The notes under the pieces were generated by a model. It ran no database searches. It was given only the letters and a program-made list of their open reading frames with translations, and was not told the DNA's origin. DNA of 64,000 nucleotides from an uncultured Candidatus Micrarchaeota archaeon. GTDB taxonomy: Archaea; Micrarchaeota; Micrarchaeia; Micrarchaeales; Micrarchaeaceae. Location: contig CAVUGN010000001.1 in NCBI GenBank assembly GCA_963741095.1, positions 32,001 through 96,000 on the forward strand, read 5' to 3'. This document shows positions 1 to 64,000 of the stretch, piece after piece (position 1 is the first letter of the stretch; each line of letters starts with the position of its first letter). A program made the position numbers and the translations under genes.

Positions 1-2058
1 AGCCTGTTGTTCTGGCCTGTCGGCGCCAGCCTGGTCTATCAGACCATGGCTCCTCTTCTTGGAATTCTCTCCGCGCCGCTGCAGCTGTTCGGCGTGCCTT
101 TTGCCTATAATGTCGTTTATCTCGTCGGCTTTGCCCTGTCTGGGCTGGGCATGTACGTCCTTGCGGATTACCTGGTGAAGGACAGCAAGGCTTCCTTCGT
201 GGCAGGGATCATCTTCGCCTTCAGCGCCTTCCACATGGCGCAAGCCGTTCATATACACTTCATAAACATAGAATGGGCCCCGCTCTTCGCCTACTTCCTT
301 CTCAGGGCGATCGACGAAAGAAACGACTACTGGAATATACTGGGCATGGGCGTGACCTTCGCGCTCTCGACATTGGCCTCGAACATAGAGGTCAGTCTCA
401 TCATAATATGGATACTGCCGATGGTCTTCGTCTACGATCTCGTGAGCAAGGAGCGCAGGGGCAGGGTGCTGAACAGGTGGTTCGCGATCGTCATGATTCT
501 CTTCGCGGTGACCGCCTTCGTCGCGGGTTCCTGGAATTATGTGCCGATAGCGAGCGCGGTCCTGAGAGGAGGCGGAATAACGACAGCAGACTATCTCAAC
601 AGCCCGGTCTACAACGCGCTGTGGAGCGACAACATCTTCGCCTTCTTCGTGCCCAGCTATTACAACGGGATAGCCTACGCGCTTGGCATATCAAAAGCGT
701 TCTACAACACGATATACTTCAACACGCCGACGGAGCAGATAGCGTACATAGGCTACAGCGTCCTTGTCCTCGCGATCTACGGGCTGTACAGGAACAGGAA
801 GGAGACGAAGATGTGGCTTGCCGGGGCAATAGTGTTTGGCCTGCTCTGCCTGGGTCCGATAGTGCAGGTATGGAGCTACATCCTGAACATTCAGGATGGG
901 CTGTTCGCCCTGTACCGTCTAATCCCCTACATCAGCGTCGTCAGGGAGCCAGGGCGCTTCCAGCTGCTGTTCACGATGTGCGTCGCGGTGATGGCGGCCT
1001 TCGGCTTCAGGGACCTCGACAGGAAGATTGCCAAGGAGCGCGCCAGGATCGGAGCCGGATGGCAGGCCCATGCAGTCACTGCGGTTATATCCCTGATAAT
1101 ACTGGCCGAGCTTGCGGGCCTCCCGCTCGGCGCGCAGTTCATACGCCAGACGACAACCACCCTGTCCGTGCCCAGGATATACGGGGAGTTGGGCAGCATA
1201 GGCCAGAACTTCTCCGTCCTGGAGCTGCCCACCTTGATACTAAACACCAGCACTCCCGCGCTCTACAGCGGCACCGCCACCTATTACACTTCAATCTACA
1301 AGAAGCCGCTCATAGGCGGCGACCTTGGCGGCAGGGAGAACGAGTCCGACGAGGACCTGCTGTACAGCATACCTCTCGTCATGCAGGACTCGGCCGTCCT
1401 TAGCTACGGCATATTCGGGTACATATACCCGGTGGAGCAGAACTACACAAACCAGACGCTGCTGTCGCTGTACAACTACGGGACCGCGGTGGTCATACTG
1501 CAGAAGCAGGCGTACAACAGCACTGATCTTAACTTGATGGCGGGCTACCTGCTCAGCACCTTCGGATCGCCGGTCTACAACGACAACACGACGGTGGCGT
1601 TCCTGACCGCGAACGCGATAGACCATTCAGTGTACCGCAGCTATGTTGCCTATCCGGCCCTTGAGGACTGGAAGAGCGAGAACGCTACAGTGAACGGCAA
1701 GAACACCATACTCTGGTCGCCGATCTACCCGGGCGCAGTTGATGTCTATGCGCCCTACCAGAACACGAGCGACGTGGCTGACGAGATCAACAGCACAGTG
1801 CCCTCGTCCATAAACACGCAGATAAGCTTCGTGGCCGGGTCCAAGTACCCGCAGAGGCTGACGCTGAACGAGCTGCAGCCGGGAGGCAAGTACACAGAGC
1901 TGGCAGAGGTGAACCTCACGGCCACGTACACCAGGTACGTCATGAACGTGACGCTGCAGTCGGGCCCCAACGGCAACCCATTGCTCTTCATGCCCCAGTA
2001 CGGCTACAAGAACCACACGGTCTACATGTGGAACCTGAACTTCTCAAGGGCTGGCTGA
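1..2058 (+). CDS. Polytopic membrane protein with extracellular C-terminal domain, probable GT-C-fold glycosyltransferase (5' partial)
   Basis: Frame open from base 1. Many TM helices, then a soluble domain rich in N-x-S/T sequons. Motifs 'VREPGRF', 'SVLELP' and 'KPLIGG' resemble membrane-embedded GT-C/YfhO-like proteins. Adjacent to S-layer and AglB genes. Confidence 0.55.
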   Translation, partial: SLLFWPVGASLVYQTMAPLLGILSAPLQLFGVPFAYNVVYLVGFALSGLGMYVLADYLVKDSKASFVAGIIFAFSAFHMAQAVHIHFINIEWAPLFAYFLLRAIDERNDYWNILGMGVTFALSTLASNIEVSLIIIWILPMVFVYDLVSKERRGRVLNRWFAIVMILFAVTAFVAGSWNYVPIASAVLRGGGITTADYLNSPVYNALWSDNIFAFFVPSYYNGIAYALGISKAFYNTIYFNTPTEQIAYIGYSVLVLAIYGLYRNRKETKMWLAGAIVFGLLCLGPIVQVWSYILNIQDGLFALYRLIPYISVVREPGRFQLLFTMCVAVMAAFGFRDLDRKIAKERARIGAGWQAHAVTAVISLIILAELAGLPLGAQFIRQTTTTLSVPRIYGELGSIGQNFSVLELPTLILNTSTPALYSGTATYYTSIYKKPLIGGDLGGRENESDEDLLYSIPLVMQDSAVLSYGIFGYIYPVEQNYTNQTLLSLYNYGTAVVILQKQAYNSTDLNLMAGYLLSTFGSPVYNDNTTVAFLTANAIDHSVYRSYVAYPALEDWKSENATVNGKNTILWSPIYPGAVDVYAPYQNTSDVADEINSTVPSSINTQISFVAGSKYPQRLTLNELQPGGKYTELAEVNLTATYTRYVMNVTLQSGPNGNPLLFMPQYGYKNHTVYMWNLNFSRAG

Positions 2059-2267
2059 ATCTGATGGTCATGCTGCCAATGGGCTTTGCCCAGAGGCATT
2101 GCTGCGCTTTGGAGGGATGGATAAGGGATAGGCAGGGGGTTATATCTGATCGCCGATCCGTATCAGCCGTGAGAGCCAGGGCCAGGCAGGGGCGCCGGCA
2201 CCAAGTGTTATTCAGACATGCTGCATCTCTATTGGAATCGGGGTTTGCAGCGATGGCTCTGGTTTTT

Positions 2268-2351
2268 GAAGAAGAAAAAAGGAAAAGAACAGAAAAATAA
2301 AGAAGAAAAGGAAAAGAAAAAAAGAAAGGAAGCAGCTAAATTTAGCTGCTT
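2268..2351 (-). terminator. Terminator of the S-layer gene: 22-bp perfect palindrome over the stop codon followed by a ~60-nt U-rich tract
   Basis: AAGCAGCTAAATTTAGCTGCTT (2330-2351) is self-complementary. 2268-2330 is almost pure A/G on +, so oligo-pyrimidine on the transcribed minus strand. Confidence 0.75.
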
Positions 2352-5347
2352 GCCGCGTTCGCGTACAGTTGCTGTATGAACGCATTTGCCGCCGCAGTGG
2401 TCTGGTCCGCAGAGTAGCCGGCAATCAGTATACGGTTTGTGCCGTACGCCTGGTCAATCTGGGTCGTGGTCGTCATCGACACGTTGTACGCCTGCTGTAG
2501 CTGCGCACTCAGTGTGTTGACGTATCCGCTTCCTATCAAGATCAGGTTGCTGCCTGCATTTGCCTGCGAGTCCAGTACAACCAACGGTGTGGTTGCCAGG
2601 TTGTTCAACAGAACCGGCTGTGTAGCGGTCGATACAGATGGCGTGGCAGTTATGTTGTTTATGCCAGTTATCGTGTACGTGCTACCAGCGCCGAGCGAGC
2701 AACTTGCGGTTACATTCCCGATGCTGACGTTCGCCAGGTTTGTCGGAGATCCCAGCCCGTACGGTCCATAGGACTTGTACGAGGATGTCGTAACATTCGA
2801 GGCGACTGTGCCGACGTCTATCGACAGCATGTCAACGTCCTTCGCGAGCTTCAGCGTCACTGACGCTGGGTTTATGCTCGCCACTTGGCTGCCCCTCTCG
2901 GTCCTGAACGGTGCTATGACCGATATTGGCGTGCCCGAGGTGGAGATGTAGGTCATCTTGTTTGCAGATCCGCCTACGGAGTAGTTCTCCTGCAGCCATC
3001 CTCCGGACATCTGTCCGATTCCTGAGGTGGTGTTCATTATCTCGAAGACCATGTCGTCGTTCGGCGTTGTCTGGCCCGGTACAGGGTTTTCAACCACGTT
3101 GTACGTGAACAGACCATAAGGCACAGCGGTGGTCGATGAAGTCATCGACGCCAACGTGAATGTGCTCTGTGATCCGGTTCCCGGGTTGTATGCAGTGTCG
3201 GCGTTGTTCGCGTTCTGCACTGAATATGTGTACCTGTTGCCTGACGATGCTGTGAACAATACCGGTGGTATCGCCGCCAGGTATGCAAGCACGTTTGCCG
3301 CAGCGTTCGTTCCGCCTATGCCGCTCTCATACCAACCAGAGTTGCTCGTTACGACCACGGTAAGGCCTGGGATGTCCTCAGAGACCTTTATCGAGGTAAC
3401 GTTGTACAGGGTTGTCAACGAAGCCACACCCATGCCCAAAGCACCCGAAGTAAGTATGTTGCTGCCTATTGTGTTTAGGAGCACGGTGTTGGGTGATGTG
3501 CTTGTTGCAGTGTTCGTTGCATATCCTGTTACAGTCACCTGTAGCGGGTATGTTGCACTGACCAATCCGTTGTACGGGGCTGCCGCGTAGGCAAACATGT
3601 ATTCTTCGGTACCGGTTGAGCCTGCAGCCGAGGTTATGGAGTTAGAGACCTCGTACAGGTTGTATGGCACTAGGTTGTACATCAACGACTGCCCTGAAGT
3701 CGAGACCGAAGAGCTGAATACGTTTGGTATTTGGCTCGATACGGTCAGGTACTGCGCAGGCTCTGTTATGTTGTCGATGGTACCCAGACCCTTTGTCGCA
3801 GCTCCCTGCGAGTTCTGGTAGTTGACCTGGTTTATCGAGGACAGTGTTGCCTGCAACGAGTCGAAGTTGTTGCCCAGCGTGTCACCGGCAAGGGTCATCT
3901 TGTAAGCAGATGGGTTGCCTATGAAGCTGAACGGCGTTCCCTGCATCAGTGAGGTCACTGGTGAGGTGTTGTACGCTATTATCGTCTGCAGCGCGCTTAC
4001 CGTTGTTCCTGAGGTGGCGTTTGTCCATCCCAAGAGTACAGTCCAGCCTGGGGTGGTTGTGGAGTTCCAAGCGGAGCCGCTCTTGAACGGCTGGACGTTT
4101 GAGAACAGCTGCATCTTCGCCCACTTCTGGTATTGATATAGACCAGCGAAGGTGGACTGGATGTTCACCATCAGCAGGTTTCCGGTTACGTTGAACCTTA
4201 TGTTCGCAGATCCCGGGGCTGCCTGTGTGGTGTTCGTCAGTTGGCCGTTGTAGTAGACAGCCAATGATGCAGGCGAAACTCCGTTGGAGTTAGGCTGACC
4301 CAAGTCTGTAAGCTGCACTGTGAATGGCCCGCTCGTCAGGTTGTGGCCGACATATACGGTGGTCAATGGCACCAGCGATGATGCGAGTGTCACTATTCCG
4401 CCGAACACGTCGTTCGAAGCAGCTACTGTGCCGCCTATCTGGTCGTATGAGCCCGATGGGGTTGTGTAGTTCAGTATCGTCCAGGTCTTGCCCAACAGAG
4501 TTATGCTCGGCTGGTTGACGCTGTTCGATGATGTCATTATCGGTATTGGCTTGCCGAAGGTCACCTGGTATGCACCGCCAGCGCTCGCGATTGCGAACTG
4601 GTTGACCGGTGAGCTTGTGGTTCCCTGGTCATATACCGGGAATCCTGTTAGCCAAAGTGATTCGGTCTCGCCGTATTGGCCGGAGTTTGACAGCAACGCA
4701 GGGACCTGTGTGTTTGTCACCTGAAGCACGTTGTCGTAGGTGCCAGCGGTGTTCCTGAGTCCTGATCCGCCGGTGAAGCTGACTCCACCCGTTGCGGTCG
4801 AAATGATCGAGGTCCATGGCGCTCCACCACTCACTGAGGTGTACGGGCTTGCTGTTACTGAAGAGACCAGCGAGTAGGATACCGGGTATGCGTAGGTTGC
4901 GCCCTGCAATGACTTAGTATATGCAGGCGATCCCAGAATCACTGCCCTGTTGAGGACCGAGCCTATCAATGCCGAGAAGGCGTATGATCCGCTTGGTGCG
5001 GCAGCAGCGCTCTCGTTCAGCCAAACCTGTGGGTTTGATATGCTGGTGCCACTTGATGAGGATACTGCCACCTTCAGCACGCTCTGCGCCTGACTAGCGT
5101 TGACTGATGCGGTGACTGGTACGCTCGTGTACGCCAGGTTGCCGATTGCTGCAGCAATGTTTGCGGCGGAAACTCCGTCAGCAGGCTTTGCTGTCGAGCC
5201 GATTACAACCTGCACGACCGGTTGGCCGCTGTTGCTGATTATCGGTACGCTCTGGAAAGTTACAGGGCCTGCGAACGCAAGTCCTATGCCCAAAAGGGCA
5301 GCTCCAGCTGCTATCGCAGCTACACGTTTTGCATTCAGAGTTTTCAT
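2342..5347 (-). CDS. S-layer (glyco)protein, ~1000 aa
   Basis: Start re-assigned to ATG 5347 (GTGAT SD 3 nt upstream). Signal peptide MKTLNAKRVAAIAAGAALLGIGLAFA. Archaeal S-layer motifs 'VVIGSTAKPADGVSAANIAAAIG' (N-term) and 'NLILIGSGYVNTLS...ILIAGYSADQTTAAA' (C-term). S/T/N/G-rich with at least 15 N-glycosylation sequons. Confidence 0.88.
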   Translation of the reverse strand: MKTLNAKRVAAIAAGAALLGIGLAFAGPVTFQSVPIISNSGQPVVQVVIGSTAKPADGVSAANIAAAIGNLAYTSVPVTASVNASQAQSVLKVAVSSSSGTSISNPQVWLNESAAAAPSGSYAFSALIGSVLNRAVILGSPAYTKSLQGATYAYPVSYSLVSSVTASPYTSVSGGAPWTSIISTATGGVSFTGGSGLRNTAGTYDNVLQVTNTQVPALLSNSGQYGETESLWLTGFPVYDQGTTSSPVNQFAIASAGGAYQVTFGKPIPIMTSSNSVNQPSITLLGKTWTILNYTTPSGSYDQIGGTVAASNDVFGGIVTLASSLVPLTTVYVGHNLTSGPFTVQLTDLGQPNSNGVSPASLAVYYNGQLTNTTQAAPGSANIRFNVTGNLLMVNIQSTFAGLYQYQKWAKMQLFSNVQPFKSGSAWNSTTTPGWTVLLGWTNATSGTTVSALQTIIAYNTSPVTSLMQGTPFSFIGNPSAYKMTLAGDTLGNNFDSLQATLSSINQVNYQNSQGAATKGLGTIDNITEPAQYLTVSSQIPNVFSSSVSTSGQSLMYNLVPYNLYEVSNSITSAAGSTGTEEYMFAYAAAPYNGLVSATYPLQVTVTGYATNTATSTSPNTVLLNTIGSNILTSGALGMGVASLTTLYNVTSIKVSEDIPGLTVVVTSNSGWYESGIGGTNAAANVLAYLAAIPPVLFTASSGNRYTYSVQNANNADTAYNPGTGSQSTFTLASMTSSTTAVPYGLFTYNVVENPVPGQTTPNDDMVFEIMNTTSGIGQMSGGWLQENYSVGGSANKMTYISTSGTPISVIAPFRTERGSQVASINPASVTLKLAKDVDMLSIDVGTVASNVTTSSYKSYGPYGLGSPTNLANVSIGNVTASCSLGAGSTYTITGINNITATPSVSTATQPVLLNNLATTPLVVLDSQANAGSNLILIGSGYVNTLSAQLQQAYNVSMTTTTQIDQAYGTNRILIAGYSADQTTAAANAFIQQLYANAASS

Positions 5348-5390
5348 TCTATCACGTAAGCATTTTTGTGAAGGTATAACCAAAGTAAGG

Positions 5391-5398
5391 TATTTAAA
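5391..5398 (-). promoter_or_regulatory. Putative TATA box of the S-layer gene
   Basis: TTTAAATA on the minus strand ~45-50 nt upstream of the ATG, in an AT-rich intergenic region. Confidence 0.5.
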
Positions 5399-5500
5399 CC
5401 CATAGCCCATCATTAACATTTCTTTTATATATATCCGTTTATACTTCGTCATTTGTCATACATGCTCTCTTTTATCAACGTCCTGCTTCGACGGAGGGCA

Positions 5501-7536
5501 TTATGCCCCGCGTCGACTCTTTTTCTTGCCCTTGAGCATTGCGTAGGCGATGACCGCCACGATCACTATGACAACGATGGCCGCGATCAGGTAGGTCGTG
5601 CCGCTGCTGCCGTAAGTTGGCTGCGCTATTGTAGTTGGAGCCACGGTGACAGGCAATGTGGTTGTCGGGAGCACGGTCGTTGTCGTGGTCGTCGAGACAG
5701 TGTTATTCTCGAACAGCCCCACGACCGGATCCTTCGGCACCGTGAATGTCACTGTGCACGAGCCGCTGTTGACCGTGAAGGGAGTTATTGCTATCCACGT
5801 GCCGTTCTTCTGTATGTATGGCACGATGGAGCCGGCAGGCAGGCTGCACGGATAGGAGAGCGTCGCGTTCACGACTATCGTTCCCGTTGTTGACAGCGTT
5901 ATGTTGACCGCTATTAGCTTCGTGTAGCCCACTGGGGCAGGAGACGAGCTCGAGGTCACGTCTGATGTGCCGACCTCTACCGTCGCGCTGCCGCTTGATG
6001 TGGTTATCAGGATAGAAGCGGGTATGCCGGTTACGTTGATCTCCACCGGTGCGCCCGCGGACGCCGTGACATTGACCGTGCCGTTCACGGTCGGGAATAT
6101 TGGTATGACAGTCGTCGTTACCACGGTCGAGACGGTCGTGGTCGTCGAGGCGACAGTTGTTGTGGATGATGCTCCGCCGCCACCGCCTGTTGAGCCTCCG
6201 CCGCCAGTCGGTTGCTGCTGAACGTTAAGGGTCACGGTGAATGAATCGGAGGCGTAGTTGCCGTTGCCGGGATTGGTGAAGGTGAATGCATAGGTTCCGA
6301 CCTGCGTCTGCTCGCCGAACGAGTACAGCGAATTGGTCGTCGAGACTAGACCGCTGTTCTCGTAGACGTTCCACGGCGACTGGCCGTTTATCGTGCTCAC
6401 TCCGACGAACGATATGCCGGCTATGTCGTAATAGCCAGCGGTGTACGAGGCGGTTGTGCTCGTGGTCTGAGCGCTCTGTCCCGTGTCCGTGTAGGTAACC
6501 ACCCCGGAGGTCGTGTTCATGCTTACGACTATGGTGTTGGTTGCCTGCGGCAGGACAAACAGCGTGTTGGCGTCTGTTGCGACCACGTTGAATTGGTAGC
6601 TGCCGACTCCCGGAGTAGTAAGTATATAAGAGGATCCTGCACCGCCTACGGCCGCGCCGGTCACGACCGCGCCGTTGAGCGTCCACTGGAAGTTGAAGGT
6701 GCCGCTGCCGCCGGTGACGAGTGCGTTGACCGTAACAGTGTTCCCGTAGACCATCAAGTTGGTTACGGTGCCTATCGAGGCGGTTGAGGTCAGAGCGACA
6801 GTGGGCGCGGTGGTTTCAACGGTCACGGTGTTGCTTGCGCTGCAGACGACGTTCTTCGTCGTAGCAGAGTCGACGCTGTTGAAGCTGTAGGTGTTCGTGG
6901 CCAATGGGCTTACAAGCAATGTCGCGCCAGAGCCGATGTTCGTGCCTCCGCAGTTCGCAGCGTTGAACCAGTTGTAAGTGTAGGGCGACGAGCCTCCGGT
7001 GGGTGCGCCGGCAGTCAGAAGCGAGACCTGGCCGCTGTCGATGACCGTGTTGGATTCCGTCAGTAAGCCTGCCGTGAGCTGCGGGTTTATCAGCACGTTA
7101 CCGGTCATGGTTGCCGAATTTGATCCAGTCGAATCGACGATATACGCCTTGAATGTCCAGAGGCCGATTATCGTGTTTGTCCCTATCATGTTAGTAGTAT
7201 AGCTGACACCGTTGAATGTGAATATTATCGAGTTCTGTGCGATTGTCGTGGGCGCATTTACCGCAAGTATGGAGTTCCAAGCCGTTCCGACCAAGATGTT
7301 TGCCATTATCGTGTTGCTAAGTGTCACGGCATTGCTGCTCGGGGCGGTCCACACCCAGTTGCCGGTGTATTGCGGGACGCCGCCGCTGGCGATTGTATTC
7401 AGCGTGGTGGTCTGGCCGACATCGATTATCGTGTTGGCTATTGGAGCGACAGAAAAGGCTGCAGATGTACTCTGCATCAACACAGCCGCGAAAACATCAG
7501 CGCAAAAAGCAGTACCACTCCACTCTTATTGTTCAT
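5501..7536 (-). CDS. Secreted, membrane-anchored cell-surface protein (Ig/PKD-like beta repeats, Gly/Thr linker, PGF-pre-PGF-like domain, C-terminal TM); 1-nt frameshift in the signal peptide
   Basis: ATG 7536 gives MNNKSGVVLLFALMF. Adding one base in the A4 run at 7491-7494 joins it to AAVLMQSTSAAFS. Contains GGGGSTGGGGG and poly-Thr linkers, and a C-terminal TM helix with a basic tail (KGKKKSRRGA). Confidence 0.75.
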
Positions 7537-7773
7537 AGCAACACACTTGGACTTGTGCAGGCTTCTCTGATAAGATTTTTAAAGCTTTGTCAATAATGCC
7601 TTTTTAGATTTGTGGATATCTTTCGCTTTTCGGAGCGAAGCTGCGTAGCGAGTGGCCGTTGATTTTTTTGCCGCGATTTGCAGACCGCACGTGGGTCCGG
7701 TAGCGTATGTGTTTATAAATCTGAACAGATAAATCCTGCTTGCATTTGCTTTGTTGTATCTTGGGGGTATTGG

Positions 7774-10244
7774 ATGGCAGAAAACGCAGCAACAGACGGC
7801 ACTGAACGCGCTTCTTCGGGCATTTTCGGAGCATGGGTCGACAGCATCGACGACGTGATTCACAACAAATATTTCCTGATTGCGGCTTTCGCGGCCATAA
7901 TTCTTCTTGCAGTATTCCTAAGAATAGGCATGCTGCAGTACCAGGGCCTCTTCGAGCCGGACGGCTTCTACTATTATTCAGTAGTAATGCAGACCGTCAG
8001 CAACCACTTCATGGTGCCGGCGGTGGATGTCCTGCTCTCGGATTCCCAGTCCATATCATGAGAGGGGAGCAGCCGGGCCTGGAGTACCTGACGGTCCTGC
8101 CGGGTTTCGTGCTGCAGTACTTCGGCATCAGTTATCTTACGGTGATGAGGTTCATGCCGGTGCTCTTCGGCGTGCTTTACACAATTCTCGCATATTTCAT
8201 CGCGAAGCATATCTCCAACAGTCGGATGTTGGGGCTGCTCGCGATGTTCTTCGTCGCGGTCTCAGCGGCAACATAGCCAGGACGGCGGCACTGGTCTACA
8301 GGGGAGACAGCTTCATAGCCCTGTCGCTGATGGTCGCATTGCTGCTGATGCTGAGGTGCTTGACGGCAAAAAGAGCTGCAAGAAGAAGATTGTTTATTCT
8401 GATATTGTCGGCAGTCGCGCTGAGCACGGGCATCCTCGTATGGACGGGCTCTGCAGTGATAATAGCAGTGTACATGTTCGCCCTCCTTATGCTGATAGGC
8501 TACGGCTTCGTCGCAGCCAGGAAGGAGATGGTCGAGACGAACGTGATGCTCTCGCTGGGGCTTCTGCTCGCTTATCTCTTGGAGCACCTCTACGTCTATC
8601 TGTGGCACGTTTATCCGGTCTCGCTGTACAGCATCGAGTTCCTCCCGCTTTACATACCGGTGCTCGTCGCGGCTTTGGCTGCGATGTACCTCGTAGGGCA
8701 CAAGGAGAGGTTCCCTATGCTTGGCACGGCAAGGGGCAGGATCACGGTCGTCGCGGTGGTCGCAATCGTCGCCGCGCTGATAGGATTCTACCCGGTGACC
8801 TCGTACGTGTGGCACACGGTCGAAGGAACCTCATCGTCATTGAACGCGACCGCCAACCCGGTCGGAGCGACGACGCAGGAGCTGCAGGCGCCTAGCTACC
8901 AGTTCCTCTTCGCTAGCTTCAATTACCAATTGTTCTTCGCGCCCTTGGCAGTGCTGCTCTTCCTTCTGCTGGCGAGCAGGTACGACGGCAAGGGCAAGGA
9001 CCACTTCAGCTTGATGGGGATGGATCTCAGCATAAACAGCGGTTTCCTCGTAGCCTTCGCGTACTTCTTCGTCACCAGCTTCATGCAGGCACTTGCAATA
9101 AGATACAATGCGATAGTCTCGATACCCATCGCGCTCCTGGCCGCCTATTTCGTCTACGTGCTGTACATGGCGGTGAAGGACTGGTCCATCAGCAACAGGA
9201 CAGTCATGCTCCCGCTTGTCGCGGTCATAGACATCGCGCTGCTTTATGAGTTGTACACGAACATCTGGCCCTCTGCAGTCGCGGCGAACATACTGCTTCT
9301 TGCCTTCGGGGGCATAATCAACGTGATCATCATAGCGCTGGTAATAGCGTACAGCATCTACGCGGTTATGATGGGGAACCTGAAGATGCGATACGTCTAT
9401 GTCGGGGTGATTGCAGTGATACTGGTGTTCAACCTTTACAACACTTACATCGCTTCGATAACCGCGAGCCAGGCGGACGGGATAAATCCGCAGTTCCTGG
9501 ATGCGATGACATGGATGAAGGGCAACACACCCTCGAACTCGACTGTCGTTGCGGTGTGGCCGGACGGATCGGTCGTCGAAGCTTGGGGCAACAGGACCAG
9601 CCTTCATTGACAGCGTCGGAGGAGAAAAAGGACCGCCGATACTCGGGTTCACGAAATTCTTGTTCAACACGACGTCGGACACGCAATATCTTTATTCAAT
9701 AGGGAAGCCCAACTATCTTGTCGCAAGGAGCTTCTGGTACCAGGAGCTTGGAGGGCTTGCGATTGAGGGAGAGGTGACCAATGCCTCGCAGTTCGGCTTC
9801 GTGGCGCTCAGCACGCAGCAGGTGACGCACAACGACACCGCGCAGTTCTACTCGTTCGGATCTGGACCTCGTACAGGGCGATGTTGGTGATGAAACCCCA
9901 GCAGAACGGCACGGCAGCGCGGTCAACGGCTTCATAGGCGCCATTCGTAAGCAGCAACTACGCGCAGGTGAAGGACGTGATGTTCTACAACCAGGTCAAC
10001 TACACCTACAGCGGTAATAAGGTCCAACTCGACCAACACGCTGAACTACACGCTGCTGATGATGTACACCAACAGAACGATAGACGGAGCCGTGATACTG
10101 GGATTGGATCTGCCTTCGAGCAACCTCTTCAGGTTCAGCTTCCTCTGCAACTACCAGGAGTGCCCGTACGGCGACGGGAACGTGACGATGACCCCAGTCT
10201 ACATAAACGGGGACACGCGCATACTGAAGATAAACTACAAGTGA
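7774..10244 (+). CDS. aglB: Oligosaccharyltransferase STT3/AglB-like, broken by about 7 single-base frameshifts (~8040, 8265, 9600, 9870, 9915, 9945, 10012)
   Basis: Stitched fragments give 'FEPDGFYYY', multiple TMs, 'GATTQELQAP' (TIxE-like), 'AIRY' and 'AMTWMKGNTPSNSTVVAVWPDGSVVEAWGNRTS.IDS' at the WWDYG position, ending 'NGDTRILKINY'. Confidence 0.8.
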
Positions 10245-10262
10245 TGCGCAACAGCGAAGCGG

Positions 10263-11351
10263 TCACTTGAACTTCTTCTTTGCCTCTGACATAATCGCCT
10301 GGTAGCCCTTGTTGTATTCGAGTTCTTCGGGTATCAGCGTTGCCGGATGCACGAAGCCCTGCTCGCGCATGTACTCGGCCTTGATGACCGCCTTGTTCCT
10401 GAAGTAGTCCCAATCGGGGGTGTCGAAGGCGTCGACATGAGCGGTGAACTTGCCCTCGTGCATGCTGAAAAGCGTGCAGCTGACTATGGGAATGCAGAAG
10501 TTGCTGCTTGCTGCAGTTCCCGCCTTGACCGGCATGAGCGGCATGTGGTGGCTGCCGCGGGTATCGCCTGCGACATAGTGCGCCGTCTTGAATACCGAGC
10601 ATGTCTCTTCCGTAGCGGGGAATTCCTTCTGCAGCCTTACTATCGCCGCGGGATCGTCCTTCCCGATGTATGTGCCGGCTATGTTGTGCAGCCTGTCGGT
10701 CGTCGCAGCTATGATCGGATCGGTGGAGTTGCGCACGGAATCTATGACGTACCTGCCCGGATACATCAGCACCGCGGCTATGATGAAATTGTCCTGGGGT
10801 ATGCTGAACTCTGCTTTTTTGTCTTCCATGACGTCCATCACAGTCATCTTCACGCCGTTCGACAGCTTCGGATTCACTATGAGGCCGGTGTTGGCTGAAG
10901 GCTCGCAGAATAGCCTATAGAAAGGGAAGTTGAACGCGCCCGGCTCTGTCTTGTCCATCGTGAAGAGCGCGAAGGCCTCGTTCGGCCGCTCCTCGAACTC
11001 CATCTCAGCCACTCCAGGGCCCATGCCCTTGACGTTGCCGGAGAATGAGTCCTTCAGGAGATCCTGGCCTGCGCCGTAGAGGCCCTGCGACTTCGCGATG
11101 TCAGCGCCTGACTTCAGGGCGTCCCACGCGAGTTTGTGTATCTCCGCGTTGCCCGTGCCTCTTCTATGCGACATGAGTATGTGTATGTCGTCCCCGGTGT
11201 AGCCGAAATAGGCGTCTATCACTTCGAGCTTCTTCATGCCTTTGAGGACAAATGACCTTACGCCCTCGAAGAGCTCCTGGCTTGGTTTGGTGTGGCCTCC
11301 GACAGAGCCCACGTCAGCCTTTATCGCAGTTATCGTTATCTTCATTGACAC
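10263..11351 (-). CDS. fbp: Bifunctional fructose-1,6-bisphosphate aldolase/phosphatase (FBPase class V)
   Basis: Motifs IKADVGSVGGH, GDDIHILMSH, GLYGAGQDLLKDSFSGNVKGMGPG, DKTEPGAFN, YIGKDDP and RGSHHMPLMP. Confidence 0.95.
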   Translation of the reverse strand: MSMKITITAIKADVGSVGGHTKPSQELFEGVRSFVLKGMKKLEVIDAYFGYTGDDIHILMSHRRGTGNAEIHKLAWDALKSGADIAKSQGLYGAGQDLLKDSFSGNVKGMGPGVAEMEFEERPNEAFALFTMDKTEPGAFNFPFYRLFCEPSANTGLIVNPKLSNGVKMTVMDVMEDKKAEFSIPQDNFIIAAVLMYPGRYVIDSVRNSTDPIIAATTDRLHNIAGTYIGKDDPAAIVRLQKEFPATEETCSVFKTAHYVAGDTRGSHHMPLMPVKAGTAASSNFCIPIVSCTLFSMHEGKFTAHVDAFDTPDWDYFRNKAVIKAEYMREQGFVHPATLIPEELEYNKGYQAIMSEAKKKFK

Positions 11352-11430
11352 ACCTGAATAGAGGGTACTAATGCTATCTTAGTAGCAAATGATTAAATAT
11401 CTTGGATATGAATAAAACTGGGGGCGTAGA

Positions 11431-13077
11431 ATGACGAAGATATTTCTTGACACTGCCTCGCTGAAGGAAGTCGAGGAGGTCAACAGCTGGGGCATCATAG
11501 ACGGAGTCACTACGAACCAGAAGCTGTTTCTGCAGGAGGGCGGCATGGATTTCAAGAAGAGGGTCATAGACATCTGCAACATCGTCAACGGCCCGGTCAG
11601 CGTCGAGACGACAACCCACGGTGTCGAGGAGATGGTGGCGGAGGCGAAGGAGTACGCGAGCTGGAACAAGAACGTGGTGATAAAGGTCGCGATGTCCGCA
11701 GACGGCAACGGACTTAAGGTCGTCAAGAGGCTTACTGCACTGGGCATAAAGACCAACATGACGGTGATAATGACATTCAACCAGCTTGTCCTGGCAACGA
11801 AGGCAGGGGCGACTTACGTCTCGTTGTTCTACAACAGGGCGAAGGACGCTGGAGAAGACCCGGTCAGGATAATAAAGGACTACGCCGCATTCGTGAAGGA
11901 GAACGGCATCGGCACGCAGCTGATAGTCGGGAGCATAAGGAAGCCAGAGGACGTCAGCCAGTCGATCGCGGCGGGCGCGCACATCCTCACTATACCCACG
12001 AAGATACTCACGCAGATGCCCTTCCATCAGAGGACGGAAGAGACGATAAAGGAGTTCGACGATGCGTGGCAGGGTTTCATACAGGCGAACCCGCACGCGG
12101 TTTCAAGGACTCCGTTCAGGATATCCTTGGGCGGCGGCGGCACGGATCTCCCATCATATTACAAGGAGTACGAAGGCTTCTTCATCTCCGCTGCGATAAA
12201 CAAGTACATCTACGTGACGATACACAAGCGCTTCATGCCCGGATTGAAGTTCAGCTACTCGAAGACTGAGAATGTCATGAGCGCGGAAGAGCTGGAGCAT
12301 CCAGTCGTCAGGGAGGTCTTGAGGAAGTTCGGCATCAAGGAGGGCATCGAGATTGTTTCCTTGGCAGACATCCCGGCAGAGGCCGGGTTGGGGTCCTCTG
12401 GGAGCTTCTCGGTGGGCCTGTTGAAGGCGCTTTACGCTTACCAGAACGTGCAGAAGAGCCCCGCGGAGATAGCGGAGGAAGCATGCGACATAGCGATGAA
12501 CAGGCTCCACGAGCCGTCGGGCAAGCAGGACGAATACGCAGCGAGCTTCGGAGGCATAAACGCTTACAGCATTGACAGAGAGGGCAAGGTCACTGTCGAG
12601 GAGCTGAACCTTGACGACAACACCGTTGCTGAGCTCGAGAAGAACATAATGATGTTCTACACTGGGATAACCAGGAAATCGAGCGCCGTGCTCTCGAAGC
12701 AGCAGGAGAGGATATCAGATCCGAACACCGATGCTATGGAGAAGATGCACGCGATAAAGCGCATAGGATTGGAGAGCAAGAAGGCTCTTCAGTCAGGAAA
12801 CCTGAGAAGGTTCGGAGAGCTGCTGCACGAGCACTGGATGGTCAAGCGCGGAGTCACGGACAACATGAGCTCTGACGACATAGACCGCTGGTACGCCATC
12901 GCCAGGGAGAACGGAGCGATAGGCGGAAAAATAATCGGCGCTGGCGGCGGAGGCTTCCTGATGGTCTACTGCGAGGGCGACAAGCAGCGCATCGGAGAGG
13001 CCTTGGGAAAAGAGGGACTGACGCAGTTCGATTTCAAGTTCGATTTTGAGGGAAGCAAGACGGTCTACAACGTGTAG
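11431..13077 (+). CDS. Fusion of transaldolase (FSA/TalC type) and HddA-like D-glycero-alpha-D-manno-heptose-7-phosphate kinase (GHMP family)
   Basis: Residues 1-~218: IFLDTA, GVTTNQ, NVVIKV, TNMT, GSIR, GAHILTIP. Residues ~222-548: SRTPFRISLGGGGTD, GLGSSG, SGKQDEY, GAIGGKIIGAGGGGF. Single 548-aa frame with no internal start before the kinase. Confidence 0.88.
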   Translation: MTKIFLDTASLKEVEEVNSWGIIDGVTTNQKLFLQEGGMDFKKRVIDICNIVNGPVSVETTTHGVEEMVAEAKEYASWNKNVVIKVAMSADGNGLKVVKRLTALGIKTNMTVIMTFNQLVLATKAGATYVSLFYNRAKDAGEDPVRIIKDYAAFVKENGIGTQLIVGSIRKPEDVSQSIAAGAHILTIPTKILTQMPFHQRTEETIKEFDDAWQGFIQANPHAVSRTPFRISLGGGGTDLPSYYKEYEGFFISAAINKYIYVTIHKRFMPGLKFSYSKTENVMSAEELEHPVVREVLRKFGIKEGIEIVSLADIPAEAGLGSSGSFSVGLLKALYAYQNVQKSPAEIAEEACDIAMNRLHEPSGKQDEYAASFGGINAYSIDREGKVTVEELNLDDNTVAELEKNIMMFYTGITRKSSAVLSKQQERISDPNTDAMEKMHAIKRIGLESKKALQSGNLRRFGELLHEHWMVKRGVTDNMSSDDIDRWYAIARENGAIGGKIIGAGGGGFLMVYCEGDKQRIGEALGKEGLTQFDFKFDFEGSKTVYNV

Positions 13078-13102
13078 AGCGAACAGCATATGAGGTGAAA
13101 AA

Positions 13103-13702
13103 ATGATAGATGGAAAACACACACGTTCTTACCTCGCCGAGGTGAGCGAGATTGCGAAGAGGATAGACACCGATAGCGTGGACAGGTCCATACAGATACT
13201 CTACGAGGCTTGGAAGGACGACAAGCAGATATTCATCATAGGCAACGGCGGGTCGGCTTCTACGGCTACGCACTTCGCCAGCGACCTTAACAAATGGGTT
13301 TCTGAAAAGGCGGAGAGGAGGTTCAGGGCCCATGCGCTTGTCGACAACATACCGCTGGTCAGTGCGCTCACCAACGACAACGGCTGGAGCGAGGTGTACA
13401 GCGACCAGCTGCGCAATTTCTTCAGGAAGGGGGATGTTTTGATCGCTATCAGCGTGCACGGCGGATCCGGCAGCGACAAGGCCGGCCTTTGGTCGCAAAA
13501 CCTATTGAAAGCGGTAAAGTACGCGAAGGACAACGGCGGCAAGGTCGTCGGCCTTGCAGGTTTTGACGGAGGAGTACTGCGTACAGCAGCAGATGTGTGC
13601 ATAGTGGTCCCGGCGAATTCCACGCCACAGGTCGAGGGCATGCACCCGGTACTCGCACATCTGATGGGAGAGCAATTGCACGACATGATATCGAAGCAAT
13701 AG
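13103..13702 (+). CDS. gmhA: Sedoheptulose-7-phosphate isomerase (SIS domain)
   Basis: IGNGGSASTATHFASD, SALTNDNGW and PQVEGMH. GAGGTGA SD. Confidence 0.85.
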   Translation: MIDGKHTRSYLAEVSEIAKRIDTDSVDRSIQILYEAWKDDKQIFIIGNGGSASTATHFASDLNKWVSEKAERRFRAHALVDNIPLVSALTNDNGWSEVYSDQLRNFFRKGDVLIAISVHGGSGSDKAGLWSQNLLKAVKYAKDNGGKVVGLAGFDGGVLRTAADVCIVVPANSTPQVEGMHPVLAHLMGEQLHDMISKQ

Positions 13703-13708
13703 AAGGAT

Positions 13709-14398
13709 ATGATGGCTTCAGGAAAAGAGATGCTTGCCAAGGATACTGATTCTGCTGAGGTAAATGACGGAAAGGGTAGAGACAGAATAGCACTGGTGCT
13801 GCTCGACCGCGACGGTGTGCTAAACGACGTGGATGCAGAAGGGGTGCAGAAACTGTCGATGTTCAGATTGGTGCCTGGAGTTGTAAGCTCTCTGAAAAGG
13901 TTGAGCGGTGATAACTTCAGGGTCGGCATCGTGACCAACCAACCAGGCGTCGCTGAAGGAAAGCTGTCGGTAACGGATCTTGACGCAATGAATTGTATCC
14001 TAAAGGAGAAGGCAACAGAAGCAGGCATAATACCGGATAATTTCGTCATAGAGGTGTGCATGCACGGCAAGGATTCCGACTGCGACTGCAGGAAGCCTAA
14101 ACCGGGACTTGTGAAGAAGGTTGTGGAGAATTTCAAGTTGAACGTAAGGAATGTCGATTTCTATCTTGTCGGAGACATGATAAGGGAAGTGCAGACCCTG
14201 GACAATTATTACAATACGGTACTCAAGTCTATGGGGATAGGTCCGAAAGCCAAGACCACAATACTGCTCAACTGGGAGCATGGCAGGGACAAGGGCCACA
14301 TAAGCGATGAATTGAGGAAGCTCGTGACCCCGGACTACGAGGTGCACAGCCTTGACGAAGCTCTGAAGTTGATACAAAACAGAGAAAATGGCTTGTGA
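13709..14398 (+). CDS. gmhB: D-glycero-D-manno-heptose-1,7-bisphosphate phosphatase (HAD IIIA)
   Basis: LLDRDGVLN, IVTNQPG, Zn-binding CMH...CDCRKPKPG and VGD. Confidence 0.88.
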   Translation: MMASGKEMLAKDTDSAEVNDGKGRDRIALVLLDRDGVLNDVDAEGVQKLSMFRLVPGVVSSLKRLSGDNFRVGIVTNQPGVAEGKLSVTDLDAMNCILKEKATEAGIIPDNFVIEVCMHGKDSDCDCRKPKPGLVKKVVENFKLNVRNVDFYLVGDMIREVQTLDNYYNTVLKSMGIGPKAKTTILLNWEHGRDKGHISDELRKLVTPDYEVHSLDEALKLIQNRENGL

Positions 14399-14451
14399 GT
14401 ATCCACACAACATTTATATATGTGCTACGGGCATAGACTTCTGGTGATCTT

Positions 14452-15061
14452 ATCTACAAATACGGCGACATCGATGATGCAAAAGGATACATCGAAGGCA
14501 GCATAAAGGTACTTAAAAAGATGAAGGAGCAGGATGGAATCATCGAAGAGATTGCGAGCATGCTGGCCGCGACCAGGGACAGAGGCGGCACGATATACCT
14601 GATAGGCAACGGAGGCAGCGCATCCACTGCAGGGCACATGGCTGGCGATCTGACGAAGACGGTGAGCAGGTCGGACAAACGCGGCTTCAAAGCGGTCTCT
14701 TTGACCGATAACGTACCGACCATGATGGCATGGGCGAATGACCTGTCTTATGATGCCATATTCGAGGAGCAGTTGAAGAGCTTCATGACGGAGAACGATG
14801 CGCTGATAGCGATAAGCGGCAGCGGCAACTCGAAGAACATATTAAGGGCGGTGAAATACGCGAACAGCATCGGCGCCAGCACGATAGGCCTCACCGGCAT
14901 GGACGGCGGCGAGCTCGCGAAGATAGCAAAGATATCGTTCATAGTGCCGGACAATTCGATGTACAGGATAGAGGACCTTGCACCTGATGCTCGCGCACGT
15001 TATAGCGTTCAGGAGCGCAAACGCCTCGACAAGCCAGCACTCCGCGGTTTATGCGCCTTGA
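14452..15061 (+). CDS. gmhA: Second sedoheptulose-7-phosphate isomerase (SIS), with a +1 frameshift near 14978
   Basis: IGNGGSASTAGHMAGD, AWANDLSY and ISGSGNSKN. Removing one base restores 'IEDLHLMLAHVI' and a stop at 15061. The frame extends upstream of ATG 14521 to an ATC preceded by GGTGAT. Confidence 0.8.
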
Positions 15062-15075
15062 CAGGGTTTTGCAGC

Positions 15076-15800
15076 ATGAAGAACGAGGTACCGAAGATTG
15101 CGCTGATACTCGCCGGCGGCAGAGGGGTCCGGCTGAGGCCGTTGACTTACAGGATACCTAAGCCTCTCGTGCCGATAAACGGGAAACCCATAATAGAGCG
15201 CATAGTGGACGAGCTCATCAGGAACGGCATAAAGGACATCGTGATATCGATAGGGTACAAGGCAGGCATGATAATCAAGTATCTCGACAACGCGGGGCTC
15301 GACGCGAGGATAAGCTACGTGGTCGAGAAGGAGTCGCTGGGCACCGGCGGAGGATTGAAGCTATCGCTCAAGAGGATACGAAGCAGGTACAACGGCGACA
15401 TATTCCTTGTGTATGGAGACGCGGTGTTCAAGTTCGACATAAAGAAGATGTACTGCTTCCACAAGGAGAAGGATGCATTGATAACCATGGCGCTCAAGAG
15501 GAAGAAGGAGGTGATCGGCAGAGGCGTTGCCTTCCTCAAGGGCACAAGGGTTACGAAATTCATAGAGAAGCCAGTGCATGATTCTGCGCCGGAGGAGATG
15601 AGCGACCTCACAAACGCCGGAAAGTACATATTGAACACGAAGGTATTCAACCTGCTGCCGGACAGGAAGCGGTTCTCTTTCGAGCAGGATTTCCTGCAGA
15701 ACTCTGCACAGGACATCAACCTGCAGGGCTACTCACGAGGGCGAAGTCCTTCTCTATAGACACCCCGGAAAAGCTGGAAAAGGCAAGGAAGAACTGGTAG
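15076..15800 (+). CDS. Sugar-1-phosphate nucleotidyltransferase (HddC/GMPP-like), with a frameshift near 15733
   Basis: LILAGGRGVRLRPLT, PKPL, LGTGG, YGD, FIEKP and NAGKY. Adding one base restores the C-terminal 'SFSIDTPEKLEKARKNW*'. Confidence 0.8.
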
Positions 15801-15859
15801 AATCGGATGTGGATTCGCGCTTATAAAAGCATAAAAGGTTTGGCGTGCAAATAAGGATT

Positions 15860-16564
15860 ATGTTCAGCGGATTATACAATCGGATCGCCAGATCGGGGAT
15901 AACGAAACATCCAGTGGTTAGAAGCGCAAGGAGGTTCGTTTCCAACCGCTTGATAAGGCAGCCGATACTCGTGAACAAGTCGTTCTACATGTTCATCGAG
16001 GAGCACCAGCCGCTCAACATATTGATAAACAAGACTTACGAACCCGTGGAGACTGCAAGCGTGAATCGCGTCCTGAAGGAACGCATGGTGGGATTGAACA
16101 TTGGAGCCAACATGGGGTACTATTCCCTGCTGATGGCCCAGAAGTGCAGCAAGGTCTACGCCGTGGAGCCGAGCCTTCAGTTCTACAAGATCCTTGAGAA
16201 GAACATAGAGGCGAACAAGCTGAAGGGAAAGATAATACCGTACAACTTCGCCCTTGGGAAGGCTTCGGGGAACATAAAATTCAAGGCGCCCGTCGGGGAT
16301 GACATAATGGAGACGACGTCGGTCAAGCGGGTTAAGCTGGACGAGCTTTTCAAAGGGAAGCCGCAGCCGGACATAATAGTCATGGATGTCGACGGAGCAG
16401 AGGCGGATGTCCTGGCAGGCGGAAGGAAGACATTCGCAAACGCGAAGCACGTGTTCTTTGAGAACAACCTGGGCCCGAAGTTCCTGCAACAGTTCAGGGA
16501 CATGGGATTCGAAGTGCAGCCGATAGACTCGATGAATTTCTACGCGAGAAAGGGCCGCAAGTGA
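15860..16564 (+). CDS. FkbM-family SAM-dependent methyltransferase
   Basis: YEP, NIGANMGYYSL, VYAVEP and MDVDGAE. Confidence 0.8.
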   Translation: MFSGLYNRIARSGITKHPVVRSARRFVSNRLIRQPILVNKSFYMFIEEHQPLNILINKTYEPVETASVNRVLKERMVGLNIGANMGYYSLLMAQKCSKVYAVEPSLQFYKILEKNIEANKLKGKIIPYNFALGKASGNIKFKAPVGDDIMETTSVKRVKLDELFKGKPQPDIIVMDVDGAEADVLAGGRKTFANAKHVFFENNLGPKFLQQFRDMGFEVQPIDSMNFYARKGRK

Positions 16565-16684
16565 TTGTGATTCCTTGTCATTGGGCAAGGTATATATATT
16601 TCTTTGAGAAAATGATGATGCGGGAGGAAGGGCAGGTGGACGCATCCGCGTTCATGAGATTGATTTTGGAAATTGGGTTATAGA

Positions 16685-18034
16685 ATGAAGGTATTTTTGG
16701 TAAGCGCTCCTTCGGACACTCAGAAGCTCCAGCATAGGCCCTATCCGCTGGGCATCGCTTATCTTGGCGCTATCCTAGAGAATGCGAAGCACGAGACAAA
16801 GCTGTTCGATTATTTCAACGCGGAGATGGACAAGGTTGAGGAGGAGTTCATCAGGATGGTCAAGGAAGAGAAGCCGAACGTCATCGGCTTCAGCATATTG
16901 TCGATGAACCGCACCGCTTCGTTTGACCTTATCAAGAGGATAAAGAGCTTCGCGCCGGAAACGAAAATAATCGCAGGTGGAGTGCATTGCAGCGTGCTCT
17001 ACGAACAGTTGCTGAAGAACTTTCCCATCGAGGCGATCTGCCTTGGCGAGGGGGAGAACGTGGTCACTCCGTTGGTCGAGAGCATATTCGACAAGAAGGC
17101 CTTGAAGGATGTCAAAGGCATAGCGTACATGGACGAGAACGGCAACATCGCGGTGACTCCCGCGCCGGAGATGACGAAACTTGATGACGTGCCCTTCCCG
17201 AAGCACGATGTTTTCCTGACCGACAAGTCGAAAACGCTCTACATGATAACGAGCAGGGGCTGCGCGGGAAGGTGCGTGTTCTGTTCAACGACAAGCTACT
17301 GGAAGATATGGAGGACAAGGTCACCGAAGAACGTAGTGGACGAGATAGAATCCGTGAAGAAGAGATTCCCGAACATAGACACAATCTTGTTCCTTGATGA
17401 CGCCTTCACTTTGGACAACAATCGTGCCATCAACATCTGCAAGGAGATCATAAACAGGGGCATCAAGGTCAAATGGACCTGCCAGGCGCGAGTGACGCCC
17501 ATCTCTATGGAGATGCTGGAATGGCTTAAGAAAGCGGGCTGCACCGAGATAGCTTACGGCGTGGAATCGGGCTCGGACAGGATGCTGCAGGAGATGAAGA
17601 AGTACATAACGAGCGCACAAATAATCACGGCATTCGACCTCACCAGGAAAGTCGGGATAATACCCGACCCATATCTTATGATAGGATTGCCTTCGGAGAG
17701 CAACGAGACGATAAATGAGACAATAGCGTTATTGAAGAGGATAAAATGTGTGGCCCGCAGCGTTGCGATACTGGAACTATATCCCAACACGGAGATCTAT
17801 CGCATCGCGAAGGCGCAGGGATTCATAACCGATGATTATTGGTTGACGGATAAGCCGATCCCGATTTACACTTACGAACACTCTCTTCCGGACTTACAAA
17901 GGATGGTGTTTAAGATAGTTTATGAATCCCAGAAGAACGCCGGTTGGATACCGCTCTTCGAGTTCGGGATCAAACAGGTGCTTGCCGAACCGAGGAGGGT
18001 CTTGAGCATCATAAATACAATGAGGAAAAAATAA
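16685..18034 (+). CDS. Cobalamin-binding radical SAM enzyme
   Basis: N-terminal 'PLGIAYLGAIL...AGGVH...GEGE', then SRGCAGRCVFC (CxxxCxxC), DDAF and GVESGS. Confidence 0.9.
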   Translation: MKVFLVSAPSDTQKLQHRPYPLGIAYLGAILENAKHETKLFDYFNAEMDKVEEEFIRMVKEEKPNVIGFSILSMNRTASFDLIKRIKSFAPETKIIAGGVHCSVLYEQLLKNFPIEAICLGEGENVVTPLVESIFDKKALKDVKGIAYMDENGNIAVTPAPEMTKLDDVPFPKHDVFLTDKSKTLYMITSRGCAGRCVFCSTTSYWKIWRTRSPKNVVDEIESVKKRFPNIDTILFLDDAFTLDNNRAINICKEIINRGIKVKWTCQARVTPISMEMLEWLKKAGCTEIAYGVESGSDRMLQEMKKYITSAQIITAFDLTRKVGIIPDPYLMIGLPSESNETINETIALLKRIKCVARSVAILELYPNTEIYRIAKAQGFITDDYWLTDKPIPIYTYEHSLPDLQRMVFKIVYESQKNAGWIPLFEFGIKQVLAEPRRVLSIINTMRKK

Positions 18035-18036
18035 CG

Positions 18037-19104
18037 ATGATGGATGTGGCTAACCAGGACAAAAAAAGCGTTAACAGAAGCACATATGCGCTATTCAGGA
18101 GATACAAAAACCTGTTCGGCGGAGTGATGCCGATGGTAAATTTCCTGAACGGCATGTCCAGGCCGAAAAGGAAGATCATGCCGCTCCCGACATCAGCCCA
18201 GATAGAGGTCACTACGCAGTGCAATTTCAAATGCATCACCTGCGGCAGGGTGAGCATGAAGAACCGCCTGAATCTCAATCTGACGCCCGAACGTTTCGAG
18301 CATGTCCTTGACCAGAATCCGAATGTCAAGCGACTCACGCTCGTGGGTTATGGCGAAACGCTCATGGCACAGAATCTGCAGGAGATCATAGACATCGCCA
18401 AGAAAAGGAGCATAGACCTGACGACATTCACGAACGGCTCCCTGCTGCACATAGACAAGTATGCGAATCTGGCGATTCAGTTCAACGTGCTCGTGGTCAG
18501 TTTCGATGCGGCTGAGAAGGAGACCTTCGAGAGGATACGTGTGGGCAGCAACTTCGAAAAAACAAAAGAGGGCATAAGCAAGATAAACCGGATGAGAAAG
18601 GAGCAGGGGCGCGACATGTCCTTGCGCATCAATTTCATCGCCTCGCACTTGAACTACAAAGAGATACCGAAACTTGCAGACATCTGCATGGAAACCGGAG
18701 TTGATGAGATAGGCATAGGCGAAGTTGCGAATTTTTACACGCCGGGAGAGCCGGAGTATGCGGAGATGGCTAGTTTTGTGCGCGAGGGCAGGAAGATGCA
18801 CAATGAGATTCTCGCAAGCATCGATCAATTAAGGGAGAGGCTGAAGAACACCGATAAAGTCCTGTCTTACAGCCCGTACAGGAAGGTAAAACCGATCTGC
18901 AGGGGCCCTTTTGACACTTTTTCGATGGCTGCGGACGGGCATATCACCCCATGCTGCATGAGATACAATCCGGAAATAATAAATTTCGGCAACATAAACA
19001 AAACAAGCTTCGCGGAGATATGGAACGGCGAGGGCTACCAGAAATTCAGGGAGAGCATGATAAAAGGCACTTCGAATCCGATTTGCGACTGCTGCCCTGA
19101 TTGA
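18037..19104 (+). CDS. Radical SAM enzyme with SPASM/twitch domain
   Basis: EVTTQCNFKCITC, GYGETL and TNGSLL. C-terminal CRGPF...DGHITPCC...FGNI...EIWNG...CDCC. Confidence 0.88.
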   Translation: MMDVANQDKKSVNRSTYALFRRYKNLFGGVMPMVNFLNGMSRPKRKIMPLPTSAQIEVTTQCNFKCITCGRVSMKNRLNLNLTPERFEHVLDQNPNVKRLTLVGYGETLMAQNLQEIIDIAKKRSIDLTTFTNGSLLHIDKYANLAIQFNVLVVSFDAAEKETFERIRVGSNFEKTKEGISKINRMRKEQGRDMSLRINFIASHLNYKEIPKLADICMETGVDEIGIGEVANFYTPGEPEYAEMASFVREGRKMHNEILASIDQLRERLKNTDKVLSYSPYRKVKPICRGPFDTFSMAADGHITPCCMRYNPEIINFGNINKTSFAEIWNGEGYQKFRESMIKGTSNPICDCCPD

Positions 19105-19169
19105 GAGGCCGGCACGAACGCATAAACTTTATATGTGTGCTGTGATTTACTAGGTATACGTTGGATTCC

Positions 19170-20195
19170 ATGAAGGATGACAAACCGATCGATACGGACA
19201 AGACCAAGTCGATGATAATATCGAAGACGCCGCTCAGGATAACCTTCGTGGGCGGGGGCACAGACCTGCCTGCCTATTACAAGAGATACGGGCCTGGAGC
19301 GGTCACCAACTGCGCGATAGACAAGTACATCTACGTTATAATACACAAGAACTTCGACAACCTGATAAGAGTCAGCTATTCCAAGATAGAGAAGGTCAAC
19401 GATGTCAACAAGATAGAACACCCGACGGTCAGGGAGGCGCTCAAGCTACTAGGGATAACTGGCGGAGTGGACATAACGAGCATGGCTGACGTGCCTGCGG
19501 TTGTCGGCGGATTGGGGCTCGGCTCGAGCTACAGCTTCCTTGTCGGAGTGCTTAATGCATTGCACGCGTGGAAGGGCGAGCTTGCGTCGCCGAAGCAGCT
19601 TGCAGAAGAAGCTACGAAGATAGAGCTGGAGATGCTTAAGGGATCGTCGGGCAAGCAGGACCAGTACATAGCGGCTTTTGGAGGCATGCGTTTCTTCGAA
19701 TTCGGCAAGGACGGCGAGACAGTGGTCAAGTCTTTGGTGATGGACCAGGAGACGAAAGAGAAGTTCAGGGACCATCTGCTGCTCATGCACACCGGGAGGG
19801 AACACCACACCGAGCAGATACTGAAGAAGCAGAGCGATGTCGTCAAGGACCATGTAGAGGCTTACAACAAAATGAGGGATTACGCTTACGAGATGTACGA
19901 CATGATCGCCGAGGGCAAGTGGCATGACGTCGGCAAGATGATGCATGAGAACTGGCTGCTCAAGAAGTCGCTCAGCACGGACATAAGCGACCCCATAATA
20001 GACGGGCAGTACGAGAGGGCGCAGAAGGCGGGGGCGATTGGCGGTAAGCTGATAGGCGCGGGCGGAGGAGGCTTCCTGATGTTCTTCGCGGATCCGGAGA
20101 ACCACAAAAAGATCATAGATGCGCTGCCTGAACTCAAGCCGGTGCCATTCGACTTCGAGCCCTCAGGAAGCAGGATAATAAGCCTCGAGGACTGA
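19170..20195 (+). CDS. hddA: Second HddA-like heptose-7-phosphate kinase (GHMP family)
   Basis: IISKTPLRITFVGGGTD, GLGSS, GKQDQYIAAFGG, HENWLLKK and GGKLIGAGGGGF. Confidence 0.85.
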   Translation: MKDDKPIDTDKTKSMIISKTPLRITFVGGGTDLPAYYKRYGPGAVTNCAIDKYIYVIIHKNFDNLIRVSYSKIEKVNDVNKIEHPTVREALKLLGITGGVDITSMADVPAVVGGLGLGSSYSFLVGVLNALHAWKGELASPKQLAEEATKIELEMLKGSSGKQDQYIAAFGGMRFFEFGKDGETVVKSLVMDQETKEKFRDHLLLMHTGREHHTEQILKKQSDVVKDHVEAYNKMRDYAYEMYDMIAEGKWHDVGKMMHENWLLKKSLSTDISDPIIDGQYERAQKAGAIGGKLIGAGGGGFLMFFADPENHKKIIDALPELKPVPFDFEPSGSRIISLED

Positions 20196-20222
20196 AACTT
20201 CTTCTTTGATTATCCGATCCCG

Positions 20223-20978
20223 TTAGCGCTTCTTGGCGTAGAAGTTCGCGTTGTCGAAGGGCTTTACCTCGAATCCCATTGCCGCTATCAGCTTTCTCGC
20301 TTTTCCGGTCGTGTCTTCGAATACGATCAGCTTTGCTGCCTTGAACACGTCCATGCCCCCTTTTATCACCATGTTCTCATACCCTTCCACATCCATCTTT
20401 ATGTAATCCGGCTTGCGCTTGCCCTTGAAATATTCGTTAAGCGAAACTGCTTTTATCTCTTGTATGTTTTTCCCGGTCTTTTGGTCCGTGACATGGTGCG
20501 CGCCTTTGTTGTACGGCTGCAGCTCAAGCTGGAGATTTGCTTTCTTGTCGGATAATGCCATCCGCTCTGCAACTATCTTGTCCTCAAAGCCGTTCAGTTT
20601 TATGTTTCTCGAGAGCAACTTATAGTTGGCTGCTTCTGGTTCGAAGGAATAGACTTTCTTGCACTTCTCCGCAAACAGTAGGGAGAAGTATCCGATGTTT
20701 GCTCCGATATCGAGCGCTATTGCATCGTCGCCCTTCTTTGCGTTCTCGTTAAAGAATTTTGTCTGCTGCGGCTCATATGTCCTGTTTGCGAGCAGATCCA
20801 ATGTGTCATAGCTGTCGGTGAACATGTAGAAGGAGTCGTTTATCTTTATTGGCTTGCTCAGGTCGTTCAATAGAGGGATGGTGCGCTTCCTTATCTCTCC
20901 GAACCACCGAAACCTGTTCAGCCCCAGCTTGCTTATCTGCTTGTGCATTATCTCGTAAAAGGACATTTCGATTCTCAC
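20223..20978 (-). CDS. FkbM-family methyltransferase
   Basis: YEP, LDIGANIGYFSL, VYSFEP and IKMDVEGYE. Confidence 0.88.
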   Translation of the reverse strand: MRIEMSFYEIMHKQISKLGLNRFRWFGEIRKRTIPLLNDLSKPIKINDSFYMFTDSYDTLDLLANRTYEPQQTKFFNENAKKGDDAIALDIGANIGYFSLLFAEKCKKVYSFEPEAANYKLLSRNIKLNGFEDKIVAERMALSDKKANLQLELQPYNKGAHHVTDQKTGKNIQEIKAVSLNEYFKGKRKPDYIKMDVEGYENMVIKGGMDVFKAAKLIVFEDTTGKARKLIAAMGFEVKPFDNANFYAKKR

Positions 20979-21700
20979 CGTTGATTTGCGTTGTTGCGTT
21001 TTTGCGCGTACATTATGCCCGTCTGCAGTTTAGGATACGGATCGTGAATCTTGAATCCTTTTGATGTGAGCACCTTGCTGACCTTCTTCTTGCAGTTATG
21101 GCATTCAATCATGATTGCGTAGACGTTTTTCATATCGGTGTTATCGAACAGGTCGCGTTCAACACCTTCTGCATCGCACTTTATTGCGACGTTCTTGAGT
21201 CCGGCAAGAACTTTTGGTAGAGTGGTTATGGTAACGCGCTTGCCACCCCTACTGGGTACGTTATCCATCTGTGCGCTTATCCCACCCATGAAGGATTTGC
21301 TTAGCATCATTGTTCCCGAAGTTGATGAAAGTCCGATGTTGTACAACTCTATCTTGCCCTCAAAGGGGGACATTTTTATGTTCTCTCTTGCTTTTTCGAA
21401 GGAGTTTGGGACGAGTTCGTAGGCGATTATTTTTTTGACGTGAGGATTCTGCGCAAAGTACACCGCGGTTTCGCCAAAGTAGGCGCCTATGTCTATCAGC
21501 GTCGTGTTCGGCCTAATTTTTTCGTACAGCTCGAGATAGGGCTGCTGGATGAATATCTCTTTGAAGATGAGGCCCTCTCGTATCATCATCCGGTATTTGT
21601 TTGCCAGATTGGGCGCGCTTCTGAGGACTTTCACCCCATTGTCCAGTTTTTCCTTGATTGATTGCATGATCATCTCGCTATGCCTTTTGAATTGGTCCAA
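20975..21700 (-). CDS. FkbM-family methyltransferase
   Basis: IDIGAYFGET, IIAYE, IKCDAEGVE and IECH. Confidence 0.82.
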   Translation of the reverse strand: MDQFKRHSEMIMQSIKEKLDNGVKVLRSAPNLANKYRMMIREGLIFKEIFIQQPYLELYEKIRPNTTLIDIGAYFGETAVYFAQNPHVKKIIAYELVPNSFEKARENIKMSPFEGKIELYNIGLSSTSGTMMLSKSFMGGISAQMDNVPSRGGKRVTITTLPKVLAGLKNVAIKCDAEGVERDLFDNTDMKNVYAIMIECHNCKKKVSKVLTSKGFKIHDPYPKLQTGIMYAQKRNNANQR

Positions 21701-22597
21701 TCACAGCTTCACGCCGTATTGTTCTGCCAATTTTCTTACGCCCTCTTCGAGAGGTATGAATTTGTAGTCGCCTATCACGCTCTTCAGCCTTGTGGTGTCC
21801 GCTTTTGTCAGGAGCTGATATGGCGAGACGGGGTTCTTGACGTAAACCTTTTCCTGCTTGAACATGTCCGCTATCTTGTTGTATGGAGTCGCAACGCCGG
21901 TGCCGATGTTGTACACCCGATGCGTGCCCTTTTCGAGGAGCATCAGCGCGATGGCCGCGACATCGTTGACGTTTATCGTGTCCCTTGCCTGCGTACCGTC
22001 CCCATATATCGTGATTTTTTCGCCTTTCTGCTTGTACCGCAGGAAAATCATTGGTATGCTTGCGTAATTGCCTTTCTCATTCTCTCCGGGGCCGTAAACA
22101 TTGAAGAACCTCATGCCCACAGTCGGAAGTCCATAGAGATCCTGATATGAGCTCGCCTGCATCTCATTGATGATCTTCGATTTCGCGTAGTGGTTGCCCC
22201 TGTTTATCGCATCTATGGCCTTATCCTCGGAAAAATGATCAGTGTAGACTGCGGAGCTCGATGCGTAGACGAACTTCTTGATGCCGTTAAGACGCGCGGC
22301 CTCTATGACATTCATGAAGCCGTTCACATTGACGTCATAAGAGCCCTTGAGGTCAGCGTCGAACTGCAGGTTCGCAGTGACCGCCGCAAGATGAATCACG
22401 TAATCGACGCCTTTCATCGCCTTTTCCACCGTGGCCTTGTCTCTTATGTCTCCCTTGATGAAGGTGACGCCGTTAACGGCGTTCTCCTGTTTGTCCAGAG
22501 TGACAATATCATACCCAAGGCTCAGCGCCTTCGCGGCGATGCTTCGTCCTATGAAGCCGGCACCGCCGGTCACGAGCAGCCTTTTTTGTTTCGGCAT
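21701..22597 (-). CDS. NAD-dependent nucleotide-sugar epimerase/dehydratase, HldD/GmhD-like
   Basis: VTGGAGFIG, FVYASSSAVY, YAKSK, RFFNVYGPGENEKGNYAS and YQLLTKAD. Confidence 0.82.
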   Translation of the reverse strand: MPKQKRLLVTGGAGFIGRSIAAKALSLGYDIVTLDKQENAVNGVTFIKGDIRDKATVEKAMKGVDYVIHLAAVTANLQFDADLKGSYDVNVNGFMNVIEAARLNGIKKFVYASSSAVYTDHFSEDKAIDAINRGNHYAKSKIINEMQASSYQDLYGLPTVGMRFFNVYGPGENEKGNYASIPMIFLRYKQKGEKITIYGDGTQARDTINVNDVAAIALMLLEKGTHRVYNIGTGVATPYNKIADMFKQEKVYVKNPVSPYQLLTKADTTRLKSVIGDYKFIPLEEGVRKLAEQYGVKL

Positions 22598-22620
22598 CCC
22601 ATCACAATTTCAGATATCAA

Positions 22621-23442
22621 TCAAACCTGTTTTATCTTCTTAGCATAATAGTTCCCTTCCAAGGATAAATATGAAGAGTACTTCTCCCTGTCTTTCTGGC
22701 TCATGTTGCCGCCGTCTATCTTGGTTATCTCGAAACCGAAGCTCTTCAACAGGTCCATGGCTTCCGTGCCTTTTTTGTTCCGTGCGACCAGGAGCGTGAC
22801 GTTGTTCTCAAACATTATGAACTGTGCGTGCTCGAATACTTCTTTGCCGCCGAGTATTGCATCCTCTTCCCAGCCCTCCACATCCATCTTTATTATGTCC
22901 GGTTTTTCTTTGTCCTTGAAATATTCGTCGAGGCTTACGCAGTCTACATCCTCGGAATCGCCGCCTGCAATATTGACAAAACTGTTGCCCCCGCTGCCAA
23001 GCGGTTCATGGTACAGTTTCATCTTGCTGCTCTTGCTTCCTACCGCCTTGTTCTCTAATGCCACCTTGTCCTGCAGCTTGTTCAGCTTGACGTTCTTCTG
23101 CAGCATTCCGAAAGCGGAATTCGAAGGCTCGAAGGCATAGACTTTCTTGCACTTCTGGGCCATCAGCAGGGTAAAGTAGCCTATGTTCGCGCCAAGATCC
23201 AGCGCGGTCCAGTCCGCTTTGATTGCCGAATTTATGGCAGCTGTCCCATCTGGCTCGTAGGTCTTGTCGATCATCAGGGTATTGCCATACTGGCTATCGA
23301 GGTACATGTAAAATGAATTGTTGACCAATATGGGATTCCGTAATGTAAAGTTGAGATAGGCGTGCATTACTTTCAGCACCAACGGATTCTTGCCAAGGCC
23401 ATGGCCAGAAAACGTTTTATAAATGCTCGAGTATGCGCTCAT
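22621..23442 (-). CDS. FkbM-family methyltransferase
   Basis: YEP, LDLGANIGYFTL, VYAFEP and IKMDVEGWE. Confidence 0.88.
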   Translation of the reverse strand: MSAYSSIYKTFSGHGLGKNPLVLKVMHAYLNFTLRNPILVNNSFYMYLDSQYGNTLMIDKTYEPDGTAAINSAIKADWTALDLGANIGYFTLLMAQKCKKVYAFEPSNSAFGMLQKNVKLNKLQDKVALENKAVGSKSSKMKLYHEPLGSGGNSFVNIAGGDSEDVDCVSLDEYFKDKEKPDIIKMDVEGWEEDAILGGKEVFEHAQFIMFENNVTLLVARNKKGTEAMDLLKSFGFEITKIDGGNMSQKDREKYSSYLSLEGNYYAKKIKQV

Positions 23443-24149
23443 TTGGGCACCATAGGGTGGTCAGAAGCCTTCTTGAAGGCGTAAATCATTCCGGTCTTTT
23501 CGCGCTGGTAGATCGTCTTTACTTCATAACCCTTGTCGGTCAGCAGCTTTATCAGCGGGTCTCCCTTCAGAACGTGGTACTCGATTGCAAGCCTTGCCAC
23601 GCCCGTCAGATCGAGGTCGTTGTTGAAGACCTTGAACTCCAGCCCTTCGATATCGCACTTTATCGCTATCGGCTTGCCGGGGTGCTTGGCCTTTATCCTG
23701 TCGAGCTCCATCTTCAGCGTCGTGTATTCCACTCTGCGCCCGTGGTAGTTCCCGACCGAGTAGTAGACGCCGGACTGCTTCGCATTCTCCGCGAGGTCCG
23801 CCTCGGATGTCGCTATTGCGAGCCTCAGGGGCTCTACCTTGTCGGAGACCCCCGCCAGCGCCGCGTTCTTGATTATCTCGTTGTAGTTGTTCTCGTACGG
23901 GTCGTAGGAATAGACGAAATCGACGTTCTTCTGGCGCGCGAAGTACACCGCGGTGTCCCCGATGTACGCCTCGATGTCCATAACTATCGTGTGCGGGTCC
24001 AGATCCTCGACGAAGAACCTGTACGCATCGGCGATGAATATCTCAGTGAGTGCTTCCGCCTTAGTCTTGTAGTAGAAGTAGTTGTTCCTGAATTTGGGCA
24101 TGAGTGACCTGAAGAAAAAGTCCAACACTTCGTGTTCTTCAGCCATCAT
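23439..24149 (-). CDS. FkbM-family methyltransferase with divergent SAM-binding motif
   Basis: MDIEAYIGDTA (G->E in motif I), IKCDIEGLE and IEYH. Confidence 0.75.
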   Translation of the reverse strand: MMAEEHEVLDFFFRSLMPKFRNNYFYYKTKAEALTEIFIADAYRFFVEDLDPHTIVMDIEAYIGDTAVYFARQKNVDFVYSYDPYENNYNEIIKNAALAGVSDKVEPLRLAIATSEADLAENAKQSGVYYSVGNYHGRRVEYTTLKMELDRIKAKHPGKPIAIKCDIEGLEFKVFNNDLDLTGVARLAIEYHVLKGDPLIKLLTDKGYEVKTIYQREKTGMIYAFKKASDHPMVPK

Positions 24150-25147
24150 ATCATCTTTCTGTAAGCTTCGATTGTAAGTTTCGCGGTCCTTTCCCAGGTG
24201 TACTGCCTTGCATCCTCGAGAGCCTTCTTCCTTGTCTTCTCGTTGTAGCCGTTCTCCTTAAGCCTTTCTATTATGGCGGCCATGTCGTCCTCGTCCTCCG
24301 CCTCGAAGCAGTACTTCTTGACATCGCTGTCGTAATGCCCGCGTTTGTATATTATCACTGGAAGGCCCCTTGCCTTGCCCTCTATGATGGGTATGCCGAA
24401 TCCTTCGAAGAGGCTCGGGAACGCGAGCACGTCGAACGAATCGTAGACGTTGACCAGTTCCCTCTCGGGGGCGAATCCCTTGAGCTTTATCCGCTTGTCT
24501 CCGTTTATCCTCTGCTCGACGACGTTCAACGGGTAGTTGGAGCCGCCCCAGAACTCGAATTCGAAATCGTCGCCCTTGACCTTCCTGAAGGAGTCTATCG
24601 AGAAGAAGGTGTTCTTGTGAGCGGACATCGTCGCCACAGTGCCCACCTTGAACTTCTTCCCTTTTTTATGCGCGCTGAGCGGCTTCCTCAGGAACTCCTT
24701 CTCGATCCCGAACGGGGTCGCGAAGACGCGGTCCTTCGGCATACCGGCTGCCACGACCCCTGATGCGGTCAGCTTCGAGTTCGCGATGACGTAATCCGAT
24801 TTTATCATCGCCTTCGTGCCGTACTTCTCCTTTATTATCTGCCAGAGCCTGTCCCTGACGGTGTAGCGGTTTACGGTGTTAAGCTCTGGGTAGAGCACCG
24901 GCTGCATCTCGTGCGCGGTGGTGACAAACACCTGTTTGCTGTTGAGCCTGCAGAAGGTAGGGAAATCTGACATGTTATGCACGATGTCGTAGCCGGAAAG
25001 GTCCATCATAAGGGTCTGCAGCTCGAAGAAGGGTATCCTGCCGAAAACGACGCCCTTTGCGTCTATGCCGTTCGCCCTATCTATGCGTTCAAATAGAGGG
25101 GTGGGGCATCTCAGCAGCCCAGTAGAGCCGATCAGCGCGATCTTCAT
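24146..25147 (-). CDS. Glycosyltransferase family 4 (GT-B)
   Basis: TTAHE, HKN, FPSLFEGFGIPIIEG and YTWERTA. Confidence 0.9.
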   Translation of the reverse strand: MKIALIGSTGLLRCPTPLFERIDRANGIDAKGVVFGRIPFFELQTLMMDLSGYDIVHNMSDFPTFCRLNSKQVFVTTAHEMQPVLYPELNTVNRYTVRDRLWQIIKEKYGTKAMIKSDYVIANSKLTASGVVAAGMPKDRVFATPFGIEKEFLRKPLSAHKKGKKFKVGTVATMSAHKNTFFSIDSFRKVKGDDFEFEFWGGSNYPLNVVEQRINGDKRIKLKGFAPERELVNVYDSFDVLAFPSLFEGFGIPIIEGKARGLPVIIYKRGHYDSDVKKYCFEAEDEDDMAAIIERLKENGYNEKTRKKALEDARQYTWERTAKLTIEAYRKMI

Positions 25148-25365
25148 TGTATCATTCCGGCGCGCAAGCGCCATCCGATCAGGATGTGAAATGCCTTTGC
25201 GCAGCCTCAAAGCCGAGACTGTGCGTGCACATTCACCCCGACAATTTAGTATAGGGGCTTAACATACTTTATATCTTATGCTGGGGCGGGCTTAGTATTA
25301 TTAATTTGCTATGTTCTAACCATAATAGTCGTGTTAAGTGCGTCATTGTTTTAGGTAACGATCCA

Positions 25366-26853
25366 ATGAGGATACTCTGCATCAATCCTTCAATACTCTC
25401 CCCGACCGGGTGGGGCGTGCCGTACTGCCATATGCCGCTAGGGCTGGCGTACGTAGCCGCGGTGCTGCAGAAAAACAACGAGGTGCTGTTCCTTGATGCA
25501 AATGCTGAAGGAACCCTAAGCAAAACGGGTGATTTCTATTATGCCGGGCTGCAGAAGGACGAGATAGTCAAGCGCGCGGTCGACCTGCATCCGGATGCAA
25601 TCTGCATGACCATAGTGTTCACCTTCAATTCGACAAACGCGTTAGGGATATTGAAAGCAATAAAGGAGAAACTTCCTTCGGTACCCATCATTGTCGGAGG
25701 CATGCACGTCACTGTGACGCCGAAGGAGACGCTCGAGGGCGGCGGTGTCGACATAGTCGTGATGGGTGAGGGCGAACGAACGGTTGCGGAGCTATTTGAA
25801 AAACTCTCGAAGAACGAGGATCTGAAGGATATCAAGGGCATAGCTTACAAAGAAAACGGCGAGATAAAAATAACCCCTGAGCGAGAACTCATAAGAGATC
25901 TTGATTCGCTTCCGTTCCCTGCCATAGAGCTGCTGCCGCTGGACAAATATTTTGAGACTCAGGCTGCCGGCAACAGCCAGAGGAAGAGATACACTTACAA
26001 CGACAGGTGGACCTCAATCATAACGAGCAGGGGCTGTCCGATGAACTGCGTCTTCTGCTCCATACACTTGACAATGGGCAGGCTCTTCAGGCCCAGGAGC
26101 CCGGAGAACGTGCTCTTGGAGATGGAAAGGGATTACTACAAGTTCGGCATAAGGCACTTCAACATAGAGGACGACAACATGAGCTGGAACATAGAGAGGT
26201 TCCAGAAGATCTGCGACATGATAGTCGCAAAGGGGTTGAAGATAACATGGTCGGCATCGAACGGCCTGAGGGCCGACAGGGTCGATGACGCAACAATCAA
26301 GAAGATGAAGGCATCAGGATGCAAGAGGGTCTTCGTTGCCCCCGAATCTGGCTCACAGAGAGTGGTCAACGAAGTGATAGACAAGAGGATGAAGCTCGAG
26401 GATGTCGAGAAGGCGGTGGAGCTCTTCTCCAAGAACGGCATAATCGTCGATGCGGCTTTCATAATAGGCCTGCCCGGCGAGACAAAGGCGGAGATGGAGC
26501 AGACGATAAAATTCGCAAAGAGGCTGAGGAAGAAAGGAGCCGCTCACACTGGAATCGCGATAGCGGCTCCGCTTTACGGCACAAGGCTCTACAAACTGGC
26601 GGTCGAGAACGGCTACTTCGACCCTAAGACCGATCCGGCAAGGATCACACCGCTTGAGGCGAACATACAGACGCCGGAATGGACAAGGGAGTACGTGGCA
26701 TCCTTCTGGAACATGGCGAACTGGTCGGTCAACCTCACATCGACAGAGAAAGTCACTCATGTGCTGAAGAAATGGAAGAGGACGCCGAAGTTCCTGACGG
26801 ATTACGTCAGATTCTATTTGTTCGACAAAGACCAGGACAAACCCAAAAATTGA
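25366..26853 (+). CDS. Cobalamin-binding radical SAM enzyme
   Basis: PLGLAYVAAVL, GGMHVT, GEGE, SRGCPMNCVFC, EDDN, PESGSQ and IIGLPGET. Confidence 0.9.
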   Translation: MRILCINPSILSPTGWGVPYCHMPLGLAYVAAVLQKNNEVLFLDANAEGTLSKTGDFYYAGLQKDEIVKRAVDLHPDAICMTIVFTFNSTNALGILKAIKEKLPSVPIIVGGMHVTVTPKETLEGGGVDIVVMGEGERTVAELFEKLSKNEDLKDIKGIAYKENGEIKITPERELIRDLDSLPFPAIELLPLDKYFETQAAGNSQRKRYTYNDRWTSIITSRGCPMNCVFCSIHLTMGRLFRPRSPENVLLEMERDYYKFGIRHFNIEDDNMSWNIERFQKICDMIVAKGLKITWSASNGLRADRVDDATIKKMKASGCKRVFVAPESGSQRVVNEVIDKRMKLEDVEKAVELFSKNGIIVDAAFIIGLPGETKAEMEQTIKFAKRLRKKGAAHTGIAIAAPLYGTRLYKLAVENGYFDPKTDPARITPLEANIQTPEWTREYVASFWNMANWSVNLTSTEKVTHVLKKWKRTPKFLTDYVRFYLFDKDQDKPKN

Positions 26854-26860
26854 GCTTCTT

Positions 26861-27931
26861 TTATCCACCAGAAATTACTTTTTCGTACACTTTCATTGTC
26901 TCTTCGGCGGCCTTGTCCCATGTGAAGCCCTGCGCGTAGCTGGCTGATTCTTTCATTGCTGTTTTGTCGTAGCCTTTCTTGTAGAGATTGTAGAACATGT
27001 CGGCCATCTCCTCGTCTGTGTAGGCCCTCATGCAGTGCTTGCTCACTTCGCCCGGCACTATGCCGTTGCCGTTTATTATCACTGGTAGACCGCAAGCCTG
27101 CGCCTCTATTATCGGTATGCCGAAGGTCTCTGCGAAGCTCGGGAAGGCGAAGACGTCGAAGGAGTTGTACATCCTGACTTTATTCTCCTGCTTCACCGGT
27201 CCCATCATTTTTATGTTGCTGTGATCCTTCGCGATGCTCATTATCTCCTGCATAAGGTGCTTCGTGCCAGGCTTCCCGTGCAGCTGGAGCTCTACGTTGC
27301 CCTGCTCCTTCTTGCCGAGCATGTTATTGAATGCAATGAACGCGTTTATCAGGAACCTGGGATCCTTGTTGGGCGACATCCCGCTCAGCGTGCCGATGAC
27401 GAACTTGTCGTGGCTCAAGCCCATCGGCTTGTATTCCGGGGTGACCCCGTGATTGACCACGAATATCTTGTCGCGGTCGACGTCCGCGAAATCGATCATG
27501 AGCTGCTTGACGTTCGATGAGACCGCTATGATCGCGGCAGCGCGCTCCATCTTGTACTGCGTGCTGTACTGCCCCAGCTTTATCCATATGTCCTCGCTTA
27601 TGCTGTGGTCGCCCTTCTGTATGAGCAGTATGTCCTTTGTCATGAAGCTGCTCAGGCTGTGCATCGTGAATATGAATTTCTTGCTCATCTCCCTGCTCAG
27701 CGAGATGAGTGATCCTCCGTCTATGTCGTGTATTATGTCGACCGATTTTGCCATCCCGGTGAATCTTATCCTGTAGGAATCGAGCAGCGCGGTGGCAACG
27801 TTGGTGTACGGCATGTAGCTCAGCGAGACGCGCTTGTCCATCCTGCTGAGCAGCTCCGTGGTGAAGGTGCCGTTACCCGGCGCGACCTCCTTGCTCAGGT
27901 TGTTCCTGTGCGTGATTATCATTGTGCGCAT
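26861..27931 (-). CDS. Glycosyltransferase family 4
   Basis: IIAVS, VVNHGV, FPSFAETFGIPIIEAQACGLPV and FTWDKAA. Confidence 0.9.
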   Translation of the reverse strand: MRTMIITHRNNLSKEVAPGNGTFTTELLSRMDKRVSLSYMPYTNVATALLDSYRIRFTGMAKSVDIIHDIDGGSLISLSREMSKKFIFTMHSLSSFMTKDILLIQKGDHSISEDIWIKLGQYSTQYKMERAAAIIAVSSNVKQLMIDFADVDRDKIFVVNHGVTPEYKPMGLSHDKFVIGTLSGMSPNKDPRFLINAFIAFNNMLGKKEQGNVELQLHGKPGTKHLMQEIMSIAKDHSNIKMMGPVKQENKVRMYNSFDVFAFPSFAETFGIPIIEAQACGLPVIINGNGIVPGEVSKHCMRAYTDEEMADMFYNLYKKGYDKTAMKESASYAQGFTWDKAAEETMKVYEKVISGG

Positions 27932-27935
27932 TGGC

Positions 27936-29114
27936 TCACTGGTTCAGCATGTCCGTGAACTTCGATATGAACTTCTTCTCGCTATACCTGTCCTTTATGA
28001 GTTTATAGATTTTGAGTTTCCTGTCAAGGTATGCCTTGCCGTCCTTCTCGTGCGATTTGAAGAGGGTCAGTATCGCCTCTGAGAACGCGTCTACGTCGAA
28101 AGGCTTTACCAGCGTGCCCTGGGCGCCGGCCTTGATTATCTCGTTCGGGCCGGACACGTCAAATGCCACGGCAGGTATGCCGTAGCTCTGCGCCTCCAGG
28201 AGCGACAGGCCCGTCGTCTCGTACCTTGAGGGCAGGATGAAGAGGCTTGACCTCTTGTACTCGTTCTTCAGCGACGCGTCCGAGACGAAGCCGCGCCATG
28301 ATACGTTGCCGCGGTATTTGCGCTCCAGCCCCCTGACGATCGTTTCGCCGTCGTCCTTGGAGCCGATGATTCGGAACTTGATCTGCCCGTTCTTCTTGAG
28401 CGTCTTCCCTATTATCGTTTCCAGAAGGTCGATCCCTTTCTGCAGCACCGCTAACCTTCCCACAAAGAGGCATACGAATTCTTTGTTTGCCGCATTGGGT
28501 TTTGCGGACTCGAAGTAGAGGAAATGCGGGATGTGATAGACTTTTCCCTTGTAGTTCAGCCTGTGCAGCATGTGCACCTGCGTTTCGGTGAGCGCGTGCA
28601 CCTCCTTCACCCGCTTGAGCAGGAATTTCTGCACCATGTTCAGCACGGGACCGCTGTCTCCGCCCTTTTTCTCCATTAGGAACTCGGGGTTGTGCATCCC
28701 GAGTATGAACCGTTTTCTGTAGACCCTTGAAAGCAGCAACGAGTATGATATGAGCACAGGGTTGAGGGTTATGTCGTAGACTATGTCCGAATCCACTATC
28801 GCGCTCTTCAGCTTTGACAACTCCCTGGGCTTCGGCATGCGCATGGTGAACCTGCCGGTGTTCTTCAGCTTCGTCTTCACCCCGTAGCATTCCACATCCA
28901 CTATGTCTATGCCCTTGAGGTCGTAGGTCCTGAGCAGCTCCTGTTTCGATATCCTGATGTTGTCGCTCCGTGAGACTGGATTGACGATGGTGATGTCGAA
29001 ATCCTTTTTGATTCGCTCTGCCGTTTCCAACGCCCAGCGCTCGCCACCCCCGAATGACTGGAGCGTGTTGAGTATCATCGTGAGCCTTTTCTTGGGCGCC
29101 CTTTTGGTTTCCAT
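27936..29114 (-). CDS. Glycosyltransferase family 4
   Basis: GGGERW, FVGRL...QKG and LPSRYETTGLSLLEAQSYGIPAV. Confidence 0.9.
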   Translation of the reverse strand: METKRAPKKRLTMILNTLQSFGGGERWALETAERIKKDFDITIVNPVSRSDNIRISKQELLRTYDLKGIDIVDVECYGVKTKLKNTGRFTMRMPKPRELSKLKSAIVDSDIVYDITLNPVLISYSLLLSRVYRKRFILGMHNPEFLMEKKGGDSGPVLNMVQKFLLKRVKEVHALTETQVHMLHRLNYKGKVYHIPHFLYFESAKPNAANKEFVCLFVGRLAVLQKGIDLLETIIGKTLKKNGQIKFRIIGSKDDGETIVRGLERKYRGNVSWRGFVSDASLKNEYKRSSLFILPSRYETTGLSLLEAQSYGIPAVAFDVSGPNEIIKAGAQGTLVKPFDVDAFSEAILTLFKSHEKDGKAYLDRKLKIYKLIKDRYSEKKFISKFTDMLNQ

Positions 29115-29120
29115 ATCAAC

Positions 29121-30173
29121 TCATTTCTTTCTCTGCTTCTCGTACTCCTCTTTTATAAGCTCTATCAGCAGGTCGCCGTTCGGCTTCCTGTTGCCGTATT
29201 TCCTGTTAAGCTTTTGTATGGTCGCCTCCTTGTCAAGGCCAAGGTACTTGACAACGCCGGTCTTGTTTATTATCTTGGATATCTCGAACATCTCGTCCGC
29301 GTCGGGCTCCTTCCTCCATTCGTTGACTCTTTTGAGGTAGACGGTCTCTTTCTGCAATGCGCGCATCACGCTCTTTATGTTCTGCCGCTTGAGCGCATAG
29401 CCCAGATCCAGCAGGGTGTAATACATGAAATAGTCGAAGTTGCTTATCTCCTCGTCCTGTTTCTTCATTATCACGGTCTCATAGCCGAGCATGAGCGAGT
29501 TTATCACGCCGCCTAGGAGGGTCTTGTCCACGCTCCTGCTCTTGGGCATCAGCAGCTTCGAGACGTAGTCCATGACGCGCTTGTTGTACAGCCCGTACGA
29601 CAGCCTGTCCAGCTTCAGCATCTTCTGGTATTCTTCTCCGTAGTTAATCGTCTTCAGCTCAGCCACGTGGTCCATTGAGTATCTATCATCGAGCTTCTCG
29701 GTCGTGCCCTTGACAGTGGCCTGCTCGTGAAGGAAGCCCTTGAACTCGACCAGCTCCTTCCTGAAGAGCCTTATCTGCCAGGTATAGAACCCGGTTCTCT
29801 TGCCCTTGGCCACATCCTCGTACCTCTTGATGGCAAAGGCGCTGCATTTCGCATCGCCTATTATGCTCTTTATCTTGGACTTGAGAGCGGTGTTCAGCCG
29901 CTCGTCGGTGTCGATGAGCAGGACCCATGAAAATCTGCATTTCTTGAAGGCGTACATTCTCAACGCTTCCAGAGGGGCGAGCGAGACGACGTAGAATATC
30001 TGCAGCTTGCCCAGTTTCTGGCTCTTTTTTGCCGCGTGCAGCCTGTTTCTGTTCGCCTTGTTGCTCGAGTCCATGAGCACTATGTCATCGGCGACATCGT
30101 AAAGGTCGTTGACCAGGCCTAGGGTTTTCTCGACCTCGTCCCGCGAGAATATCAAAACCGAGAGTTTTTGCAT
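29121..30173 (-). CDS. Glycosyltransferase family 2 (WaaE/LgtF-like GT-A domain plus helical C-terminus)
   Basis: KLSVLI, MDS, WVLLIDTDERL, QIRLFR and GFLHEQ. Confidence 0.72.
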   Translation of the reverse strand: MQKLSVLIFSRDEVEKTLGLVNDLYDVADDIVLMDSSNKANRNRLHAAKKSQKLGKLQIFYVVSLAPLEALRMYAFKKCRFSWVLLIDTDERLNTALKSKIKSIIGDAKCSAFAIKRYEDVAKGKRTGFYTWQIRLFRKELVEFKGFLHEQATVKGTTEKLDDRYSMDHVAELKTINYGEEYQKMLKLDRLSYGLYNKRVMDYVSKLLMPKSRSVDKTLLGGVINSLMLGYETVIMKKQDEEISNFDYFMYYTLLDLGYALKRQNIKSVMRALQKETVYLKRVNEWRKEPDADEMFEISKIINKTGVVKYLGLDKEATIQKLNRKYGNRKPNGDLLIELIKEEYEKQRKK

Positions 30174-30239
30174 TGGAAACACGTCGATTATAGATAAGAA
30201 TAAAAAGGTTAAAAGCATATTTATACCGCTTGTGATCTA

Positions 30240-31439
30240 TTGAGACTAGACAGCGGTTCGCACCCAAACCTGTACAAGCTGGGAATGAAGCTGCATAGCA
30301 TAAGTCCTGATCTTTGGGATTACGGCCTGCAGACCCTAGCGTTGCCCAGCCAGCTCTCTTCGGAAGCGAGGATGCGGTTCGGGGACAGGCGCAAGGCCGG
30401 GAAGATGAATGGCGCAGTCATAGAGCTGACGGTGCGGTGCAACCTAAGGTGCAGCATGTGCTGGTGGTGGGGCGAGAACGGAATAGCGTTCAAGCTGATG
30501 AAGGAGAAGCATCCGCTAGTCGCCAACGAGCTCACGACAAAAGAGATATTCAACGTGGTCGACCAATTGGAGGAGTGGAAGCCTTCCATATACCTATCGG
30601 GAGGTGAGCCGTTCATAAGGGACGATACTGTCGACATAATCGAGTACATAACCAAAAAAGGCATGTCGGTCATCACGAACGACAACGGGACGATACTCGC
30701 CGAAGACAAGCTGCAGAGGCTTGCGAAGATAAAGAACCTGACGATCAACTTCTCGATAGACGGGCCCAAGGAGATACACGACAAGATACGCGGCCAGGGG
30801 ATGTTCGACAAGACTGCCAGAACCATAAGGCGCCTGCTCGAATTGAGGGGCGACTCGATATATCCGGCCATCAAGACCAACACCACGTTCTCGCCATGGA
30901 TAGTCGGCAGCATAGACCCGCTGATAAGGTACCTGCAAGACGATGTCGGCGTCGATGCGGTAAGGATGCAGCACCTCTGGTTCACCGATAAGGAGCATGC
31001 AGAAGCGCACAAGAAAGTGCTCAAGCAGATATTCGACGCGAATGAGACGGGAGTAGATTCGCACATCATCTCGACCCCGGAGCCGGACTATCTGGAGAAG
31101 CTGGCCGATGAGATAATCAAGGTCGAAGGCACGAAGTACAAAAAACCGGTGTTCATACACCCGAGGCTCACGAAGGAACAGATAAAGAAGTATTACACCG
31201 ACCTGCTTTTCATGAAAAGGGATCGCTGCCTGATGGCCTGGGATTCGGTGCAGATAAAGGCGGACGGCAGCGTCGTCTTCTGCCCGGACGAATGGATAGC
31301 CGACTTCAAGCTCGGCAACGTGAGGGAGACCAGCATAAAGGAGATGTGGAACGGCGAAAAGGCGGGCAAGTTCAGGGAAGAGCTTTACAAACGGAAACTG
31401 TTCCCGGCGTGCGCCAGATGCTGCGCCCTGAACGGATGA
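30240..31439 (+). CDS. Radical SAM enzyme with SPASM/twitch domain
   Basis: ELTVRCNLRCSMC, SGGEPF and SIDGPKEIHDKIRG. C-terminal C...DGSVVFCP...LGNV...WNG...CARCC. Confidence 0.9.
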   Translation: MRLDSGSHPNLYKLGMKLHSISPDLWDYGLQTLALPSQLSSEARMRFGDRRKAGKMNGAVIELTVRCNLRCSMCWWWGENGIAFKLMKEKHPLVANELTTKEIFNVVDQLEEWKPSIYLSGGEPFIRDDTVDIIEYITKKGMSVITNDNGTILAEDKLQRLAKIKNLTINFSIDGPKEIHDKIRGQGMFDKTARTIRRLLELRGDSIYPAIKTNTTFSPWIVGSIDPLIRYLQDDVGVDAVRMQHLWFTDKEHAEAHKKVLKQIFDANETGVDSHIISTPEPDYLEKLADEIIKVEGTKYKKPVFIHPRLTKEQIKKYYTDLLFMKRDRCLMAWDSVQIKADGSVVFCPDEWIADFKLGNVRETSIKEMWNGEKAGKFREELYKRKLFPACARCCALNG

Positions 31440-32258
31440 TCAGGCCTTCGTTGCGAATATTATCCCGCTCCCCCTGTTGAGATCCTTGTCCCTGAGCTCG
31501 ATCTCGAATCCCTTCTTCTTCAGGAAATCGGCCATCTCGCCCCTCTTCCTGCCGCCCACTTCGTGGTACTCCATGCAGATGTAATCTACGTCGAAATCCT
31601 TGTCGCGCATCTCTTTTATCATGCCCCATTCGCTGCCCTCGGAATCCATCTTGAGTATGTCGACATGGCCCACCTTCTTCAGTATCGCGCTCATCGTTGT
31701 GCTCGTGACGAGCTTGTATCCCTCTCTCCCGCGGGCGTCGTTGCCCGCCCTGACCGTGGAGAACGAGACTGAGCTTTTGCTCGTGTAGAGCTTCACCTTG
31801 CCCCGGGTGCCGCCCACGGCAAGATTCAGCGGGACTATCCTTCCGGCGAGCTTGTTCGCCCTTATGTTCTCCTTCATCAGGTTGAAGTTGCTCATGTCCG
31901 GCTCGTAAGCGTAGACCTTCGGCATCTTCAGCGCGCTGCAGGCGTAGAGCGAGAACAGGCCTATGTGCGCGCCTATGTCCAAGACGGTAGGCTTGGCCCT
32001 GTTGCGCACGCTCTTCGGCAGCCTGCTGAAGTAGGGCTGCCCGAGGAATATCTCGAGGAATGTCTCCATGTCCGCGAGCTTGTTCTGCCGCATTATTATC
32101 TTGAGCCCGTCCTTGGTCTCGACCTCGTAGGTCCGGTCGGGCAATGCGATTCCGGCTTTGTTCAGCATGAAGAAGTACATGAACTCCGGCCAGCTTGCAG
32201 CTGACAGCGAATTGAAGTACATGCCAAGCGTGTCAAGGTTCGTGATGGCGTTGTCCAT
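31440..32258 (-). CDS. FkbM-family methyltransferase
   Basis: LDIGAHIGLFS, VYAYEP, LKMDSEGSE and MEYH. Confidence 0.88.
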   Translation of the reverse strand: MDNAITNLDTLGMYFNSLSAASWPEFMYFFMLNKAGIALPDRTYEVETKDGLKIIMRQNKLADMETFLEIFLGQPYFSRLPKSVRNRAKPTVLDIGAHIGLFSLYACSALKMPKVYAYEPDMSNFNLMKENIRANKLAGRIVPLNLAVGGTRGKVKLYTSKSSVSFSTVRAGNDARGREGYKLVTSTTMSAILKKVGHVDILKMDSEGSEWGMIKEMRDKDFDVDYICMEYHEVGGRKRGEMADFLKKKGFEIELRDKDLNRGSGIIFATKA

Positions 32259-32419
32259 GGAAGATGCACATTTGATGTTGTTGATTCGGCTGTTATTGTC
32301 TGTACAAATTTAAAAAGACCGCATATCTTAGGGAATAGACGGAAAGCTATTTAATTGGGGGTACCCAGTACTATAACGTCAGTGGGAGTGCGTATTCTGG
32401 CGCGTTTTGCGATGATGGA

Positions 32420-33367
32420 ATGAACTACGGCGTTATAGATTATCTGTTCGGCGTCTACGGCGGATCGAAGGAGCTGCCACACATAATGATGGTCGCTAAG
32501 AACTGGTACACCGTTGCGCTCTTCCATCTCGGATTGGTGTCGTCGTTCTACCTCAAGGTGAGGGGCGAGAAGGACAAGAAGGTCTGGATAGGCAGCTACG
32601 CCGACTACGACAGGTTCTGGAGGGACACAGGCAGCATGAAACTGCTTGAGAATTCGGATGTCTACAAGAGGGTGAAGATAAGGAAGGATTTTGTGGAATT
32701 CTCTTACAAGGGAAAAATACTCAGGTTCTTTTACGAAGGAAACGCGCAGCTCATTGACGCGATAAGCCTGATAGGCGAGCAGTTCTGGAGCGATGCTTAC
32801 AAGCGCCTAGAGGCCAAGGGCAACACCGTCATCGACGTAGGCGCCAACGTCGGGGATTCCGCGGTATACTTTGTCATGAACGGCGCAAAACACACCTACG
32901 CCTTTGAGCCTTACCCTTACGCCTACAGGAAGGCTGTGCGCAACATCAGCACTAACGGGCTGGGCGGCAAGATCACCATGATAAACGCAGGATGCGACGG
33001 CAAGGACACGCACATGACGCTTGACGATGGGCTCAGGAGCAATTCGGGCAGCAGATTGGAGAAAGTGAAAAGCGGCAAGAGAGTGCCCATGCTCTCGCTC
33101 GATACGATAGTGGAGAGGTACTGCAAAGAGGATGCGGTGCTGAAGATGGACTGCGAAGGTTATGAGTACCCGGCGATACTGAAGGCGAAGACGGCAACGC
33201 TCAGGAAGTTCAAGCGCATGATGATAGAGTACCACGACGGCTACAGGAATCTGGAGGCGAGGCTGCGAGAGGCCGGGTTCGAAGTAAGGCACGACAGGCC
33301 CAACACGATATCGCATTCGCATCACTTGGTGGGCCTCATGTTCGCGCGGAGAATCGATGCGAAGTGA
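32420..33367 (+). CDS. FkbM-family methyltransferase
   Basis: IDVGANVGDSA, YAFEP, LKMDCEGYE and IEYH. Confidence 0.88.
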   Translation: MNYGVIDYLFGVYGGSKELPHIMMVAKNWYTVALFHLGLVSSFYLKVRGEKDKKVWIGSYADYDRFWRDTGSMKLLENSDVYKRVKIRKDFVEFSYKGKILRFFYEGNAQLIDAISLIGEQFWSDAYKRLEAKGNTVIDVGANVGDSAVYFVMNGAKHTYAFEPYPYAYRKAVRNISTNGLGGKITMINAGCDGKDTHMTLDDGLRSNSGSRLEKVKSGKRVPMLSLDTIVERYCKEDAVLKMDCEGYEYPAILKAKTATLRKFKRMMIEYHDGYRNLEARLREAGFEVRHDRPNTISHSHHLVGLMFARRIDAK

Positions 33368-33431
33368 TGCGATTCTCTCGTTTAGTGCGGCGTTACGTCA
33401 CTGATAAAAGCCTTATTGTTGTAGCCATAAT

Positions 33432-35074
33432 ATGGCTATACTCGACTTTGTGGTATCGCTACTTGTCGATATATCGTTCTCATGGCTGAGGATGCTCGTC
33501 GCGCTGCTCATCTCCATCCTTCTGGGGCTCGGGATAGGCATATACGCGGCGCGCAGGGAATGGGCCGAGAAGGTCATAATGCCGATAATCGACATTCTGC
33601 AAACGCTGCCGATACTCGCCTTCTTCCCTTTCGTCATATACGTCATCGTCGCGACCGTGCCCGGCTACGTGGGGATAAACGCGGCGGTCATATTCCTCAT
33701 AATAACGAGCATGGTCTGGAACATCATCTTCGGGGCCTTCGAGGCGGTCAAGACGTTGCCGCTTGAGATCTCAGAGGTATCTGAGGTGTACAGGATGGGC
33801 GCGCTGGGAAGGATAAGAAGGATATGGCTGCCTGCGAGCATGCCAAAGGTCGTGGAGCAGGCGATGCTCTCATGGTCTATCGGGCTCTTTTACCTCGTCA
33901 CTAGCGAGATCTTCTCCACCGCGAACAGCACCTACACGGTCAAGTACGGCATAGGAGTCGCACTCACGAACCTCGCGCTGTCGGGCAATTACCTCGAGTA
34001 CGCGCTCGGCATCGGCGTATTCATAATCTTTGTAATCCTGACAAGGGCGCTGCTCTTCGCGCCGCTTGGAGACCTATCTTCTCGCCTTACGGCGACCAGA
34101 AGCAGAGGAAGCACAGGCTGTCAAATTTCATACACCGGTTCAAGACGCCCAGGCTGCTGCGGGTGCACTGGCATGTCTTCAACATCGAACTGAAACACAG
34201 GCCGCGCATCAACTACGCGGCGAGAAACGAGAACATGACGAAGGCGAAGACGGGAAAGCACCTGCTGGACAGGCGCGGCTACACCCTCTTGGCGGTTGGG
34301 ATGGTCGCCCTCCTGCTCATTTCGCTTTACAGCATCGGAATCATCACTGTCAAGGATTTCGGCTACGAGTACGAGGTGCTTTTGGCGCTTGGCGCGTCGT
34401 TCGCAAGGATCTGGCTGGCCTTCGCTGTGATACTTGCGATATCCGTGCCCGTCAGCGTCTACCTCGTCTTCATGGCGAAGCACAGGAACGCCTACGTCAC
34501 GCTGTTCCAGGTGCTGGCATCCATACCCGCGACGATACTGCTGCCGCTCATAGTCCTTGGCCTGCAGAAATCGCCGTACCACAACGAGCTCGTGGCCTTT
34601 GTCATTTTCGTCCTCAGCGGCCTGTGGTACGTGATATTTGGCATAATGTCGAACAGGAATGCGATACAGAACAGCGTGTTGGAGGCGAAGGAGGTGTTTG
34701 GGGTGAAGGGAATAAAAGCATGGAAGTCGATCTACCTTAAGGCGATAGTGCCGGGATTGATAACCGGCGCAGTGACCTGCATAGGCGCTGAATGGAACGC
34801 AAGCATAGTGGCCGAGTATTTCAAGGCGCCGGTTGCAATGAACACCACCACGATTGCAGGCAGCACGGCTGTGGCCAACTCTGCGGCAACACTGAACGGC
34901 ACGGTGCTGACTTCGGTGAAGGTAGGAATGGGTAAATTCCTGAACGTCGAGCTTGCTGCGGGGCACTACTGGCTGATGGCGCTGGCATTGATAAACATGA
35001 CTGTGATGATTGTACTGATAAACAGGCTGCTGTGGAAGAGGGCATACAACAGCGTTGCGAAGGTGTACAAGTAA
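33432..35074 (+). CDS. ABC transporter permease, NitT/TauT family, two BPD_transp modules, frameshifted near 34065-34080
   Basis: 'PIIDILQTLPILAFFP' and 'WNIIFGAFEAVKTLP' in the first half; 'FQVLASIPA', 'PGLITG' and 'WNASIVAEY' in the second. The two ORFs join across a local indel. Confidence 0.85.
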
Positions 35075-35085
35075 GAAAAGGTGCT

Positions 35086-35829
35086 ATGATGGACATTATC
35101 GATGTAGAGGATGTTTCTTACAGCTTCGGGGAATTGAGGATAATGGAGGACATCTCGTTCTCCAGCCAGCTCAACCAGTTCGTCTCGCTGATAGGTCCGT
35201 CCGGCTGCGGCAAGAGCACGCTTCTCAGGATAATGGCGGGTCTGATAAAGCCGGATACGGGCGAGGTCCTTTACAAAGGCAGGCGGGTCGAGGGGCCGAT
35301 AAAGGAGATATCGTTCGTCTTCCAGGACTTCGGCCTGCTGCCGTGGCTCACGAACCTTGAGAACGTGAAAATCGGCCTTTCTGCGGCAAACATGAGCGAA
35401 GAGAGGAAGACCGCAGCGGCAAAGAAGCTGCTGGCGCAGTTCAAGCTTGACGGATTCGAGAATTCTTATCCGAACATGCTCAGCGGGGGCATGAAGCAGC
35501 GCATAGGAGTGGCGCGCGCGATAGCCTCCGAGCCGAGGGTGCTATTGATGGATGAGCCCTTCAGTTCCGTGGACGAGCTGACGGCAGAGACGCTGAGGAC
35601 GGACATAATGCACATGCTCAAGAGCAAGGACATATCCGTGAATACGGTCGTGATGGTCACCCATAACGTCGAAGAGGCGGTGGAGATGTCTGACAAGATA
35701 GTGATCCTGTCTAACAAGCCCTCGCGCGTCAAGGAGATAAAGACGATCGATTGGAAGTACCCGAGGAGCAGGAGGGACAAGAGGTTCATGGACCTTGTGG
35801 ATTATGTCTACAAGGTGCTGACGAAATAG
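35086..35829 (+). CDS. ABC transporter ATP-binding protein, NitT/TauT family
   Basis: GPSGCGKS, VFQDFGLLPW, LSGGMKQR, LLMDEPF and VTH. Confidence 0.95.
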   Translation: MMDIIDVEDVSYSFGELRIMEDISFSSQLNQFVSLIGPSGCGKSTLLRIMAGLIKPDTGEVLYKGRRVEGPIKEISFVFQDFGLLPWLTNLENVKIGLSAANMSEERKTAAAKKLLAQFKLDGFENSYPNMLSGGMKQRIGVARAIASEPRVLLMDEPFSSVDELTAETLRTDIMHMLKSKDISVNTVVMVTHNVEEAVEMSDKIVILSNKPSRVKEIKTIDWKYPRSRRDKRFMDLVDYVYKVLTK

Positions 35830-35836
35830 AGGCTTG

Positions 35837-36313
35837 TTACGGTATCGACCAGGTGTCGTTGCTCACGTCGTAGGACAGCATCCTCAACCTTACCGCCCAT
35901 TTCAGCAGCAGCATCTTGAGGAGCTCTGCGTCGACCGATTTTTCAGTGTAAAGCGTTATGCCTGCGCCGCTGAGAAGATCCGCGAGCTTGCTGGTGCTGA
36001 CGCGTTTCTGCAGACCCACTATCTCTAGAACGTGCTTGAATGGCTCTATCTTTGATAGCTGCCTTGAGAGCTCGTTGCGCATGTTCCCGGCCGTCAGGTT
36101 GATGCCGTACTCTGTTAGTTGTATGGAGCCTTCATTGACGGTGCAGAGCCCCAGCATCCTGCATGCGTCGACAAGCGGCAGTAGGACATCGATCCCCTTC
36201 TTCGTCTCTTCCGCGACCTTTGACAACTCTATGGAATTCCCGTTGTCCTTAGCGAGTTTGATTAGGCTTCGAAGCTCTGTTATGCCTGTGTTCAGCGGGA
36301 ACATCTCATTCAT
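35837..36313 (-). CDS. Stand-alone AAA-associated C-terminal domain (normally fused to NitT/TauT ABC ATPases)
   Basis: 'IDVLLPLVDACRMLGLCTVNEGSIQLTEYG...LLKWAVRLRMLSYD' resembles the AAA_assoc_C winged-helix domain. Convergent with the ATPase gene. Confidence 0.6.
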   Translation of the reverse strand: MNEMFPLNTGITELRSLIKLAKDNGNSIELSKVAEETKKGIDVLLPLVDACRMLGLCTVNEGSIQLTEYGINLTAGNMRNELSRQLSKIEPFKHVLEIVGLQKRVSTSKLADLLSGAGITLYTEKSVDAELLKMLLLKWAVRLRMLSYDVSNDTWSIP

Positions 36314-36379
36314 GGGATTCCTTTCAATATTTTCTGATAAAGCTTTTAAGCTTGCTGTTGCCGGGTTGCCTGCAGAGAA

Positions 36380-36880
36380 CTACCAGGGAACCTTCTTGAG
36401 CCGGAGCGCGTTCGCGCAGATGTTTGCGATCAGGTGCAACGGGCCCGTCAGCAGTAGGAGGAAGAGGAAGCCGTAGAGTGTCGGCAGATGGCCCAGCGGA
36501 AACGCAAAGAGCAGCGCGAAGAAGAAGAAGCCGTACTGATCGAGCAACGGAACGTTGGTGCCGGGCGCCATGCCCGCCTGTCTCTTCATGAAGCTGCCCA
36601 GCAGGTCCCCGAATATCGCGCCCAGCGACAGTGCTATTGAGGTATAGAGCAGGTATGGAAGGACTTGGCCCTCAACGATCCCGACTATCAATCCCACGAT
36701 TATGCCTGCCACGACTCCCTTTATCGTCTTGCTGTTGCCGAATATCCTCTTCTTCCTAAATCTCTTGTTAAGGTCGAGGGGCCTTCCGCCGCCGAATATT
36801 ACAGGAGCCCCGTTCGCAGCATAGGCCGCGAATATGTAGATTAGCGGGTAAATCACTATGGAATAGAGATTCTCGTACAA
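36380..36880 (-). CDS. carS: CDP-archaeol synthase (DUF46)
   Basis: AYAANGAPV, GRPLD, RIFGNSKT, GDLLGSFMKR, LLDQ and LKKVPW. TTG start with GTGAT SD. Confidence 0.9.
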   Translation of the reverse strand: MYENLYSIVIYPLIYIFAAYAANGAPVIFGGGRPLDLNKRFRKKRIFGNSKTIKGVVAGIIVGLIVGIVEGQVLPYLLYTSIALSLGAIFGDLLGSFMKRQAGMAPGTNVPLLDQYGFFFFALLFAFPLGHLPTLYGFLFLLLLTGPLHLIANICANALRLKKVPW

Positions 36881-36884
36881 CGGA

Positions 36885-39557
36885 TCACGCCTTTGCCTCA
36901 AGTCTTCCTTCCGCTATCCTCTTTGAACCGCCGCCCTTGAATGCCATGTCTTGCCTCTTTGCCTCCTCTTTTGCGAATTCGAGCGCGTCCTCTTCGGATT
37001 CGCTACCGGAGACTGCGACTACTTCCGAACGCTTGTTGTAGAGCAGTATTGCCCCCTTAGGCTTCGCGTCAGCGAATTTCGTTGCTATCTTCCTGAGCAG
37101 ACTCCTCTCGTAGTCGAGCTCTTTGACTAGCTCGTCGTCGCGCTCCTCGGCTAGCTCCTTTGCGATGTAGCCGCTGAGCTGGTCCTCCATAGACTCATAG
37201 CTGTATTTGTACAATCCCAGTTCCTTCATCTTTGCTGACAGCCCCGGTTCCAGCTTATCCCTGTCGACTCCGGTAAGCTTCGCAAGGTTGTCTATGCTGT
37301 GCTCCATGCCTATCACGTGCTCCAGCGCAGCCGGACCCGCCACGAACTCTATCCTGTTTATCCCGTCATGGATTCTCGATGAGCGTATTATTTTTATTAT
37401 GCCTATTTCTGATTCCTTGCCGCCGAGATGGAGGCCTCCACAAGCCTCAGCGTCTATGAGGTTGCCCTTCAGGTCCCTTATCTGGATTATCCTGAGCTTC
37501 CCAGACGGGGTGCCGTGGCCCTGGTAGATTGAGAAGCCGAACTTCGCTTCCGCCTCCTTCCGGTCCATCTCCTCTGCGCTGACCTTTATGCCATTCATTA
37601 TGTACGAATTTGCCTTGCTCTCTATCTCCTCGATCTGCTTGTCGCTAAGCTTCTCGTAGTGCGCTATGTCTATGTGGGCTTTGTCGTAGGATTTCTTCGC
37701 CCCTTCCTGCCAGGCGTGCTTGCCCAAAACGGCTCTTGCCGCTGCGCTGACCAGGTGCGTTGCCGTGTGATGCGCCACCAGCCTCATTCTGCGTTCTCCG
37801 TCAATTATGCAATGGACTGACTGGCCCTTCTTGAACGGCGCGGGCTTGACCAGAGTGTGCACTATGACACCGCCGGTGCTCTGTACGTCCTTGACACCGA
37901 CGCCCTCTATTGAACCGGTATCCGCTTCCTGGCCTCCGCTCTCAGCATAGAACGGCGTCCTGTCCAATACGACCATGTTGCCCGAAACGAGCAGCACCTT
38001 GGAATCTGATTCATGAACATCGCTATAGAACAGCTTGGTTGTAGAGGGGATACCGGTGACATCGATGCCGGCGACCTTTGGTTCCTTTCTCTTCTCTGTG
38101 AAATCTCCCTTGACGAGCTCGTTGTATGATTGTTCAGGTATGTCGATCTTTACCTTCTTCGATTCTGCTATGGATTTTATGAAATCTGGCGTAATGCCGT
38201 TGCTTTCGTACAAAGTCCTCACGCGCTCCGGAGTCAATGGCTCATGCTTCTCTATGACCATGTTGACTATCTTCTGCGCCGCTGCCTTGCTGTTCTCGTA
38301 TCTCTTCCTTTCCACTTCGATAACGTCGTTTATCTCGTTCAGGCTCTCGCCCACATGGCTGTAGAGCCCCGAGAGATCTTTGGAGTGCATCTCGATTATT
38401 TTCATGAGGTCCATGTTCAACCCGTACTGGCTGGCGAGGTCGAATATCCTTCTGAGTATGATTCGCAGGTTGTAGCCCCCTCCGACATTGCTCGGCAGCG
38501 CGCCGTCGCTTATCGCGAACAGCAGCGTCCTCGTGTGGTCGGCTATCGCGTACGCGGCCTGCATCGGCTTTATTACATTCATGTAATCGCTTTCCGACAT
38601 GCCTGCCTTCTGCAGCAGCTTCTTCTCGAACGCATCGATGTCAGACATCTCGTCCATGTTCATGAGGCCGAAGCTGCCCGCTATCTTTGAATACGCCTTA
38701 ACGTCATGCTTGATGCCGGTGCTGTGGTGTATGTAGTCTAGCTCCTTCTTGAAGACCGCATCGTAAGCGGTTTGCGTGCCGCAGTGGTACCACAGTAGAC
38801 GTTCGAAGCCCCAGCCCACGTCCACGACCTTGCTGCTGAGCTCCCTTGTCTTGCCGTTGAAGTACTCGAACTGCGTGAAAACGTTGTTGCCAAGCTCCAG
38901 CCCTTTCGAAAAGAACTCCAGGCTGGGGCCGAATTCAGAGAAGTCGCCCATGGCCCAGACGTCCTCGATGTAAGTCATATCCTTCTTGTCGATTCCCAGC
39001 ACCTCCGTAAGGAACTTGAAATTCAATTCGATGGTCCGATCGCGCCAGTACCCCTCCTTGGGGTAGTTGAACACCGTCTGATTGGCCATCATGAACGAGG
39101 TGAAGTGACGGCCGGTGATGCCGACGTTGGATATGTCGTTGAAGCGCATGCATATCTGCGGCACGACAAGCGGATTGGCTGGGTACTCGAAATTCATCTT
39201 CCCACCCTCTATGCGCTGGAAGTCCTGTATGCCGGCGATCGTAAAGTAAAGATCCTGCCTCCACCTGCTGACGACCGGATAGCTGTCAACGATCGCATGG
39301 CCTTCCTTCTTGAAGAAATTGGAGAACTTGTTCCAGAATTCGATGTATTCTACGCTCTTCGGCTTATCCTTTATGAAGGAGTATGGCTCATGCGCTGGGT
39401 CGCCGCAAAGTTCCCTTTCATTGTCGACGGTCCAGAAGCTCTTCCCGCACAGTTTGCACGTCTTCCTCTCGAATCCCTCTTTCTTGAACGTCTCCGTTAC
39501 GTAGTACTTGTTGGGCGTCTTGGAAAATTCGCTCCTCAGTTGCTCTTTGTTAAGCAT
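36885..39557 (-). CDS. alaS: Alanyl-tRNA synthetase (archaeal type)
   Basis: YPVVSRWR, VPQICMRFNDI, GRHFTSFMM, VDVGWGFERL, IADHTRT, editing motif HHTATH...EACGG, and C-terminal GGGS. Confidence 0.97.
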   Translation of the reverse strand: MLNKEQLRSEFSKTPNKYYVTETFKKEGFERKTCKLCGKSFWTVDNERELCGDPAHEPYSFIKDKPKSVEYIEFWNKFSNFFKKEGHAIVDSYPVVSRWRQDLYFTIAGIQDFQRIEGGKMNFEYPANPLVVPQICMRFNDISNVGITGRHFTSFMMANQTVFNYPKEGYWRDRTIELNFKFLTEVLGIDKKDMTYIEDVWAMGDFSEFGPSLEFFSKGLELGNNVFTQFEYFNGKTRELSSKVVDVGWGFERLLWYHCGTQTAYDAVFKKELDYIHHSTGIKHDVKAYSKIAGSFGLMNMDEMSDIDAFEKKLLQKAGMSESDYMNVIKPMQAAYAIADHTRTLLFAISDGALPSNVGGGYNLRIILRRIFDLASQYGLNMDLMKIIEMHSKDLSGLYSHVGESLNEINDVIEVERKRYENSKAAAQKIVNMVIEKHEPLTPERVRTLYESNGITPDFIKSIAESKKVKIDIPEQSYNELVKGDFTEKRKEPKVAGIDVTGIPSTTKLFYSDVHESDSKVLLVSGNMVVLDRTPFYAESGGQEADTGSIEGVGVKDVQSTGGVIVHTLVKPAPFKKGQSVHCIIDGERRMRLVAHHTATHLVSAAARAVLGKHAWQEGAKKSYDKAHIDIAHYEKLSDKQIEEIESKANSYIMNGIKVSAEEMDRKEAEAKFGFSIYQGHGTPSGKLRIIQIRDLKGNLIDAEACGGLHLGGKESEIGIIKIIRSSRIHDGINRIEFVAGPAALEHVIGMEHSIDNLAKLTGVDRDKLEPGLSAKMKELGLYKYSYESMEDQLSGYIAKELAEERDDELVKELDYERSLLRKIATKFADAKPKGAILLYNKRSEVVAVSGSESEEDALEFAKEEAKRQDMAFKGGGSKRIAEGRLEAKA

Positions 39558-40442
39558 TCAAAGCACGCTTTGCGGCCACCACACCTTGCATTCCTTGCCG
39601 TAGAATGCACAGTATGAGCATTTCCATTTCTCTTCCTCTGGCACGGGCAGCGATTTTCTTTCGCCGCTCCAATATTTCATAATATACTTTATTATGTCTT
39701 GCATCTCCTTCGGATCGTAATCGAACTTGTGGAGGTCTATCTCCTTGCCAGTGAACTGGTCTATGTACTTTATGCAGAGCATGTCGCTTACGGTGCCGAT
39801 GCTCTTGAATTCCTGGAAGAAGCGGCCTGCGATTGAGTTTATGTTTTGTATCGGCTTCTCAACGCCAATCGCGTCAAGTTGCCTTATGAACTCCGGGGTA
39901 AGCTTCATCAGGGTGGTGTGGTAGGCATTGGTGAAGTTGGTCACAGCGTATTCGCCGCTCACTATGTCATCGACAAGCTTCTTGTAGACCATTATCTGCA
40001 CGCGGTGGGTGGTTATCTGCGAGCTTGACGGTATCTTGTTGTTGGCCCTTGTTTTATCCTCAAAAATGAGGACTTTCCCGTCCTTTATGTCTAGTTGGTC
40101 GATTTTGCCGACAACTTTGTAGCCTGATATTGAGCCATAGAGCTGCACCTCTCGCGTTTTCTTGTTCTTCTTCAGGGCGCAGAGCGCCATGTAGCTGGTG
40201 TAAAGGCTCTTGTAGAGGAAGTCGGCATAGCCGGTGGGCTGCAGTATGATAGGAACATTGACCTCGCCCTCAAGCTCCTCGTGAAGCGAGGTCCCAGCCT
40301 TTATCGCTGCGGTTATCTTCTTGCCGTACCTATAGTTATACTCCATCTGCCGTTCGCACCAGTACTGCGACGCTATGTCCGAGACGCGGATGCTGGTTTT
40401 GTGCAGTTCCTCCATTATGCTCAAGTTTACACCTTGCTTCAC
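39558..40442 (-). CDS. Solo Cas4/Exonuclease V-like PD-(D/E)xK nuclease with 4Fe-4S ligands
   Basis: SQYWCE, GTSLHEEL, GKID, FEDKT, QIMVY and C-terminal KCSYCAFYGKEC. Confidence 0.8.
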   Translation of the reverse strand: MKQGVNLSIMEELHKTSIRVSDIASQYWCERQMEYNYRYGKKITAAIKAGTSLHEELEGEVNVPIILQPTGYADFLYKSLYTSYMALCALKKNKKTREVQLYGSISGYKVVGKIDQLDIKDGKVLIFEDKTRANNKIPSSSQITTHRVQIMVYKKLVDDIVSGEYAVTNFTNAYHTTLMKLTPEFIRQLDAIGVEKPIQNINSIAGRFFQEFKSIGTVSDMLCIKYIDQFTGKEIDLHKFDYDPKEMQDIIKYIMKYWSGERKSLPVPEEEKWKCSYCAFYGKECKVWWPQSVL

Positions 40443-40523
40443 ATAACGTGCTTAATGATTATAAATATCGTTGTTAACACGTTGCTACAGAAGGCGTTTA
40501 AAGCTTTCCAGAGAAGGTGATGC

Positions 40524-40687
40524 AGTGAGATTATGAAAGGAGGAACTGGAGATGGAAACTAGTGGTTGAGATTATGGGAGACGGAATGTAGTTATGTGGT
40601 ACGTACAAGATTGTACGTGTTTGTGTGCAACTACAAAAGGCATTTAAAGGTTGCTAGAGAAGTTTGGATAGTGAGATTATGGAAGGA
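40524..40687. repeat. Three copies of TGAGATTATG(R)NGA and an intervening long hairpin
   Basis: AGTGAGATTATGAAAGGA (40524-40541), TGAGATTATGGGAGA (40567-40581) and AGTGAGATTATGGAAGGA (40670-40687). Hairpin at 40587-40635. Confidence 0.65.
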
Positions 40688-40724
40688 TCGTGCGGTTGAT
40701 AGGGATAATAGTTTTCGTGTTTGT

Positions 40725-42161
40725 CTAATTCTTAATGTCAGCATTTTTATTGTTTGATATTCTTTCTGTTTTATCATAATTGTGTTGTGGTATTTCTTTT
40801 ACACCGTGGTCTCTGATCAATATTTTGTATTGATTGGTGTAGGTTTTGTCGAATATTCTATGGCAAACTGCACCACATAATACGTCTGTAGCCACAAGCG
40901 AATTTATTGCAGTTCCGGCAACACTTTTTTGTAATGATTCTTCAATTCCATTAAGGTTTTCAGTGGCATAAACGCTATGTATAAATACTACCCCGTCTGG
41001 AATTCCTGAATCGGCTACCAAAGCATATTTATCGACACCAAGGGGGTTTTTCTTGAGTATATCTAGCATTAGTTCACGCCTTGACTCGGCAAATTTTTTA
41101 CTATCGAGTTTACTCATTGTTATCAAAGCTAAATATTTCGTTGGGAGTTTGTTCATCGTAATAGTTATCCGTTTTATTATCCCGTCGTCTTTTAGCCTGT
41201 GGTAAACATATCCCGCGCCTTCGCCTCCGAATGCGTATTTTTTATCTATTTCTGAGAATTCTTTGACACCATTTCTGCTAAGTTCCATCAACACATAATA
41301 CTGTTTTTGGGTCAATTGACCTGGAAGTCGTTGAAGATTATCTTTTGTTTTAATCCAAATTTTATCTTTTAAAAGTTCGAAGAACTTTTCTCTAATTGGG
41401 AAACAGCCATAACCCATATACAGGGGGGATATATACCATGTCGAAGGGTAGGTACGAAGAACTTCGTGATTTCTCAGTCGATATACAAAATCTGCTGCGA
41501 TATCATTGTTTTCGGCTAGAAAATGTATTACTAAATCATACATTCCTACAGTAGCAATCGAAAATTGCACTCTCGGCTCATTTTCTAGAATTGCTTTGAG
41601 TTGATCTATCGGAGGTTTTTCGTTACCAAATTTGATTAATGCCATATAGTTGAGGTAGCCAAGTTTGCCCACATCCAACTCTGCAAAATATCTTATCCCG
41701 TATTTTTGTTCCAACTGCTTGACATGCGAATACACCGTAGAGCCCTTGAGCTTTAATTGTTGGCCCCAGTATGAGAGGTCAGCTTTAGCATTCATGCTTA
41801 ATACTGTTAAGAGCATCTTGTCCACTTCGTCAGGCATTATTGCCTGTTCTTCGATGAAATGGACTGCTGTTTGACCGTTATGCGGTAGCTCTACTTTGCC
41901 ACCATGTGCTACGATAAGTGATTCTGCCTTTTCTAATTCAGTTTGTATCTGTTCGGATTTTTTGACGAAGATACCTTCTTTGGTTATTTTGCCGAGGTAA
42001 TTTGAGATAATTCGTTGGCGTTTGTTTATTTTATCCCATTCGCCTTTCTCTTTATAGACGTAGAAATACTTTCCTCTTATGACTTTGAGTGCGATATAGA
42101 ATGAACTTTCTTTCTTCATCTTTTGAAATGTTTCTACAACGCTTCGCGGGACATATTGCAT
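40725..42161 (-). CDS. AT-rich tandem Lrp/AsnC-like regulator (2x wHTH + RAM) with N-terminal transposase-like beta domain
   Basis: 'DEVDKMLLTVLSMNAKADLS...STVYSHVKQLEQ' with RAM-like 'GMYDLVIHF', and a second module 'QYYVLMELSRNG...YVYHRLKDDGIIKR'. N-terminal 'YFYVYKEKGEWDKINKRQRIISNYLGKIT'. Confidence 0.7.
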   Translation of the reverse strand: MQYVPRSVVETFQKMKKESSFYIALKVIRGKYFYVYKEKGEWDKINKRQRIISNYLGKITKEGIFVKKSEQIQTELEKAESLIVAHGGKVELPHNGQTAVHFIEEQAIMPDEVDKMLLTVLSMNAKADLSYWGQQLKLKGSTVYSHVKQLEQKYGIRYFAELDVGKLGYLNYMALIKFGNEKPPIDQLKAILENEPRVQFSIATVGMYDLVIHFLAENNDIAADFVYRLRNHEVLRTYPSTWYISPLYMGYGCFPIREKFFELLKDKIWIKTKDNLQRLPGQLTQKQYYVLMELSRNGVKEFSEIDKKYAFGGEGAGYVYHRLKDDGIIKRITITMNKLPTKYLALITMSKLDSKKFAESRRELMLDILKKNPLGVDKYALVADSGIPDGVVFIHSVYATENLNGIEESLQKSVAGTAINSLVATDVLCGAVCHRIFDKTYTNQYKILIRDHGVKEIPQHNYDKTERISNNKNADIKN

Positions 42162-42345
42162 ACTATAACTAACAACTTATATAATATTTAAATACTTCCT
42201 TTTTTACAACGTTTAATTCTTATCGAACAACGTATATGAATAACTAATATTTGTATATTATGAAGGATTTTTTAGATATTTCGAGATAAAATAAGAAAAT
42301 TTACCTTGCGCATAGATAAATACAACAAAGTTCATAATATCATAC

Positions 42346-42516
42346 GGGTGGAATTGTGGAGGATATGGGTCTTCGAGGGAAGTCCTTTGAAGGGAGAAGC
42401 GGCGCTATTTCATATAAGGCTGTTTTCAACCATTCTTACCACACACTGGAAGACGGCACTAAGGAATTGAGATGCACAGCTTGTTTTGTCTTTTTCCCTA
42501 CTCCGCGATTCCACCC
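42346..42516 (+). other. Long-range RNA stem (16 bp including 2 G-U) enclosing ~140 nt; candidate structured leader or ncRNA
   Basis: GGGTGGAATTGTGGAG (42346-42361) pairs with CTCCGCGATTCCACCC (42501-42516). The two non-Watson-Crick positions are G-U only on the + strand. Confidence 0.55.
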
Positions 42517-42535
42517 TTTCCCTATCCAGAACTGA
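42365..42535 (+). CDS. Small ORF, 56 aa (MGLRGKSFEG...HSYH...CTAC...PIQN)
   Basis: ATG preceded by GGAGG. Contains HxxH and CxxC. Below the ORF-track cutoff. Confidence 0.35.
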   Translation: MGLRGKSFEGRSGAISYKAVFNHSYHTLEDGTKELRCTACFVFFPTPRFHPFPIQN

Positions 42536-42539
42536 TCCT

Positions 42540-42632
42540 ATGATGATGACTCACCTGCATTTTGCGTTTTTTGTCCTTTCGGTTATTGCAATAATAGCGG
42601 CTGTAGCAATCATTGCGGTGAATGTGATATGA
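42540..42632 (+). CDS. 30-aa single-TM hydrophobic peptide (MMMTHLHFAFFVLSVIAIIAAVAIIAVNVI)
   Basis: Uninterrupted hydrophobic stretch. The stop overlaps the next gene's start (ATGA). Confidence 0.5.
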   Translation: MMMTHLHFAFFVLSVIAIIAAVAIIAVNVI

Positions 42633-42895
42633 ACAACAAAGTAAGAAGGAACGCGATGCACAAATTCTATTTCATAAAACCAAGATTGAACGTGAATGCT
42701 GAGGAGCTCGCCCTCAAGCTGATAGGACTGAAGCACGTTGACGGCGTATTCCTGACAGAAGGGGAGTACGGCTTCATGGTGAAGGCGAGGGTTTCCGGAA
42801 TAAACGGGACGGAGAACGTCGCGGATTACATATCGAAGAGCATGGGCAGCAAGTACGGCGAGGTAACAAGCTATTTCGAGTACAGGAAAAGGTAA
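42629..42895 (+). CDS. Stand-alone Lrp/AsnC ligand-binding (RAM)-like protein
   Basis: 'FYFIKP...EELALKLIGLKHVDGVFLTEGEYGFMVKA' fits the ferredoxin-like RAM pattern (VxEVxxxxGxYD). No HTH. Confidence 0.6.
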   Translation: MNNKVRRNAMHKFYFIKPRLNVNAEELALKLIGLKHVDGVFLTEGEYGFMVKARVSGINGTENVADYISKSMGSKYGEVTSYFEYRKR

Positions 42896-42932
42896 TCACT
42901 TCTTCTTGATGCGCTTCGTCGCTAAATACCGT

Positions 42933-43562
42933 TCACATAGACTTTTTTATCTCTTCCATATACCTATGTTTGAGTTTGGAGAAGCTATTCTCGTTCAGGT
43001 TCAGGTAATTGAGGTTCCTTCTGTCGAAGTTGACAAGAGTCGATAGCAGGACGTCCATATACGGTAAAAGTTTGTATTCCAGGAGCACCTTTTTCAGGTT
43101 GGATATGCTCAATCCGGAGTAAAATAGCAGTCCGAGTATGTCTATCGCATCCTTTTCGCCTTTTGCGCTCTTGCCCCGGTCTAGCGCCGCGCCGAGCTTC
43201 AGTGCCGTAAGCACTTCGGCGGTGGGCACGCAAAATCCTTCAATGCTGGTGGAGTATTTTGAGAGTATGTCCTTTGGAGGTATTGGAAGGATGGAATAGT
43301 TTGGCAGGTATATGTCAACGTCGTATAGATTCATCTTGATTTCGTATTTTTTTAGCCGATCGTTCTTGTTCAGCGGGTACCTGCTTCCGAGATCCCTTAG
43401 CGCATCGTAGTCCAGTATTATGTCGATGTCTTTTGATTTCTGCAGCCTGGAGTAGAGGTAGACCGCCCACCCGCCGATGAGCACGAATTTTATCTCCTTG
43501 CTTAAGTCCTGCAACCCGCGCCAGCTCGCCTCGATCACCTCGCTGTTCCAGAAGTTGGTCAT
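42933..43562 (-). CDS. AbiEii-like nucleotidyltransferase (putative type IV toxin)
   Basis: FVLIGGWAV, SKDIDII, LKLGA and KGEKDAID. ATGA-coupled to the upstream wHTH gene. Confidence 0.7.
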   Translation of the reverse strand: MTNFWNSEVIEASWRGLQDLSKEIKFVLIGGWAVYLYSRLQKSKDIDIILDYDALRDLGSRYPLNKNDRLKKYEIKMNLYDVDIYLPNYSILPIPPKDILSKYSTSIEGFCVPTAEVLTALKLGAALDRGKSAKGEKDAIDILGLLFYSGLSISNLKKVLLEYKLLPYMDVLLSTLVNFDRRNLNYLNLNENSFSKLKHRYMEEIKKSM

Positions 43563-44164
43563 ATTCCCAGCCTGCGCGCTAGCGCTTCGACAAAGTCTTT
43601 TGCGTACCATTGGTTCATGTTCCAGAGGTCGACAAAGAGTTGTGCAGCACACACCGATGAACCTTTGAGATTGTGGCCTTCTATGGCCTTTTCCATGTTG
43701 CCGTCACAACGAAGCACTATGAGGTTTGGTACCATATCGCTTGTCTCGAACCTCCTCTTTATCTCTTTCAGTCCCGTCTCGGTTGCGTACAGGTACACCT
43801 CGCTGTAATCCGCTGGAGTCTCTTTGAAAAGGAACCGGTAAGCGGTATAGCCGGTAAACGCAACGCCATCAGGCATGCCCTTTTCTATATCCTTGACTGG
43901 CGCGCTGACTCGGGTCTGATAAACGATGTCCTTCTTCAGGTTCCTGTGAGTGGCCCAGTACATCAAAAGCCGGTCCAGAGCTATGACTTCGAAGGACCGC
44001 GGCTTCACTCGCACCGCATTTATGCCCTTGAGGTCGGTCACCGCGCCATTGATTATGCTAAGCGATGTGCCGAGCTCCCTTGACAGCGCAAGCTGCGTAA
44101 AACTTCTTTTGCCCTCGATGTAGCCGCAGGCTATCGCCCTGAACACCGTTTCCCGCTTGTTCAT
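43559..44164 (-). CDS. wHTH + AbiEi-like C-terminal domain protein (putative antitoxin/autoregulator)
   Basis: 'FTQLALSRELGTSLSIINGAVTDLK' HTH, then LLMYWA, AFTGYTAY and QLFVDLW. Confidence 0.68.
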   Translation of the reverse strand: MNKRETVFRAIACGYIEGKRSFTQLALSRELGTSLSIINGAVTDLKGINAVRVKPRSFEVIALDRLLMYWATHRNLKKDIVYQTRVSAPVKDIEKGMPDGVAFTGYTAYRFLFKETPADYSEVYLYATETGLKEIKRRFETSDMVPNLIVLRCDGNMEKAIEGHNLKGSSVCAAQLFVDLWNMNQWYAKDFVEALARRLGI

Positions 44165-44334
44165 GTTTCTATTTATGAGATAGGGTATATTTATATGTTT
44201 CTATTATTGTAGAAAGATATAAGTATAGGGTGATGAGAAAGATGAAAGAGGGCCGAGGATTATTGGACCATAGACCTTCGCCCTGTTTTCTTCAAAAGAG
44301 CAAAGGGATGATGCGCGAGCTTTATTCCGTGATT

Positions 44335-44949
44335 TTACGCTTTCATATGCTGCATGGCTATCTTGTATATCGCGTAGAGCGCTATCGCGAATATCCCTAT
44401 GGAGGCCATCGCGATTATTGCGCTGTGCACTGAGAGGAGATAGAGGCCGAAGAGCATCAGCACCAGGTTCCATATCAATGCGCCTGCTATCGAATAAGCG
44501 AAGAACTCCTTCAGAGGCATCTTTGCGAATCCAGCCGGGAAGCTCATCAGTGCCCTCACTTCCGGTATCAGCCTTGAGAGGAAGACAGCGGCAATGCCGT
44601 TGCTGTCGAACCAGGCGTCGAACTCGTCCAGCGACTTCTTCTTGATGCGGAAGAGCTGCAGGTGCTTGTAGATGATGTCCTTGCCGATGTAATATCCTAT
44701 CGCGTAATCGATCGCAAGGCCGACTATAGCGCCGAGCATCGCAGCGGCAAATGCGGGATAGAATGCGAGAGAGCCTTTCGCGACGAGGTAGCCGCTGAGA
44801 GGCAGCACAACCTCGCTTGGAATTGGAAGGGAAGCGCTCTCTAGCGCCATCAGGATGAATATCGCAAGGTAACCGTAGCTTGTCACAAAATTCTGTATTA
44901 TTGTCGATGAGTTTGCGAGCAGTCCCGACATTATTCCGAGTATGAACAT
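44335..44949 (-). CDS. dedA: DedA family membrane protein
   Basis: GYLAIFILMALESASLPIPSEVVLP, SRLIPEVRALMSFPAG and GALIWN. Confidence 0.92.
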   Translation of the reverse strand: MFILGIMSGLLANSSTIIQNFVTSYGYLAIFILMALESASLPIPSEVVLPLSGYLVAKGSLAFYPAFAAAMLGAIVGLAIDYAIGYYIGKDIIYKHLQLFRIKKKSLDEFDAWFDSNGIAAVFLSRLIPEVRALMSFPAGFAKMPLKEFFAYSIAGALIWNLVLMLFGLYLLSVHSAIIAMASIGIFAIALYAIYKIAMQHMKA

Positions 44950-45031
44950 GCTATCAGCAGGATGAATGATGAAAGTATGCCCAATTATATATATCTTGCT
45001 AGAACCACTATTAACAGCAGAGTTGTTTGCG

Positions 45032-46060
45032 ATGAGAATTGTCAAGTTCTATGAGAGTGTGGGTTCGCTCAAGCTCAAAGTGGAGACTCTTGACGACCTG
45101 TGGACTGTGCAGCGCATAATCTTCGCGAACGACCTTGTAAAATCCGAAAGCGAGAGGCGCTTCAGGCCGAGCGAGGGGGACCTGGGCGAGTTGAAGCAGG
45201 TAATGATAACGCTCCGCGTGGAGAAGACGGAACTGGACAAGAGCGCATCGAGGCTCAGGGTACTGGGCAAGATAGTCGAGGGAAGGCCTCTCGAGTACGT
45301 TAAACTCAACAGCTACCACACTTTAAACATCGCCCCGGGGGACATGCTCGAGCTGATAAAGCCGAAATGGCCGGATTATCTCGTAAAGGTGGCGAGGGAT
45401 GCCGTTGCAGACTCGAAGAAACCTCGATTAGGGCTCATCGTCGTGGATGATGAGAAGGCGCTGCCCGCATACATGCTTGGTTATGGCATCGAGTTTGGAA
45501 ACGAGATGTACAGCCGTCTGAGCAAGAGGATGTCGCAAAAGGATTTCCAGGAGCAGGAGAAGAAATATTTCGACGGCGTGCTCGACACCGTGAGGAACAT
45601 GCGCGTCGACACAATCATCATCGCAGGACCGGGTTTCACCAAGGACGACATAAAGAGCTACGCGACCAATTCTGGGATCCTGAAGAAGATGGGAAAGCAG
45701 CTGTTATTCGAAAACGTCAGCAATGCGGAGCGTTCCGGCATCTACGAGCTGGTGAAGGGAGAGAAAGTTGAACATCTTCTCGAGAAGGAACGCATACGGA
45801 TGGAGTTCAGGCTCATGGAGGAGTTCCTAAAAGGGCTTGAGAGCAAGAGCTCGCTCTACGGGATCGATAACGTCGGTGATTCTGTCGATGGAAGGAGAGC
45901 GAAGGTGGTGCTCGTGAACGACAGCGTTCTCGGCGACCAGAGGATGCAGGAGACGCTCGCAAAAGCCGAGGAGAAGAGGATAAAGATAGAGGTCTTCAAC
46001 TCCGGTGATGAGGTCGGTGCACAGCTGCACAACTTCAAGGACATTGCATGCATGGAATAG
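45032..46060 (+). CDS. pelA: Pelota/Dom34 ribosome rescue factor
   Basis: ETLDDLW, LRVLGKI, YHTLNI and IIAGPGFTKD. Confidence 0.93.
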   Translation: MRIVKFYESVGSLKLKVETLDDLWTVQRIIFANDLVKSESERRFRPSEGDLGELKQVMITLRVEKTELDKSASRLRVLGKIVEGRPLEYVKLNSYHTLNIAPGDMLELIKPKWPDYLVKVARDAVADSKKPRLGLIVVDDEKALPAYMLGYGIEFGNEMYSRLSKRMSQKDFQEQEKKYFDGVLDTVRNMRVDTIIIAGPGFTKDDIKSYATNSGILKKMGKQLLFENVSNAERSGIYELVKGEKVEHLLEKERIRMEFRLMEEFLKGLESKSSLYGIDNVGDSVDGRRAKVVLVNDSVLGDQRMQETLAKAEEKRIKIEVFNSGDEVGAQLHNFKDIACME

Positions 46061-46069
46061 ATTCATGTT

Positions 46070-46924
46070 ATGTCGGATAATGGATCTGCGGATGCACGGA
46101 AGGAGAATGGGATAAGCGTTCACCGTAGCGTAGAGTGGCTGGCGGAAAAGGTGGACAAGCCAGAGGAGATAATGGACTGGTTCTACAGCAAACGCCCCAG
46201 TATGGACAGGTTTGCGGCAGAGACGTTGATGGAGAGGTTCCCGCTAATCACTGATGATATCTTCGAAGACAGGACCGAAGATGTGAGGATTATCAAAGAC
46301 GGCTTGCTGGTTCTTGCAACCCCACCGAGAGTTTATACCCAATGGAAGTATGATTTCTTGAAGTCGGACATTCTCGTCTTCGGACCAGAGCGGGAATGGG
46401 CCGCCATTGCCAATGCGTTTGATAAGGAAAAGGCCGTCTCAAGGGAGTACAGAGAGAAGGCCCAATCGTATGTGGATCACATAACGCCTTGCCTGGATCT
46501 GTTGTTCGAAGAGAATCTGATAAGCGGAGCGCTTTGCAGGGGCTCTTATTTCTGCAAGAACGGTTTCCCGGCAAAGGAAGATGACGTCGATTTCATGCTG
46601 CTCTCGGAAACTTCCGACAAGGAGGAAGGCAGGATAATGGAGATTCTCAAGAGGATACCGAGGTTTGCCATCACGTTTAACCGCAATAGGGAGGATGTGA
46701 TAAGGGAAGGGGAATCGCCCAGACTGAGTTTTGGCATCGTAACTAAAGGCCGTGTCATCCACGGCAAAGGCATACGGTACGAGAGATATGTCTTGAAGAA
46801 TGGCGTCGGCATAGCTCTTGAACATTTGACCAAAGAGGGCTCTGAACGCCTTGCAAGGGAGTGGATGGCATTGCTGCCGGACCACGACAACAGGGCAGGC
46901 ATACCGAGGCTGCCGAGCGCTTGA
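46070..46924 (+). CDS. Hypothetical protein with a pol-beta/MNT-like nucleotidyltransferase motif
   Basis: 'ALCRGSYF...EDDVDFMLL' (GS...DxD). 284-aa ORF with native codon usage. Confidence 0.5.
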   Translation: MSDNGSADARKENGISVHRSVEWLAEKVDKPEEIMDWFYSKRPSMDRFAAETLMERFPLITDDIFEDRTEDVRIIKDGLLVLATPPRVYTQWKYDFLKSDILVFGPEREWAAIANAFDKEKAVSREYREKAQSYVDHITPCLDLLFEENLISGALCRGSYFCKNGFPAKEDDVDFMLLSETSDKEEGRIMEILKRIPRFAITFNRNREDVIREGESPRLSFGIVTKGRVIHGKGIRYERYVLKNGVGIALEHLTKEGSERLAREWMALLPDHDNRAGIPRLPSA

Positions 46925-47231
46925 CTGCATGCACGATAGTGATTATCGCCGCTTTTTTGCCTGTCGACGATATCTAGGAAAATTCAGCAAATTTCTTGCA
47001 CAAAAGATTTAAATATCATACCTGCGTGTAAGAATTAAACATATTTAAGAGACCGACATTTGGTGCAATAAATGCAAACGCTGCAAGCTAGGTATCAATT
47101 TACAAATCCTATAGCTAGCTGCAGCATTAAGTTGGGAGTCATGAATTCCACTTCCACACCACATGTTTGGGCTGCATAAAAATCCTTTAATTTTTTGGGT
47201 GTTTTATGTGGCTCATATACTAAATGCAAGG

Positions 47232-47594
47232 ATGGTCTATAAGGAGAGGCTCAGCATGCGAGAGCAGCTCATAATGCTCGAGATCGGCTCCGACAGGATA
47301 GACACCGCTTCAAGCTTCGTGGATTACGTCAGCGAGGAGTACGGATTCTCGAAGAGCTCCATCTGGTACAACCTAAACCAGTTGAAAGAAAGGGGCATTG
47401 TCGAGTTCGCCACGAAGGAGGAGATAGGAAAGCCGCTGAGCCTGACGAAGAGCGGCATGAGCCAGCTCGGCGGCCTCGAGAACTCGAGGCGCGACTTACT
47501 AGCACACTTCAGCAGGGTTTTGATGCAAAGGGTGGGGCCGTATGGCGGCCTGGGCAATGGATATGCTGAAGGGTTTATGGGTAGCAACCGGTGA
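47232..47594 (+). CDS. Winged-helix protein
   Basis: 'FSKSSIWYNLNQLKERGIVEF...LSLTKSG'. Confidence 0.7.
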   Translation: MVYKERLSMREQLIMLEIGSDRIDTASSFVDYVSEEYGFSKSSIWYNLNQLKERGIVEFATKEEIGKPLSLTKSGMSQLGGLENSRRDLLAHFSRVLMQRVGPYGGLGNGYAEGFMGSNR

Positions 47595-47631
47595 TAGGAA
47601 TGTGACAAATGGGTGGATGGGAGAAACATTT

Positions 47632-47651
47632 GGCTGGCCGTTCGGCCAGCC
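47632..47651. other. GC-rich intergenic hairpin
   Basis: GGCTGGCC-GTTC-GGCCAGCC, perfect 8-bp stem. Confidence 0.55.
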
Positions 47652-47688
47652 CATTCAGGGTTTTCAAAGAAATAGAGGCGACCAGTCC

Positions 47689-48078
47689 ATGACGACCGTC
47701 AAAAGCGCGGACATAGCAATCGGATTGCCGGTGATGAGGGAGACCATAAACGTCTCCGTTCTCAGGTCCGACCTTGATGCAGTGATGGCAAAGTCGCCGA
47801 ATTGCAATAGGATGGATGTCATACGAAGCCTGATCGGTATCACCGGAGACATAGTGAAGGCCGAGATCAATTCCAAGCAGGTGGTGTTCAGCAGCACGAG
47901 CATCGAGGAGTTTGCTCTTAAGGACAAACTGGATGCCACACTGCGGATAGATTACATGACCAGAAGGTACGGCAAGTCGGAAACGCGCGAAGCTCTTACT
48001 GAACTGATAAACGGCATGATAGCCGAGAATAGACCGGTCGCAATGCGGAACGGCAACGAATTTGCACTGCGAAGGTAG
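47689..48078 (+). CDS. Hypothetical protein
   Basis: ORF from MTTVKSAD with GAGG upstream. No recognised motif. Confidence 0.5.
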   Translation: MTTVKSADIAIGLPVMRETINVSVLRSDLDAVMAKSPNCNRMDVIRSLIGITGDIVKAEINSKQVVFSSTSIEEFALKDKLDATLRIDYMTRRYGKSETREALTELINGMIAENRPVAMRNGNEFALRR

Positions 48079-48124
48079 TCTGAAGAATTTAAAAACTTCC
48101 CTGTCATATATGGGTGGTGTCATT

Positions 48125-49039
48125 ATGTCCAAGAAGATTCCAACTCAATACGTTTGGCTCGACAACAAGATGGTAAAGGCGGAGGATGCGAAGGTGCCGA
48201 TAATGACCCATTCGCTGCAGTACGGCAGCGGCATCTTCGAGGGGATAAGGGCGTATGAGACCGACAACGGGGTCGCAGTCTTCAGGCTCAACGAGCACGT
48301 GCGCAGGTTCATGAACAGCATGAAGATACACGCGATGAACTGTGGGTACACTGAAAGGCAGATCAAGGAGGCCATCCTTGACGTCATAAGGAAGGACGGG
48401 GTGGGCGCATGCTACATAAGGCCTTTCGCGTTCTACAACGATGACAATATAGGTTTGAGCACCTCGGGCAAAAAGGTCAGCGTCTTCGTGGCCGCAAGGC
48501 CCTTCGGAAAATACTTCGCAAAGCAGACAGGCATCAGGTGCAAAGTATCGTCATGGAACAGGATAAATTCTAGCATACTGCCGGTCGAGGCCAAGGCGAG
48601 CGGCAACTACATCAATTCGATAATCGCGAGCATGGAGGCGAAGAGGATGGGCTTCGACGAGGCGATACTTCTTTCGCAGAACGGTTATGTCGCAGAGGGG
48701 CCTGGAGAGAACATCTTCCTTGTAAGGGACAACGTTCTTCTGACTCCGGACAAGGGATCGGACATACTCCGTGGGATAACGCGCGACAGCCTGATAAAAT
48801 TAGCTGAAAGCATGGGCATAGAGGTGCAGGAGAGGCAGGTGCACCGTGAGGAATTGTACACTGCTGACGAGCTGTTCTTCTCGGGTACGGCCGCAGAGCT
48901 GACCTCGATAACCGAGGTTGACGGCATAAAGGTAGGATCGGGTGTTGTCGGACCGATAACCAAGATGCTTGCACAGGCCTTCGATGACGTTGTTCATGGA
49001 AGAAACAAGGACTTCAGCGGCTGGCTGACTCAGGTATAA
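48125..49039 (+). CDS. ilvE: Branched-chain amino acid aminotransferase
   Basis: LQYGSGIFEGIRAY, YIRP, AKASGNY, EGPGENIF, ILRGITR and GTAAE. Confidence 0.95.
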   Translation: MSKKIPTQYVWLDNKMVKAEDAKVPIMTHSLQYGSGIFEGIRAYETDNGVAVFRLNEHVRRFMNSMKIHAMNCGYTERQIKEAILDVIRKDGVGACYIRPFAFYNDDNIGLSTSGKKVSVFVAARPFGKYFAKQTGIRCKVSSWNRINSSILPVEAKASGNYINSIIASMEAKRMGFDEAILLSQNGYVAEGPGENIFLVRDNVLLTPDKGSDILRGITRDSLIKLAESMGIEVQERQVHREELYTADELFFSGTAAELTSITEVDGIKVGSGVVGPITKMLAQAFDDVVHGRNKDFSGWLTQV

Positions 49040-49077
49040 ATTCTTATTTTGGCAAATCATAATCGTAGGCGCATTGT

Positions 49078-50286
49078 ATGGCAAAGATAGGTTCAGCTAA
49101 GATAAGGAAGATAATCGATTCCCGAGGCAACGCGACAGTCGAAGTCGACATTTTTGTTGACGAAAAGTTCATGGGAAGAGCAGCCGCACCTGCGGGAGCG
49201 AGCAAGGGCGCGTTTGAGGTCAAGGACTACCCGAAAGAGGGGATAGATTTCGGGATAAAGCAGTTCAAGTCCGTTGCGATACCGAAGATTGTCGGCAGCG
49301 ACCCTCTCGACCAGAAAGGCTTCGACAGGTTGCTTCATGAGATCGATGGCAGCGAGGATTTTGCGATTATGGGCGGCAATATAGCGATCGCCACGTCGCT
49401 GGCTGTTGCGAAGGCAGCAGCGAAATCGGAGGGCATGGAGCTGTACAGGATGATGCTGAAGAAGGGGAAGGCAAAGATGCCTTATCCGGTCGGGAACATA
49501 ATAGGCGGAGGGAAGCACGCGATAAACGGTACGACGATGCAGGAATTCCTTTCGGTTGCATTCGGCAAGACTTATTCCGACTCTGCGTTCGCCAACATCG
49601 TCGTCCACAAAAGGACAGGGGAGCTGCTGAAGAAGCGCTTCGTTGAATATCCGATAGGCCTCGGCGACGAGAAGGCGTGGGTGGCGGCACTTGGCGACAT
49701 GGAAGCTGTGCAGATGCTCTCCGATGCGATAAGTTTTGCGAGCGAGAAGACAGGAATCACTATGGGTCCCGCAATAGACCTTGCCGCTTCGTCGTTCTTT
49801 TCTGACGGTATGTATGAGTACAAAGGCAGGAAGCTCACGACTCCGGAGCAGATTGATTTCATTTCGGGCATCGTCGAGAAGTTCTCGGTGAGGATACTTG
49901 AGGACCCGCTTGATGAGAATGATTTCGAGGGCTTCGCAGAACTGACGAAGAGGGTCGGGAAGAGGACGATAATAGTCGGGGACGATCTCTTTGTCACGAA
50001 CAAGAAGAGGCTCATGCAGGGGATAAGGATGGGCGCTGCGAACGGGGTGCTGATAAAGCCCAACCAGATCGGGACGCTCAGCGACATGATTGAGACCGTT
50101 GAGATGGCGAAGAAGAACAATTATCAGACGGTCATATCGCACAGGAGCGGAGAAACGGAAGATTCAACGATAGCGCACCTTGCCGTCGGCCTGGGCATCG
50201 GATACATAAAGACGGGCACGATAGGAGGTGAGCGAACCGCCAAGCACAACGAGCTGATAAGAATAGAGGAAGCGGAGAGCGCCTGA
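49078..50286 (+). CDS. eno: Enolase
   Basis: DSRGNATVEV, GASKG, EDP, VGDDLFVTN, LIKPNQIGT and SHRSGET. Confidence 0.97.
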   Translation: MAKIGSAKIRKIIDSRGNATVEVDIFVDEKFMGRAAAPAGASKGAFEVKDYPKEGIDFGIKQFKSVAIPKIVGSDPLDQKGFDRLLHEIDGSEDFAIMGGNIAIATSLAVAKAAAKSEGMELYRMMLKKGKAKMPYPVGNIIGGGKHAINGTTMQEFLSVAFGKTYSDSAFANIVVHKRTGELLKKRFVEYPIGLGDEKAWVAALGDMEAVQMLSDAISFASEKTGITMGPAIDLAASSFFSDGMYEYKGRKLTTPEQIDFISGIVEKFSVRILEDPLDENDFEGFAELTKRVGKRTIIVGDDLFVTNKKRLMQGIRMGAANGVLIKPNQIGTLSDMIETVEMAKKNNYQTVISHRSGETEDSTIAHLAVGLGIGYIKTGTIGGERTAKHNELIRIEEAESA

Positions 50287-50288
50287 GC

Positions 50289-50849
50289 TCACACGTCGTA
50301 TTCGTACACTTTTGCAGGGACGTGCTCGAACGAGCACATCTCTTCTATGCTCATCTTCTCGAAGTACCTTCTTATCGGCCTGAGCGAGTTCCCGTGCGCC
50401 GAGATGAAGACAACATCGTCCTTCTTCAGCGTTGGAAGCACATCCTTCAGGAAGGATAACACCCTCTTCTCGACGTCCTTTATGCTCTCTCCCCCTGGTG
50501 GCCTGACATCGTAGGACCGGTGCCACAGAGCGTACTCTTTCGGGTGTTCCTTCTCCGCCTTGACCTTGCTCGTACCGTTAAGGTCGCCATAGTTGCGCTC
50601 CTTTAGCCGCGGGTCTATCATTATCGGGATCTTGTCCTTCCTATCGCCGAGAACCAAGTATAAGGTGTGCTGCGCCCTCTTCAAATCGGAGGTGTAGGCC
50701 TTTGTGGGCACAACGTTCTTCAGTTTTTCGGCTATCTGCTTGCACTCCTTTATTCCGTCTTCCGTGAGGTCCGGATCCCTCCAGCCGCAGAATATCTTGT
50801 CGCGATTGTCGGTTGTCTGGCCGTGCCTGAATAGAAATATCTTTGCCAT
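50289..50849 (-). CDS. gpmA: 2,3-BPG-dependent phosphoglycerate mutase (histidine phosphatase family)
   Basis: FRHGQT, FCGWRD, ERNYGDL, RSYDVRPPGGES and AHGNSLR. Confidence 0.85.
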   Translation of the reverse strand: MAKIFLFRHGQTTDNRDKIFCGWRDPDLTEDGIKECKQIAEKLKNVVPTKAYTSDLKRAQHTLYLVLGDRKDKIPIMIDPRLKERNYGDLNGTSKVKAEKEHPKEYALWHRSYDVRPPGGESIKDVEKRVLSFLKDVLPTLKKDDVVFISAHGNSLRPIRRYFEKMSIEEMCSFEHVPAKVYEYDV

Positions 50850-50872
50850 TCGATCGCCTTGGATATGGACGT

Positions 50873-51238
50873 TTAGAGCAGCTTCATTCCTCTGGTGAAC
50901 TGGTTTATCTCAGAGCTTCTCCAGGGGCCGACACCCAGCGCGGTCTTCGTGCCCGGAGGCACCTCGGTAAGCCCCGCATCGGTCACGAGCGCCGCGGGTA
51001 TCTTCTTGAACTTGAATGCGGCGTAGAACTTCTTGAGGGCTTCTTCGTCGCTCACCTTAAGCACAATCTTCTTCTCGCCCTCCTCGAGCCATTGCTTCAC
51101 CAGATTCTTGTCCATCTTCTCGGCTTCGAAGTAGCTCATAAGCGAGGCGTGGGCGCCCTGGGCCACCAATTTTCCGCGGCTCATGTCGAGGTCGCTCCTG
51201 ATTATTATTACCTGCTTTATCTCGTCTTCAATCTGCAT
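50873..51238 (-). CDS. pth2: Peptidyl-tRNA hydrolase Pth2
   Basis: KQVIIIRSDLDMSRGKLVAQGAHA and DAGLTEVPPGT. Confidence 0.95.
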   Translation of the reverse strand: MQIEDEIKQVIIIRSDLDMSRGKLVAQGAHASLMSYFEAEKMDKNLVKQWLEEGEKKIVLKVSDEEALKKFYAAFKFKKIPAALVTDAGLTEVPPGTKTALGVGPWRSSEINQFTRGMKLL

Positions 51239-51283
51239 AGAATAGCAATGGCAGCCATCCTTTTTATTCCTTGCCAAAGGTGG

Positions 51284-51925
51284 TCATACGGATTTCTGTT
51301 TCTGGCCCTGCATTGAGTTGGTGCCGGATTGCGCGAAATTGCGCGCGAGCGAGATCGCCTCGTTCCAGTCGTTCATGCGGTGCACCCTTGGATTCGCGGA
51401 TATGAGCCTGCTGCCCATGCCGTTGTAGTTCTCCCGCACTATGCCCACCTCGATGTTCTTGTACGATGCGGCTCTCTGGGCCACCGCGGGATCGTCTTCG
51501 AAGAGTAGCTTCCTTCCTCTGGACATTGCGTCGAGTACGCCGCCCTTGTCCTTTGGATTTCCTACGTAGATCGCCTCCACCATGATGCCCTGCTGGGCAA
51601 CTTCATGCTCGAACGCACCTAGGTCTATCCTTGAATTTGAGGTCAGCAGCACAAGTTTCGCATTGAAGCCCTTCGCCACATTGAATATCTCGAGCGCCTC
51701 GATTCTAGGGGCCATTTCGGTGTGGAGATGACCCAATACGAAGCGCGAGAAGGCTTTGGTTTTGAGGATCTGGTATTCCAATTCCTTGACCACATCGAAG
51801 GACATTACCCGCATTGGAAGGTTTGCTTTTCCTTCCGAACGGAGGAGCGCTCTCAGCCCGATTTTTACGTCGTCGACGAAAACGCCGTCGTAATCCTCGG
51901 CTACGATGATATTTTCTGAAATCAT
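51284..51925 (-). CDS. HAD-like hypothetical protein
   Basis: EDYDGVFVD (motif I), LLTS, K and FEDD (motif IV). Confidence 0.55.
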   Translation of the reverse strand: MISENIIVAEDYDGVFVDDVKIGLRALLRSEGKANLPMRVMSFDVVKELEYQILKTKAFSRFVLGHLHTEMAPRIEALEIFNVAKGFNAKLVLLTSNSRIDLGAFEHEVAQQGIMVEAIYVGNPKDKGGVLDAMSRGRKLLFEDDPAVAQRAASYKNIEVGIVRENYNGMGSRLISANPRVHRMNDWNEAISLARNFAQSGTNSMQGQKQKSV

Positions 51926-52068
51926 GCATCCATCCGGTGTAGAATTGAATCGACCGTTCTGTATTTAAATGACGGTATGGGGTTAGTCATGTGACGAACA
52001 TGGAAAGAGTGCTCGGTGAATGAAAGCAATATATTAAAGAAGTGCGTAATTTATCTGTAGGTGCTCTC

Positions 52069-53217
52069 GTGCTCGACATCAAATCCCTTGGGGTGGTAAG
52101 AAGCCTGCTGAAGGGCTACTACGAGAGAGCATCGGGCCTGGCGCCAGTGAGCGTGGAGAAGAGGGAGTTCGGCTTCGGCGACTACGAGAGGAAGATAGCC
52201 TACCGCCATTACGCGTTCAAGAGCGAAAAAGACTTGAAGGATTACCTTATCAGGAATGTCCCGCCGTTCGTCTCATATTCGTCGGCGATCTACGAGAAGC
52301 CGGACGGGCGTCCGATGGAAAACAAGAAGCTCATCGGCTCGGACCTCGTCTTCGACCTTGACGCCAACGATCTTGGGCTTGCGTGCAGGAACGAGCACGG
52401 CAACTCCTGGGTGTGCGACAAGTGCCTCGACGGCATAAAGGACGAGACCATAGCGCTGATCGAGAACTTCCTGATTCCTGACTTCGGCTTTTCGCTCAAC
52501 AACATAAGCATAAACTTCAGCGGCAACCGCGGCTACCATGTCCACGTCGTGAACGACAAGGTCTTCAACCTCGATTCGAACGCCAGGACGCAGATATCGG
52601 ATTACATAACAGGCAAGGGCATAGACCTCAACGCCTTCTTCCCTGCGCTCGGCAAGAGGGGTGTGAGGCTTGACGGCCCGAAACCGACAGACCTTGGCTG
52701 GGGGGGCAAGTTCGCCAACGGGATAATAAGCGCGCTGAACAACGGCAAGAGCAGCCTGCTTGAACTGGGCATCGACCAGAAGTCGGCCAACATACTGGTG
52801 AGGAAGAGCCCGGAGATAATATTCGGGATAACGACGGGCAACTGGGACAAGGTGAGCATACCCAAGAAGGCGGAATTCTGGAGCAACGTGCTGAAGAGCA
52901 TCGCGATAAAACAGAGCGAATCGATAGACAGGGGAGTCGTGAACGACGTTTACCACCTGATAAGGCTTCCGGGCACCATACATGGGGATACCGGATTGGC
53001 TGCGATGAAGGTCGAATCGCTGAAGGCGCTAGAAGGCTTCGACCCGATGACAAAAGCGATAGCGTTCAAGGAAGGGACAGTGAAGGTGAAGACGCTCAAG
53101 GTGCCGAAGTTCGAGATGAACGGCGCAGAGTACGGGCCGTTCGATGGCAACGAGGTGGAACTGCCCATTTATGCCGGAGTCTACATCGTACTGAAAAGGC
53201 TTGGATCTGTGGTGTAG
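52069..53217 (+). CDS. priS: DNA primase catalytic (small) subunit
   Basis: REFGF, LVFDLDA, FSGNRGYH, Zn motif C..H....C..C and LIRLPGTIHG. Confidence 0.95.
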   Translation: MLDIKSLGVVRSLLKGYYERASGLAPVSVEKREFGFGDYERKIAYRHYAFKSEKDLKDYLIRNVPPFVSYSSAIYEKPDGRPMENKKLIGSDLVFDLDANDLGLACRNEHGNSWVCDKCLDGIKDETIALIENFLIPDFGFSLNNISINFSGNRGYHVHVVNDKVFNLDSNARTQISDYITGKGIDLNAFFPALGKRGVRLDGPKPTDLGWGGKFANGIISALNNGKSSLLELGIDQKSANILVRKSPEIIFGITTGNWDKVSIPKKAEFWSNVLKSIAIKQSESIDRGVVNDVYHLIRLPGTIHGDTGLAAMKVESLKALEGFDPMTKAIAFKEGTVKVKTLKVPKFEMNGAEYGPFDGNEVELPIYAGVYIVLKRLGSVV

Positions 53218-53235
53218 AATGCCTGTTTGCACGAA

Positions 53236-53730
53236 CTACAGGATGTTCCCTCTTAGAGCTGGGATGTACCCGTGTTTCTTTGACTCTGAGGCGTCCTTGG
53301 GCTCAGCCTCAGTTCGCATCGGGATTGTGAAGACCCTTGCGGCAACCTCGCAGCCGAACGTCCTGACTATCTCCTCGACCATGTCGTCGACAGCCTTTTG
53401 AAGGACGACGTGCTCGGCGGAATTTTTGCCGTACTTGAGGGCCATGCTTGCGTCCACTGCGATGTATTCAAATTTGTCCGGCTGATGGTATCCATAGAAT
53501 TCGAGCATGACATCGTACCTGTTCTTGGCGTTCAGGCCCTTTGAGGCTATCTTGCTGACGTATATCTCGATATCATTGAGGCACACCTTGGTCTTGTCGT
53601 AGGCTTTTTCGTCCGAAGCCGCTGGCAGTTTTATCACGGCCTTTTCGCTCAGGATATTGTTCGAGGTTACGCATGAGCGCGTCACTTCCAGTGAAGCCTT
53701 TGCCGTATTGTTGATTGTTGCTTGGGTCAT
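53236..53730 (-). CDS. Hypothetical protein (paralog of 53814-54260)
   Basis: N-terminus MTQATINNTAKASLEVTRS...EKAVIKLP shared with the neighbour. Confidence 0.65.
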   Translation of the reverse strand: MTQATINNTAKASLEVTRSCVTSNNILSEKAVIKLPAASDEKAYDKTKVCLNDIEIYVSKIASKGLNAKNRYDVMLEFYGYHQPDKFEYIAVDASMALKYGKNSAEHVVLQKAVDDMVEEIVRTFGCEVAARVFTIPMRTEAEPKDASESKKHGYIPALRGNIL

Positions 53731-53813
53731 TCAATCGCGAATTCCATCTGATTTATTAGATAGTTATACCTTCTGATTGCCTTCGACTCTCGTCGTTTTC
53801 CGGGCATTTTGGG

Positions 53814-54260
53814 TTACCATCCGCCCTCGCTGTAGCGGAGCAGATACCCATAATCCGATGGGTGAAAGGCATCTCTGTGCTTGACGACTATCTTGCGGAT
53901 CTCTTCCGCAATCTCATCGACAACTTTTACCAATTGAGGTCGCTTGGCCTCGTTCTTTTCGTCCTTGTTCAGGTAAAATGCGATTAGTTCAAACTCGATC
54001 AGCTTGTATTCGGCTTTCGAGGGGTCTTTTGAGACATTGGTGGAGCGCCATATTGGCACAATGCCATAGCTGTCCTTTGCATCTAATCCTATGTACGCTG
54101 CTTTTTTGGCGTATGCCATGATCCTGTTGCATCCCGTTTCATCAAAATAAGAGGGCAGGGTTATCGTGGCTTTTTCGCCAACCAGGGTTGGCGTGGTGTC
54201 TGGCGAACGGATCACTTCCACGGCTATTCTTGCGTTTGAGTTAATTGTTGCTACTGCCAT
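53814..54260 (-). CDS. Hypothetical protein (paralog of 53236-53730)
   Basis: MAVATINSNARIAVEVIRS...EKATITLP, GLDAKDSY and VDEIAEEI. Confidence 0.65.
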   Translation of the reverse strand: MAVATINSNARIAVEVIRSPDTTPTLVGEKATITLPSYFDETGCNRIMAYAKKAAYIGLDAKDSYGIVPIWRSTNVSKDPSKAEYKLIEFELIAFYLNKDEKNEAKRPQLVKVVDEIAEEIRKIVVKHRDAFHPSDYGYLLRYSEGGW

Positions 54261-54390
54261 TCAATCGCGATTTCATGAGATTTATCAGATATTTATGCGT
54301 TCTCTTGGATTTTTTCACAGGTTAGTGCCGTTAAAACCATCGCATAGAGAAGGTTTTTATCTGTTCCCGCAGCTATTAATACTGGTATAG

Positions 54391-55611
54391 ATGGCAGAGA
54401 GAATTCTTGTCCTGGCAGTAGACTCGGACAACGATTTGTACAGGAAGACCAGGATCACTGGCCCGGTCACCGGCAGGGCCGACAACCTGATGGCAGCCGG
54501 CAAGCTGGCGCTCGCAGATCCGCAGGACACCGACGCTAACGCGATGTTCGAAGCGGTGAGGAAGTACGACGAGCTGAAGAAGGATGGTTACTCGGTCTCG
54601 ATAGCCACGATAACCGGAGCCGAGAAGGAGGGCTATGTGGCAGATGCGGAGCTTGCAAGGCAGATAGAGCTCATGGTGGAGAGGTTCAAGAGCGACGCCT
54701 GCGTGCTCGTGACTGACGGCAAGAGCGATGCGCGGGTCCTGCCGTTGCTGCAGACGAGGCTGAAGGTCAACAGCGTGGACATGGTCAGGATGAAGCAGGC
54801 AGAGACGCTTGAGAACACTTATTTCACGATTTTCGAAAAGTTGAAGGAGCCGCACTACGCAAGGATATTCTTCGGGATACCCGCGGTGCTCTTGATACTG
54901 TTCGCGGCCAGCTACTACTTCGGCCTGGGCTGGCAGCTTCCTGTCGCGTTGATAGGAGTGTATCTGATAATAAAGGGCTTCGGCATCGAGGATTCGCTCT
55001 TCGGCTCGTTCAAGGGCCTGGGCTTCAGCATGGACCGGCTGAGCTTTATATTCTACATAAGCGCCATCCTTCTGTTCGTGATAAGCCTCATAGTCAGCTA
55101 TGGCAGCTACGTCAGCGCGTTGTCCGTCACGCATGACCAGCTGACACTGGCAGCCTATGCGATAGAGGGCTTCCTCATACTGATACCGTTCTGCCTTGCG
55201 CTTTACCTCATAGGCAGGGTAATGGACCTTGAGAACAAGAGAATGAGGTACATGGCAATCGCCCGCGGCACCTATGTTGGATACATGGTCATGGTCGTGG
55301 CGCTGCTGTACCTGTCGGCCGCCTGGCTGATCGGGCAGATATACTTCTGGCAGCTGCTGGCCTACGGCGCGATTGTCCTGGTGTTCGGCTACTGCATATC
55401 GATATTCACATCGTTCCTCAGGAAGAGGGTCATAAGCAGGGCGAAGGTCAAGGACAAGAAGGTCATAAACGACACCGGAGCCTACGTGGGCAAGGTCACC
55501 AAAGTCGACCCGACGCTCGGGTTCATATTCGTCAAGACGGATTACGGCAACGTGATAAGGTACGACATAGACCGGATAACCAACGTCTCGGACAGGGTTA
55601 TAATAAAGTGA
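54391..55611 (+). CDS. DUF373-family membrane protein with C-terminal PRC-barrel-like domain
   Basis: LVLAVDSDNDL, LALADPQDTDANAMF, VTDGKSD and KQAETLENTY, then TM helices and 'KKVINDTGAYVGKV'. Confidence 0.8.
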   Translation: MAERILVLAVDSDNDLYRKTRITGPVTGRADNLMAAGKLALADPQDTDANAMFEAVRKYDELKKDGYSVSIATITGAEKEGYVADAELARQIELMVERFKSDACVLVTDGKSDARVLPLLQTRLKVNSVDMVRMKQAETLENTYFTIFEKLKEPHYARIFFGIPAVLLILFAASYYFGLGWQLPVALIGVYLIIKGFGIEDSLFGSFKGLGFSMDRLSFIFYISAILLFVISLIVSYGSYVSALSVTHDQLTLAAYAIEGFLILIPFCLALYLIGRVMDLENKRMRYMAIARGTYVGYMVMVVALLYLSAAWLIGQIYFWQLLAYGAIVLVFGYCISIFTSFLRKRVISRAKVKDKKVINDTGAYVGKVTKVDPTLGFIFVKTDYGNVIRYDIDRITNVSDRVIIK

Positions 55612-55733
55612 TGGCACTAATCCATGAATGCATTGGATAGGCGGAAGGCGCGTTTTCCTTCGGAATGTGTGCCCCGATGCGGTGCTGCTGTGCGGTTGTC
55701 GCGTATTTGCACCAAAAAGAAAGGTTTAAATTT

Positions 55734-56036
55734 ATGCGAGGATATAATAATAAAAACATAGTTCTGCATGAACTCGTCGGCCTGGACGCGAAAGTGACGG
55801 GCAGCCACGACAGAACGCAGATAGGAACTAAAGGAAAGGTAATAAGAGAGACGAAGAATCTTTTATTTCTTGACGACAAAGGCACAATAAAGAGGGTTGT
55901 GAAGAAAGTATCAACTTTCAAGTTCAGCGAAGGAAAGAACAGTTATGTCGTCAATGGCGAAGAGATAAACTTCAGATCTTTTGAGCGCATCGAAAAGGCG
56001 TTCAAATTTTACAGAAGGAGAAAATTGATCCAATAG
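55734..56036 (+). CDS. rnp1: Ribonuclease P protein component 1 (Rpp29)
   Basis: HELVGLDAKV and GKVIRETKN. Canonical position before uS17. Confidence 0.9.
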   Translation: MRGYNNKNIVLHELVGLDAKVTGSHDRTQIGTKGKVIRETKNLLFLDDKGTIKRVVKKVSTFKFSEGKNSYVVNGEEINFRSFERIEKAFKFYRRRKLIQ

Positions 56037-56043
56037 TGAAGTC

Positions 56044-56340
56044 ATGGAATGCAAAGACCCAAAATGCCCGGTGCATGGAAACCTGAAGACCCACAGGAAC
56101 GAGATAACTGGAACGGTAGTCAGCGACAAGTCCAAGAAGACCGTGATAGTCGAGCACCCTTACACGATATTCCTTCACAAGTACGAGCGTTCATTGAGGA
56201 GGCATTCGAGGATAGCCGCTTACAATCCTGACTGCATGGCAGCGAAGGTCGGCGATTCAGTGATAATATCAGGCACCAGGAGGCTCAGCAAGACCAAGTC
56301 CTTCGTGGTGACTAAGGTTCTAGAGAGGCGCAGCGCATGA
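56044..56340 (+). CDS. rps17: 30S ribosomal protein uS17
   Basis: CKDPKCPVHG, KYER and RRLSKTKSFVV. Confidence 0.96.
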   Translation: MECKDPKCPVHGNLKTHRNEITGTVVSDKSKKTVIVEHPYTIFLHKYERSLRRHSRIAAYNPDCMAAKVGDSVIISGTRRLSKTKSFVVTKVLERRSA

Positions 56341-56738
56341 AGGGCTTATCAACAAAAATATCGAAGGGCCTTATTCCGGGCTCCGTGCTCACCTGCGCGG
56401 ACAACAGCGGAGCGAAGACATTGATGATCATAGGCAAGATGGGGAGAAGCACCGGAAGGAAGGGAAGGTACCCGAAGACCGGAGTGGGCGACCTCGTGAT
56501 GGCGAGCGTCAAGTCCGGAACCCCGCAGTACAGGAAGAAGAAGGTCCGGGTCGTGATAATAAGGCAGAGGCAGCCGATGAGGAGACCGAACGGCATGCGC
56601 ATCAGGTTCGAGGACAACGCGGGCATACTTGTGACCGATTCTAACCTCGCCGTGGGCACCGAAGTCAAGGGAGCCATGGCAAGAGAGGTCATCGAAAGGT
56701 ACATAAAGCTGGCCGGCATAGCAGAGAGGGTTGTTTAA
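56337..56738 (+). CDS. rpl14: 50S ribosomal protein uL14
   Basis: CADNSGAK, RFEDNA and EVKGAMARE. Confidence 0.96.
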   Translation: MKGLSTKISKGLIPGSVLTCADNSGAKTLMIIGKMGRSTGRKGRYPKTGVGDLVMASVKSGTPQYRKKKVRVVIIRQRQPMRRPNGMRIRFEDNAGILVTDSNLAVGTEVKGAMAREVIERYIKLAGIAERVV

Positions 56739-56740
56739 TT

Positions 56741-57235
56741 ATGGAGAGCAGCAAGCCGAGAAAACAGAGATACTTCAGGTTCAATGCAGCGATGCACCTG
56801 AGGCAGCACTTCGTCCACGCCCATGTGGACAAGGAGCTGCGCACGAGGCTCGGATTGAAGAAGAGGGCCGTGCAGATATCGAAGGGAGACACGGTCAAGA
56901 TAATGAGCGGCAGCAAGAGGGGCACGACCGGAAAGGTCTCAAGGGTCAATCTCAGAACGGGCAGGATATATTTGGATTCGCTCATGAAGAAGAACGCGAA
57001 GGGCAAGGAGTTCGGCATCGGGATAAGCGCCAACAACGTCTACATAACCGCGCTTAACTTGAATGACAAGATCAGGGCCGCGAAGCTCAACCTCAAGCAA
57101 CAGATGGAGGCGAAACCGATAAAGGGAGTCCCGATCGAGGCTGCGGAGTTCCATCCGGCAGCGACCGAAGCGGCAAAGGCGCCGCACGTTCATGCAGAGA
57201 AGAAAGTAGAAAGCAGTGTTGTTCAAAAGAGTTGA
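56741..57235 (+). CDS. rpl24: 50S ribosomal protein uL24 with C-terminal extension
   Basis: SSKPRKQR, KGDTVKIMSG and ISANNV. Confidence 0.93.
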   Translation: MESSKPRKQRYFRFNAAMHLRQHFVHAHVDKELRTRLGLKKRAVQISKGDTVKIMSGSKRGTTGKVSRVNLRTGRIYLDSLMKKNAKGKEFGIGISANNVYITALNLNDKIRAAKLNLKQQMEAKPIKGVPIEAAEFHPAATEAAKAPHVHAEKKVESSVVQKS

Positions 57236-57241
57236 TGATTT

Positions 57242-57931
57242 ATGGGAAAGAAAGGAAACGTTAGACACTTCAAAAGCCTCAGTGCGCCGATGTTCCTGGG
57301 CATACGCAGGAAGGGCAGCGTTTACGTGACGAAGCCGAACGGGGGGAGGCACACGCTCGACAAATCGATATCGCTCGTGATGCTGGTCAAGAGGCTGGAC
57401 ATCGCGCCCGCAAACAACACCGAGACTGAGCGCATCATACGAAGAGGACTTATACTCGTCAACAACAAGGTGATAAGGGAGCCGAGCTACCCGGTCGGAC
57501 TGAACGACATAATCGAGGTCGCCAACGAGAAGAAGTACTACAGGATAGCGGTGAACGACCGGGCAAGGATAGAGATAGTCGGGATACAGAAGCCGGACTA
57601 CGACTCGATGCTCTACAAGGTCACGGGCAAGTACAAGGCGAAGAAGGAATCCATAATGCTTAGGCTGCATGACGGCAGCATCGTAAAGGGCATCAAGGGA
57701 GTCGATGTGAACGACTCCGTGATAGTCAACTCGAAGGGAGAGGTGGCGAAGGTGCTCAAGCTCGAGAAGGGCGCGAAGTGCATAGTCATCGACGGGGTCC
57801 ACGCGGGGACTTCGGGCAAGATAACAAACATAACCGAGGGGAGCCTGCACATAAGGCACTCTGCGACGATACAGCAGAAGGACGGAAAAGAGATAATCAC
57901 GATAGTAAAGAACATGATGGTAATGGAGTGA
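57242..57931 (+). CDS. rps4e: 30S ribosomal protein eS4
   Basis: HFKSLSAP, YPVGLNDII, LHDG and GVHAG. Confidence 0.95.
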   Translation: MGKKGNVRHFKSLSAPMFLGIRRKGSVYVTKPNGGRHTLDKSISLVMLVKRLDIAPANNTETERIIRRGLILVNNKVIREPSYPVGLNDIIEVANEKKYYRIAVNDRARIEIVGIQKPDYDSMLYKVTGKYKAKKESIMLRLHDGSIVKGIKGVDVNDSVIVNSKGEVAKVLKLEKGAKCIVIDGVHAGTSGKITNITEGSLHIRHSATIQQKDGKEIITIVKNMMVME

Positions 57932-58446
57932 CCGAGAACAAGATGCGCGAAGTGAAGATAAACAAGCTCGTAGTCAACATAGGCACGGGCAGCGAGGAGC
58001 CGAAGCTCGTCAACGCGAGGAGGCTCATCGAGACGCTCACGAAGAGGAAGCCGATGGATCAGCTGGCGAAGCACAGGCTGCCGGCCTTCAAGATAGCGCA
58101 GGGGCAGAAGATAGGCGCCTACGTCACGGTCAGGGGCAGCGACGCGATGGAGTTGGCGAAGAGGCTCTTCGACGCGGTCGGCAACAAGATTGACAGCAGG
58201 AAGGTCACGGACAACAGCGTGAGCTTCGGCATAAAGGAGTACATAGACATAAGCGGGGTCAAGTACGACCCTAAGATTGGAATGCTTGGAATGAATGTCA
58301 ACCTCTCGTTCATGAGGAGCGGATTGAGGGTTGCGCAGAGGAAGAGAAGGGTTGCGGAGGTGCCGGAATCCCACAGGAAGATATCGCCGGAGGAGATAGC
58401 CGCATTCCTGAAGAAGAATTTGGATGTAGAGGTTGTGAGCTCATGA
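57928..58446 (+). CDS. rpl5: 50S ribosomal protein uL5
   Basis: [16 protein letters not shown] and [26 protein letters not shown] start overlapping the eS4 stop. Confidence 0.95.
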
Positions 58447-58601
58447 TGGTTAGACTAGAAGAGAGGAGGAAAGGCAAGGGCACAAGGAAGTGCAGGATAT
58501 GCGGAGGCTCTAGGGCACTCATAAGGGCGCACGGGCTTCGCGTCTGCAGGAGGTGCTTCCGAGAGGTGGCCCCGGAGCTGGGCTTCAAGCAATACGGTTG
58601 A
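58443..58601 (+). CDS. rps14: 30S ribosomal protein uS14 (not in ORF track)
   Basis: [52 protein letters not shown]. Confidence 0.95.
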
Positions 58602-58605
58602 TTGT

Positions 58606-58986
58606 ATGGATAGATTCGCTGACGCTATAAACCAGATAAAGACGAACGAGCGCATTGGAAGGGAGGGCTGCGTTCTCCACTCCACGAAGCTGATAAAGTC
58701 CGTGCTCGAGGTCATGAAGAAGGAATCCTACATAACCGACTACGAGGAGTTCACGGAAGGCAAATTCAAGATGATAAAGCTGAAGCTGTCGAACAAGATA
58801 AACGGCATCGGCGTTGTCAAGCCGAGGTTCGCAGTCTCATACAAGACCATACAGAAATACGAAATGCGATACGTCCCGAGCAGGGACTTCGGAGTGCTCA
58901 TCATATCCACCTCGAAGGGAGTGATGACGAACAAGGACATCAAGACGGAAAAAATCGGCGGAAGGCTGCTGGCCTACGTCTACTGA
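58606..58986 (+). CDS. rps8: 30S ribosomal protein uS8
   Basis: KPRFAV, IISTSKGVMT and GGRLLAYVY. Confidence 0.96.
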   Translation: MDRFADAINQIKTNERIGREGCVLHSTKLIKSVLEVMKKESYITDYEEFTEGKFKMIKLKLSNKINGIGVVKPRFAVSYKTIQKYEMRYVPSRDFGVLIISTSKGVMTNKDIKTEKIGGRLLAYVY

Positions 58987-58995
58987 AATGATTCT

Positions 58996-59520
58996 ATGAT
59001 ACAGATAGCCATACCAGAGGGGGTCAAAGTCGACATCCAGGGCAGCACGATCAACGTGACCGGGCCCTTGGGAGCGAACAAGCGGACCATAAACGAGAAG
59101 ATGCTCACGGTCACGACCGCAGGCAAGGAGGTAAAGATCGACAGCGTCAAGACGTTCAAGAACTTGCTCAAGAAGACCTCTAACTGCGAGAATTCCTTTG
59201 CAAAGGAACTCAAGAATGACATGGCGGGAGTCACAAAGCACTATGAGATACAGATGAAGATCGTCTTCGCGCACTTCCCGATAAGCATAGAGATCAAGAA
59301 CGGCGAGGTCAGGATAAACAACATGATCGGAGAGAGGGCGCCGAGAATATCCAAGATTGTGGGCAGCACCAAGGTCGAGGTGAAGGGCCAGGACATGAGA
59401 CTGTACGGCACGAGCAAGGACGATGTGACGCAGACCGCCGCGAACCTCAGAAAGACGGTCAAGATAAGGAAGAAGGACGAGCGAACGTTCCAGGACGGAA
59501 TTTACTACAGCATAGATTGA
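58996..59520 (+). CDS. rpl6: 50S ribosomal protein uL6
   Basis: IPEGV, VTGPLG, AHFPI and KDERTFQDGIY. Confidence 0.95.
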   Translation: MIQIAIPEGVKVDIQGSTINVTGPLGANKRTINEKMLTVTTAGKEVKIDSVKTFKNLLKKTSNCENSFAKELKNDMAGVTKHYEIQMKIVFAHFPISIEIKNGEVRINNMIGERAPRISKIVGSTKVEVKGQDMRLYGTSKDDVTQTAANLRKTVKIRKKDERTFQDGIYYSID

Positions 59521-59524
59521 TTGC

Positions 59525-59893
59525 ATGATTGTCAAGAAAAAGAGCCACCCGAACTTCAAAGTGCCGAACTACGGCGCCAAGAACAGGAGTCGAGTCAAGG
59601 CCAGATGGAGGAAGCAGAGGGGCATAGACAACAAGAAGAGGATAAAGAAGGATTTCGCCGGAGCTGAGCCGACCATAGGCTACAAGAACATGGATTCACA
59701 GATGGGACTCAGGGCTGACGGCAACCGGATGATACTTGTGCACAACGTCGCAGAGCTGCAGGGCTTCATAGACAGGAAGGAGCTGCAGAATTGTGTGGTC
59801 ACGGTCTCGAGGAGCGTCTCCAAGAGGAAGAACGCCGAGATAACCGGGCTGGCGACGAAGAACAAAGTGAAGGTCACGAACGGTGTGTATTGA
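59525..59893 (+). CDS. rpl32e: 50S ribosomal protein eL32
   Basis: RWRKQRGIDNKKR, PTIGY and LVHNVAEL. Confidence 0.93.
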   Translation: MIVKKKSHPNFKVPNYGAKNRSRVKARWRKQRGIDNKKRIKKDFAGAEPTIGYKNMDSQMGLRADGNRMILVHNVAELQGFIDRKELQNCVVTVSRSVSKRKNAEITGLATKNKVKVTNGVY

Positions 59894-60366
59894 TGAGTGT
59901 AAAGCTTACCAGAAGGATAGCAAGCGAGCTGCTCGGAAGAGGGGCGACCAAGATAAGGTTCAAGCCTGAAGCCGTGCCGGACGCGGAGAAGGCACTGACA
60001 AGGGACGACGTTAGGGCGATGATAAAGAGCGGAAGCGTGTTCGCGCTCCCGATGAAGCACAACATCAGCGCCTACGGTGCGGAGCTCGCGAAGAAGCGAA
60101 CCCAGGGAAGGAAGAGGGGCCAGGGCAAGAGGAGAGGAACGCTCAAGGCGAGAGGACAGCTGGACTACAAGAAGAAGATAAGGGCCCAGCGCAGGGTCAT
60201 CGCCTCGCTCAAGGCCGACAAGACCATCGACAACCTGATGTTCAAGAAGCTGTATCTGCTGGTGAAGGGAGGAACCTTCCCGAACAAGGTCACGCTGCTC
60301 AACAGGATAAGGAGCGAGGGCGTGGCTCTTGACGAGGAGAAGTTCGCCAAGCTCAGGCACATGTGA
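59893..60366 (+). CDS. rpl19e: 50S ribosomal protein eL19
   Basis: RRIASELL, TRDDVR, GRKRGQGKRRGT, IRAQRR and KGGTF. Confidence 0.95.
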   Translation: MSVKLTRRIASELLGRGATKIRFKPEAVPDAEKALTRDDVRAMIKSGSVFALPMKHNISAYGAELAKKRTQGRKRGQGKRRGTLKARGQLDYKKKIRAQRRVIASLKADKTIDNLMFKKLYLLVKGGTFPNKVTLLNRIRSEGVALDEEKFAKLRHM

Positions 60367-60929
60367 TATTCATGCAAAAACTCAGACGAGTGAGGAGGAC
60401 AAAGGCTTTGACGAACTACAAGAAGCGCATAGCGATGCTGAAGGGCGGGCTGGCGAGAGTTGTAGTCAGGAAGAGCAACCGCGCGATAAACGTCCAGATC
60501 GCGGAGTACGACAGCACTGGAGACAAGGTGGTCACGAGCGCGAACTCGAAGGAGTTGAAGGCGTTCGGCTGGGAGCCAAGGAGCAACATACCCACTGCTT
60601 ATCTGACCGGGCTGCTGCTCGCGAAGAAGGCGAAGGGCATGAAGGGCAAGGAATTGATACTCGACATAGGCCTCTACAGGCCGATGAAGGGTTCTGTCAT
60701 CTTCGCCGCCGCGAAGGGCACGGTTGACGGTGGGATTAATATAATATCAAACATAGAGATTGATGCTAAGAGACTGTCGGGGTCGCACATAGCCGACTTC
60801 TCGATAAAGGGTGACGCGCTCGCGAAGGCGTCCAAGTCGCAGTTCACTGCCTACGCGAAGGCGAATTTCGACGTCAGCAAGATGACCGAGAAGTTCGAGG
60901 AGGTGAAGAAGAAGATATTGAGTGGTTAA
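60363..60929 (+). CDS. rpl18: 50S ribosomal protein uL18
   Basis: TNYKKR, RVVVRKSN, NIPTAYLTGLL and LDIGL. Confidence 0.95.
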   Translation: MIFMQKLRRVRRTKALTNYKKRIAMLKGGLARVVVRKSNRAINVQIAEYDSTGDKVVTSANSKELKAFGWEPRSNIPTAYLTGLLLAKKAKGMKGKELILDIGLYRPMKGSVIFAAAKGTVDGGINIISNIEIDAKRLSGSHIADFSIKGDALAKASKSQFTAYAKANFDVSKMTEKFEEVKKKILSG

Positions 60930-61601
60930 TTGGCATATCGTTACGTACAAAGGCGTGAAGAGGAGGTCAGGTTCAACATCGGGGACTGGGAGCCGCGCAC
61001 AGAGCTTGGCAGGAACGTCAAGGCAGGCACCGTCACCTCAATTGAGCAGATATTCCACGAGGGCAGGAGGATAGAAGAGCCTGAGATCATAGACGCTCTT
61101 CTGCCGAACCTGAAGAACGAGGTCATAGAGATAGCCAGCGTCCAGAGAATGACGAAGAACAACAGGAAGATGAAGTACCGCGTCACCGCGGTCGTCGGGG
61201 ACATGAACGGCCACATAGGCGTCGGCGCGGGCAAGGACATCGAAGTAAAGGCGGCGATAGACAGCGCGATAAAGAACGCGAAGAGCAACGTAATACCGAT
61301 AATACTGGGCTGCGGATCGTGGCAGTGCGAGTGCGGATCCAAGCACAGCATACCCTTCACTGTTGAGGGAAGGTGCGGCAGCGTGCAGATAATATTGAAG
61401 CCGGCGCCGAGAGGCCTTGGCATAGTCGCAAGCGGCCCGGTGAAGAAGGCCCTTGTGCTTGCGGGGCTGAAGGACGCGTGGACATTCTCGAGGGGAAGGA
61501 CAAGGTCCAAGTACAACACCCTGCTAGCTCTTTACAGGGCCCTTGAAGTGATAAACCACATGAAGAACATCCAGGAAAAGATGATGGCGGCACCGGAGTG
61601 A
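60930..61601 (+). CDS. rps5: 30S ribosomal protein uS5
   Basis: WEPRTELG, VQRMT, GCGSWQC and PAPRGLG. Confidence 0.96.
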   Translation: MAYRYVQRREEEVRFNIGDWEPRTELGRNVKAGTVTSIEQIFHEGRRIEEPEIIDALLPNLKNEVIEIASVQRMTKNNRKMKYRVTAVVGDMNGHIGVGAGKDIEVKAAIDSAIKNAKSNVIPIILGCGSWQCECGSKHSIPFTVEGRCGSVQIILKPAPRGLGIVASGPVKKALVLAGLKDAWTFSRGRTRSKYNTLLALYRALEVINHMKNIQEKMMAAPE

Positions 61602-61605
61602 TTTG

Positions 61606-62247
61606 ATGAGCGAGGGAATAATAGTGCCGGGTGAAAAGCTTGGCACAGAGGAGGAATTCGCAGCCGGGGAGAACACCTACGTCAACGGAGGCGTCATGTA
61701 TTCGACGGTAACCGGCGTGAAGACGGTCAAGGAGGGAGTCCTGAGCGTGAGGTCGGTTGGCCGAGAGGTGAGGACGGTCGGGAAGGGCATGCGCGTCCTG
61801 GGCAGCGTCGTCGGGGACATGAAGAGTGTCATATTCGTAAAGATAGACAACATCAACACGGACAACAGGGAGTACATCGCGATAAAGGACGGGAAGATAG
61901 TGATGCCGAAGGTGCACGACGGCGGACGCTTCCAGAGGCGCGGCGGCCCTTATGAGGGCAGGCACGAGCACATGAGGGAGGCGCCGAAGCCGATGAGGCC
62001 ATGCGGAATTGGCGACATAATAATCGCTAGCGTCCAATACAACGACAAGGATTCGTACGCCCTGAGCCTTGAGGGCATGGAAGAGGGAGTCGTCTATGCG
62101 AAATGCGAGCAGTGCAACGGCGAGATGGATCTTGAGGCGGGAAGGGGAACGCTCAGGTGCAAGATCTGCGGACACACCGAAGCAAGGAAGATAAGCTCGC
62201 TCTACAATAAGCCTGATGCTATAAAGAAGCTTTTCGAGGGGGTTTAA
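61606..62247 (+). CDS. csl4: Exosome complex RNA-binding protein Csl4
   Basis: VPGEKLGTEEEF, GENTY, S1 domain and Zn ribbon CEQC...CKIC...EARKIS. Confidence 0.9.
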   Translation: MSEGIIVPGEKLGTEEEFAAGENTYVNGGVMYSTVTGVKTVKEGVLSVRSVGREVRTVGKGMRVLGSVVGDMKSVIFVKIDNINTDNREYIAIKDGKIVMPKVHDGGRFQRRGGPYEGRHEHMREAPKPMRPCGIGDIIIASVQYNDKDSYALSLEGMEEGVVYAKCEQCNGEMDLEAGRGTLRCKICGHTEARKISSLYNKPDAIKKLFEGV

Positions 62248-62525
62248 TGAAGATAAACGTTAAAAAGGACGAGGGAAAGGAGCTTCAGATAGAGTTCGAG
62301 GCTCCGGACCTTACCGTGCCGGACATGATAGCAAAGGAATTGCTCACCAGCGACAGCGTCGAGTTCGCCGGAGTGCTGAAGGACCACCCGGAAGTGGGCA
62401 AGCCGCTGCTGGTGGTGAAGAGCAAGAAGAGCGCCAAGAGCGACCTGGTCAAGGCATTGGGAAACATAGATGAGGCTTTTACTGACTTGAAGTCCCAGAT
62501 CTCCAAGACAAAGAAAAGCAAGTAG
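62247..62525 (+). CDS. rpoL: DNA-directed RNA polymerase subunit L (Rpo11)
   Basis: ELQIEF and VEFAG...DHP. Conserved csl4-rpoL linkage. Confidence 0.88.
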   Translation: MKINVKKDEGKELQIEFEAPDLTVPDMIAKELLTSDSVEFAGVLKDHPEVGKPLLVVKSKKSAKSDLVKALGNIDEAFTDLKSQISKTKKSK

Positions 62526-62530
62526 ATTAG

Positions 62531-63085
62531 TTGAAAGCCGGAACAAGGCTTGTCGCAATCGCAAGCGGGCCTATACAGGGTAGGAAGCGTGCGCTTCTTG
62601 TAGGGATAGTAGCACAAAAAAATACGGTAGAGGGCGTGATATCCGGCAGCGTCGCGGTGAATGGCGACGACGCCACCAGAAGGATAATCTCGATGGTGGG
62701 CAAGACAAGGTTCAAGGAGCAGATAGGACTTGTCGTCCTGAACGGCGTGGCGATTGCGGGCCTGAACGTCGTGGATGTCGAGAAACTCGAAAAGGCCATG
62801 GGAGTCGAGACGATAATACTCACCAGGACAAGGCCCGATCCTAGGAAGCTGATCCATGCGCTCAATTCCTTTGCGAAGAAGGACAATGTTGACGTCAAGG
62901 GCAGGGTTGCGCTCGTGAGGGCGCAGGCGAAGAGAAAGACCGAAAAAGCCAGCGGCTTCCGTCTGCAGAGCCTGATGAGCAAACACGACCTCGCCGTCTT
63001 CGCCACACAGAGCTACGAGATGATTCGTGTGGCGCACCTTGTGGCAAACGGCGTTTCCACGGGCGAGTCCAGGGGCAGGATATAG
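62531..63085 (+). CDS. DUF99 family (endonuclease V-like) protein
   Basis: VNGDDAT, LNGVAIAGLNVVD and IRVAHLVANG. Typical rpoL neighbour. Confidence 0.8.
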   Translation: MKAGTRLVAIASGPIQGRKRALLVGIVAQKNTVEGVISGSVAVNGDDATRRIISMVGKTRFKEQIGLVVLNGVAIAGLNVVDVEKLEKAMGVETIILTRTRPDPRKLIHALNSFAKKDNVDVKGRVALVRAQAKRKTEKASGFRLQSLMSKHDLAVFATQSYEMIRVAHLVANGVSTGESRGRI

Positions 63086-63207
63086 ATACCTTCATGCCAT
63101 TAATTTGGAGGCATCGCAAGCCGTATATATTTGACCAATTTGATACTTATTGGGATGAGAGAGTTATTGCATGATGGAATGCAATAAACGTCACAGTAAA
63201 GGAGTGG

Positions 63208-63861
63208 ATGAACAGAAGCGCAAACAAGGACGGAAGGATGACGCCGCAGCGGGTGGAGGAACTGAGGGCGTTCGTTCGCGGAATAGATGTAACTCCAGAG
63301 GGTATAGTAAACAAGCCAGCCGCTGGGCCGAATGATATCGTAAAGAGATCCGATGTGGACAAGGATGTGGCAAGCGGATTGGGAAAGAAGCTGATGGAAG
63401 AATTAAAAAAGCAGAATGTCGACGCTGACAAAGTCAGTAAACTGATTTATGACGGGGCCGATCTGGATTTTGTCGACGAACACGGCAACACGGCGATGAT
63501 ATGGGCGGTGCGGAACGACAAGGCAGGATTCGTCGAGGCATTGATACGCGCCGGAGCCAACATGAACATCAAGGACGCCCAGGGCAACACCGCATTGATG
63601 CACGCCACAATCTATGGCAACGGGAACATCTTCAGCCTGCTGCTGAACAATGGCGCAGACATGGATCTGCAGAACAAGACAGGCATGACTGCGCTGATGC
63701 TGGCCGCGAAATATAGTGATGACAAGATCCTGCAGAAATTGCTGTCTGCAGGAGCAAACGTACGCCTTAGGGACAATCTCAACAGGACGGTTTTCGAGCA
63801 AAGGCGCATGTCCGAGAGCGTGAGAAGGATACTCGAAGGGATAGAGAACAGGAGGGTGTAG
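63208..63861 (+). CDS. Ankyrin repeat protein
   Basis: Repeats GNTAMIWAV...GANMN, GNTALMHAT...GADMD and GMTALMLAA...GANV. Confidence 0.92.
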   Translation: MNRSANKDGRMTPQRVEELRAFVRGIDVTPEGIVNKPAAGPNDIVKRSDVDKDVASGLGKKLMEELKKQNVDADKVSKLIYDGADLDFVDEHGNTAMIWAVRNDKAGFVEALIRAGANMNIKDAQGNTALMHATIYGNGNIFSLLLNNGADMDLQNKTGMTALMLAAKYSDDKILQKLLSAGANVRLRDNLNRTVFEQRRMSESVRRILEGIENRRV

Positions 63862-63865
63862 CATT

Positions 63866-64000
63866 CTAGCGGCTCTCCTGGTCGATGTAATTGTTGATGG
63901 CGTCTTCTGTGGTTTTTGGCGGGTTGCTCTGCGGAACGCTGTACTCCGGAGGATTGGATTCTCTTCTGAAGAGGGTAAGGTAGACGATGACCAGCGCTAC
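63866..64000 (-). CDS. 3' end of a membrane protein (partial)
   Basis: Open frame VALVIVYLTLFRRESNPPEY...IDQESR* running off the window end. Confidence 0.45.
   Translation of the reverse strand, partial: VALVIVYLTLFRRESNPPEYSVPQSNPPKTTEDAINNYIDQESR

Follow-up and report, generated by a model that had tools for sequence, protein, structure and literature searches.

A mosaic gene island, most likely for modified higher-carbon surface sugars, in a Micrarchaeota archaeon

Heptoses are made by the known GmhA/HddA/GmhB/HddC pathway, and in Campylobacter the heptose is tailored by cupin epimerases and SDR reductases. Heptose is also already known in archaea, since the accessible sections of two reports place it in Thermoplasma N-glycans (PMC11407970, PMC12448462) and those of another noted a heptose gene cluster in an archaeon in 2013 (PMC3750248); the preliminary description of the DNA analysed here had proposed a heptose-containing surface glycan, or a heptose-derived metabolite, of undescribed structure. 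A related set of enzyme kinds serves the GDP-octose route of lincomycin biosynthesis in Streptomyces lincolnensis. In the available portions of the literature, LmbR accepts either F6P or S7P as donor substrate, with R5P as the acceptor, and the roles of isomerase, kinase, phosphatase, and nucleotidyltransferase fall to LmbN, P, K, and O, respectively (PMC5854111, PMC12945683).

The 64-kb stretch of DNA analysed here (the window) comes from the 1.08-Mb genome of an archaeon that probably leads a symbiotic life in soil or peat. It contains a gene island (Table 1) that is most likely a surface-glycan biosynthesis locus, making heavily modified seven-carbon, perhaps eight-carbon, sugars for the protein coat. 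The enzyme kinds are all known already, and it is their combination in this island that is undescribed. Profile searches with Pfam and NCBIfam recovered the enzyme inventory of the preliminary description nearly item for item, with amendments given below. The co-directional run is made up of nine genes with intergenic gaps of 6 to 122 nt. The assembly carries indels, and some ORF boundaries are possibly wrong.

Table 1. Features of the island and its upstream neighbourhood (window coordinates).
Feature	Coordinates	Strand	Basis or remark
Polytopic membrane protein, sequon-rich C-terminal domain; possible GT-C-type glycosyltransferase	1..2058	+	5' end beyond window
S-layer protein	2342..5452	-	S_layer_C, 80.6 bits
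STT3-like (AglB paralogue-like) membrane protein gene	7918..10241	+	three frame changes in this assembly
FBP aldolase/phosphatase	10263..11351	-	PF01950, 477 bits
Nine-gene co-directional run of the ~23-kb gene island	11431-20195		
Transaldolase (residues 3-216) fused to clade-A heptose-type GHMP kinase (residues 222-548)	11431..13077	+	548-aa ORF
GmhA1, SIS isomerase of transaldolase-linked clade	13103..13702	+	Pfam/NCBIfam family matches
GmhB-like HAD-IIIA sugar bisphosphate phosphatase, only one in island	13709..14398	+	NF006506, TIGR01656
GmhA2, SIS isomerase	14521..15061	+	frame shift near 14978-14980 in this assembly
HddC-like sugar-1-phosphate nucleotidyltransferase, own ATG	15076..15759	+	NTP_transferase 117.9 bits
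FkbM methyltransferase 1	15845..16564	+	PF05050 47 bits; TIGR01444 85.4 bits
B12-binding radical SAM enzyme 1	16673..18034	+	B12-binding 66.3 bits, Radical_SAM 81.5 bits
SPASM/twitch radical SAM enzyme 1, start uncertain	17944..19104	+	Pfam, NCBIfam; 91 nt overlap with ORF of B12-binding enzyme 1
HddA2, clade-B heptose-7-phosphate kinase type	19161..20195	+	Pfam/NCBIfam family matches
FkbM methyltransferases 2 and 3	20223..21700 (from 20223, 20975)	-	Pfam, NCBIfam
Extended SDR nucleotide-sugar epimerase	21701..22597	-	Epimerase 182.8 bits
FkbM methyltransferases 4 and 5	22621..24149 (from 22621, 23439)	-	Pfam, NCBIfam
GT4 glycosyltransferase a	24146..25210	-	Pfam
B12-binding radical SAM enzyme 2	25306..26853	+	Pfam, NCBIfam family matches
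GT4 glycosyltransferases b and c	26861..29114 (from 26861, 27936)	-	Pfam
GT-A (GT2-like) glycosyltransferase, helical C-terminal domain	29121..30218	-	model + fold search
SPASM radical SAM enzyme 2	30240..31439	+	Pfam, NCBIfam, Cys-motif inspection
FkbM methyltransferase 6	31440-32258	-	Pfam, NCBIfam
FkbM methyltransferase 7	32420-33367	+	Pfam, NCBIfam

The transaldolase and the first kinase had been listed as separate items. Both are present, but in a single ORF, in which TAL_FSA matches residues 4-210 (Pfam, 144.5 bits) and the HddA-type GHMP kinase match covers residues 225-544. The fusion is real, as the junction is bridged by independent contigs (X1 record 2, X2 record 9, and G001:C120) and is shared with seven near relatives; all three domains occur together in seven clusters at 85-95% identity and in one further cluster at 43%. 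The transaldolase part is nearest to the true transaldolases 1VPX (E 2e-48), 3R8R, and 3S0C and keeps the pattern of ordinary transaldolases.

For all four heptose-pathway families the best NCBIfam matches are heptose families and the conserved columns are retained, with scores that all fall under NCBI's curated equivalog cut-offs and so do not establish equivalence. GmhA1, which is nearest to phosphoheptose isomerases among solved structures, keeps these columns and carries an extra stretch in the active-site region that is distinct to its clade. The GmhB-like phosphatase keeps the D-x-D-G motif and reaches 106 bits for NF006506 (cut-off 178) and 99.8 bits for TIGR01656, above the cut-off of 84.15. 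The HddC-like protein scores 114 bits against an HddC family cut-off of 300. HddA2 is nearest to the heptose kinases 3K85, 4USK, and 4N3O, and fucokinase is the second-best NCBIfam family for both kinases. The SDR scores 152 bits for heptose_epim, against a cut-off of 274.6, and in the PDB it matches WbgU and WbpP best, at 1e-36, and HldD at 1e-22. An apparent GmhA2-HddC fusion (ORF 14521-15759) was rejected. A 1-base indel in the assembly is all that joins the two into one ORF: the X1 contig has one base fewer at 14980, the conserved C-terminal helix of GmhA2 with its two His is found in the +1 frame, and each of the seven nearest HddC homologues (68-97% identity) is a separate protein, 240-249 aa long.

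The kinase and isomerase trees, together with sequence identities, replace the single pathway described earlier with a mosaic of two sugar-activation modules of different ancestry. Module A is made up of the transaldolase-kinase fusion and GmhA1, probably with GmhB, and module B of GmhA2, HddC, HddA2, and the SDR epimerase. The nearest relatives of module A are in Nitrososphaerota, at 59-77% identity overall (GmhA1 65-77%, transaldolase 65-70%, kinase 59-65%), and a quick tree groups GmhA1 with these copies at SH-aLRT values of 93 and 90, under the 95 mark. Module B is placed in a Micrarchaeota/Thermoplasmata clade. HddA2 falls among 15 Thermoplasmata and 10 DPANN rows (SH-aLRT 95), with the fused kinase in a separate clade (SH-aLRT 99); GmhA2 is 54-56% identical to the GmhA of relative G022, and the SDR is 53-55% identical to the SDR adjoining HddA2 in G020, G022, and G036. 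Tandem kinases, one per clade, are also seen in another Micrarchaeota record, L150.

Gene linkage bears on what module A makes. Of 80 clade-A kinase loci, 55 have a transaldolase no more than 10 kb away; among the 60 that span 12 kb or more, from bacteria and archaea, the figure is 46. The HddA2-led alignment retrieved 80 loci of which 5 have one. All five tested genomes that hold the cassette contain one or more additional transaldolases with a higher score. This linkage and the extra paralogue make module A resemble the lincomycin GDP-octose route as much as the heptose route. The cassette logic fits the octose route, as set out in the available parts of its description, at least as well as it fits a transaldolase that feeds S7P into heptose synthesis (PMC5854111, PMC12945683).

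All seven FkbM methyltransferases previously counted score above the Pfam cut-off of 22.7 bits; they lie inside 17.5 kb, and a genome-wide Pfam scan finds just two more matches elsewhere, so the clustering is not chance. FkbM 1, the first B12-binding enzyme, and the first SPASM enzyme sit inside the co-directional run, with HddC on one side and HddA2 on the other. The two cobalamin and two SPASM/twitch radical SAM enzymes were likewise all found. The first B12-binding enzyme has CxxxCxxC at residue 197 and OxsB as its nearest solved structure (E 1.4e-23); the second is nearest to 9CCB, AprD4, and TokK and has an 85%-identical copy on contig C3. C-methylation, a capacity of such enzymes to which the preliminary description pointed, is not supported as written: the methylases TokK, CysS, and Trp C2-methyltransferase score below OxsB, 9ccb, and AprD4. 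To our knowledge, OxsB and AprD4 are not methylases. The first SPASM enzyme combines CxxxCxxC at residue 93 with a C-terminal Cys-rich domain and is nearest to BtrN (E 5.7e-8). The radical SAM enzymes of the island might methylate, dehydrate, oxidise, or rearrange their substrate. A search for a B12 uptake gene of FecCD type found none. In the heptose loci of nine relatives, FkbM genes occur in four and B12 radical SAM genes in none, so the co-occurrence expected by the preliminary description is seen for one of the two families. In other Micrarchaeota, from which 9 stretches of 8 genomes were fetched, B12 radical SAM genes have SDR, nucleotidyltransferase, or GT4 genes around them in 5 of the genomes.

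The three GT4 glycosyltransferases are as described before. The fourth, called GT2, has no Pfam or NCBIfam match, and is recognisable as GT-A by fold only: 27 of its 30 atlas matches are in GT2 sets, and its predicted AF2 model (pLDDT 72.6) finds SunS, ThuS, TarP, TarS, and ArnC as best Foldseek matches (E 6e-8 to 6e-5). Upstream, the S-layer gene stands as described, while the supposed AglB is a divergent STT3-like gene rather than the canonical STT3, which is located on contig C5. It reaches 35.4 bits for archaeo_STT3 (NCBIfam cut-off 450) and, aligned to a 737-aa homologue in G037, is read in frames 1, 3, 2, 2, 3. For the supposed GT-C protein, whose 685 aa contain 14 sequons, neither Pfam nor NCBIfam gives a match, and there are only language-model atlas leads to DUF6311 and YfhO-like clusters; a homologue (41% identity) adjoins GmhB in G020, and a paralogue is on contig C4. 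The start position of the preliminary description, 10263, is the end of an FBP aldolase/phosphatase gene that it left unlisted. This gene, which is divergent from the sugar operon across a 79-nt gap and was not found in relatives' loci, is a possible F6P supply.

The placement of a surface-glycan island beside an S-layer gene is upheld by S-layer adjacency, sequon enrichment, and a variant island. Relatives G035, G037, and G038 also keep heptose genes adjoining an S-layer gene, the S-layer homologues in G035 and G037 being 39-43% identical to the one here. The S-layer protein, which probably receives the glycan, contains 18 N-x-S/T sequons over its 1036 aa, compared with 0.49 per 100 aa in 29 other window proteins. 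A second version of the right half of the island is present on contig C3, its flank 96% and its core 70-81% identical, in a pattern that resembles hypervariable surface-glycan or O-antigen-type loci. No flippase, initiating transferase, or dolichol gene was found within the island. The adjacent ABC system includes BPD_transp_1 permeases.

As a whole, the locus is reasonably probably a two-module higher-sugar surface-glycan island, for which we infer every substrate, every product, and the acceptor of the glycan. Module A would be a copy of a widespread transaldolase-led cassette whose transaldolase itself makes the ketose phosphate. Starting from erythrose 4-phosphate, this would be S7P; starting from ribose 5-phosphate, as in the LmbR reaction of the lincomycin pathway, it would be an octulose 8-phosphate, which appears slightly more likely. 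The fused kinase and GmhA1 would then process this ketose phosphate, with GmhB and HddC common to both modules. The seven FkbM, two B12-type, two SPASM/twitch, and SDR enzymes may tailor either the activated sugars or the lipid-linked glycan as it grows. Assembly would be by the three GT4 and one GT-A transferases, and AglB or the adjacent STT3-like protein would transfer the glycan to surface proteins, the S-layer protein among them. The genome contains no transketolase (the sole match is an E1 dehydrogenase) and no phosphoketolase was found, so no E4P source was found; RpiA was not found in the genome either, which leaves the R5P source as unshown as that of E4P.

The original single NDP-heptose pathway with redundancy, in which all sugars are heptoses that are then methylated and radical-modified, is possible but doubtful. 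The transaldolase would here just supply S7P in a reduced genome without the pentose phosphate pathway, and the second isomerase and kinase would be leftovers of gene transfer. Heptose families are indeed the best matches for all the enzymes, JGI annotates proteins homologous to the fused kinase as heptose-7-phosphate kinase, the transaldolase domain is like true transaldolases, and the FBP aldolase/phosphatase adjoins the operon. The missing transketolase cuts both ways: S7P is no free by-product here, but making it by transaldolase requires E4P, for which neither transketolase nor phosphoketolase was found. Moreover, 46 of 60 long loci retain a transaldolase of the cassette's own, and it is an extra paralogue in all five genomes tested, which should have S7P in plenty; L150 likewise has two kinases, and the GmhA1 clade has its distinct active-site-region stretch.

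We give little credence to two further readings. The product could be a small molecule, secreted or bound to the cell, namely a glycoside of aminoglycoside or lincosamide type on a higher-carbon sugar, as the nearest solved relatives of three radical SAM enzymes (OxsB, AprD4, BtrN) belong to nucleoside or aminoglycoside antibiotic pathways and lincomycin is the one known precedent for a transaldolase-led logic, going by the available part of PMC5854111. Four glycosyltransferases, the adjoining S-layer and STT3-like genes, the variant allele of O-antigen-locus kind, and heptose genes beside S-layer genes in relatives all argue for a protein-linked glycan instead, and a Pfam search of the island found no aminotransferase, NRPS, cyclitol synthase, or resistance gene. 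It is just as improbable that the route is one of salvage, with heptose taken up from host glycans, one kinase activating free heptose for re-use, and an isomerase and reversed transaldolase passing the excess on to glycolysis. The portions available of two reports have Micrarchaeota dependent on hosts for activated sugars (bioRxiv 10.1101/2021.04.28.441871) and heptose in N-glycans of Thermoplasmatales hosts (PMC12448462), and fucokinase, the runner-up family for both kinases, is a salvage enzyme. However, the island has no glycoside hydrolase or sugar transporter, the neighbouring permeases being unassigned, and catabolism leaves 7 methyltransferases, 4 radical SAM enzymes, and 4 glycosyltransferases unexplained.

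Compared with the known heptose pathway, the island has the same four enzyme families, kinases nearest to 3K85, WcbL (4USK), and the C. jejuni 4N3O, isomerases nearest to phosphoheptose isomerases, and genes that probably serve a surface glycan and adjoin an S-layer gene. It differs in scoring below the equivalog cut-offs, in having isomerase and kinase twice each, in two clades and with one kinase fused to transaldolase, and in its DPANN host. Its tailoring set of radical SAM and FkbM enzymes, without cupin epimerases and SDR reductases, also departs from that of Campylobacter. With Thermoplasma acidophilum, whose N-glycan contains D-glycero-D-galacto-heptose, and the 'Iplasma' heptose gene cluster, it would share archaeal heptose-containing protein glycans, and its HddA2 falls, at 53-55% identity, in a clade that Thermoplasmata dominate; none of the transaldolase, the B12 radical SAM genes, or the set of FkbM genes occurs in the Thermoplasmata loci fetched, and their SDR neighbours are just 28-38% identical to the window SDR. 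OxsB, AprD4, GenK, and BtrN match the radical SAM enzymes in domain make-up, with OxsB and AprD4 near the B12-type enzymes and BtrN near the first SPASM enzyme, although identity is low, no equivalog family is reached, and those in the island would act on nucleotide-activated higher-carbon sugars or on lipid-linked glycans. The GDP-octose route of S. lincolnensis, compared by enzyme kind rather than by sequence and from the available portions of its description, has the same five enzyme kinds (LmbR/N/P/K/O) and a dedicated, linked transaldolase (PMC12945683 Table 1, PMC5854111), as do most long module-A loci, where it is an extra paralogue. The two part in that LmbN has a carrier-protein domain that GmhA1 is without (PMC12945683), and in that the island fuses its transaldolase to a kinase and sets it in a surface-glycan locus rather than an antibiotic cluster.

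The island is a mosaic, strain-variable surface-glycan locus that combines a heptose module with a transaldolase-fused module. The preliminary description had proposed a methylated, radical-modified surface glycan containing heptose, and the genes behind that proposal are present where it put them: Pfam and NCBIfam searches recover a transaldolase, two GmhA isomerases (SIS), two HddA-type GHMP kinases, a GmhB-like HAD-IIIA protein, an HddC-like protein and an SDR, together with seven FkbM, two B12-binding radical SAM, two SPASM radical SAM and three GT4 genes. The inventory is therefore confirmed and the interpretation supported in part. The GmhA, HddA, GmhB and HddC families all lie side by side within 11431-20195, where module A is made up of the transaldolase-kinase fusion, GmhA1 and probably GmhB, and module B of GmhA2, HddC, the kinase HddA2 and the SDR epimerase. 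Every NDP-heptose family misses its curated NCBIfam equivalog cut-off, with HddA scores of 178.7 and 143.2 for the two kinases against 600, gmhA scores of 101.2 and 106.3 for the two isomerases against 209.45, 106 against 178 for GmhB and 114.1 against 300 for HddC. As for conserved residues, GmhA1 keeps 19 of 20 conserved columns (the single change is Y for F), GmhB keeps both D-x-D-G and the Cys/His cluster, and HddC keeps G-x-G-x-R and the K. The transaldolase scores 184 bits with TIGR00875, under the cut-off of 245.95. It matches 1VPX, 3R8R and 3S0C at E values of 2e-48 to 1e-40 and FSA at about 1e-15, and by these matches is far nearer to true transaldolases (TalC/MipB-type) than to fructose-6-phosphate aldolase. 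The SDR, taken earlier to be HldD-like, is an extended SDR epimerase, but membership of HldD fell away (152.1 against 274.6; WbgU/WbpP at 1e-36 versus HldD at 1e-22). The gene with which the earlier cluster began, missing from its list, is an archaeal FBP aldolase/phosphatase (477 bits), and the window also contains a CDP-archaeol synthase gene; the two identify the source as archaeal.

The transaldolase-kinase fusion is real and has independent support. A contig from X1, one of the independent sequence sets covering the island, crosses 12033-12603 of the fusion ORF with zero differences, and one from X2 crosses 11980-12239 ungapped, differing by 25 substitutions. G001, a genome of the same genus that contains only two fragments of the island, has an open frame through fusion residues 1-248 at 88% DNA identity. 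Among the protein database matches listed there are seven clusters at 85-95% identity, each 548 aa long with all three domains, and one more 548-aa fusion homologue at 43% identity and 99% coverage. A metagenome scan with the fusion as query returned 24 loci, in which every kinase is unfused (59-67% identity); none of the 24 is a long contig from a near relative. The fusion acts as a natural "Rosetta stone", linking the transaldolase by function to the steps of sugar activation in a cassette that is found in many phyla and whose genes are labeled as heptose genes in databases.

Features of the window and of related loci (window positions unless prefixed by a fetched locus, L, or by a contig of the source genome; last column, identity between Nitrososphaerota and window copies)
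Feature	Position	Extent or content	Identity
Candidate GT-C protein	1-2058		
660-aa protein	5501-7483	between S-layer and STT3-like genes	
STT3-like gene	7918-10241		
FBP aldolase/phosphatase	at 10263		
Transaldolase-kinase ORF	11431-13077	two parts joined directly	
Transaldolase part		residues 3-216	65-70%
Kinase part		residues 222-548	59-65%
GmhA1			65-77%
GmhB			30-37%
Apparent GmhA2-HddC ORF	14521-15759	SIS + NTP transferase	
HddC	ATG at 15076		33-37%
GT-A protein	29121-30218		
Low-GC stretch	40001-44000	GC 0.41-0.45 vs 0.50-0.57 around	
IS66-family transposase	L038:18258-19568 (G000:C1:30258-31568)	110.5 bits	
Contig C3	L037:1-17238	17.2 kb	
Permease frame change on C3	L037:~16350-16440		
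GmhB-HddC fusion in G022	L022:15139-16590	483 aa	
Two-kinase tandem	L150:9244-12600		

A second apparent fusion, of GmhA2 to HddC, was rejected, as the joint ORF results from an assembly indel and is not one protein. Its frame-0 SIS part lacks the conserved C-terminal two-His helix found in 46 of 47 homologues. This helix, and with it the C-terminal His of GmhA2, appears only when the +1 frame is read from about 14978; a stop follows it, and HddC has a start of its own. In an X1 contig (depth 3.2) a single base is absent at each of 14980 and 15075, a loose end in X5 from a diverged strain has the helix in frame, and the nearest seven HddC homologues are stand-alone proteins of 240-249 aa at 68-97% identity. 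The source assembly contains single-base indels, and other ORF calls across the genome may be affected. One frame change is also seen in a permease on contig C3. Fusions of pathway enzymes were observed elsewhere: a GmhB-HddC protein in G022, a family relative, and, among bacterial pathway fusions (P0131-P0145), GmhB-GmhA-HddC triples of about 630 aa and true GmhA-HddC proteins of about 460 aa.

The identification of an AglB gene next to the island did not survive. The gene is a divergent STT3-like one that has no Pfam STT3 match, reaches 35.4 bits where the NCBIfam cut-off is 450, carries three frame changes and reads W-P-D-G where WWDxG is expected. A 737-aa homologue from the relative G037 aligns to it in frames 1, 3, 2, 2 and 3, and given the indels at 14980 and 15075 its frame changes may have the same cause. 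A canonical STT3 is located on contig C5. The gene described as GT2 has no Pfam or NCBIfam match, but by its model and Foldseek matches it has a GT-A fold, and 27 of its 30 atlas neighbors belong to GT2 sets. The AlphaFold model, built from five homologues, has a pLDDT of 72.6, with 87-96 across most of residues 21-130 (79 at 81-90). Foldseek matches it to SunS, ThuS, TarP, TarS, RmlT and ArnC at E values of 6e-8 to 6e-5, with a probability of 1.00 for SunS, TarP and ArnC, and the acidic motif after strand 4 (D105, E106) is invariant in five of five homologues. The GT-C protein at the start of the window is a candidate from language-model leads only, DUF6311 and YfhO-like.

Module A may be a route to an octose or to a heptose. 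By analogy we lean toward the octose route, at close to but somewhat short of an even chance, and hold the heptose route to be slightly less probable. The kinase type of module A (clade A) is regularly accompanied by a transaldolase. In two sets of 80 loci, drawn with a clade-A kinase alignment and with an HddA2-led alignment, a transaldolase lies within 10 kb in 55 of the 80 clade-A loci (46 of the 60 that are at least 12 kb long; median distance 2.8 kb) and in 5 of the 80 control loci. Four of the five control kinases concerned themselves fall inside the transaldolase-linked clade; that of locus L106 lies outside. No Streptomyces record occurs among the loci from a contig profile search headed by an actinobacterial clade-A kinase. 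In all five cassette genomes tested, the cassette transaldolase scores lowest of two to three full-length matches (a fourth match, in G156, is a 40-bit fragment), and being an extra, lowest-scoring paralogue it implies that a housekeeping transaldolase is also there. A private transaldolase is unnecessary for S7P in organisms with a pentose phosphate pathway. We know of only one characterized pathway, LmbR/N/P/K/O of lincomycin, in which a private transaldolase accompanies an isomerase, a kinase, a phosphatase and a nucleotidyltransferase, and to our knowledge lincomycin is so far the only case of an octose made via transaldolase. Two reports describe LmbR as adding a C3 unit from F6P or S7P onto ribose 5-phosphate (PMC5854111; PMC12945683, Table 1).

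In the source genome, the window transaldolase is the only one detected by tblastn. Neither a transketolase (the sole match is an E1 dehydrogenase, 293 bits) nor a phosphoketolase was found there, so that E4P is left with no visible source; RpiA and RuBisCO were likewise not found there, so that R5P would need to derive from nucleoside salvage. One C7 and one C8 module would explain why clade-A and clade-B isomerases and kinases coexist. It would also explain the tandem in L150, a Micrarchaeota-titled locus where a divergent transaldolase, a clade-A kinase, a clade-B kinase and GmhA stand in a row, and where the two-kinase arrangement thus recurs. Module B is predicted from its sequence to be an ordinary heptose module. 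Should module A make an octose, then many environmental genes are misannotated as "heptose" genes, and sugars with eight carbons are a common element of cell surfaces.

The two modules have different relatives. A quick IQ-TREE of kinases contains 87 rows: the two from the window, nine of relatives, and those 76 ORFs of the 80 HddA2-led loci that are shorter than 420 aa and whose alignment covers 250 residues or more. HddA2 falls in a clade (SH-aLRT 95) in which 15 Thermoplasmata and 10 DPANN rows are mixed together, the latter being eight same-order relatives, one Micrarchaeota-titled record and one Parvarchaeota. Kinases from same-order relatives cluster with those of records whose titles name Micrarchaeota, Micrarchaeia and Parvarchaeota. 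The fused kinase belongs to another, separate clade (SH-aLRT 99), which it shares with a Micrarchaeia record, the relative G035, Myxococcota and Actinomycetota. Its nearest unfused relatives, at 61-69% identity, include seven that are named among the 120 listed, all of them Nitrososphaerota/Thaumarchaeota, and the genes around the Nitrososphaerota kinases are of the same kinds as those next to the fused kinase. In a GmhA tree of 56 rows, GmhA1 lies amid Nitrososphaerota with SH-aLRT values of 93 and 90, below the 95 mark, and GmhA2, entered with its first 156 residues only, is sister to G022. In the active-site region, the GmhA1 clade has an additional stretch that is absent from canonical GmhA. 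Of 40 same-order relatives, 10 have a kinase with 38% identity or more. The loci fetched from nine relatives usually contain GmhA, an HddA2-type kinase, GmhB, HddC and an SDR, the last 53-55% identical to that of the window. In G007, GmhA1, transaldolase and kinase are neighbors but unfused. Foreign origin was also considered from base composition and dismissed, as the GC of the island (0.49-0.55) is not distinct from its flanks. The kinship of the modules to Nitrososphaerota and Thermoplasmata provides testable hints on the partners of soil Micrarchaeota.

Among the tailoring enzymes, all seven FkbM proteins exceed the Pfam PF05050 cut-off, and the six submitted to TIGR01444 all exceed that one. 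Both B12-type enzymes have an N-terminal B12-binding domain and a radical SAM core with CxxxCxxC, and both SPASM enzymes have a CxxxCxxC core and a C-terminal Cys-rich auxiliary-cluster domain (57.5 and 58.1 bits; six or seven C-terminal Cys in SPASM1, five in SPASM2). None of the radical SAM enzymes reaches an NCBIfam equivalog cut-off. FkbM1, B12-rSAM1 and SPASM1 sit between HddC and HddA2 in one co-directional run with gaps of 6-122 nt, which ties them to the sugar pathway. Mutual identity is low, at 24-41% among the seven FkbM, 31% between the B12 enzymes and 24% between the SPASM enzymes, and these sets are old paralogues rather than recent copies. The nearest solved structures are OxsB, 9CCB and AprD4 for B12-rSAM1, 9CCB, AprD4 and TokK for B12-rSAM2, and BtrN for SPASM1; SPASM2 has weak matches only, to SkfB and anSME. 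The substrates of OxsB, AprD4 and BtrN are nucleoside or aminoglycoside sugars, which these enzymes are not known to methylate, and C-methylation is therefore only one option for the radical SAM enzymes of the island. With E values up to 1e-20, B12 radical SAM homologues are present in 17 of the 150 other genomes of the phylum and in 1 of 45 from the family of the source genome, none with more than 39% identity. In five of the eight genomes fetched (nine stretches) they have SDR, nucleotidyltransferase or GT4 genes around them. The distance from such a gene to a heptose-type kinase is at most 10 kb in 6 of the 80 HddA2-led loci and in 3 of the 80 clade-A loci. The heptose loci of the nine relatives have no B12 radical SAM gene. 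No FecCD-type B12 uptake gene was found in the source genome.

Several observations link the island to the cell surface. Pfam confirms the S-layer gene that had been noted upstream, and the heptose set adjoins an S-layer gene in G035, G037 and G038 and the counterpart of the membrane protein of 1-2058 in G020. Sequons per 100 aa number 1.74 in the S-layer protein of the window, 2.04 in its membrane protein of 1-2058 and 0.49 in 29 other proteins. Contig C3 repeats the right part of the island. Its ABC permease flank has 96% DNA identity to the island flank, and its copies of B12-rSAM2, GT4c, the GT-A gene and FkbM6 have 70-81%; SPASM2 and FkbM7 are missing. Its left part holds deoxy- and amino-sugar genes (a 4,6-dehydratase fragment, a sugar C-methyltransferase, an RmlD-like reductase and a DegT aminotransferase) as well as two GT2 and one GT4. 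Compared with the island, C3 has the allelic-replacement pattern of O-antigen-like loci; it may be the allele of a co-binned strain or else a second locus. The 660-aa protein belongs to a multi-copy family with more than 15 matches on C1, C2, C4, C5 and C11 (26-47% identity, several in tandem) and a weak Ig-like match only; it is probably a variable surface protein. The membrane protein with which the window starts is directly preceded by the IS66-family transposase, which may mark a mobile edge of the island. Further along, the low-GC stretch, which may be foreign DNA, holds a 478-aa ORF without a family and a DUF6036 nucleotidyltransferase-like ORF.

The source genome, 1.08 Mb in 11 contigs and 94% complete, devotes about 2% of its length to the synthesis and tailoring of higher-carbon sugars of its own. 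The 20 locus-holding runs listed are soil, peat, rhizosphere and permafrost metagenomes; none of them is an RNA run, which speaks neither for nor against expression. Earlier work reports heptose in the N-glycan of Thermoplasma acidophilum (PMC11407970; PMC12448462), a heptose cluster near the S-layer genes of "Iplasma" (PMC3750248) and heptose oligosaccharides on the bacterial S-layer of Kuenenia (bioRxiv 10.64898/2026.04.15.718822). A C. jejuni HS:19 gene list includes an uncharacterized radical SAM protein within a capsule/methylation cluster. In the text of a 2017 survey of 39 Micrarchaeota and Parvarchaeota genomes, heptose appears only as a transferase name and gluconeogenesis is given as absent (PMC5864196), although the source genome encodes an FBP aldolase/phosphatase. 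Micrarchaeum A_DKE, the single cultivated Micrarchaeote examined in this respect, has a glycosylated S-layer, and its report states that no activated-sugar synthesis was found (bioRxiv 10.1101/2021.04.28.441871). Own sugar synthesis contrasts with that report and alters the view of what Micrarchaeota symbionts must draw from their hosts. Our literature searches returned nothing on a surface-sugar cassette led by a transaldolase or on archaeal heptose tailored by radical SAM enzymes. Among the papers listed they gave nothing of relevance on octose and transaldolase in archaeal glycans, or on FkbM O-methyltransferases with heptose capsular polysaccharide, and a search on DPANN and heptose returned no description of such a pathway.

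The fullest reading, which we consider rather unlikely as a whole, is that two higher sugars are made, a heptose and an octose, the fusion joining a C3 unit to ribose 5-phosphate; that radical SAM enzymes and seven methyltransferases turn them into branched or deoxygenated, methylated S-layer sugars of undescribed kinds; and that the modules came from Nitrososphaerota and Thermoplasmata, likely hosts or neighbors. If the modules are indeed host-derived, the symbiont would wear a coat that copies host-type sugars and varies between strains. Module A itself is like the GDP-octose pathway of lincomycin, in that a dedicated transaldolase is genetically tied to an isomerase, a kinase, a phosphatase and a nucleotidyltransferase.

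Follow-up and report, generated by a model that had tools for sequence, protein, structure and literature searches.

A putative autoregulated transcription-factor cassette combining a single-chain double Lrp/AsnC protein, a structured leader RNA and a RAM-only protein in a Micrarchaeota archaeon

In a 64,000-nt stretch of DNA from an uncultured Candidatus Micrarchaeota archaeon (hereafter the window), positions 40443-42895 contain one of twelve paralogous cassettes present in the organism's own genome of 1.08 Mb, six of which are clustered on a single contig. This multiplication is new with respect to the preliminary description of the locus. A minus-strand gene for a protein with two fused Lrp units lies divergent to a leader RNA, small open reading frames and a gene for a protein consisting of a RAM domain only, and sequence comparison indicates that this arrangement is a conserved evolutionary unit. 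We consider the locus to be a transcription-factor cassette that is specific to the lineage, autoregulated and equipped with a RAM-only co-regulator, in a small, DPANN-type archaeon, a reading to which we assign a probability of about 0.6.

That the parts belong together had been proposed from this single locus, and the proposal is borne out by the twelve own-genome paralogs and by loci elsewhere. The upstream 900 nt share 67-91% DNA identity among the own-genome copies and were found only beside the paralogs. Leader, peptide and RAM gene are all retained in a same-genus ortholog and in the metagenome contig L073, and in another genus (g8) the order is leader, 35-aa TM peptide and RAM-only gene. 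Among 19 full-length loci from five other genomes, nine have a RAM-only homolog, upstream and divergent in every case, and ten gave no match to the RAM-only profile. The flanking elements, whose comparison among homologs had been suggested as a check, are conserved. In the accessible part of the literature on Micrarchaeota Lrp or DPANN AsnC proteins, PMC5498576 included, nothing was found on a family of double-Lrp cassettes.

The double Lrp protein (40725-42161, minus strand) is 478 aa long, as described before, and its proposed build of two consecutive wHTH-RAM units is supported by structure prediction. In the AlphaFold2 model (pLDDT 89.2), a wHTH at residues 105-154 with a RAM domain at 156-252 is followed by a second wHTH (285-325) and RAM domain (329-430), and these units are preceded by an alpha+beta domain (1-67) and a disordered linker (69-104). 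With Foldseek, the best fold in the PDB was the fused double-Lrp protein NirDL (4ch7; E 2.4e-11, 360 aligned columns, 13% identity, rmsd 11.8), after which came single Lrp/FFRP structures with E values from 1.6e-5 upwards (TM, normalized to the target, 0.65-0.78). On the level of sequence, the NCBIfam matches LysM (E 8.1e-9, 35.4 bits against a cut-off of 180) and LrpA (E 2.6e-5) both lie far under their equivalog cut-offs, and PH1519 was matched in the PDB by residues 107-225 (E 6.5e-5). The protein itself has no Pfam match at E<=0.1, and many of its homologs carry PF13404, PF13412 or PF01037. These homologs form 62 clusters (349-539 aa, 29-44% identity), with source names that are mostly those of Micrarchaeota AsnC regulators. 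The matches support membership in the Lrp/AsnC (FFRP) superfamily; equivalence to a named regulator is not supported. According to the model, two Lrp units form an intramolecular 'dimer' within one chain, and the fold of the additional N-terminal domain is not recognised. For this domain, searches of twelve members gave no credible Pfam match at E<=1 (best 0.021), Foldseek gave nothing at E<=0.001 (best E 0.096) and the best VIA score for residues 1-100 was Z 4.7. Its earlier designation as transposase-like finds no support in these searches; the nearest named Atlas clusters (0.76, sub-threshold), one of them transposase-associated, provide a lead only.

The RAM-only protein (88 aa; 42629-42895, plus strand) was assigned by means of its family profile, and its gene has a native-like GC3 of 0.70. 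The profile matches the RAM part of PH1519 (67-125 of 151; E 1.1e-4) and the stand-alone RAM chains 2djw, 2e1a/2cvi and 2zbc (E 0.015-0.036), and all of its 12 matches are Lrp/AsnC proteins, stand-alone RAM proteins among them. The single sequence stays under the Pfam cut-off (14.4 vs 25 bits). In size and in having a RAM domain without an HTH, the protein corresponds to stand-alone RAM proteins of the DM1 / STS042 type (about 75-95 aa). Its similarity to the double Lrp is weak in a comparison of profiles (hhalign probability 20%). RAM-only homologs occur at four of the twelve own-genome loci, and a related 88-aa 'C' protein at four more. For a complex of residues 105-465 of the double Lrp with two RAM-only chains, the prediction scored 0.01, where 0.32 is the mark for an answer, and is evidence in neither direction.

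Upstream of the RAM gene, a structured leader RNA of 171 nt (42346-42516, plus strand) is predicted. Its 16-bp closing stem, already noticed before, is formed by GGGTGGAATTGTGGAG (42346-42361) and CTCCGCGATTCCACCC (42501-42516). The predicted fold is unusually stable (MFE -65.9, z -4.71, matched by 0 of 200 shuffles), whereas the minus strand of the region reaches z -2.05 only. The same architecture is found in 6/6 copies. In the alignment used for covariation, 92.9% of the cells are paired as compared to 47-56% when the alignment is slid. There are 10 compensatory pairs against 0-3 in slid and 4.2 +/- 1.6 in shuffled alignments (0 of 500), in a set of four sequences, three of which are close, and with a structure derived from the same sequences. 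The set is small because a metagenome scan with the RAM-only protein yielded a single locus. Strand-specific stability and compensatory changes thus speak for the structured RNA. Leaders of types II and III (eight copies) fold consistently; compensatory change was seen in 2 of 32 pairs since the copies are too alike. No Rfam family matched at gathering score in the window or at E<=1 in 40300-43100, and a tRNA scan was empty. The hairpin loop of about 20 nt (AACCATTCTTACCACACACT, about 42428-42448) differs at one or two positions among diverged copies. DNA matches to the loop in G099 and G142 were dropped as they lie inside unrelated coding sequence. The complement of a 13-mer from the loop (up to one edit) has 11 hits in the genome: three are the opposite strand of loops, six belong to one repeated element and two lie elsewhere. 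The element lies in the start regions of the first ORFs of six other cassettes, where 12 bp with one bulge could form. As about three hits would be expected by chance on a rough estimate and the six are one repeated element, they count as one event and as a lead only.

The leader is followed by an ORF for a 30-aa hydrophobic micropeptide with a predicted single-TM-like segment (42540-42632, plus strand), the stop codon of which overlaps the start of the RAM-only gene (ATGA), in agreement with the earlier reading. Counterparts of the peptide are present in G001, L073, genus g8 and C5c, a paralog from the own genome. The peptide region gave further matches in L026-L028 and L030. Among the twelve own-genome cassettes, two have the TM peptide, and in the remaining ones small ORFs of zinc-finger or soluble type take its place. 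Of peptide and RAM-like partner, the latter is more constant. Substitutions in the peptide ORF (10/9/14 by codon position) point to weak constraint.

The divergent control region (42162-42345) was examined by promoter comparison and a box search. A putative TATA element of the Lrp gene, TTTAAATA, lies at about 42186-42193 and thus 25-32 nt ahead of the ATG, which suggests that the Lrp mRNA is leaderless. In the other direction, a TATA element at about 42316-42324 would serve a putative transcript start at 42346, and between the two lies the box TTCATAATATCA (42331-42342); a second, inverted box is located at 42255-42264, 76 bp from the promoter box. The own-genome paralogs have a common promoter core, with TATA about 30 nt ahead of every ATG, and in three other genera the core is likewise present, about 155-160 nt upstream of the homologs. 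The 3' flank of the Lrp gene (40443-40724) contains an element of about 65 nt in two copies (40485-40541 and 40631-40687), which follows all 12 paralogs, three ATTATGRR boxes (40526-40537, 40567-40578, 40672-40683), Gly-rich mini-ORFs on the plus strand (40533-40562, 40574-40591, 40679-40699) and a small hairpin around 40600-40620. The previously reported repeats on this side correspond to the two element copies and the triple 12-mer. Genome-wide, all ten exact matches of the 12-mer box are beside paralogs. The 10-mer box has eight matches in the window (1.58 +/- 1.12 expected), five of them inside 40528-42340. At 18 loci from five other genomes, the 3' element was found nowhere and the promoter box, with two mismatches allowed, at two loci; from this comparison, the boxes are not general on the DNA level across other genomes. 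The paralogs are strongly diverged yet have a common box, a poor fit to paralog-specific operators.

The preliminary description had regarded the whole locus as an AT-rich block with odd codon usage. A dip in GC content is indeed present (0.31-0.41 in 400-nt windows across 40400-42399, surroundings about 0.47-0.57), but the composition is aberrant only in the Lrp gene and directly next to it: the Lrp gene has a GC3 of 0.35 as compared to 0.69-0.72 in the genes of AlaRS, Exo5 and Pelota, the RAM-only gene being at 0.70. Across the Lrp paralogs GC3 ranges from 0.35 to 0.82, and their identity is 29.7-45.4% (66 pairs, mean 35.6%). A further new result is that the Lrp gene is the variable, mostly AT-rich part of the cassette and the flanks its conserved part. 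In L073, the leader and TM-peptide DNA is about 80% identical and the RAM protein 80%, whereas the Lrp is 40% identical over 193 aa. This contig contains, as was not noticed before, a matching leader/peptide/RAM operon adjoining a different Lrp. Furthermore, Lrp genes with different upstream types are united in the Lrp tree at 98-99% support. The regulator gene therefore looks exchangeable between conserved flanks, which would be an unusual evolutionary route for a transcription-factor family.

AlaRS, Exo5, NTase, VTT and Pelota genes were read around the cassette. The cassette is an insertion between Exo5 and the VTT/DedA gene: in other genera the gap between the two is at most 1.2 kb in 7 of 12 loci (2-190 nt in six of these). 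The nucleotidyltransferase pair downstream (42933-44164) had been described as AbiE-like and as following the unit. DUF6036 passes the Pfam cut-off (26.7 vs 23.6 bits), AbiEii fails (15.3 vs 22.5), the 201-aa partner has no Pfam match at E<=0.1 and PADLOC matched neither protein, so that the AbiE-like label is weak. Nor does the pair seem to be part of the unit: in the same-genus ortholog it is absent and the RAM gene abuts VTT. From this comparison the pair is a separate, later insertion outside the cassette. Four DNA sequencing runs gave only short contigs of low depth for the region, with loose ends that stem from sister cassettes.

Regulators of the Lrp/AsnC family often bind their own promoter, and their assembly from dimers to octamers is modulated by amino-acid effectors. 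The double Lrp would bind the ATTATGRR boxes, namely the promoter box, the inverted box 76 bp away and the three boxes 3' of its gene, and would by this control its own and the divergent promoter, a common mode of action of Lrp proteins at imperfect inverted repeats; sites of 13-17 bp of this kind are described in the accessible part of a review (PMC2995911). The RAM-only protein may bind a small ligand and join, or compete in, RAM-mediated assembly of the regulator, in the manner of FL11 and DM1 from Pyrococcus, for which the same part of that review reports a hetero-octamer in vitro. By this analogy we infer control of the peptide by the double Lrp and modulation of the latter by the RAM-only protein. 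The closing stem of the leader covers the region right before the first start codon and could gate downstream translation, and the conserved flanks might allow exchange of Lrp variants by recombination.

Other interpretations of the individual parts have to be weighed against this regulatory reading. The leader contains a 56-codon ORF, a candidate coding sequence described before (42365-42535, plus strand), and the 171-nt region could mainly be coding, its product being a protein of 56 aa that has AVFNHSYHTLE as its conserved core and a tail that is hydrophobic, with the stem as a secondary feature. All 56 codons are open in 4/4 full-length copies and, by reading, the frame is open in two short ones; variable sites are distributed 7/12/21 over the codon positions (hand chi-square about 7.6, p about 0.02). 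This excess at third positions suggests that the 'leader' may in part be coding. Nevertheless, GC is flat over the codon positions (0.46/0.47/0.47) as compared to a GC3 of 0.62-0.72 in real genes here, pN/pS is 0.52 and close to the other frames (0.60-0.85), the compensatory changes in the stem alter encoded residues, and no family was matched in Pfam or NCBIfam. We regard a mainly coding leader as unlikely, though to be taken seriously. Far less probable is a module resembling a type I toxin, in which the micropeptide is harmful and silenced by the folded leader while the Lrp and RAM proteins are accessories. A small, strongly hydrophobic peptide kept in 5/5 cassettes of this type from two genera, a very stable leader with its long-range stem, and a near-unchanged loop that might pair with the complement at the first-ORF starts of six other cassettes would fit this idea. 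It sits poorly, however, with the rarity of the peptide (2/12 own cassettes) beside the more constant RAM-like partner and with its weak constraint; a gene for an antisense RNA was not identified. Moreover, type I toxin genes are not usually arranged like this, with the peptide coupled in translation to a protein of regulator type.

For the double Lrp itself, the structural match to NirDL, the best one for the whole model, raises the question of an enzyme, i.e. a NirDL/AhbAB-type siroheme decarboxylase, instead of a DNA-binding regulator. This is extremely improbable given 13% identity at an rmsd of 11.8, twelve paralogs in a 1.08-Mb genome, neighbours read without a gene of the haem d1 or alternative haem pathway, and sequence matches that are DNA-binding Lrp regulators; the conserved divergent promoter and the RAM-only partner also suit a regulator. 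The cassette might also be a mobile or exchangeable variable-gene cassette that serves conflict and not housekeeping regulation, be it defence, exclusion, or rivalry between strains or between host and symbiont, with the inverted 12-mers of the flanks as recombination sites and horizontally acquired AT-rich Lrp variants being swapped. Its position between Exo5 and VTT, the low GC3 of the Lrp gene against about 0.70 in its neighbours and the spread among paralogs, the swapped Lrp of L073, the decoupling of the Lrp tree from flank type, the inverted boxes bracketing the gene and the clustering of six copies are all in line with such a cassette. Against it, the ORF list and Pfam reveal no integrase, transposase or nuclease gene inside, no direct repeats were found at the insertion borders, all 12 copies are intact, diverged ORFs, so that recent movement is not seen, and 38/41 genomes of the order have the family, a near-universal presence as expected for a core family of regulators. 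PADLOC returned no hits for five proteins, and the defence role considered earlier is unsupported. We therefore consider a conflict cassette improbable. A still more speculative and likewise improbable extension is that the twelve cassettes recombine and cross-talk as a shufflon-like, RNA-linked network, in which the flanks (promoter core and 3' element, with their inverted 12-mers) would swap foreign AT-rich double-Lrp alleles and the leader loop would act in trans on the ribosome-binding/start region of first ORFs in sister cassettes.

Overall, one family of fused Lrp proteins accounts for twelve loci of a 1.08-Mb genome, in a group, the genome-reduced DPANN archaea, in which few regulators can be recognised. 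If the proposed mechanism is true, the cassettes would rank among the main regulatory systems of these uncultivated symbionts, the double Lrp would offer a natural single-chain Lrp dimer for structural work, and the locus would provide a genomic setting for testing the role of stand-alone RAM proteins, which are described in the accessible part of PMC2995911 with a physiological significance called unclear.

When compared to known systems, the cassette resembles type I toxin-antitoxin modules in having a hydrophobic peptide of roughly 30 aa after a leader with long-range 5'-3' pairing, but differs in the coupling of the peptide to a RAM protein, its absence from most sister cassettes and the lack of an identified antisense RNA. 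With the NirDL and AhbA-AhbB siroheme decarboxylases it has in common a fused double Lrp-like fold in a single chain; unlike these, the cassette Lrp (13% identical) is without haem-pathway context and occurs as twelve paralogs with a regulator-type divergent promoter beside small regulator-type ORFs. The closest likeness is to archaeal Lrp/AsnC proteins with RAM partners, i.e. FL11 (PH1519) and DM1 of Pyrococcus: the wHTH and RAM units match PH1519 in sequence and fold, and the small partner resembles the RAM domain of that protein and, to a lesser degree, stand-alone RAM proteins. In the accessible portion of the review PMC2995911, the words 'tandem' and 'fused' are absent. In contrast to the Pyrococcus proteins, the cassette has two Lrp units fused behind an extra N-terminal domain, its RAM-only gene has a fixed place in the divergent operon after a folded leader and a micropeptide, and the whole is multiplied twelve-fold with Lrp genes that appear to be exchangeable.

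The genome from which the window derives (1.08 Mb in 11 contigs, 94% complete) contains 12 full-length paralogs of the double-Lrp protein, i.e. of the 478-aa protein encoded on the minus strand at 40725-42161. Their pairwise identity ranges from 29.7 to 45.4% (mean 35.6%, 66 pairs), and the GC content is below 0.48 in 10 of them. Conservation is far higher in the flanks than in the genes: DNA identity amounts to 67-91% over the 900 nt upstream, a sequence that is absent elsewhere in the genome. A TATA box of the TTAAATAT type is located about 30 nt 5' of the ATG in all 12 paralogs. Almost all also have a common core some 150-190 nt upstream, in which a TATA box is followed on the opposite strand by a TTCATAATATCA box and GGGTGG, the likely start of the divergent transcript. 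An element of about 65 nt is present in one to three copies 3' of every paralog stop codon; the repeats at 40485-40541 and 40631-40687 noted in the preliminary description represent two such copies. The 12-mer TGA[GT]ATTATG[AG][AG] occurs 10 times genome-wide and always adjoins a paralog, either on the sense strand around position -170 or, in inverted orientation, directly past the stop codon. In the window, the 10-mer WKATTATGRR was observed 8 times vs. 1.58 ± 1.12 expected (0/100 shuffles), and five of these sites bracket the Lrp gene.

Read antisense to the Lrp gene, the 3' element carries a TATA-like box and a GGTGA/GTGAG Shine-Dalgarno-like motif (12/12 paralog 3' flanks) together with a tiny glycine-rich open frame of 5-14 codons (MKGGTGDGN here, MDGGGQGGG elsewhere), found in the window on the plus strand at 40533-40562, 40574-40591 and 40679-40699. 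The sense reading is similar to the Lrp promoter (AAAAGG-N-TTAAATAG). Six of the 12 cassettes lie on the same strand within one 24-kb stretch (G000:C11:34771-58025); the upstream regions of two of these six are 90% identical over 728 nt, and their Lrps are not sisters in the paralog tree.

Double-Lrp matches were obtained in 38 of 41 related genomes, many of which have several full-length copies, and the genome studied here has the highest number of matches. On the DNA level, the promoter core is also recognizable in three other genera, where it precedes the homologs by about 155-160 nt. It is rare in five genomes that were examined closely: of their 18 loci, 2 have the core and none has the 3' element. 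A tally of 16 of 201 genomes for the core includes one unpublished genome (G078) and supports no conclusion drawn here. Many related genomes also contain a second, shorter family with open frames of about 340-400 aa that match only residues ~110-350 of the double Lrp (e.g. G032:C1:673842-674489 and G028:C2:253645-254289) and may represent another fused HTH-RAM architecture.

The window looks archaeal, and the genes around the cassette include AlaRS (36885-39557) and an Exo5/PD-(D/E)XK nuclease (39558-40442), both on the minus strand, as well as a VTT/DedA protein and a gene which we take to be a likely Pelota homolog. Regarding the AT-rich block with deviating codon usage, the GC content indeed drops to 0.31-0.41 across 40400-42399 vs. 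about 0.47-0.57 in the surroundings. The deviation is a property of the 478-aa ORF, in which GC3 is 0.35 vs. 0.69-0.72 in AlaRS, Exo5 and Pelota and a native-like 0.70 in the RAM-only gene.

For synteny, 12 loci from other genera were compared. In seven of them the distance between VTT and Exo5 is at most 1.2 kb (2-190 nt in six of these), with Pelota following within the locus in three of the seven; at the other five no VTT was found within 1.5 kb. The proximity of VTT and Exo5 in these seven loci indicates that the 3.9 kb from 40443 to 44334 were inserted. At the same Exo5-VTT junction, a locus of another genus (L062, G012:C43:12456-16325) carries a different insert, about 1.1 kb in size, so that insertions may recur at this intergenic site. 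The same-genus genome shows Lrp, leader, RAM, VTT and Pelota in this order. Since the DUF6036 nucleotidyltransferase (42933-43652) and the overlapping 201-aa ORF (43559-44164), both on the minus strand, are absent from that genome, they are a separate insertion outside the cassette unit. Their designation as AbiE-like is weak: the AbiEii match of the nucleotidyltransferase is sub-threshold only, and PADLOC gave no match for either protein.

Furthermore, the related metagenome contig L073 was compared with the window. The leader and TM-peptide DNA are about 80% identical, the RAM protein 80% and the NTase 94% (amino acids), whereas the Lrps share only 40% identity over 193 aa; the similarity fades close to the divergent TATA box and the promoter core. 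A maximum-likelihood tree was built from the full set of 12 paralogs, with none omitted. It joins Lrps of differing upstream types with 98-99% support and places those of the two TM/RAM cassettes apart. Thus, the regulator gene and its flanks differ in their histories.

The leader RNA (42346-42516, plus strand) is closed by the 16-bp stem described before, in which 42346-42361 pairs with 42501-42516, two G-U pairs included. The predicted fold has -65.9 kcal/mol and a z-score of -4.71 (0/200 shuffles); the minus strand gave a z-score of -2.05. No Rfam family matches the leader. The closing stem and a hairpin with a nearly unchanged loop of about 20 nt recur in all six representatives of this type of leader, namely the window, the same-genus ortholog G001:C41, L073, the paralogous cassettes C5c and C5d, and G001:C47. 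In the four full-length copies, which also served to derive the structure and three of which are close, pairing holds in 92.9% of cells over the 53 predicted pairs vs. 47-56% with slid partners, and 10 pairs show compensatory change vs. 0-3 when slid and 4.2 ± 1.6 when shuffled (0/500). The loop at ~42428-42448 (plus strand) is complementary to GTGGTAGAATGG over 12 bp, interrupted by one bulge. In six sister cassettes (G000:C5, C10, C11), this sequence is where the ribosome would bind and the first ORF starts. The complementarity may reflect regulation in trans or a shared origin through inversion.

Both small ORFs of the preliminary description, the 56-codon ORF (42365-42535) and the 30-aa hydrophobic ORF (42540-42632), are present, as is the ATGA overlap of the latter with the 88-aa RAM-only ORF (42629-42895, plus strand). 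The 56-codon ORF is uninterrupted in 4/4 full-length leader copies, and the distribution of its variable sites over the codon positions (7/12/21) hints at coding. However, its GC content is flat over the codon positions and its pN/pS of 0.52 is no better than that of other frames, both of which count against coding. This region may act as RNA, protein or both.

The long leader, 30-aa TM peptide and ATGA-coupled RAM-only protein form an operon type shared by the window and C5c, and in C5d this leader is shorter and is accompanied by another small ORF. In the remaining cassettes, a distinct leader of 124 nt precedes either a C2HC-type 65-aa ORF or a 62-aa ORF, after which come zinc ribbons, RAM-only proteins or a "C" protein of 88 aa that aligns weakly to the RAM-only family. 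As a single sequence the RAM-only protein stays below the Pfam cut-off (E 0.035); its homologs form 11 clusters. A 19-sequence profile matched the PH1519 RAM domain (E 1.1e-4) and, with E 0.015-0.036, stand-alone RAM proteins of solved structure; 12/12 matches were Lrp/AsnC. A homolog occurs at 9 of 19 full-length loci (five other genomes, two families), in each case upstream and divergent; the profile found no match at the other ten, namely the four loci of G010, an AT-rich genome, and six further loci. Another genus (g8) shows the order TATA, TTCATAA, GGGTGG leader, 35-aa TM peptide, RAM-only gene, and in other genera a zinc finger or other small ORFs precede the RAM gene.

For the 478-aa protein itself Pfam gave no match at E<=0.1; residues ~107-241 match NCBIfam LysM (E 8.1e-9) and Lrp proteins of the PDB (PH1519, E 6.5e-5). 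An AlphaFold2 model based on an alignment of 55 family members (pLDDT 89.2) comprises an N-terminal helix and sheet domain (residues 1-67), a disordered linker (69-104), a first wHTH (105-154) with RAM (156-252) and a second wHTH (285-325) with RAM (329-430). Modelled separately, the N-terminal domain reached a pLDDT of 79.1. It had been called transposase-like, which is unsupported because no Pfam family and no Foldseek match at E<=0.001 was found, the best VIA Z was 4.7, and the Atlas yielded only unnamed clusters and a 0.76 lead to a transposase-associated cluster. Database copies of the window proteins are shorter (363 vs. 478 aa and 79 vs. 88 aa). As homologs cover 94-99% of the 478-aa form, this form is the real one and not the 363-aa copy, which presumably stems from a gene call. 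The annotated starts of both genes are probably too late, homologs spanning 478 and 88 aa.

Overall, our analysis establishes the fold, the presence of the cassette in multiple copies, the conservation of its partner, the stability and covariation of the RNA, and both insertion and exchange. The mechanism is inferred from general Lrp behaviour as reviewed in PMC2995911: the double Lrp would bind the candidate boxes present in its control region and in its 3' flank and would set both promoters, the RAM-only protein might sense a small molecule and change the assembly of the regulator, and the closing stem of the leader could restrict the translation start. The top PDB match of the double-Lrp model is NirDL (E 2.4e-11); numerous single Lrp/FFRP structures rank behind it. 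Thus, the predicted build of two wHTH-RAM units is borne out by the model and by its similarity to NirDL, which is likewise a fused double Lrp-like fold.
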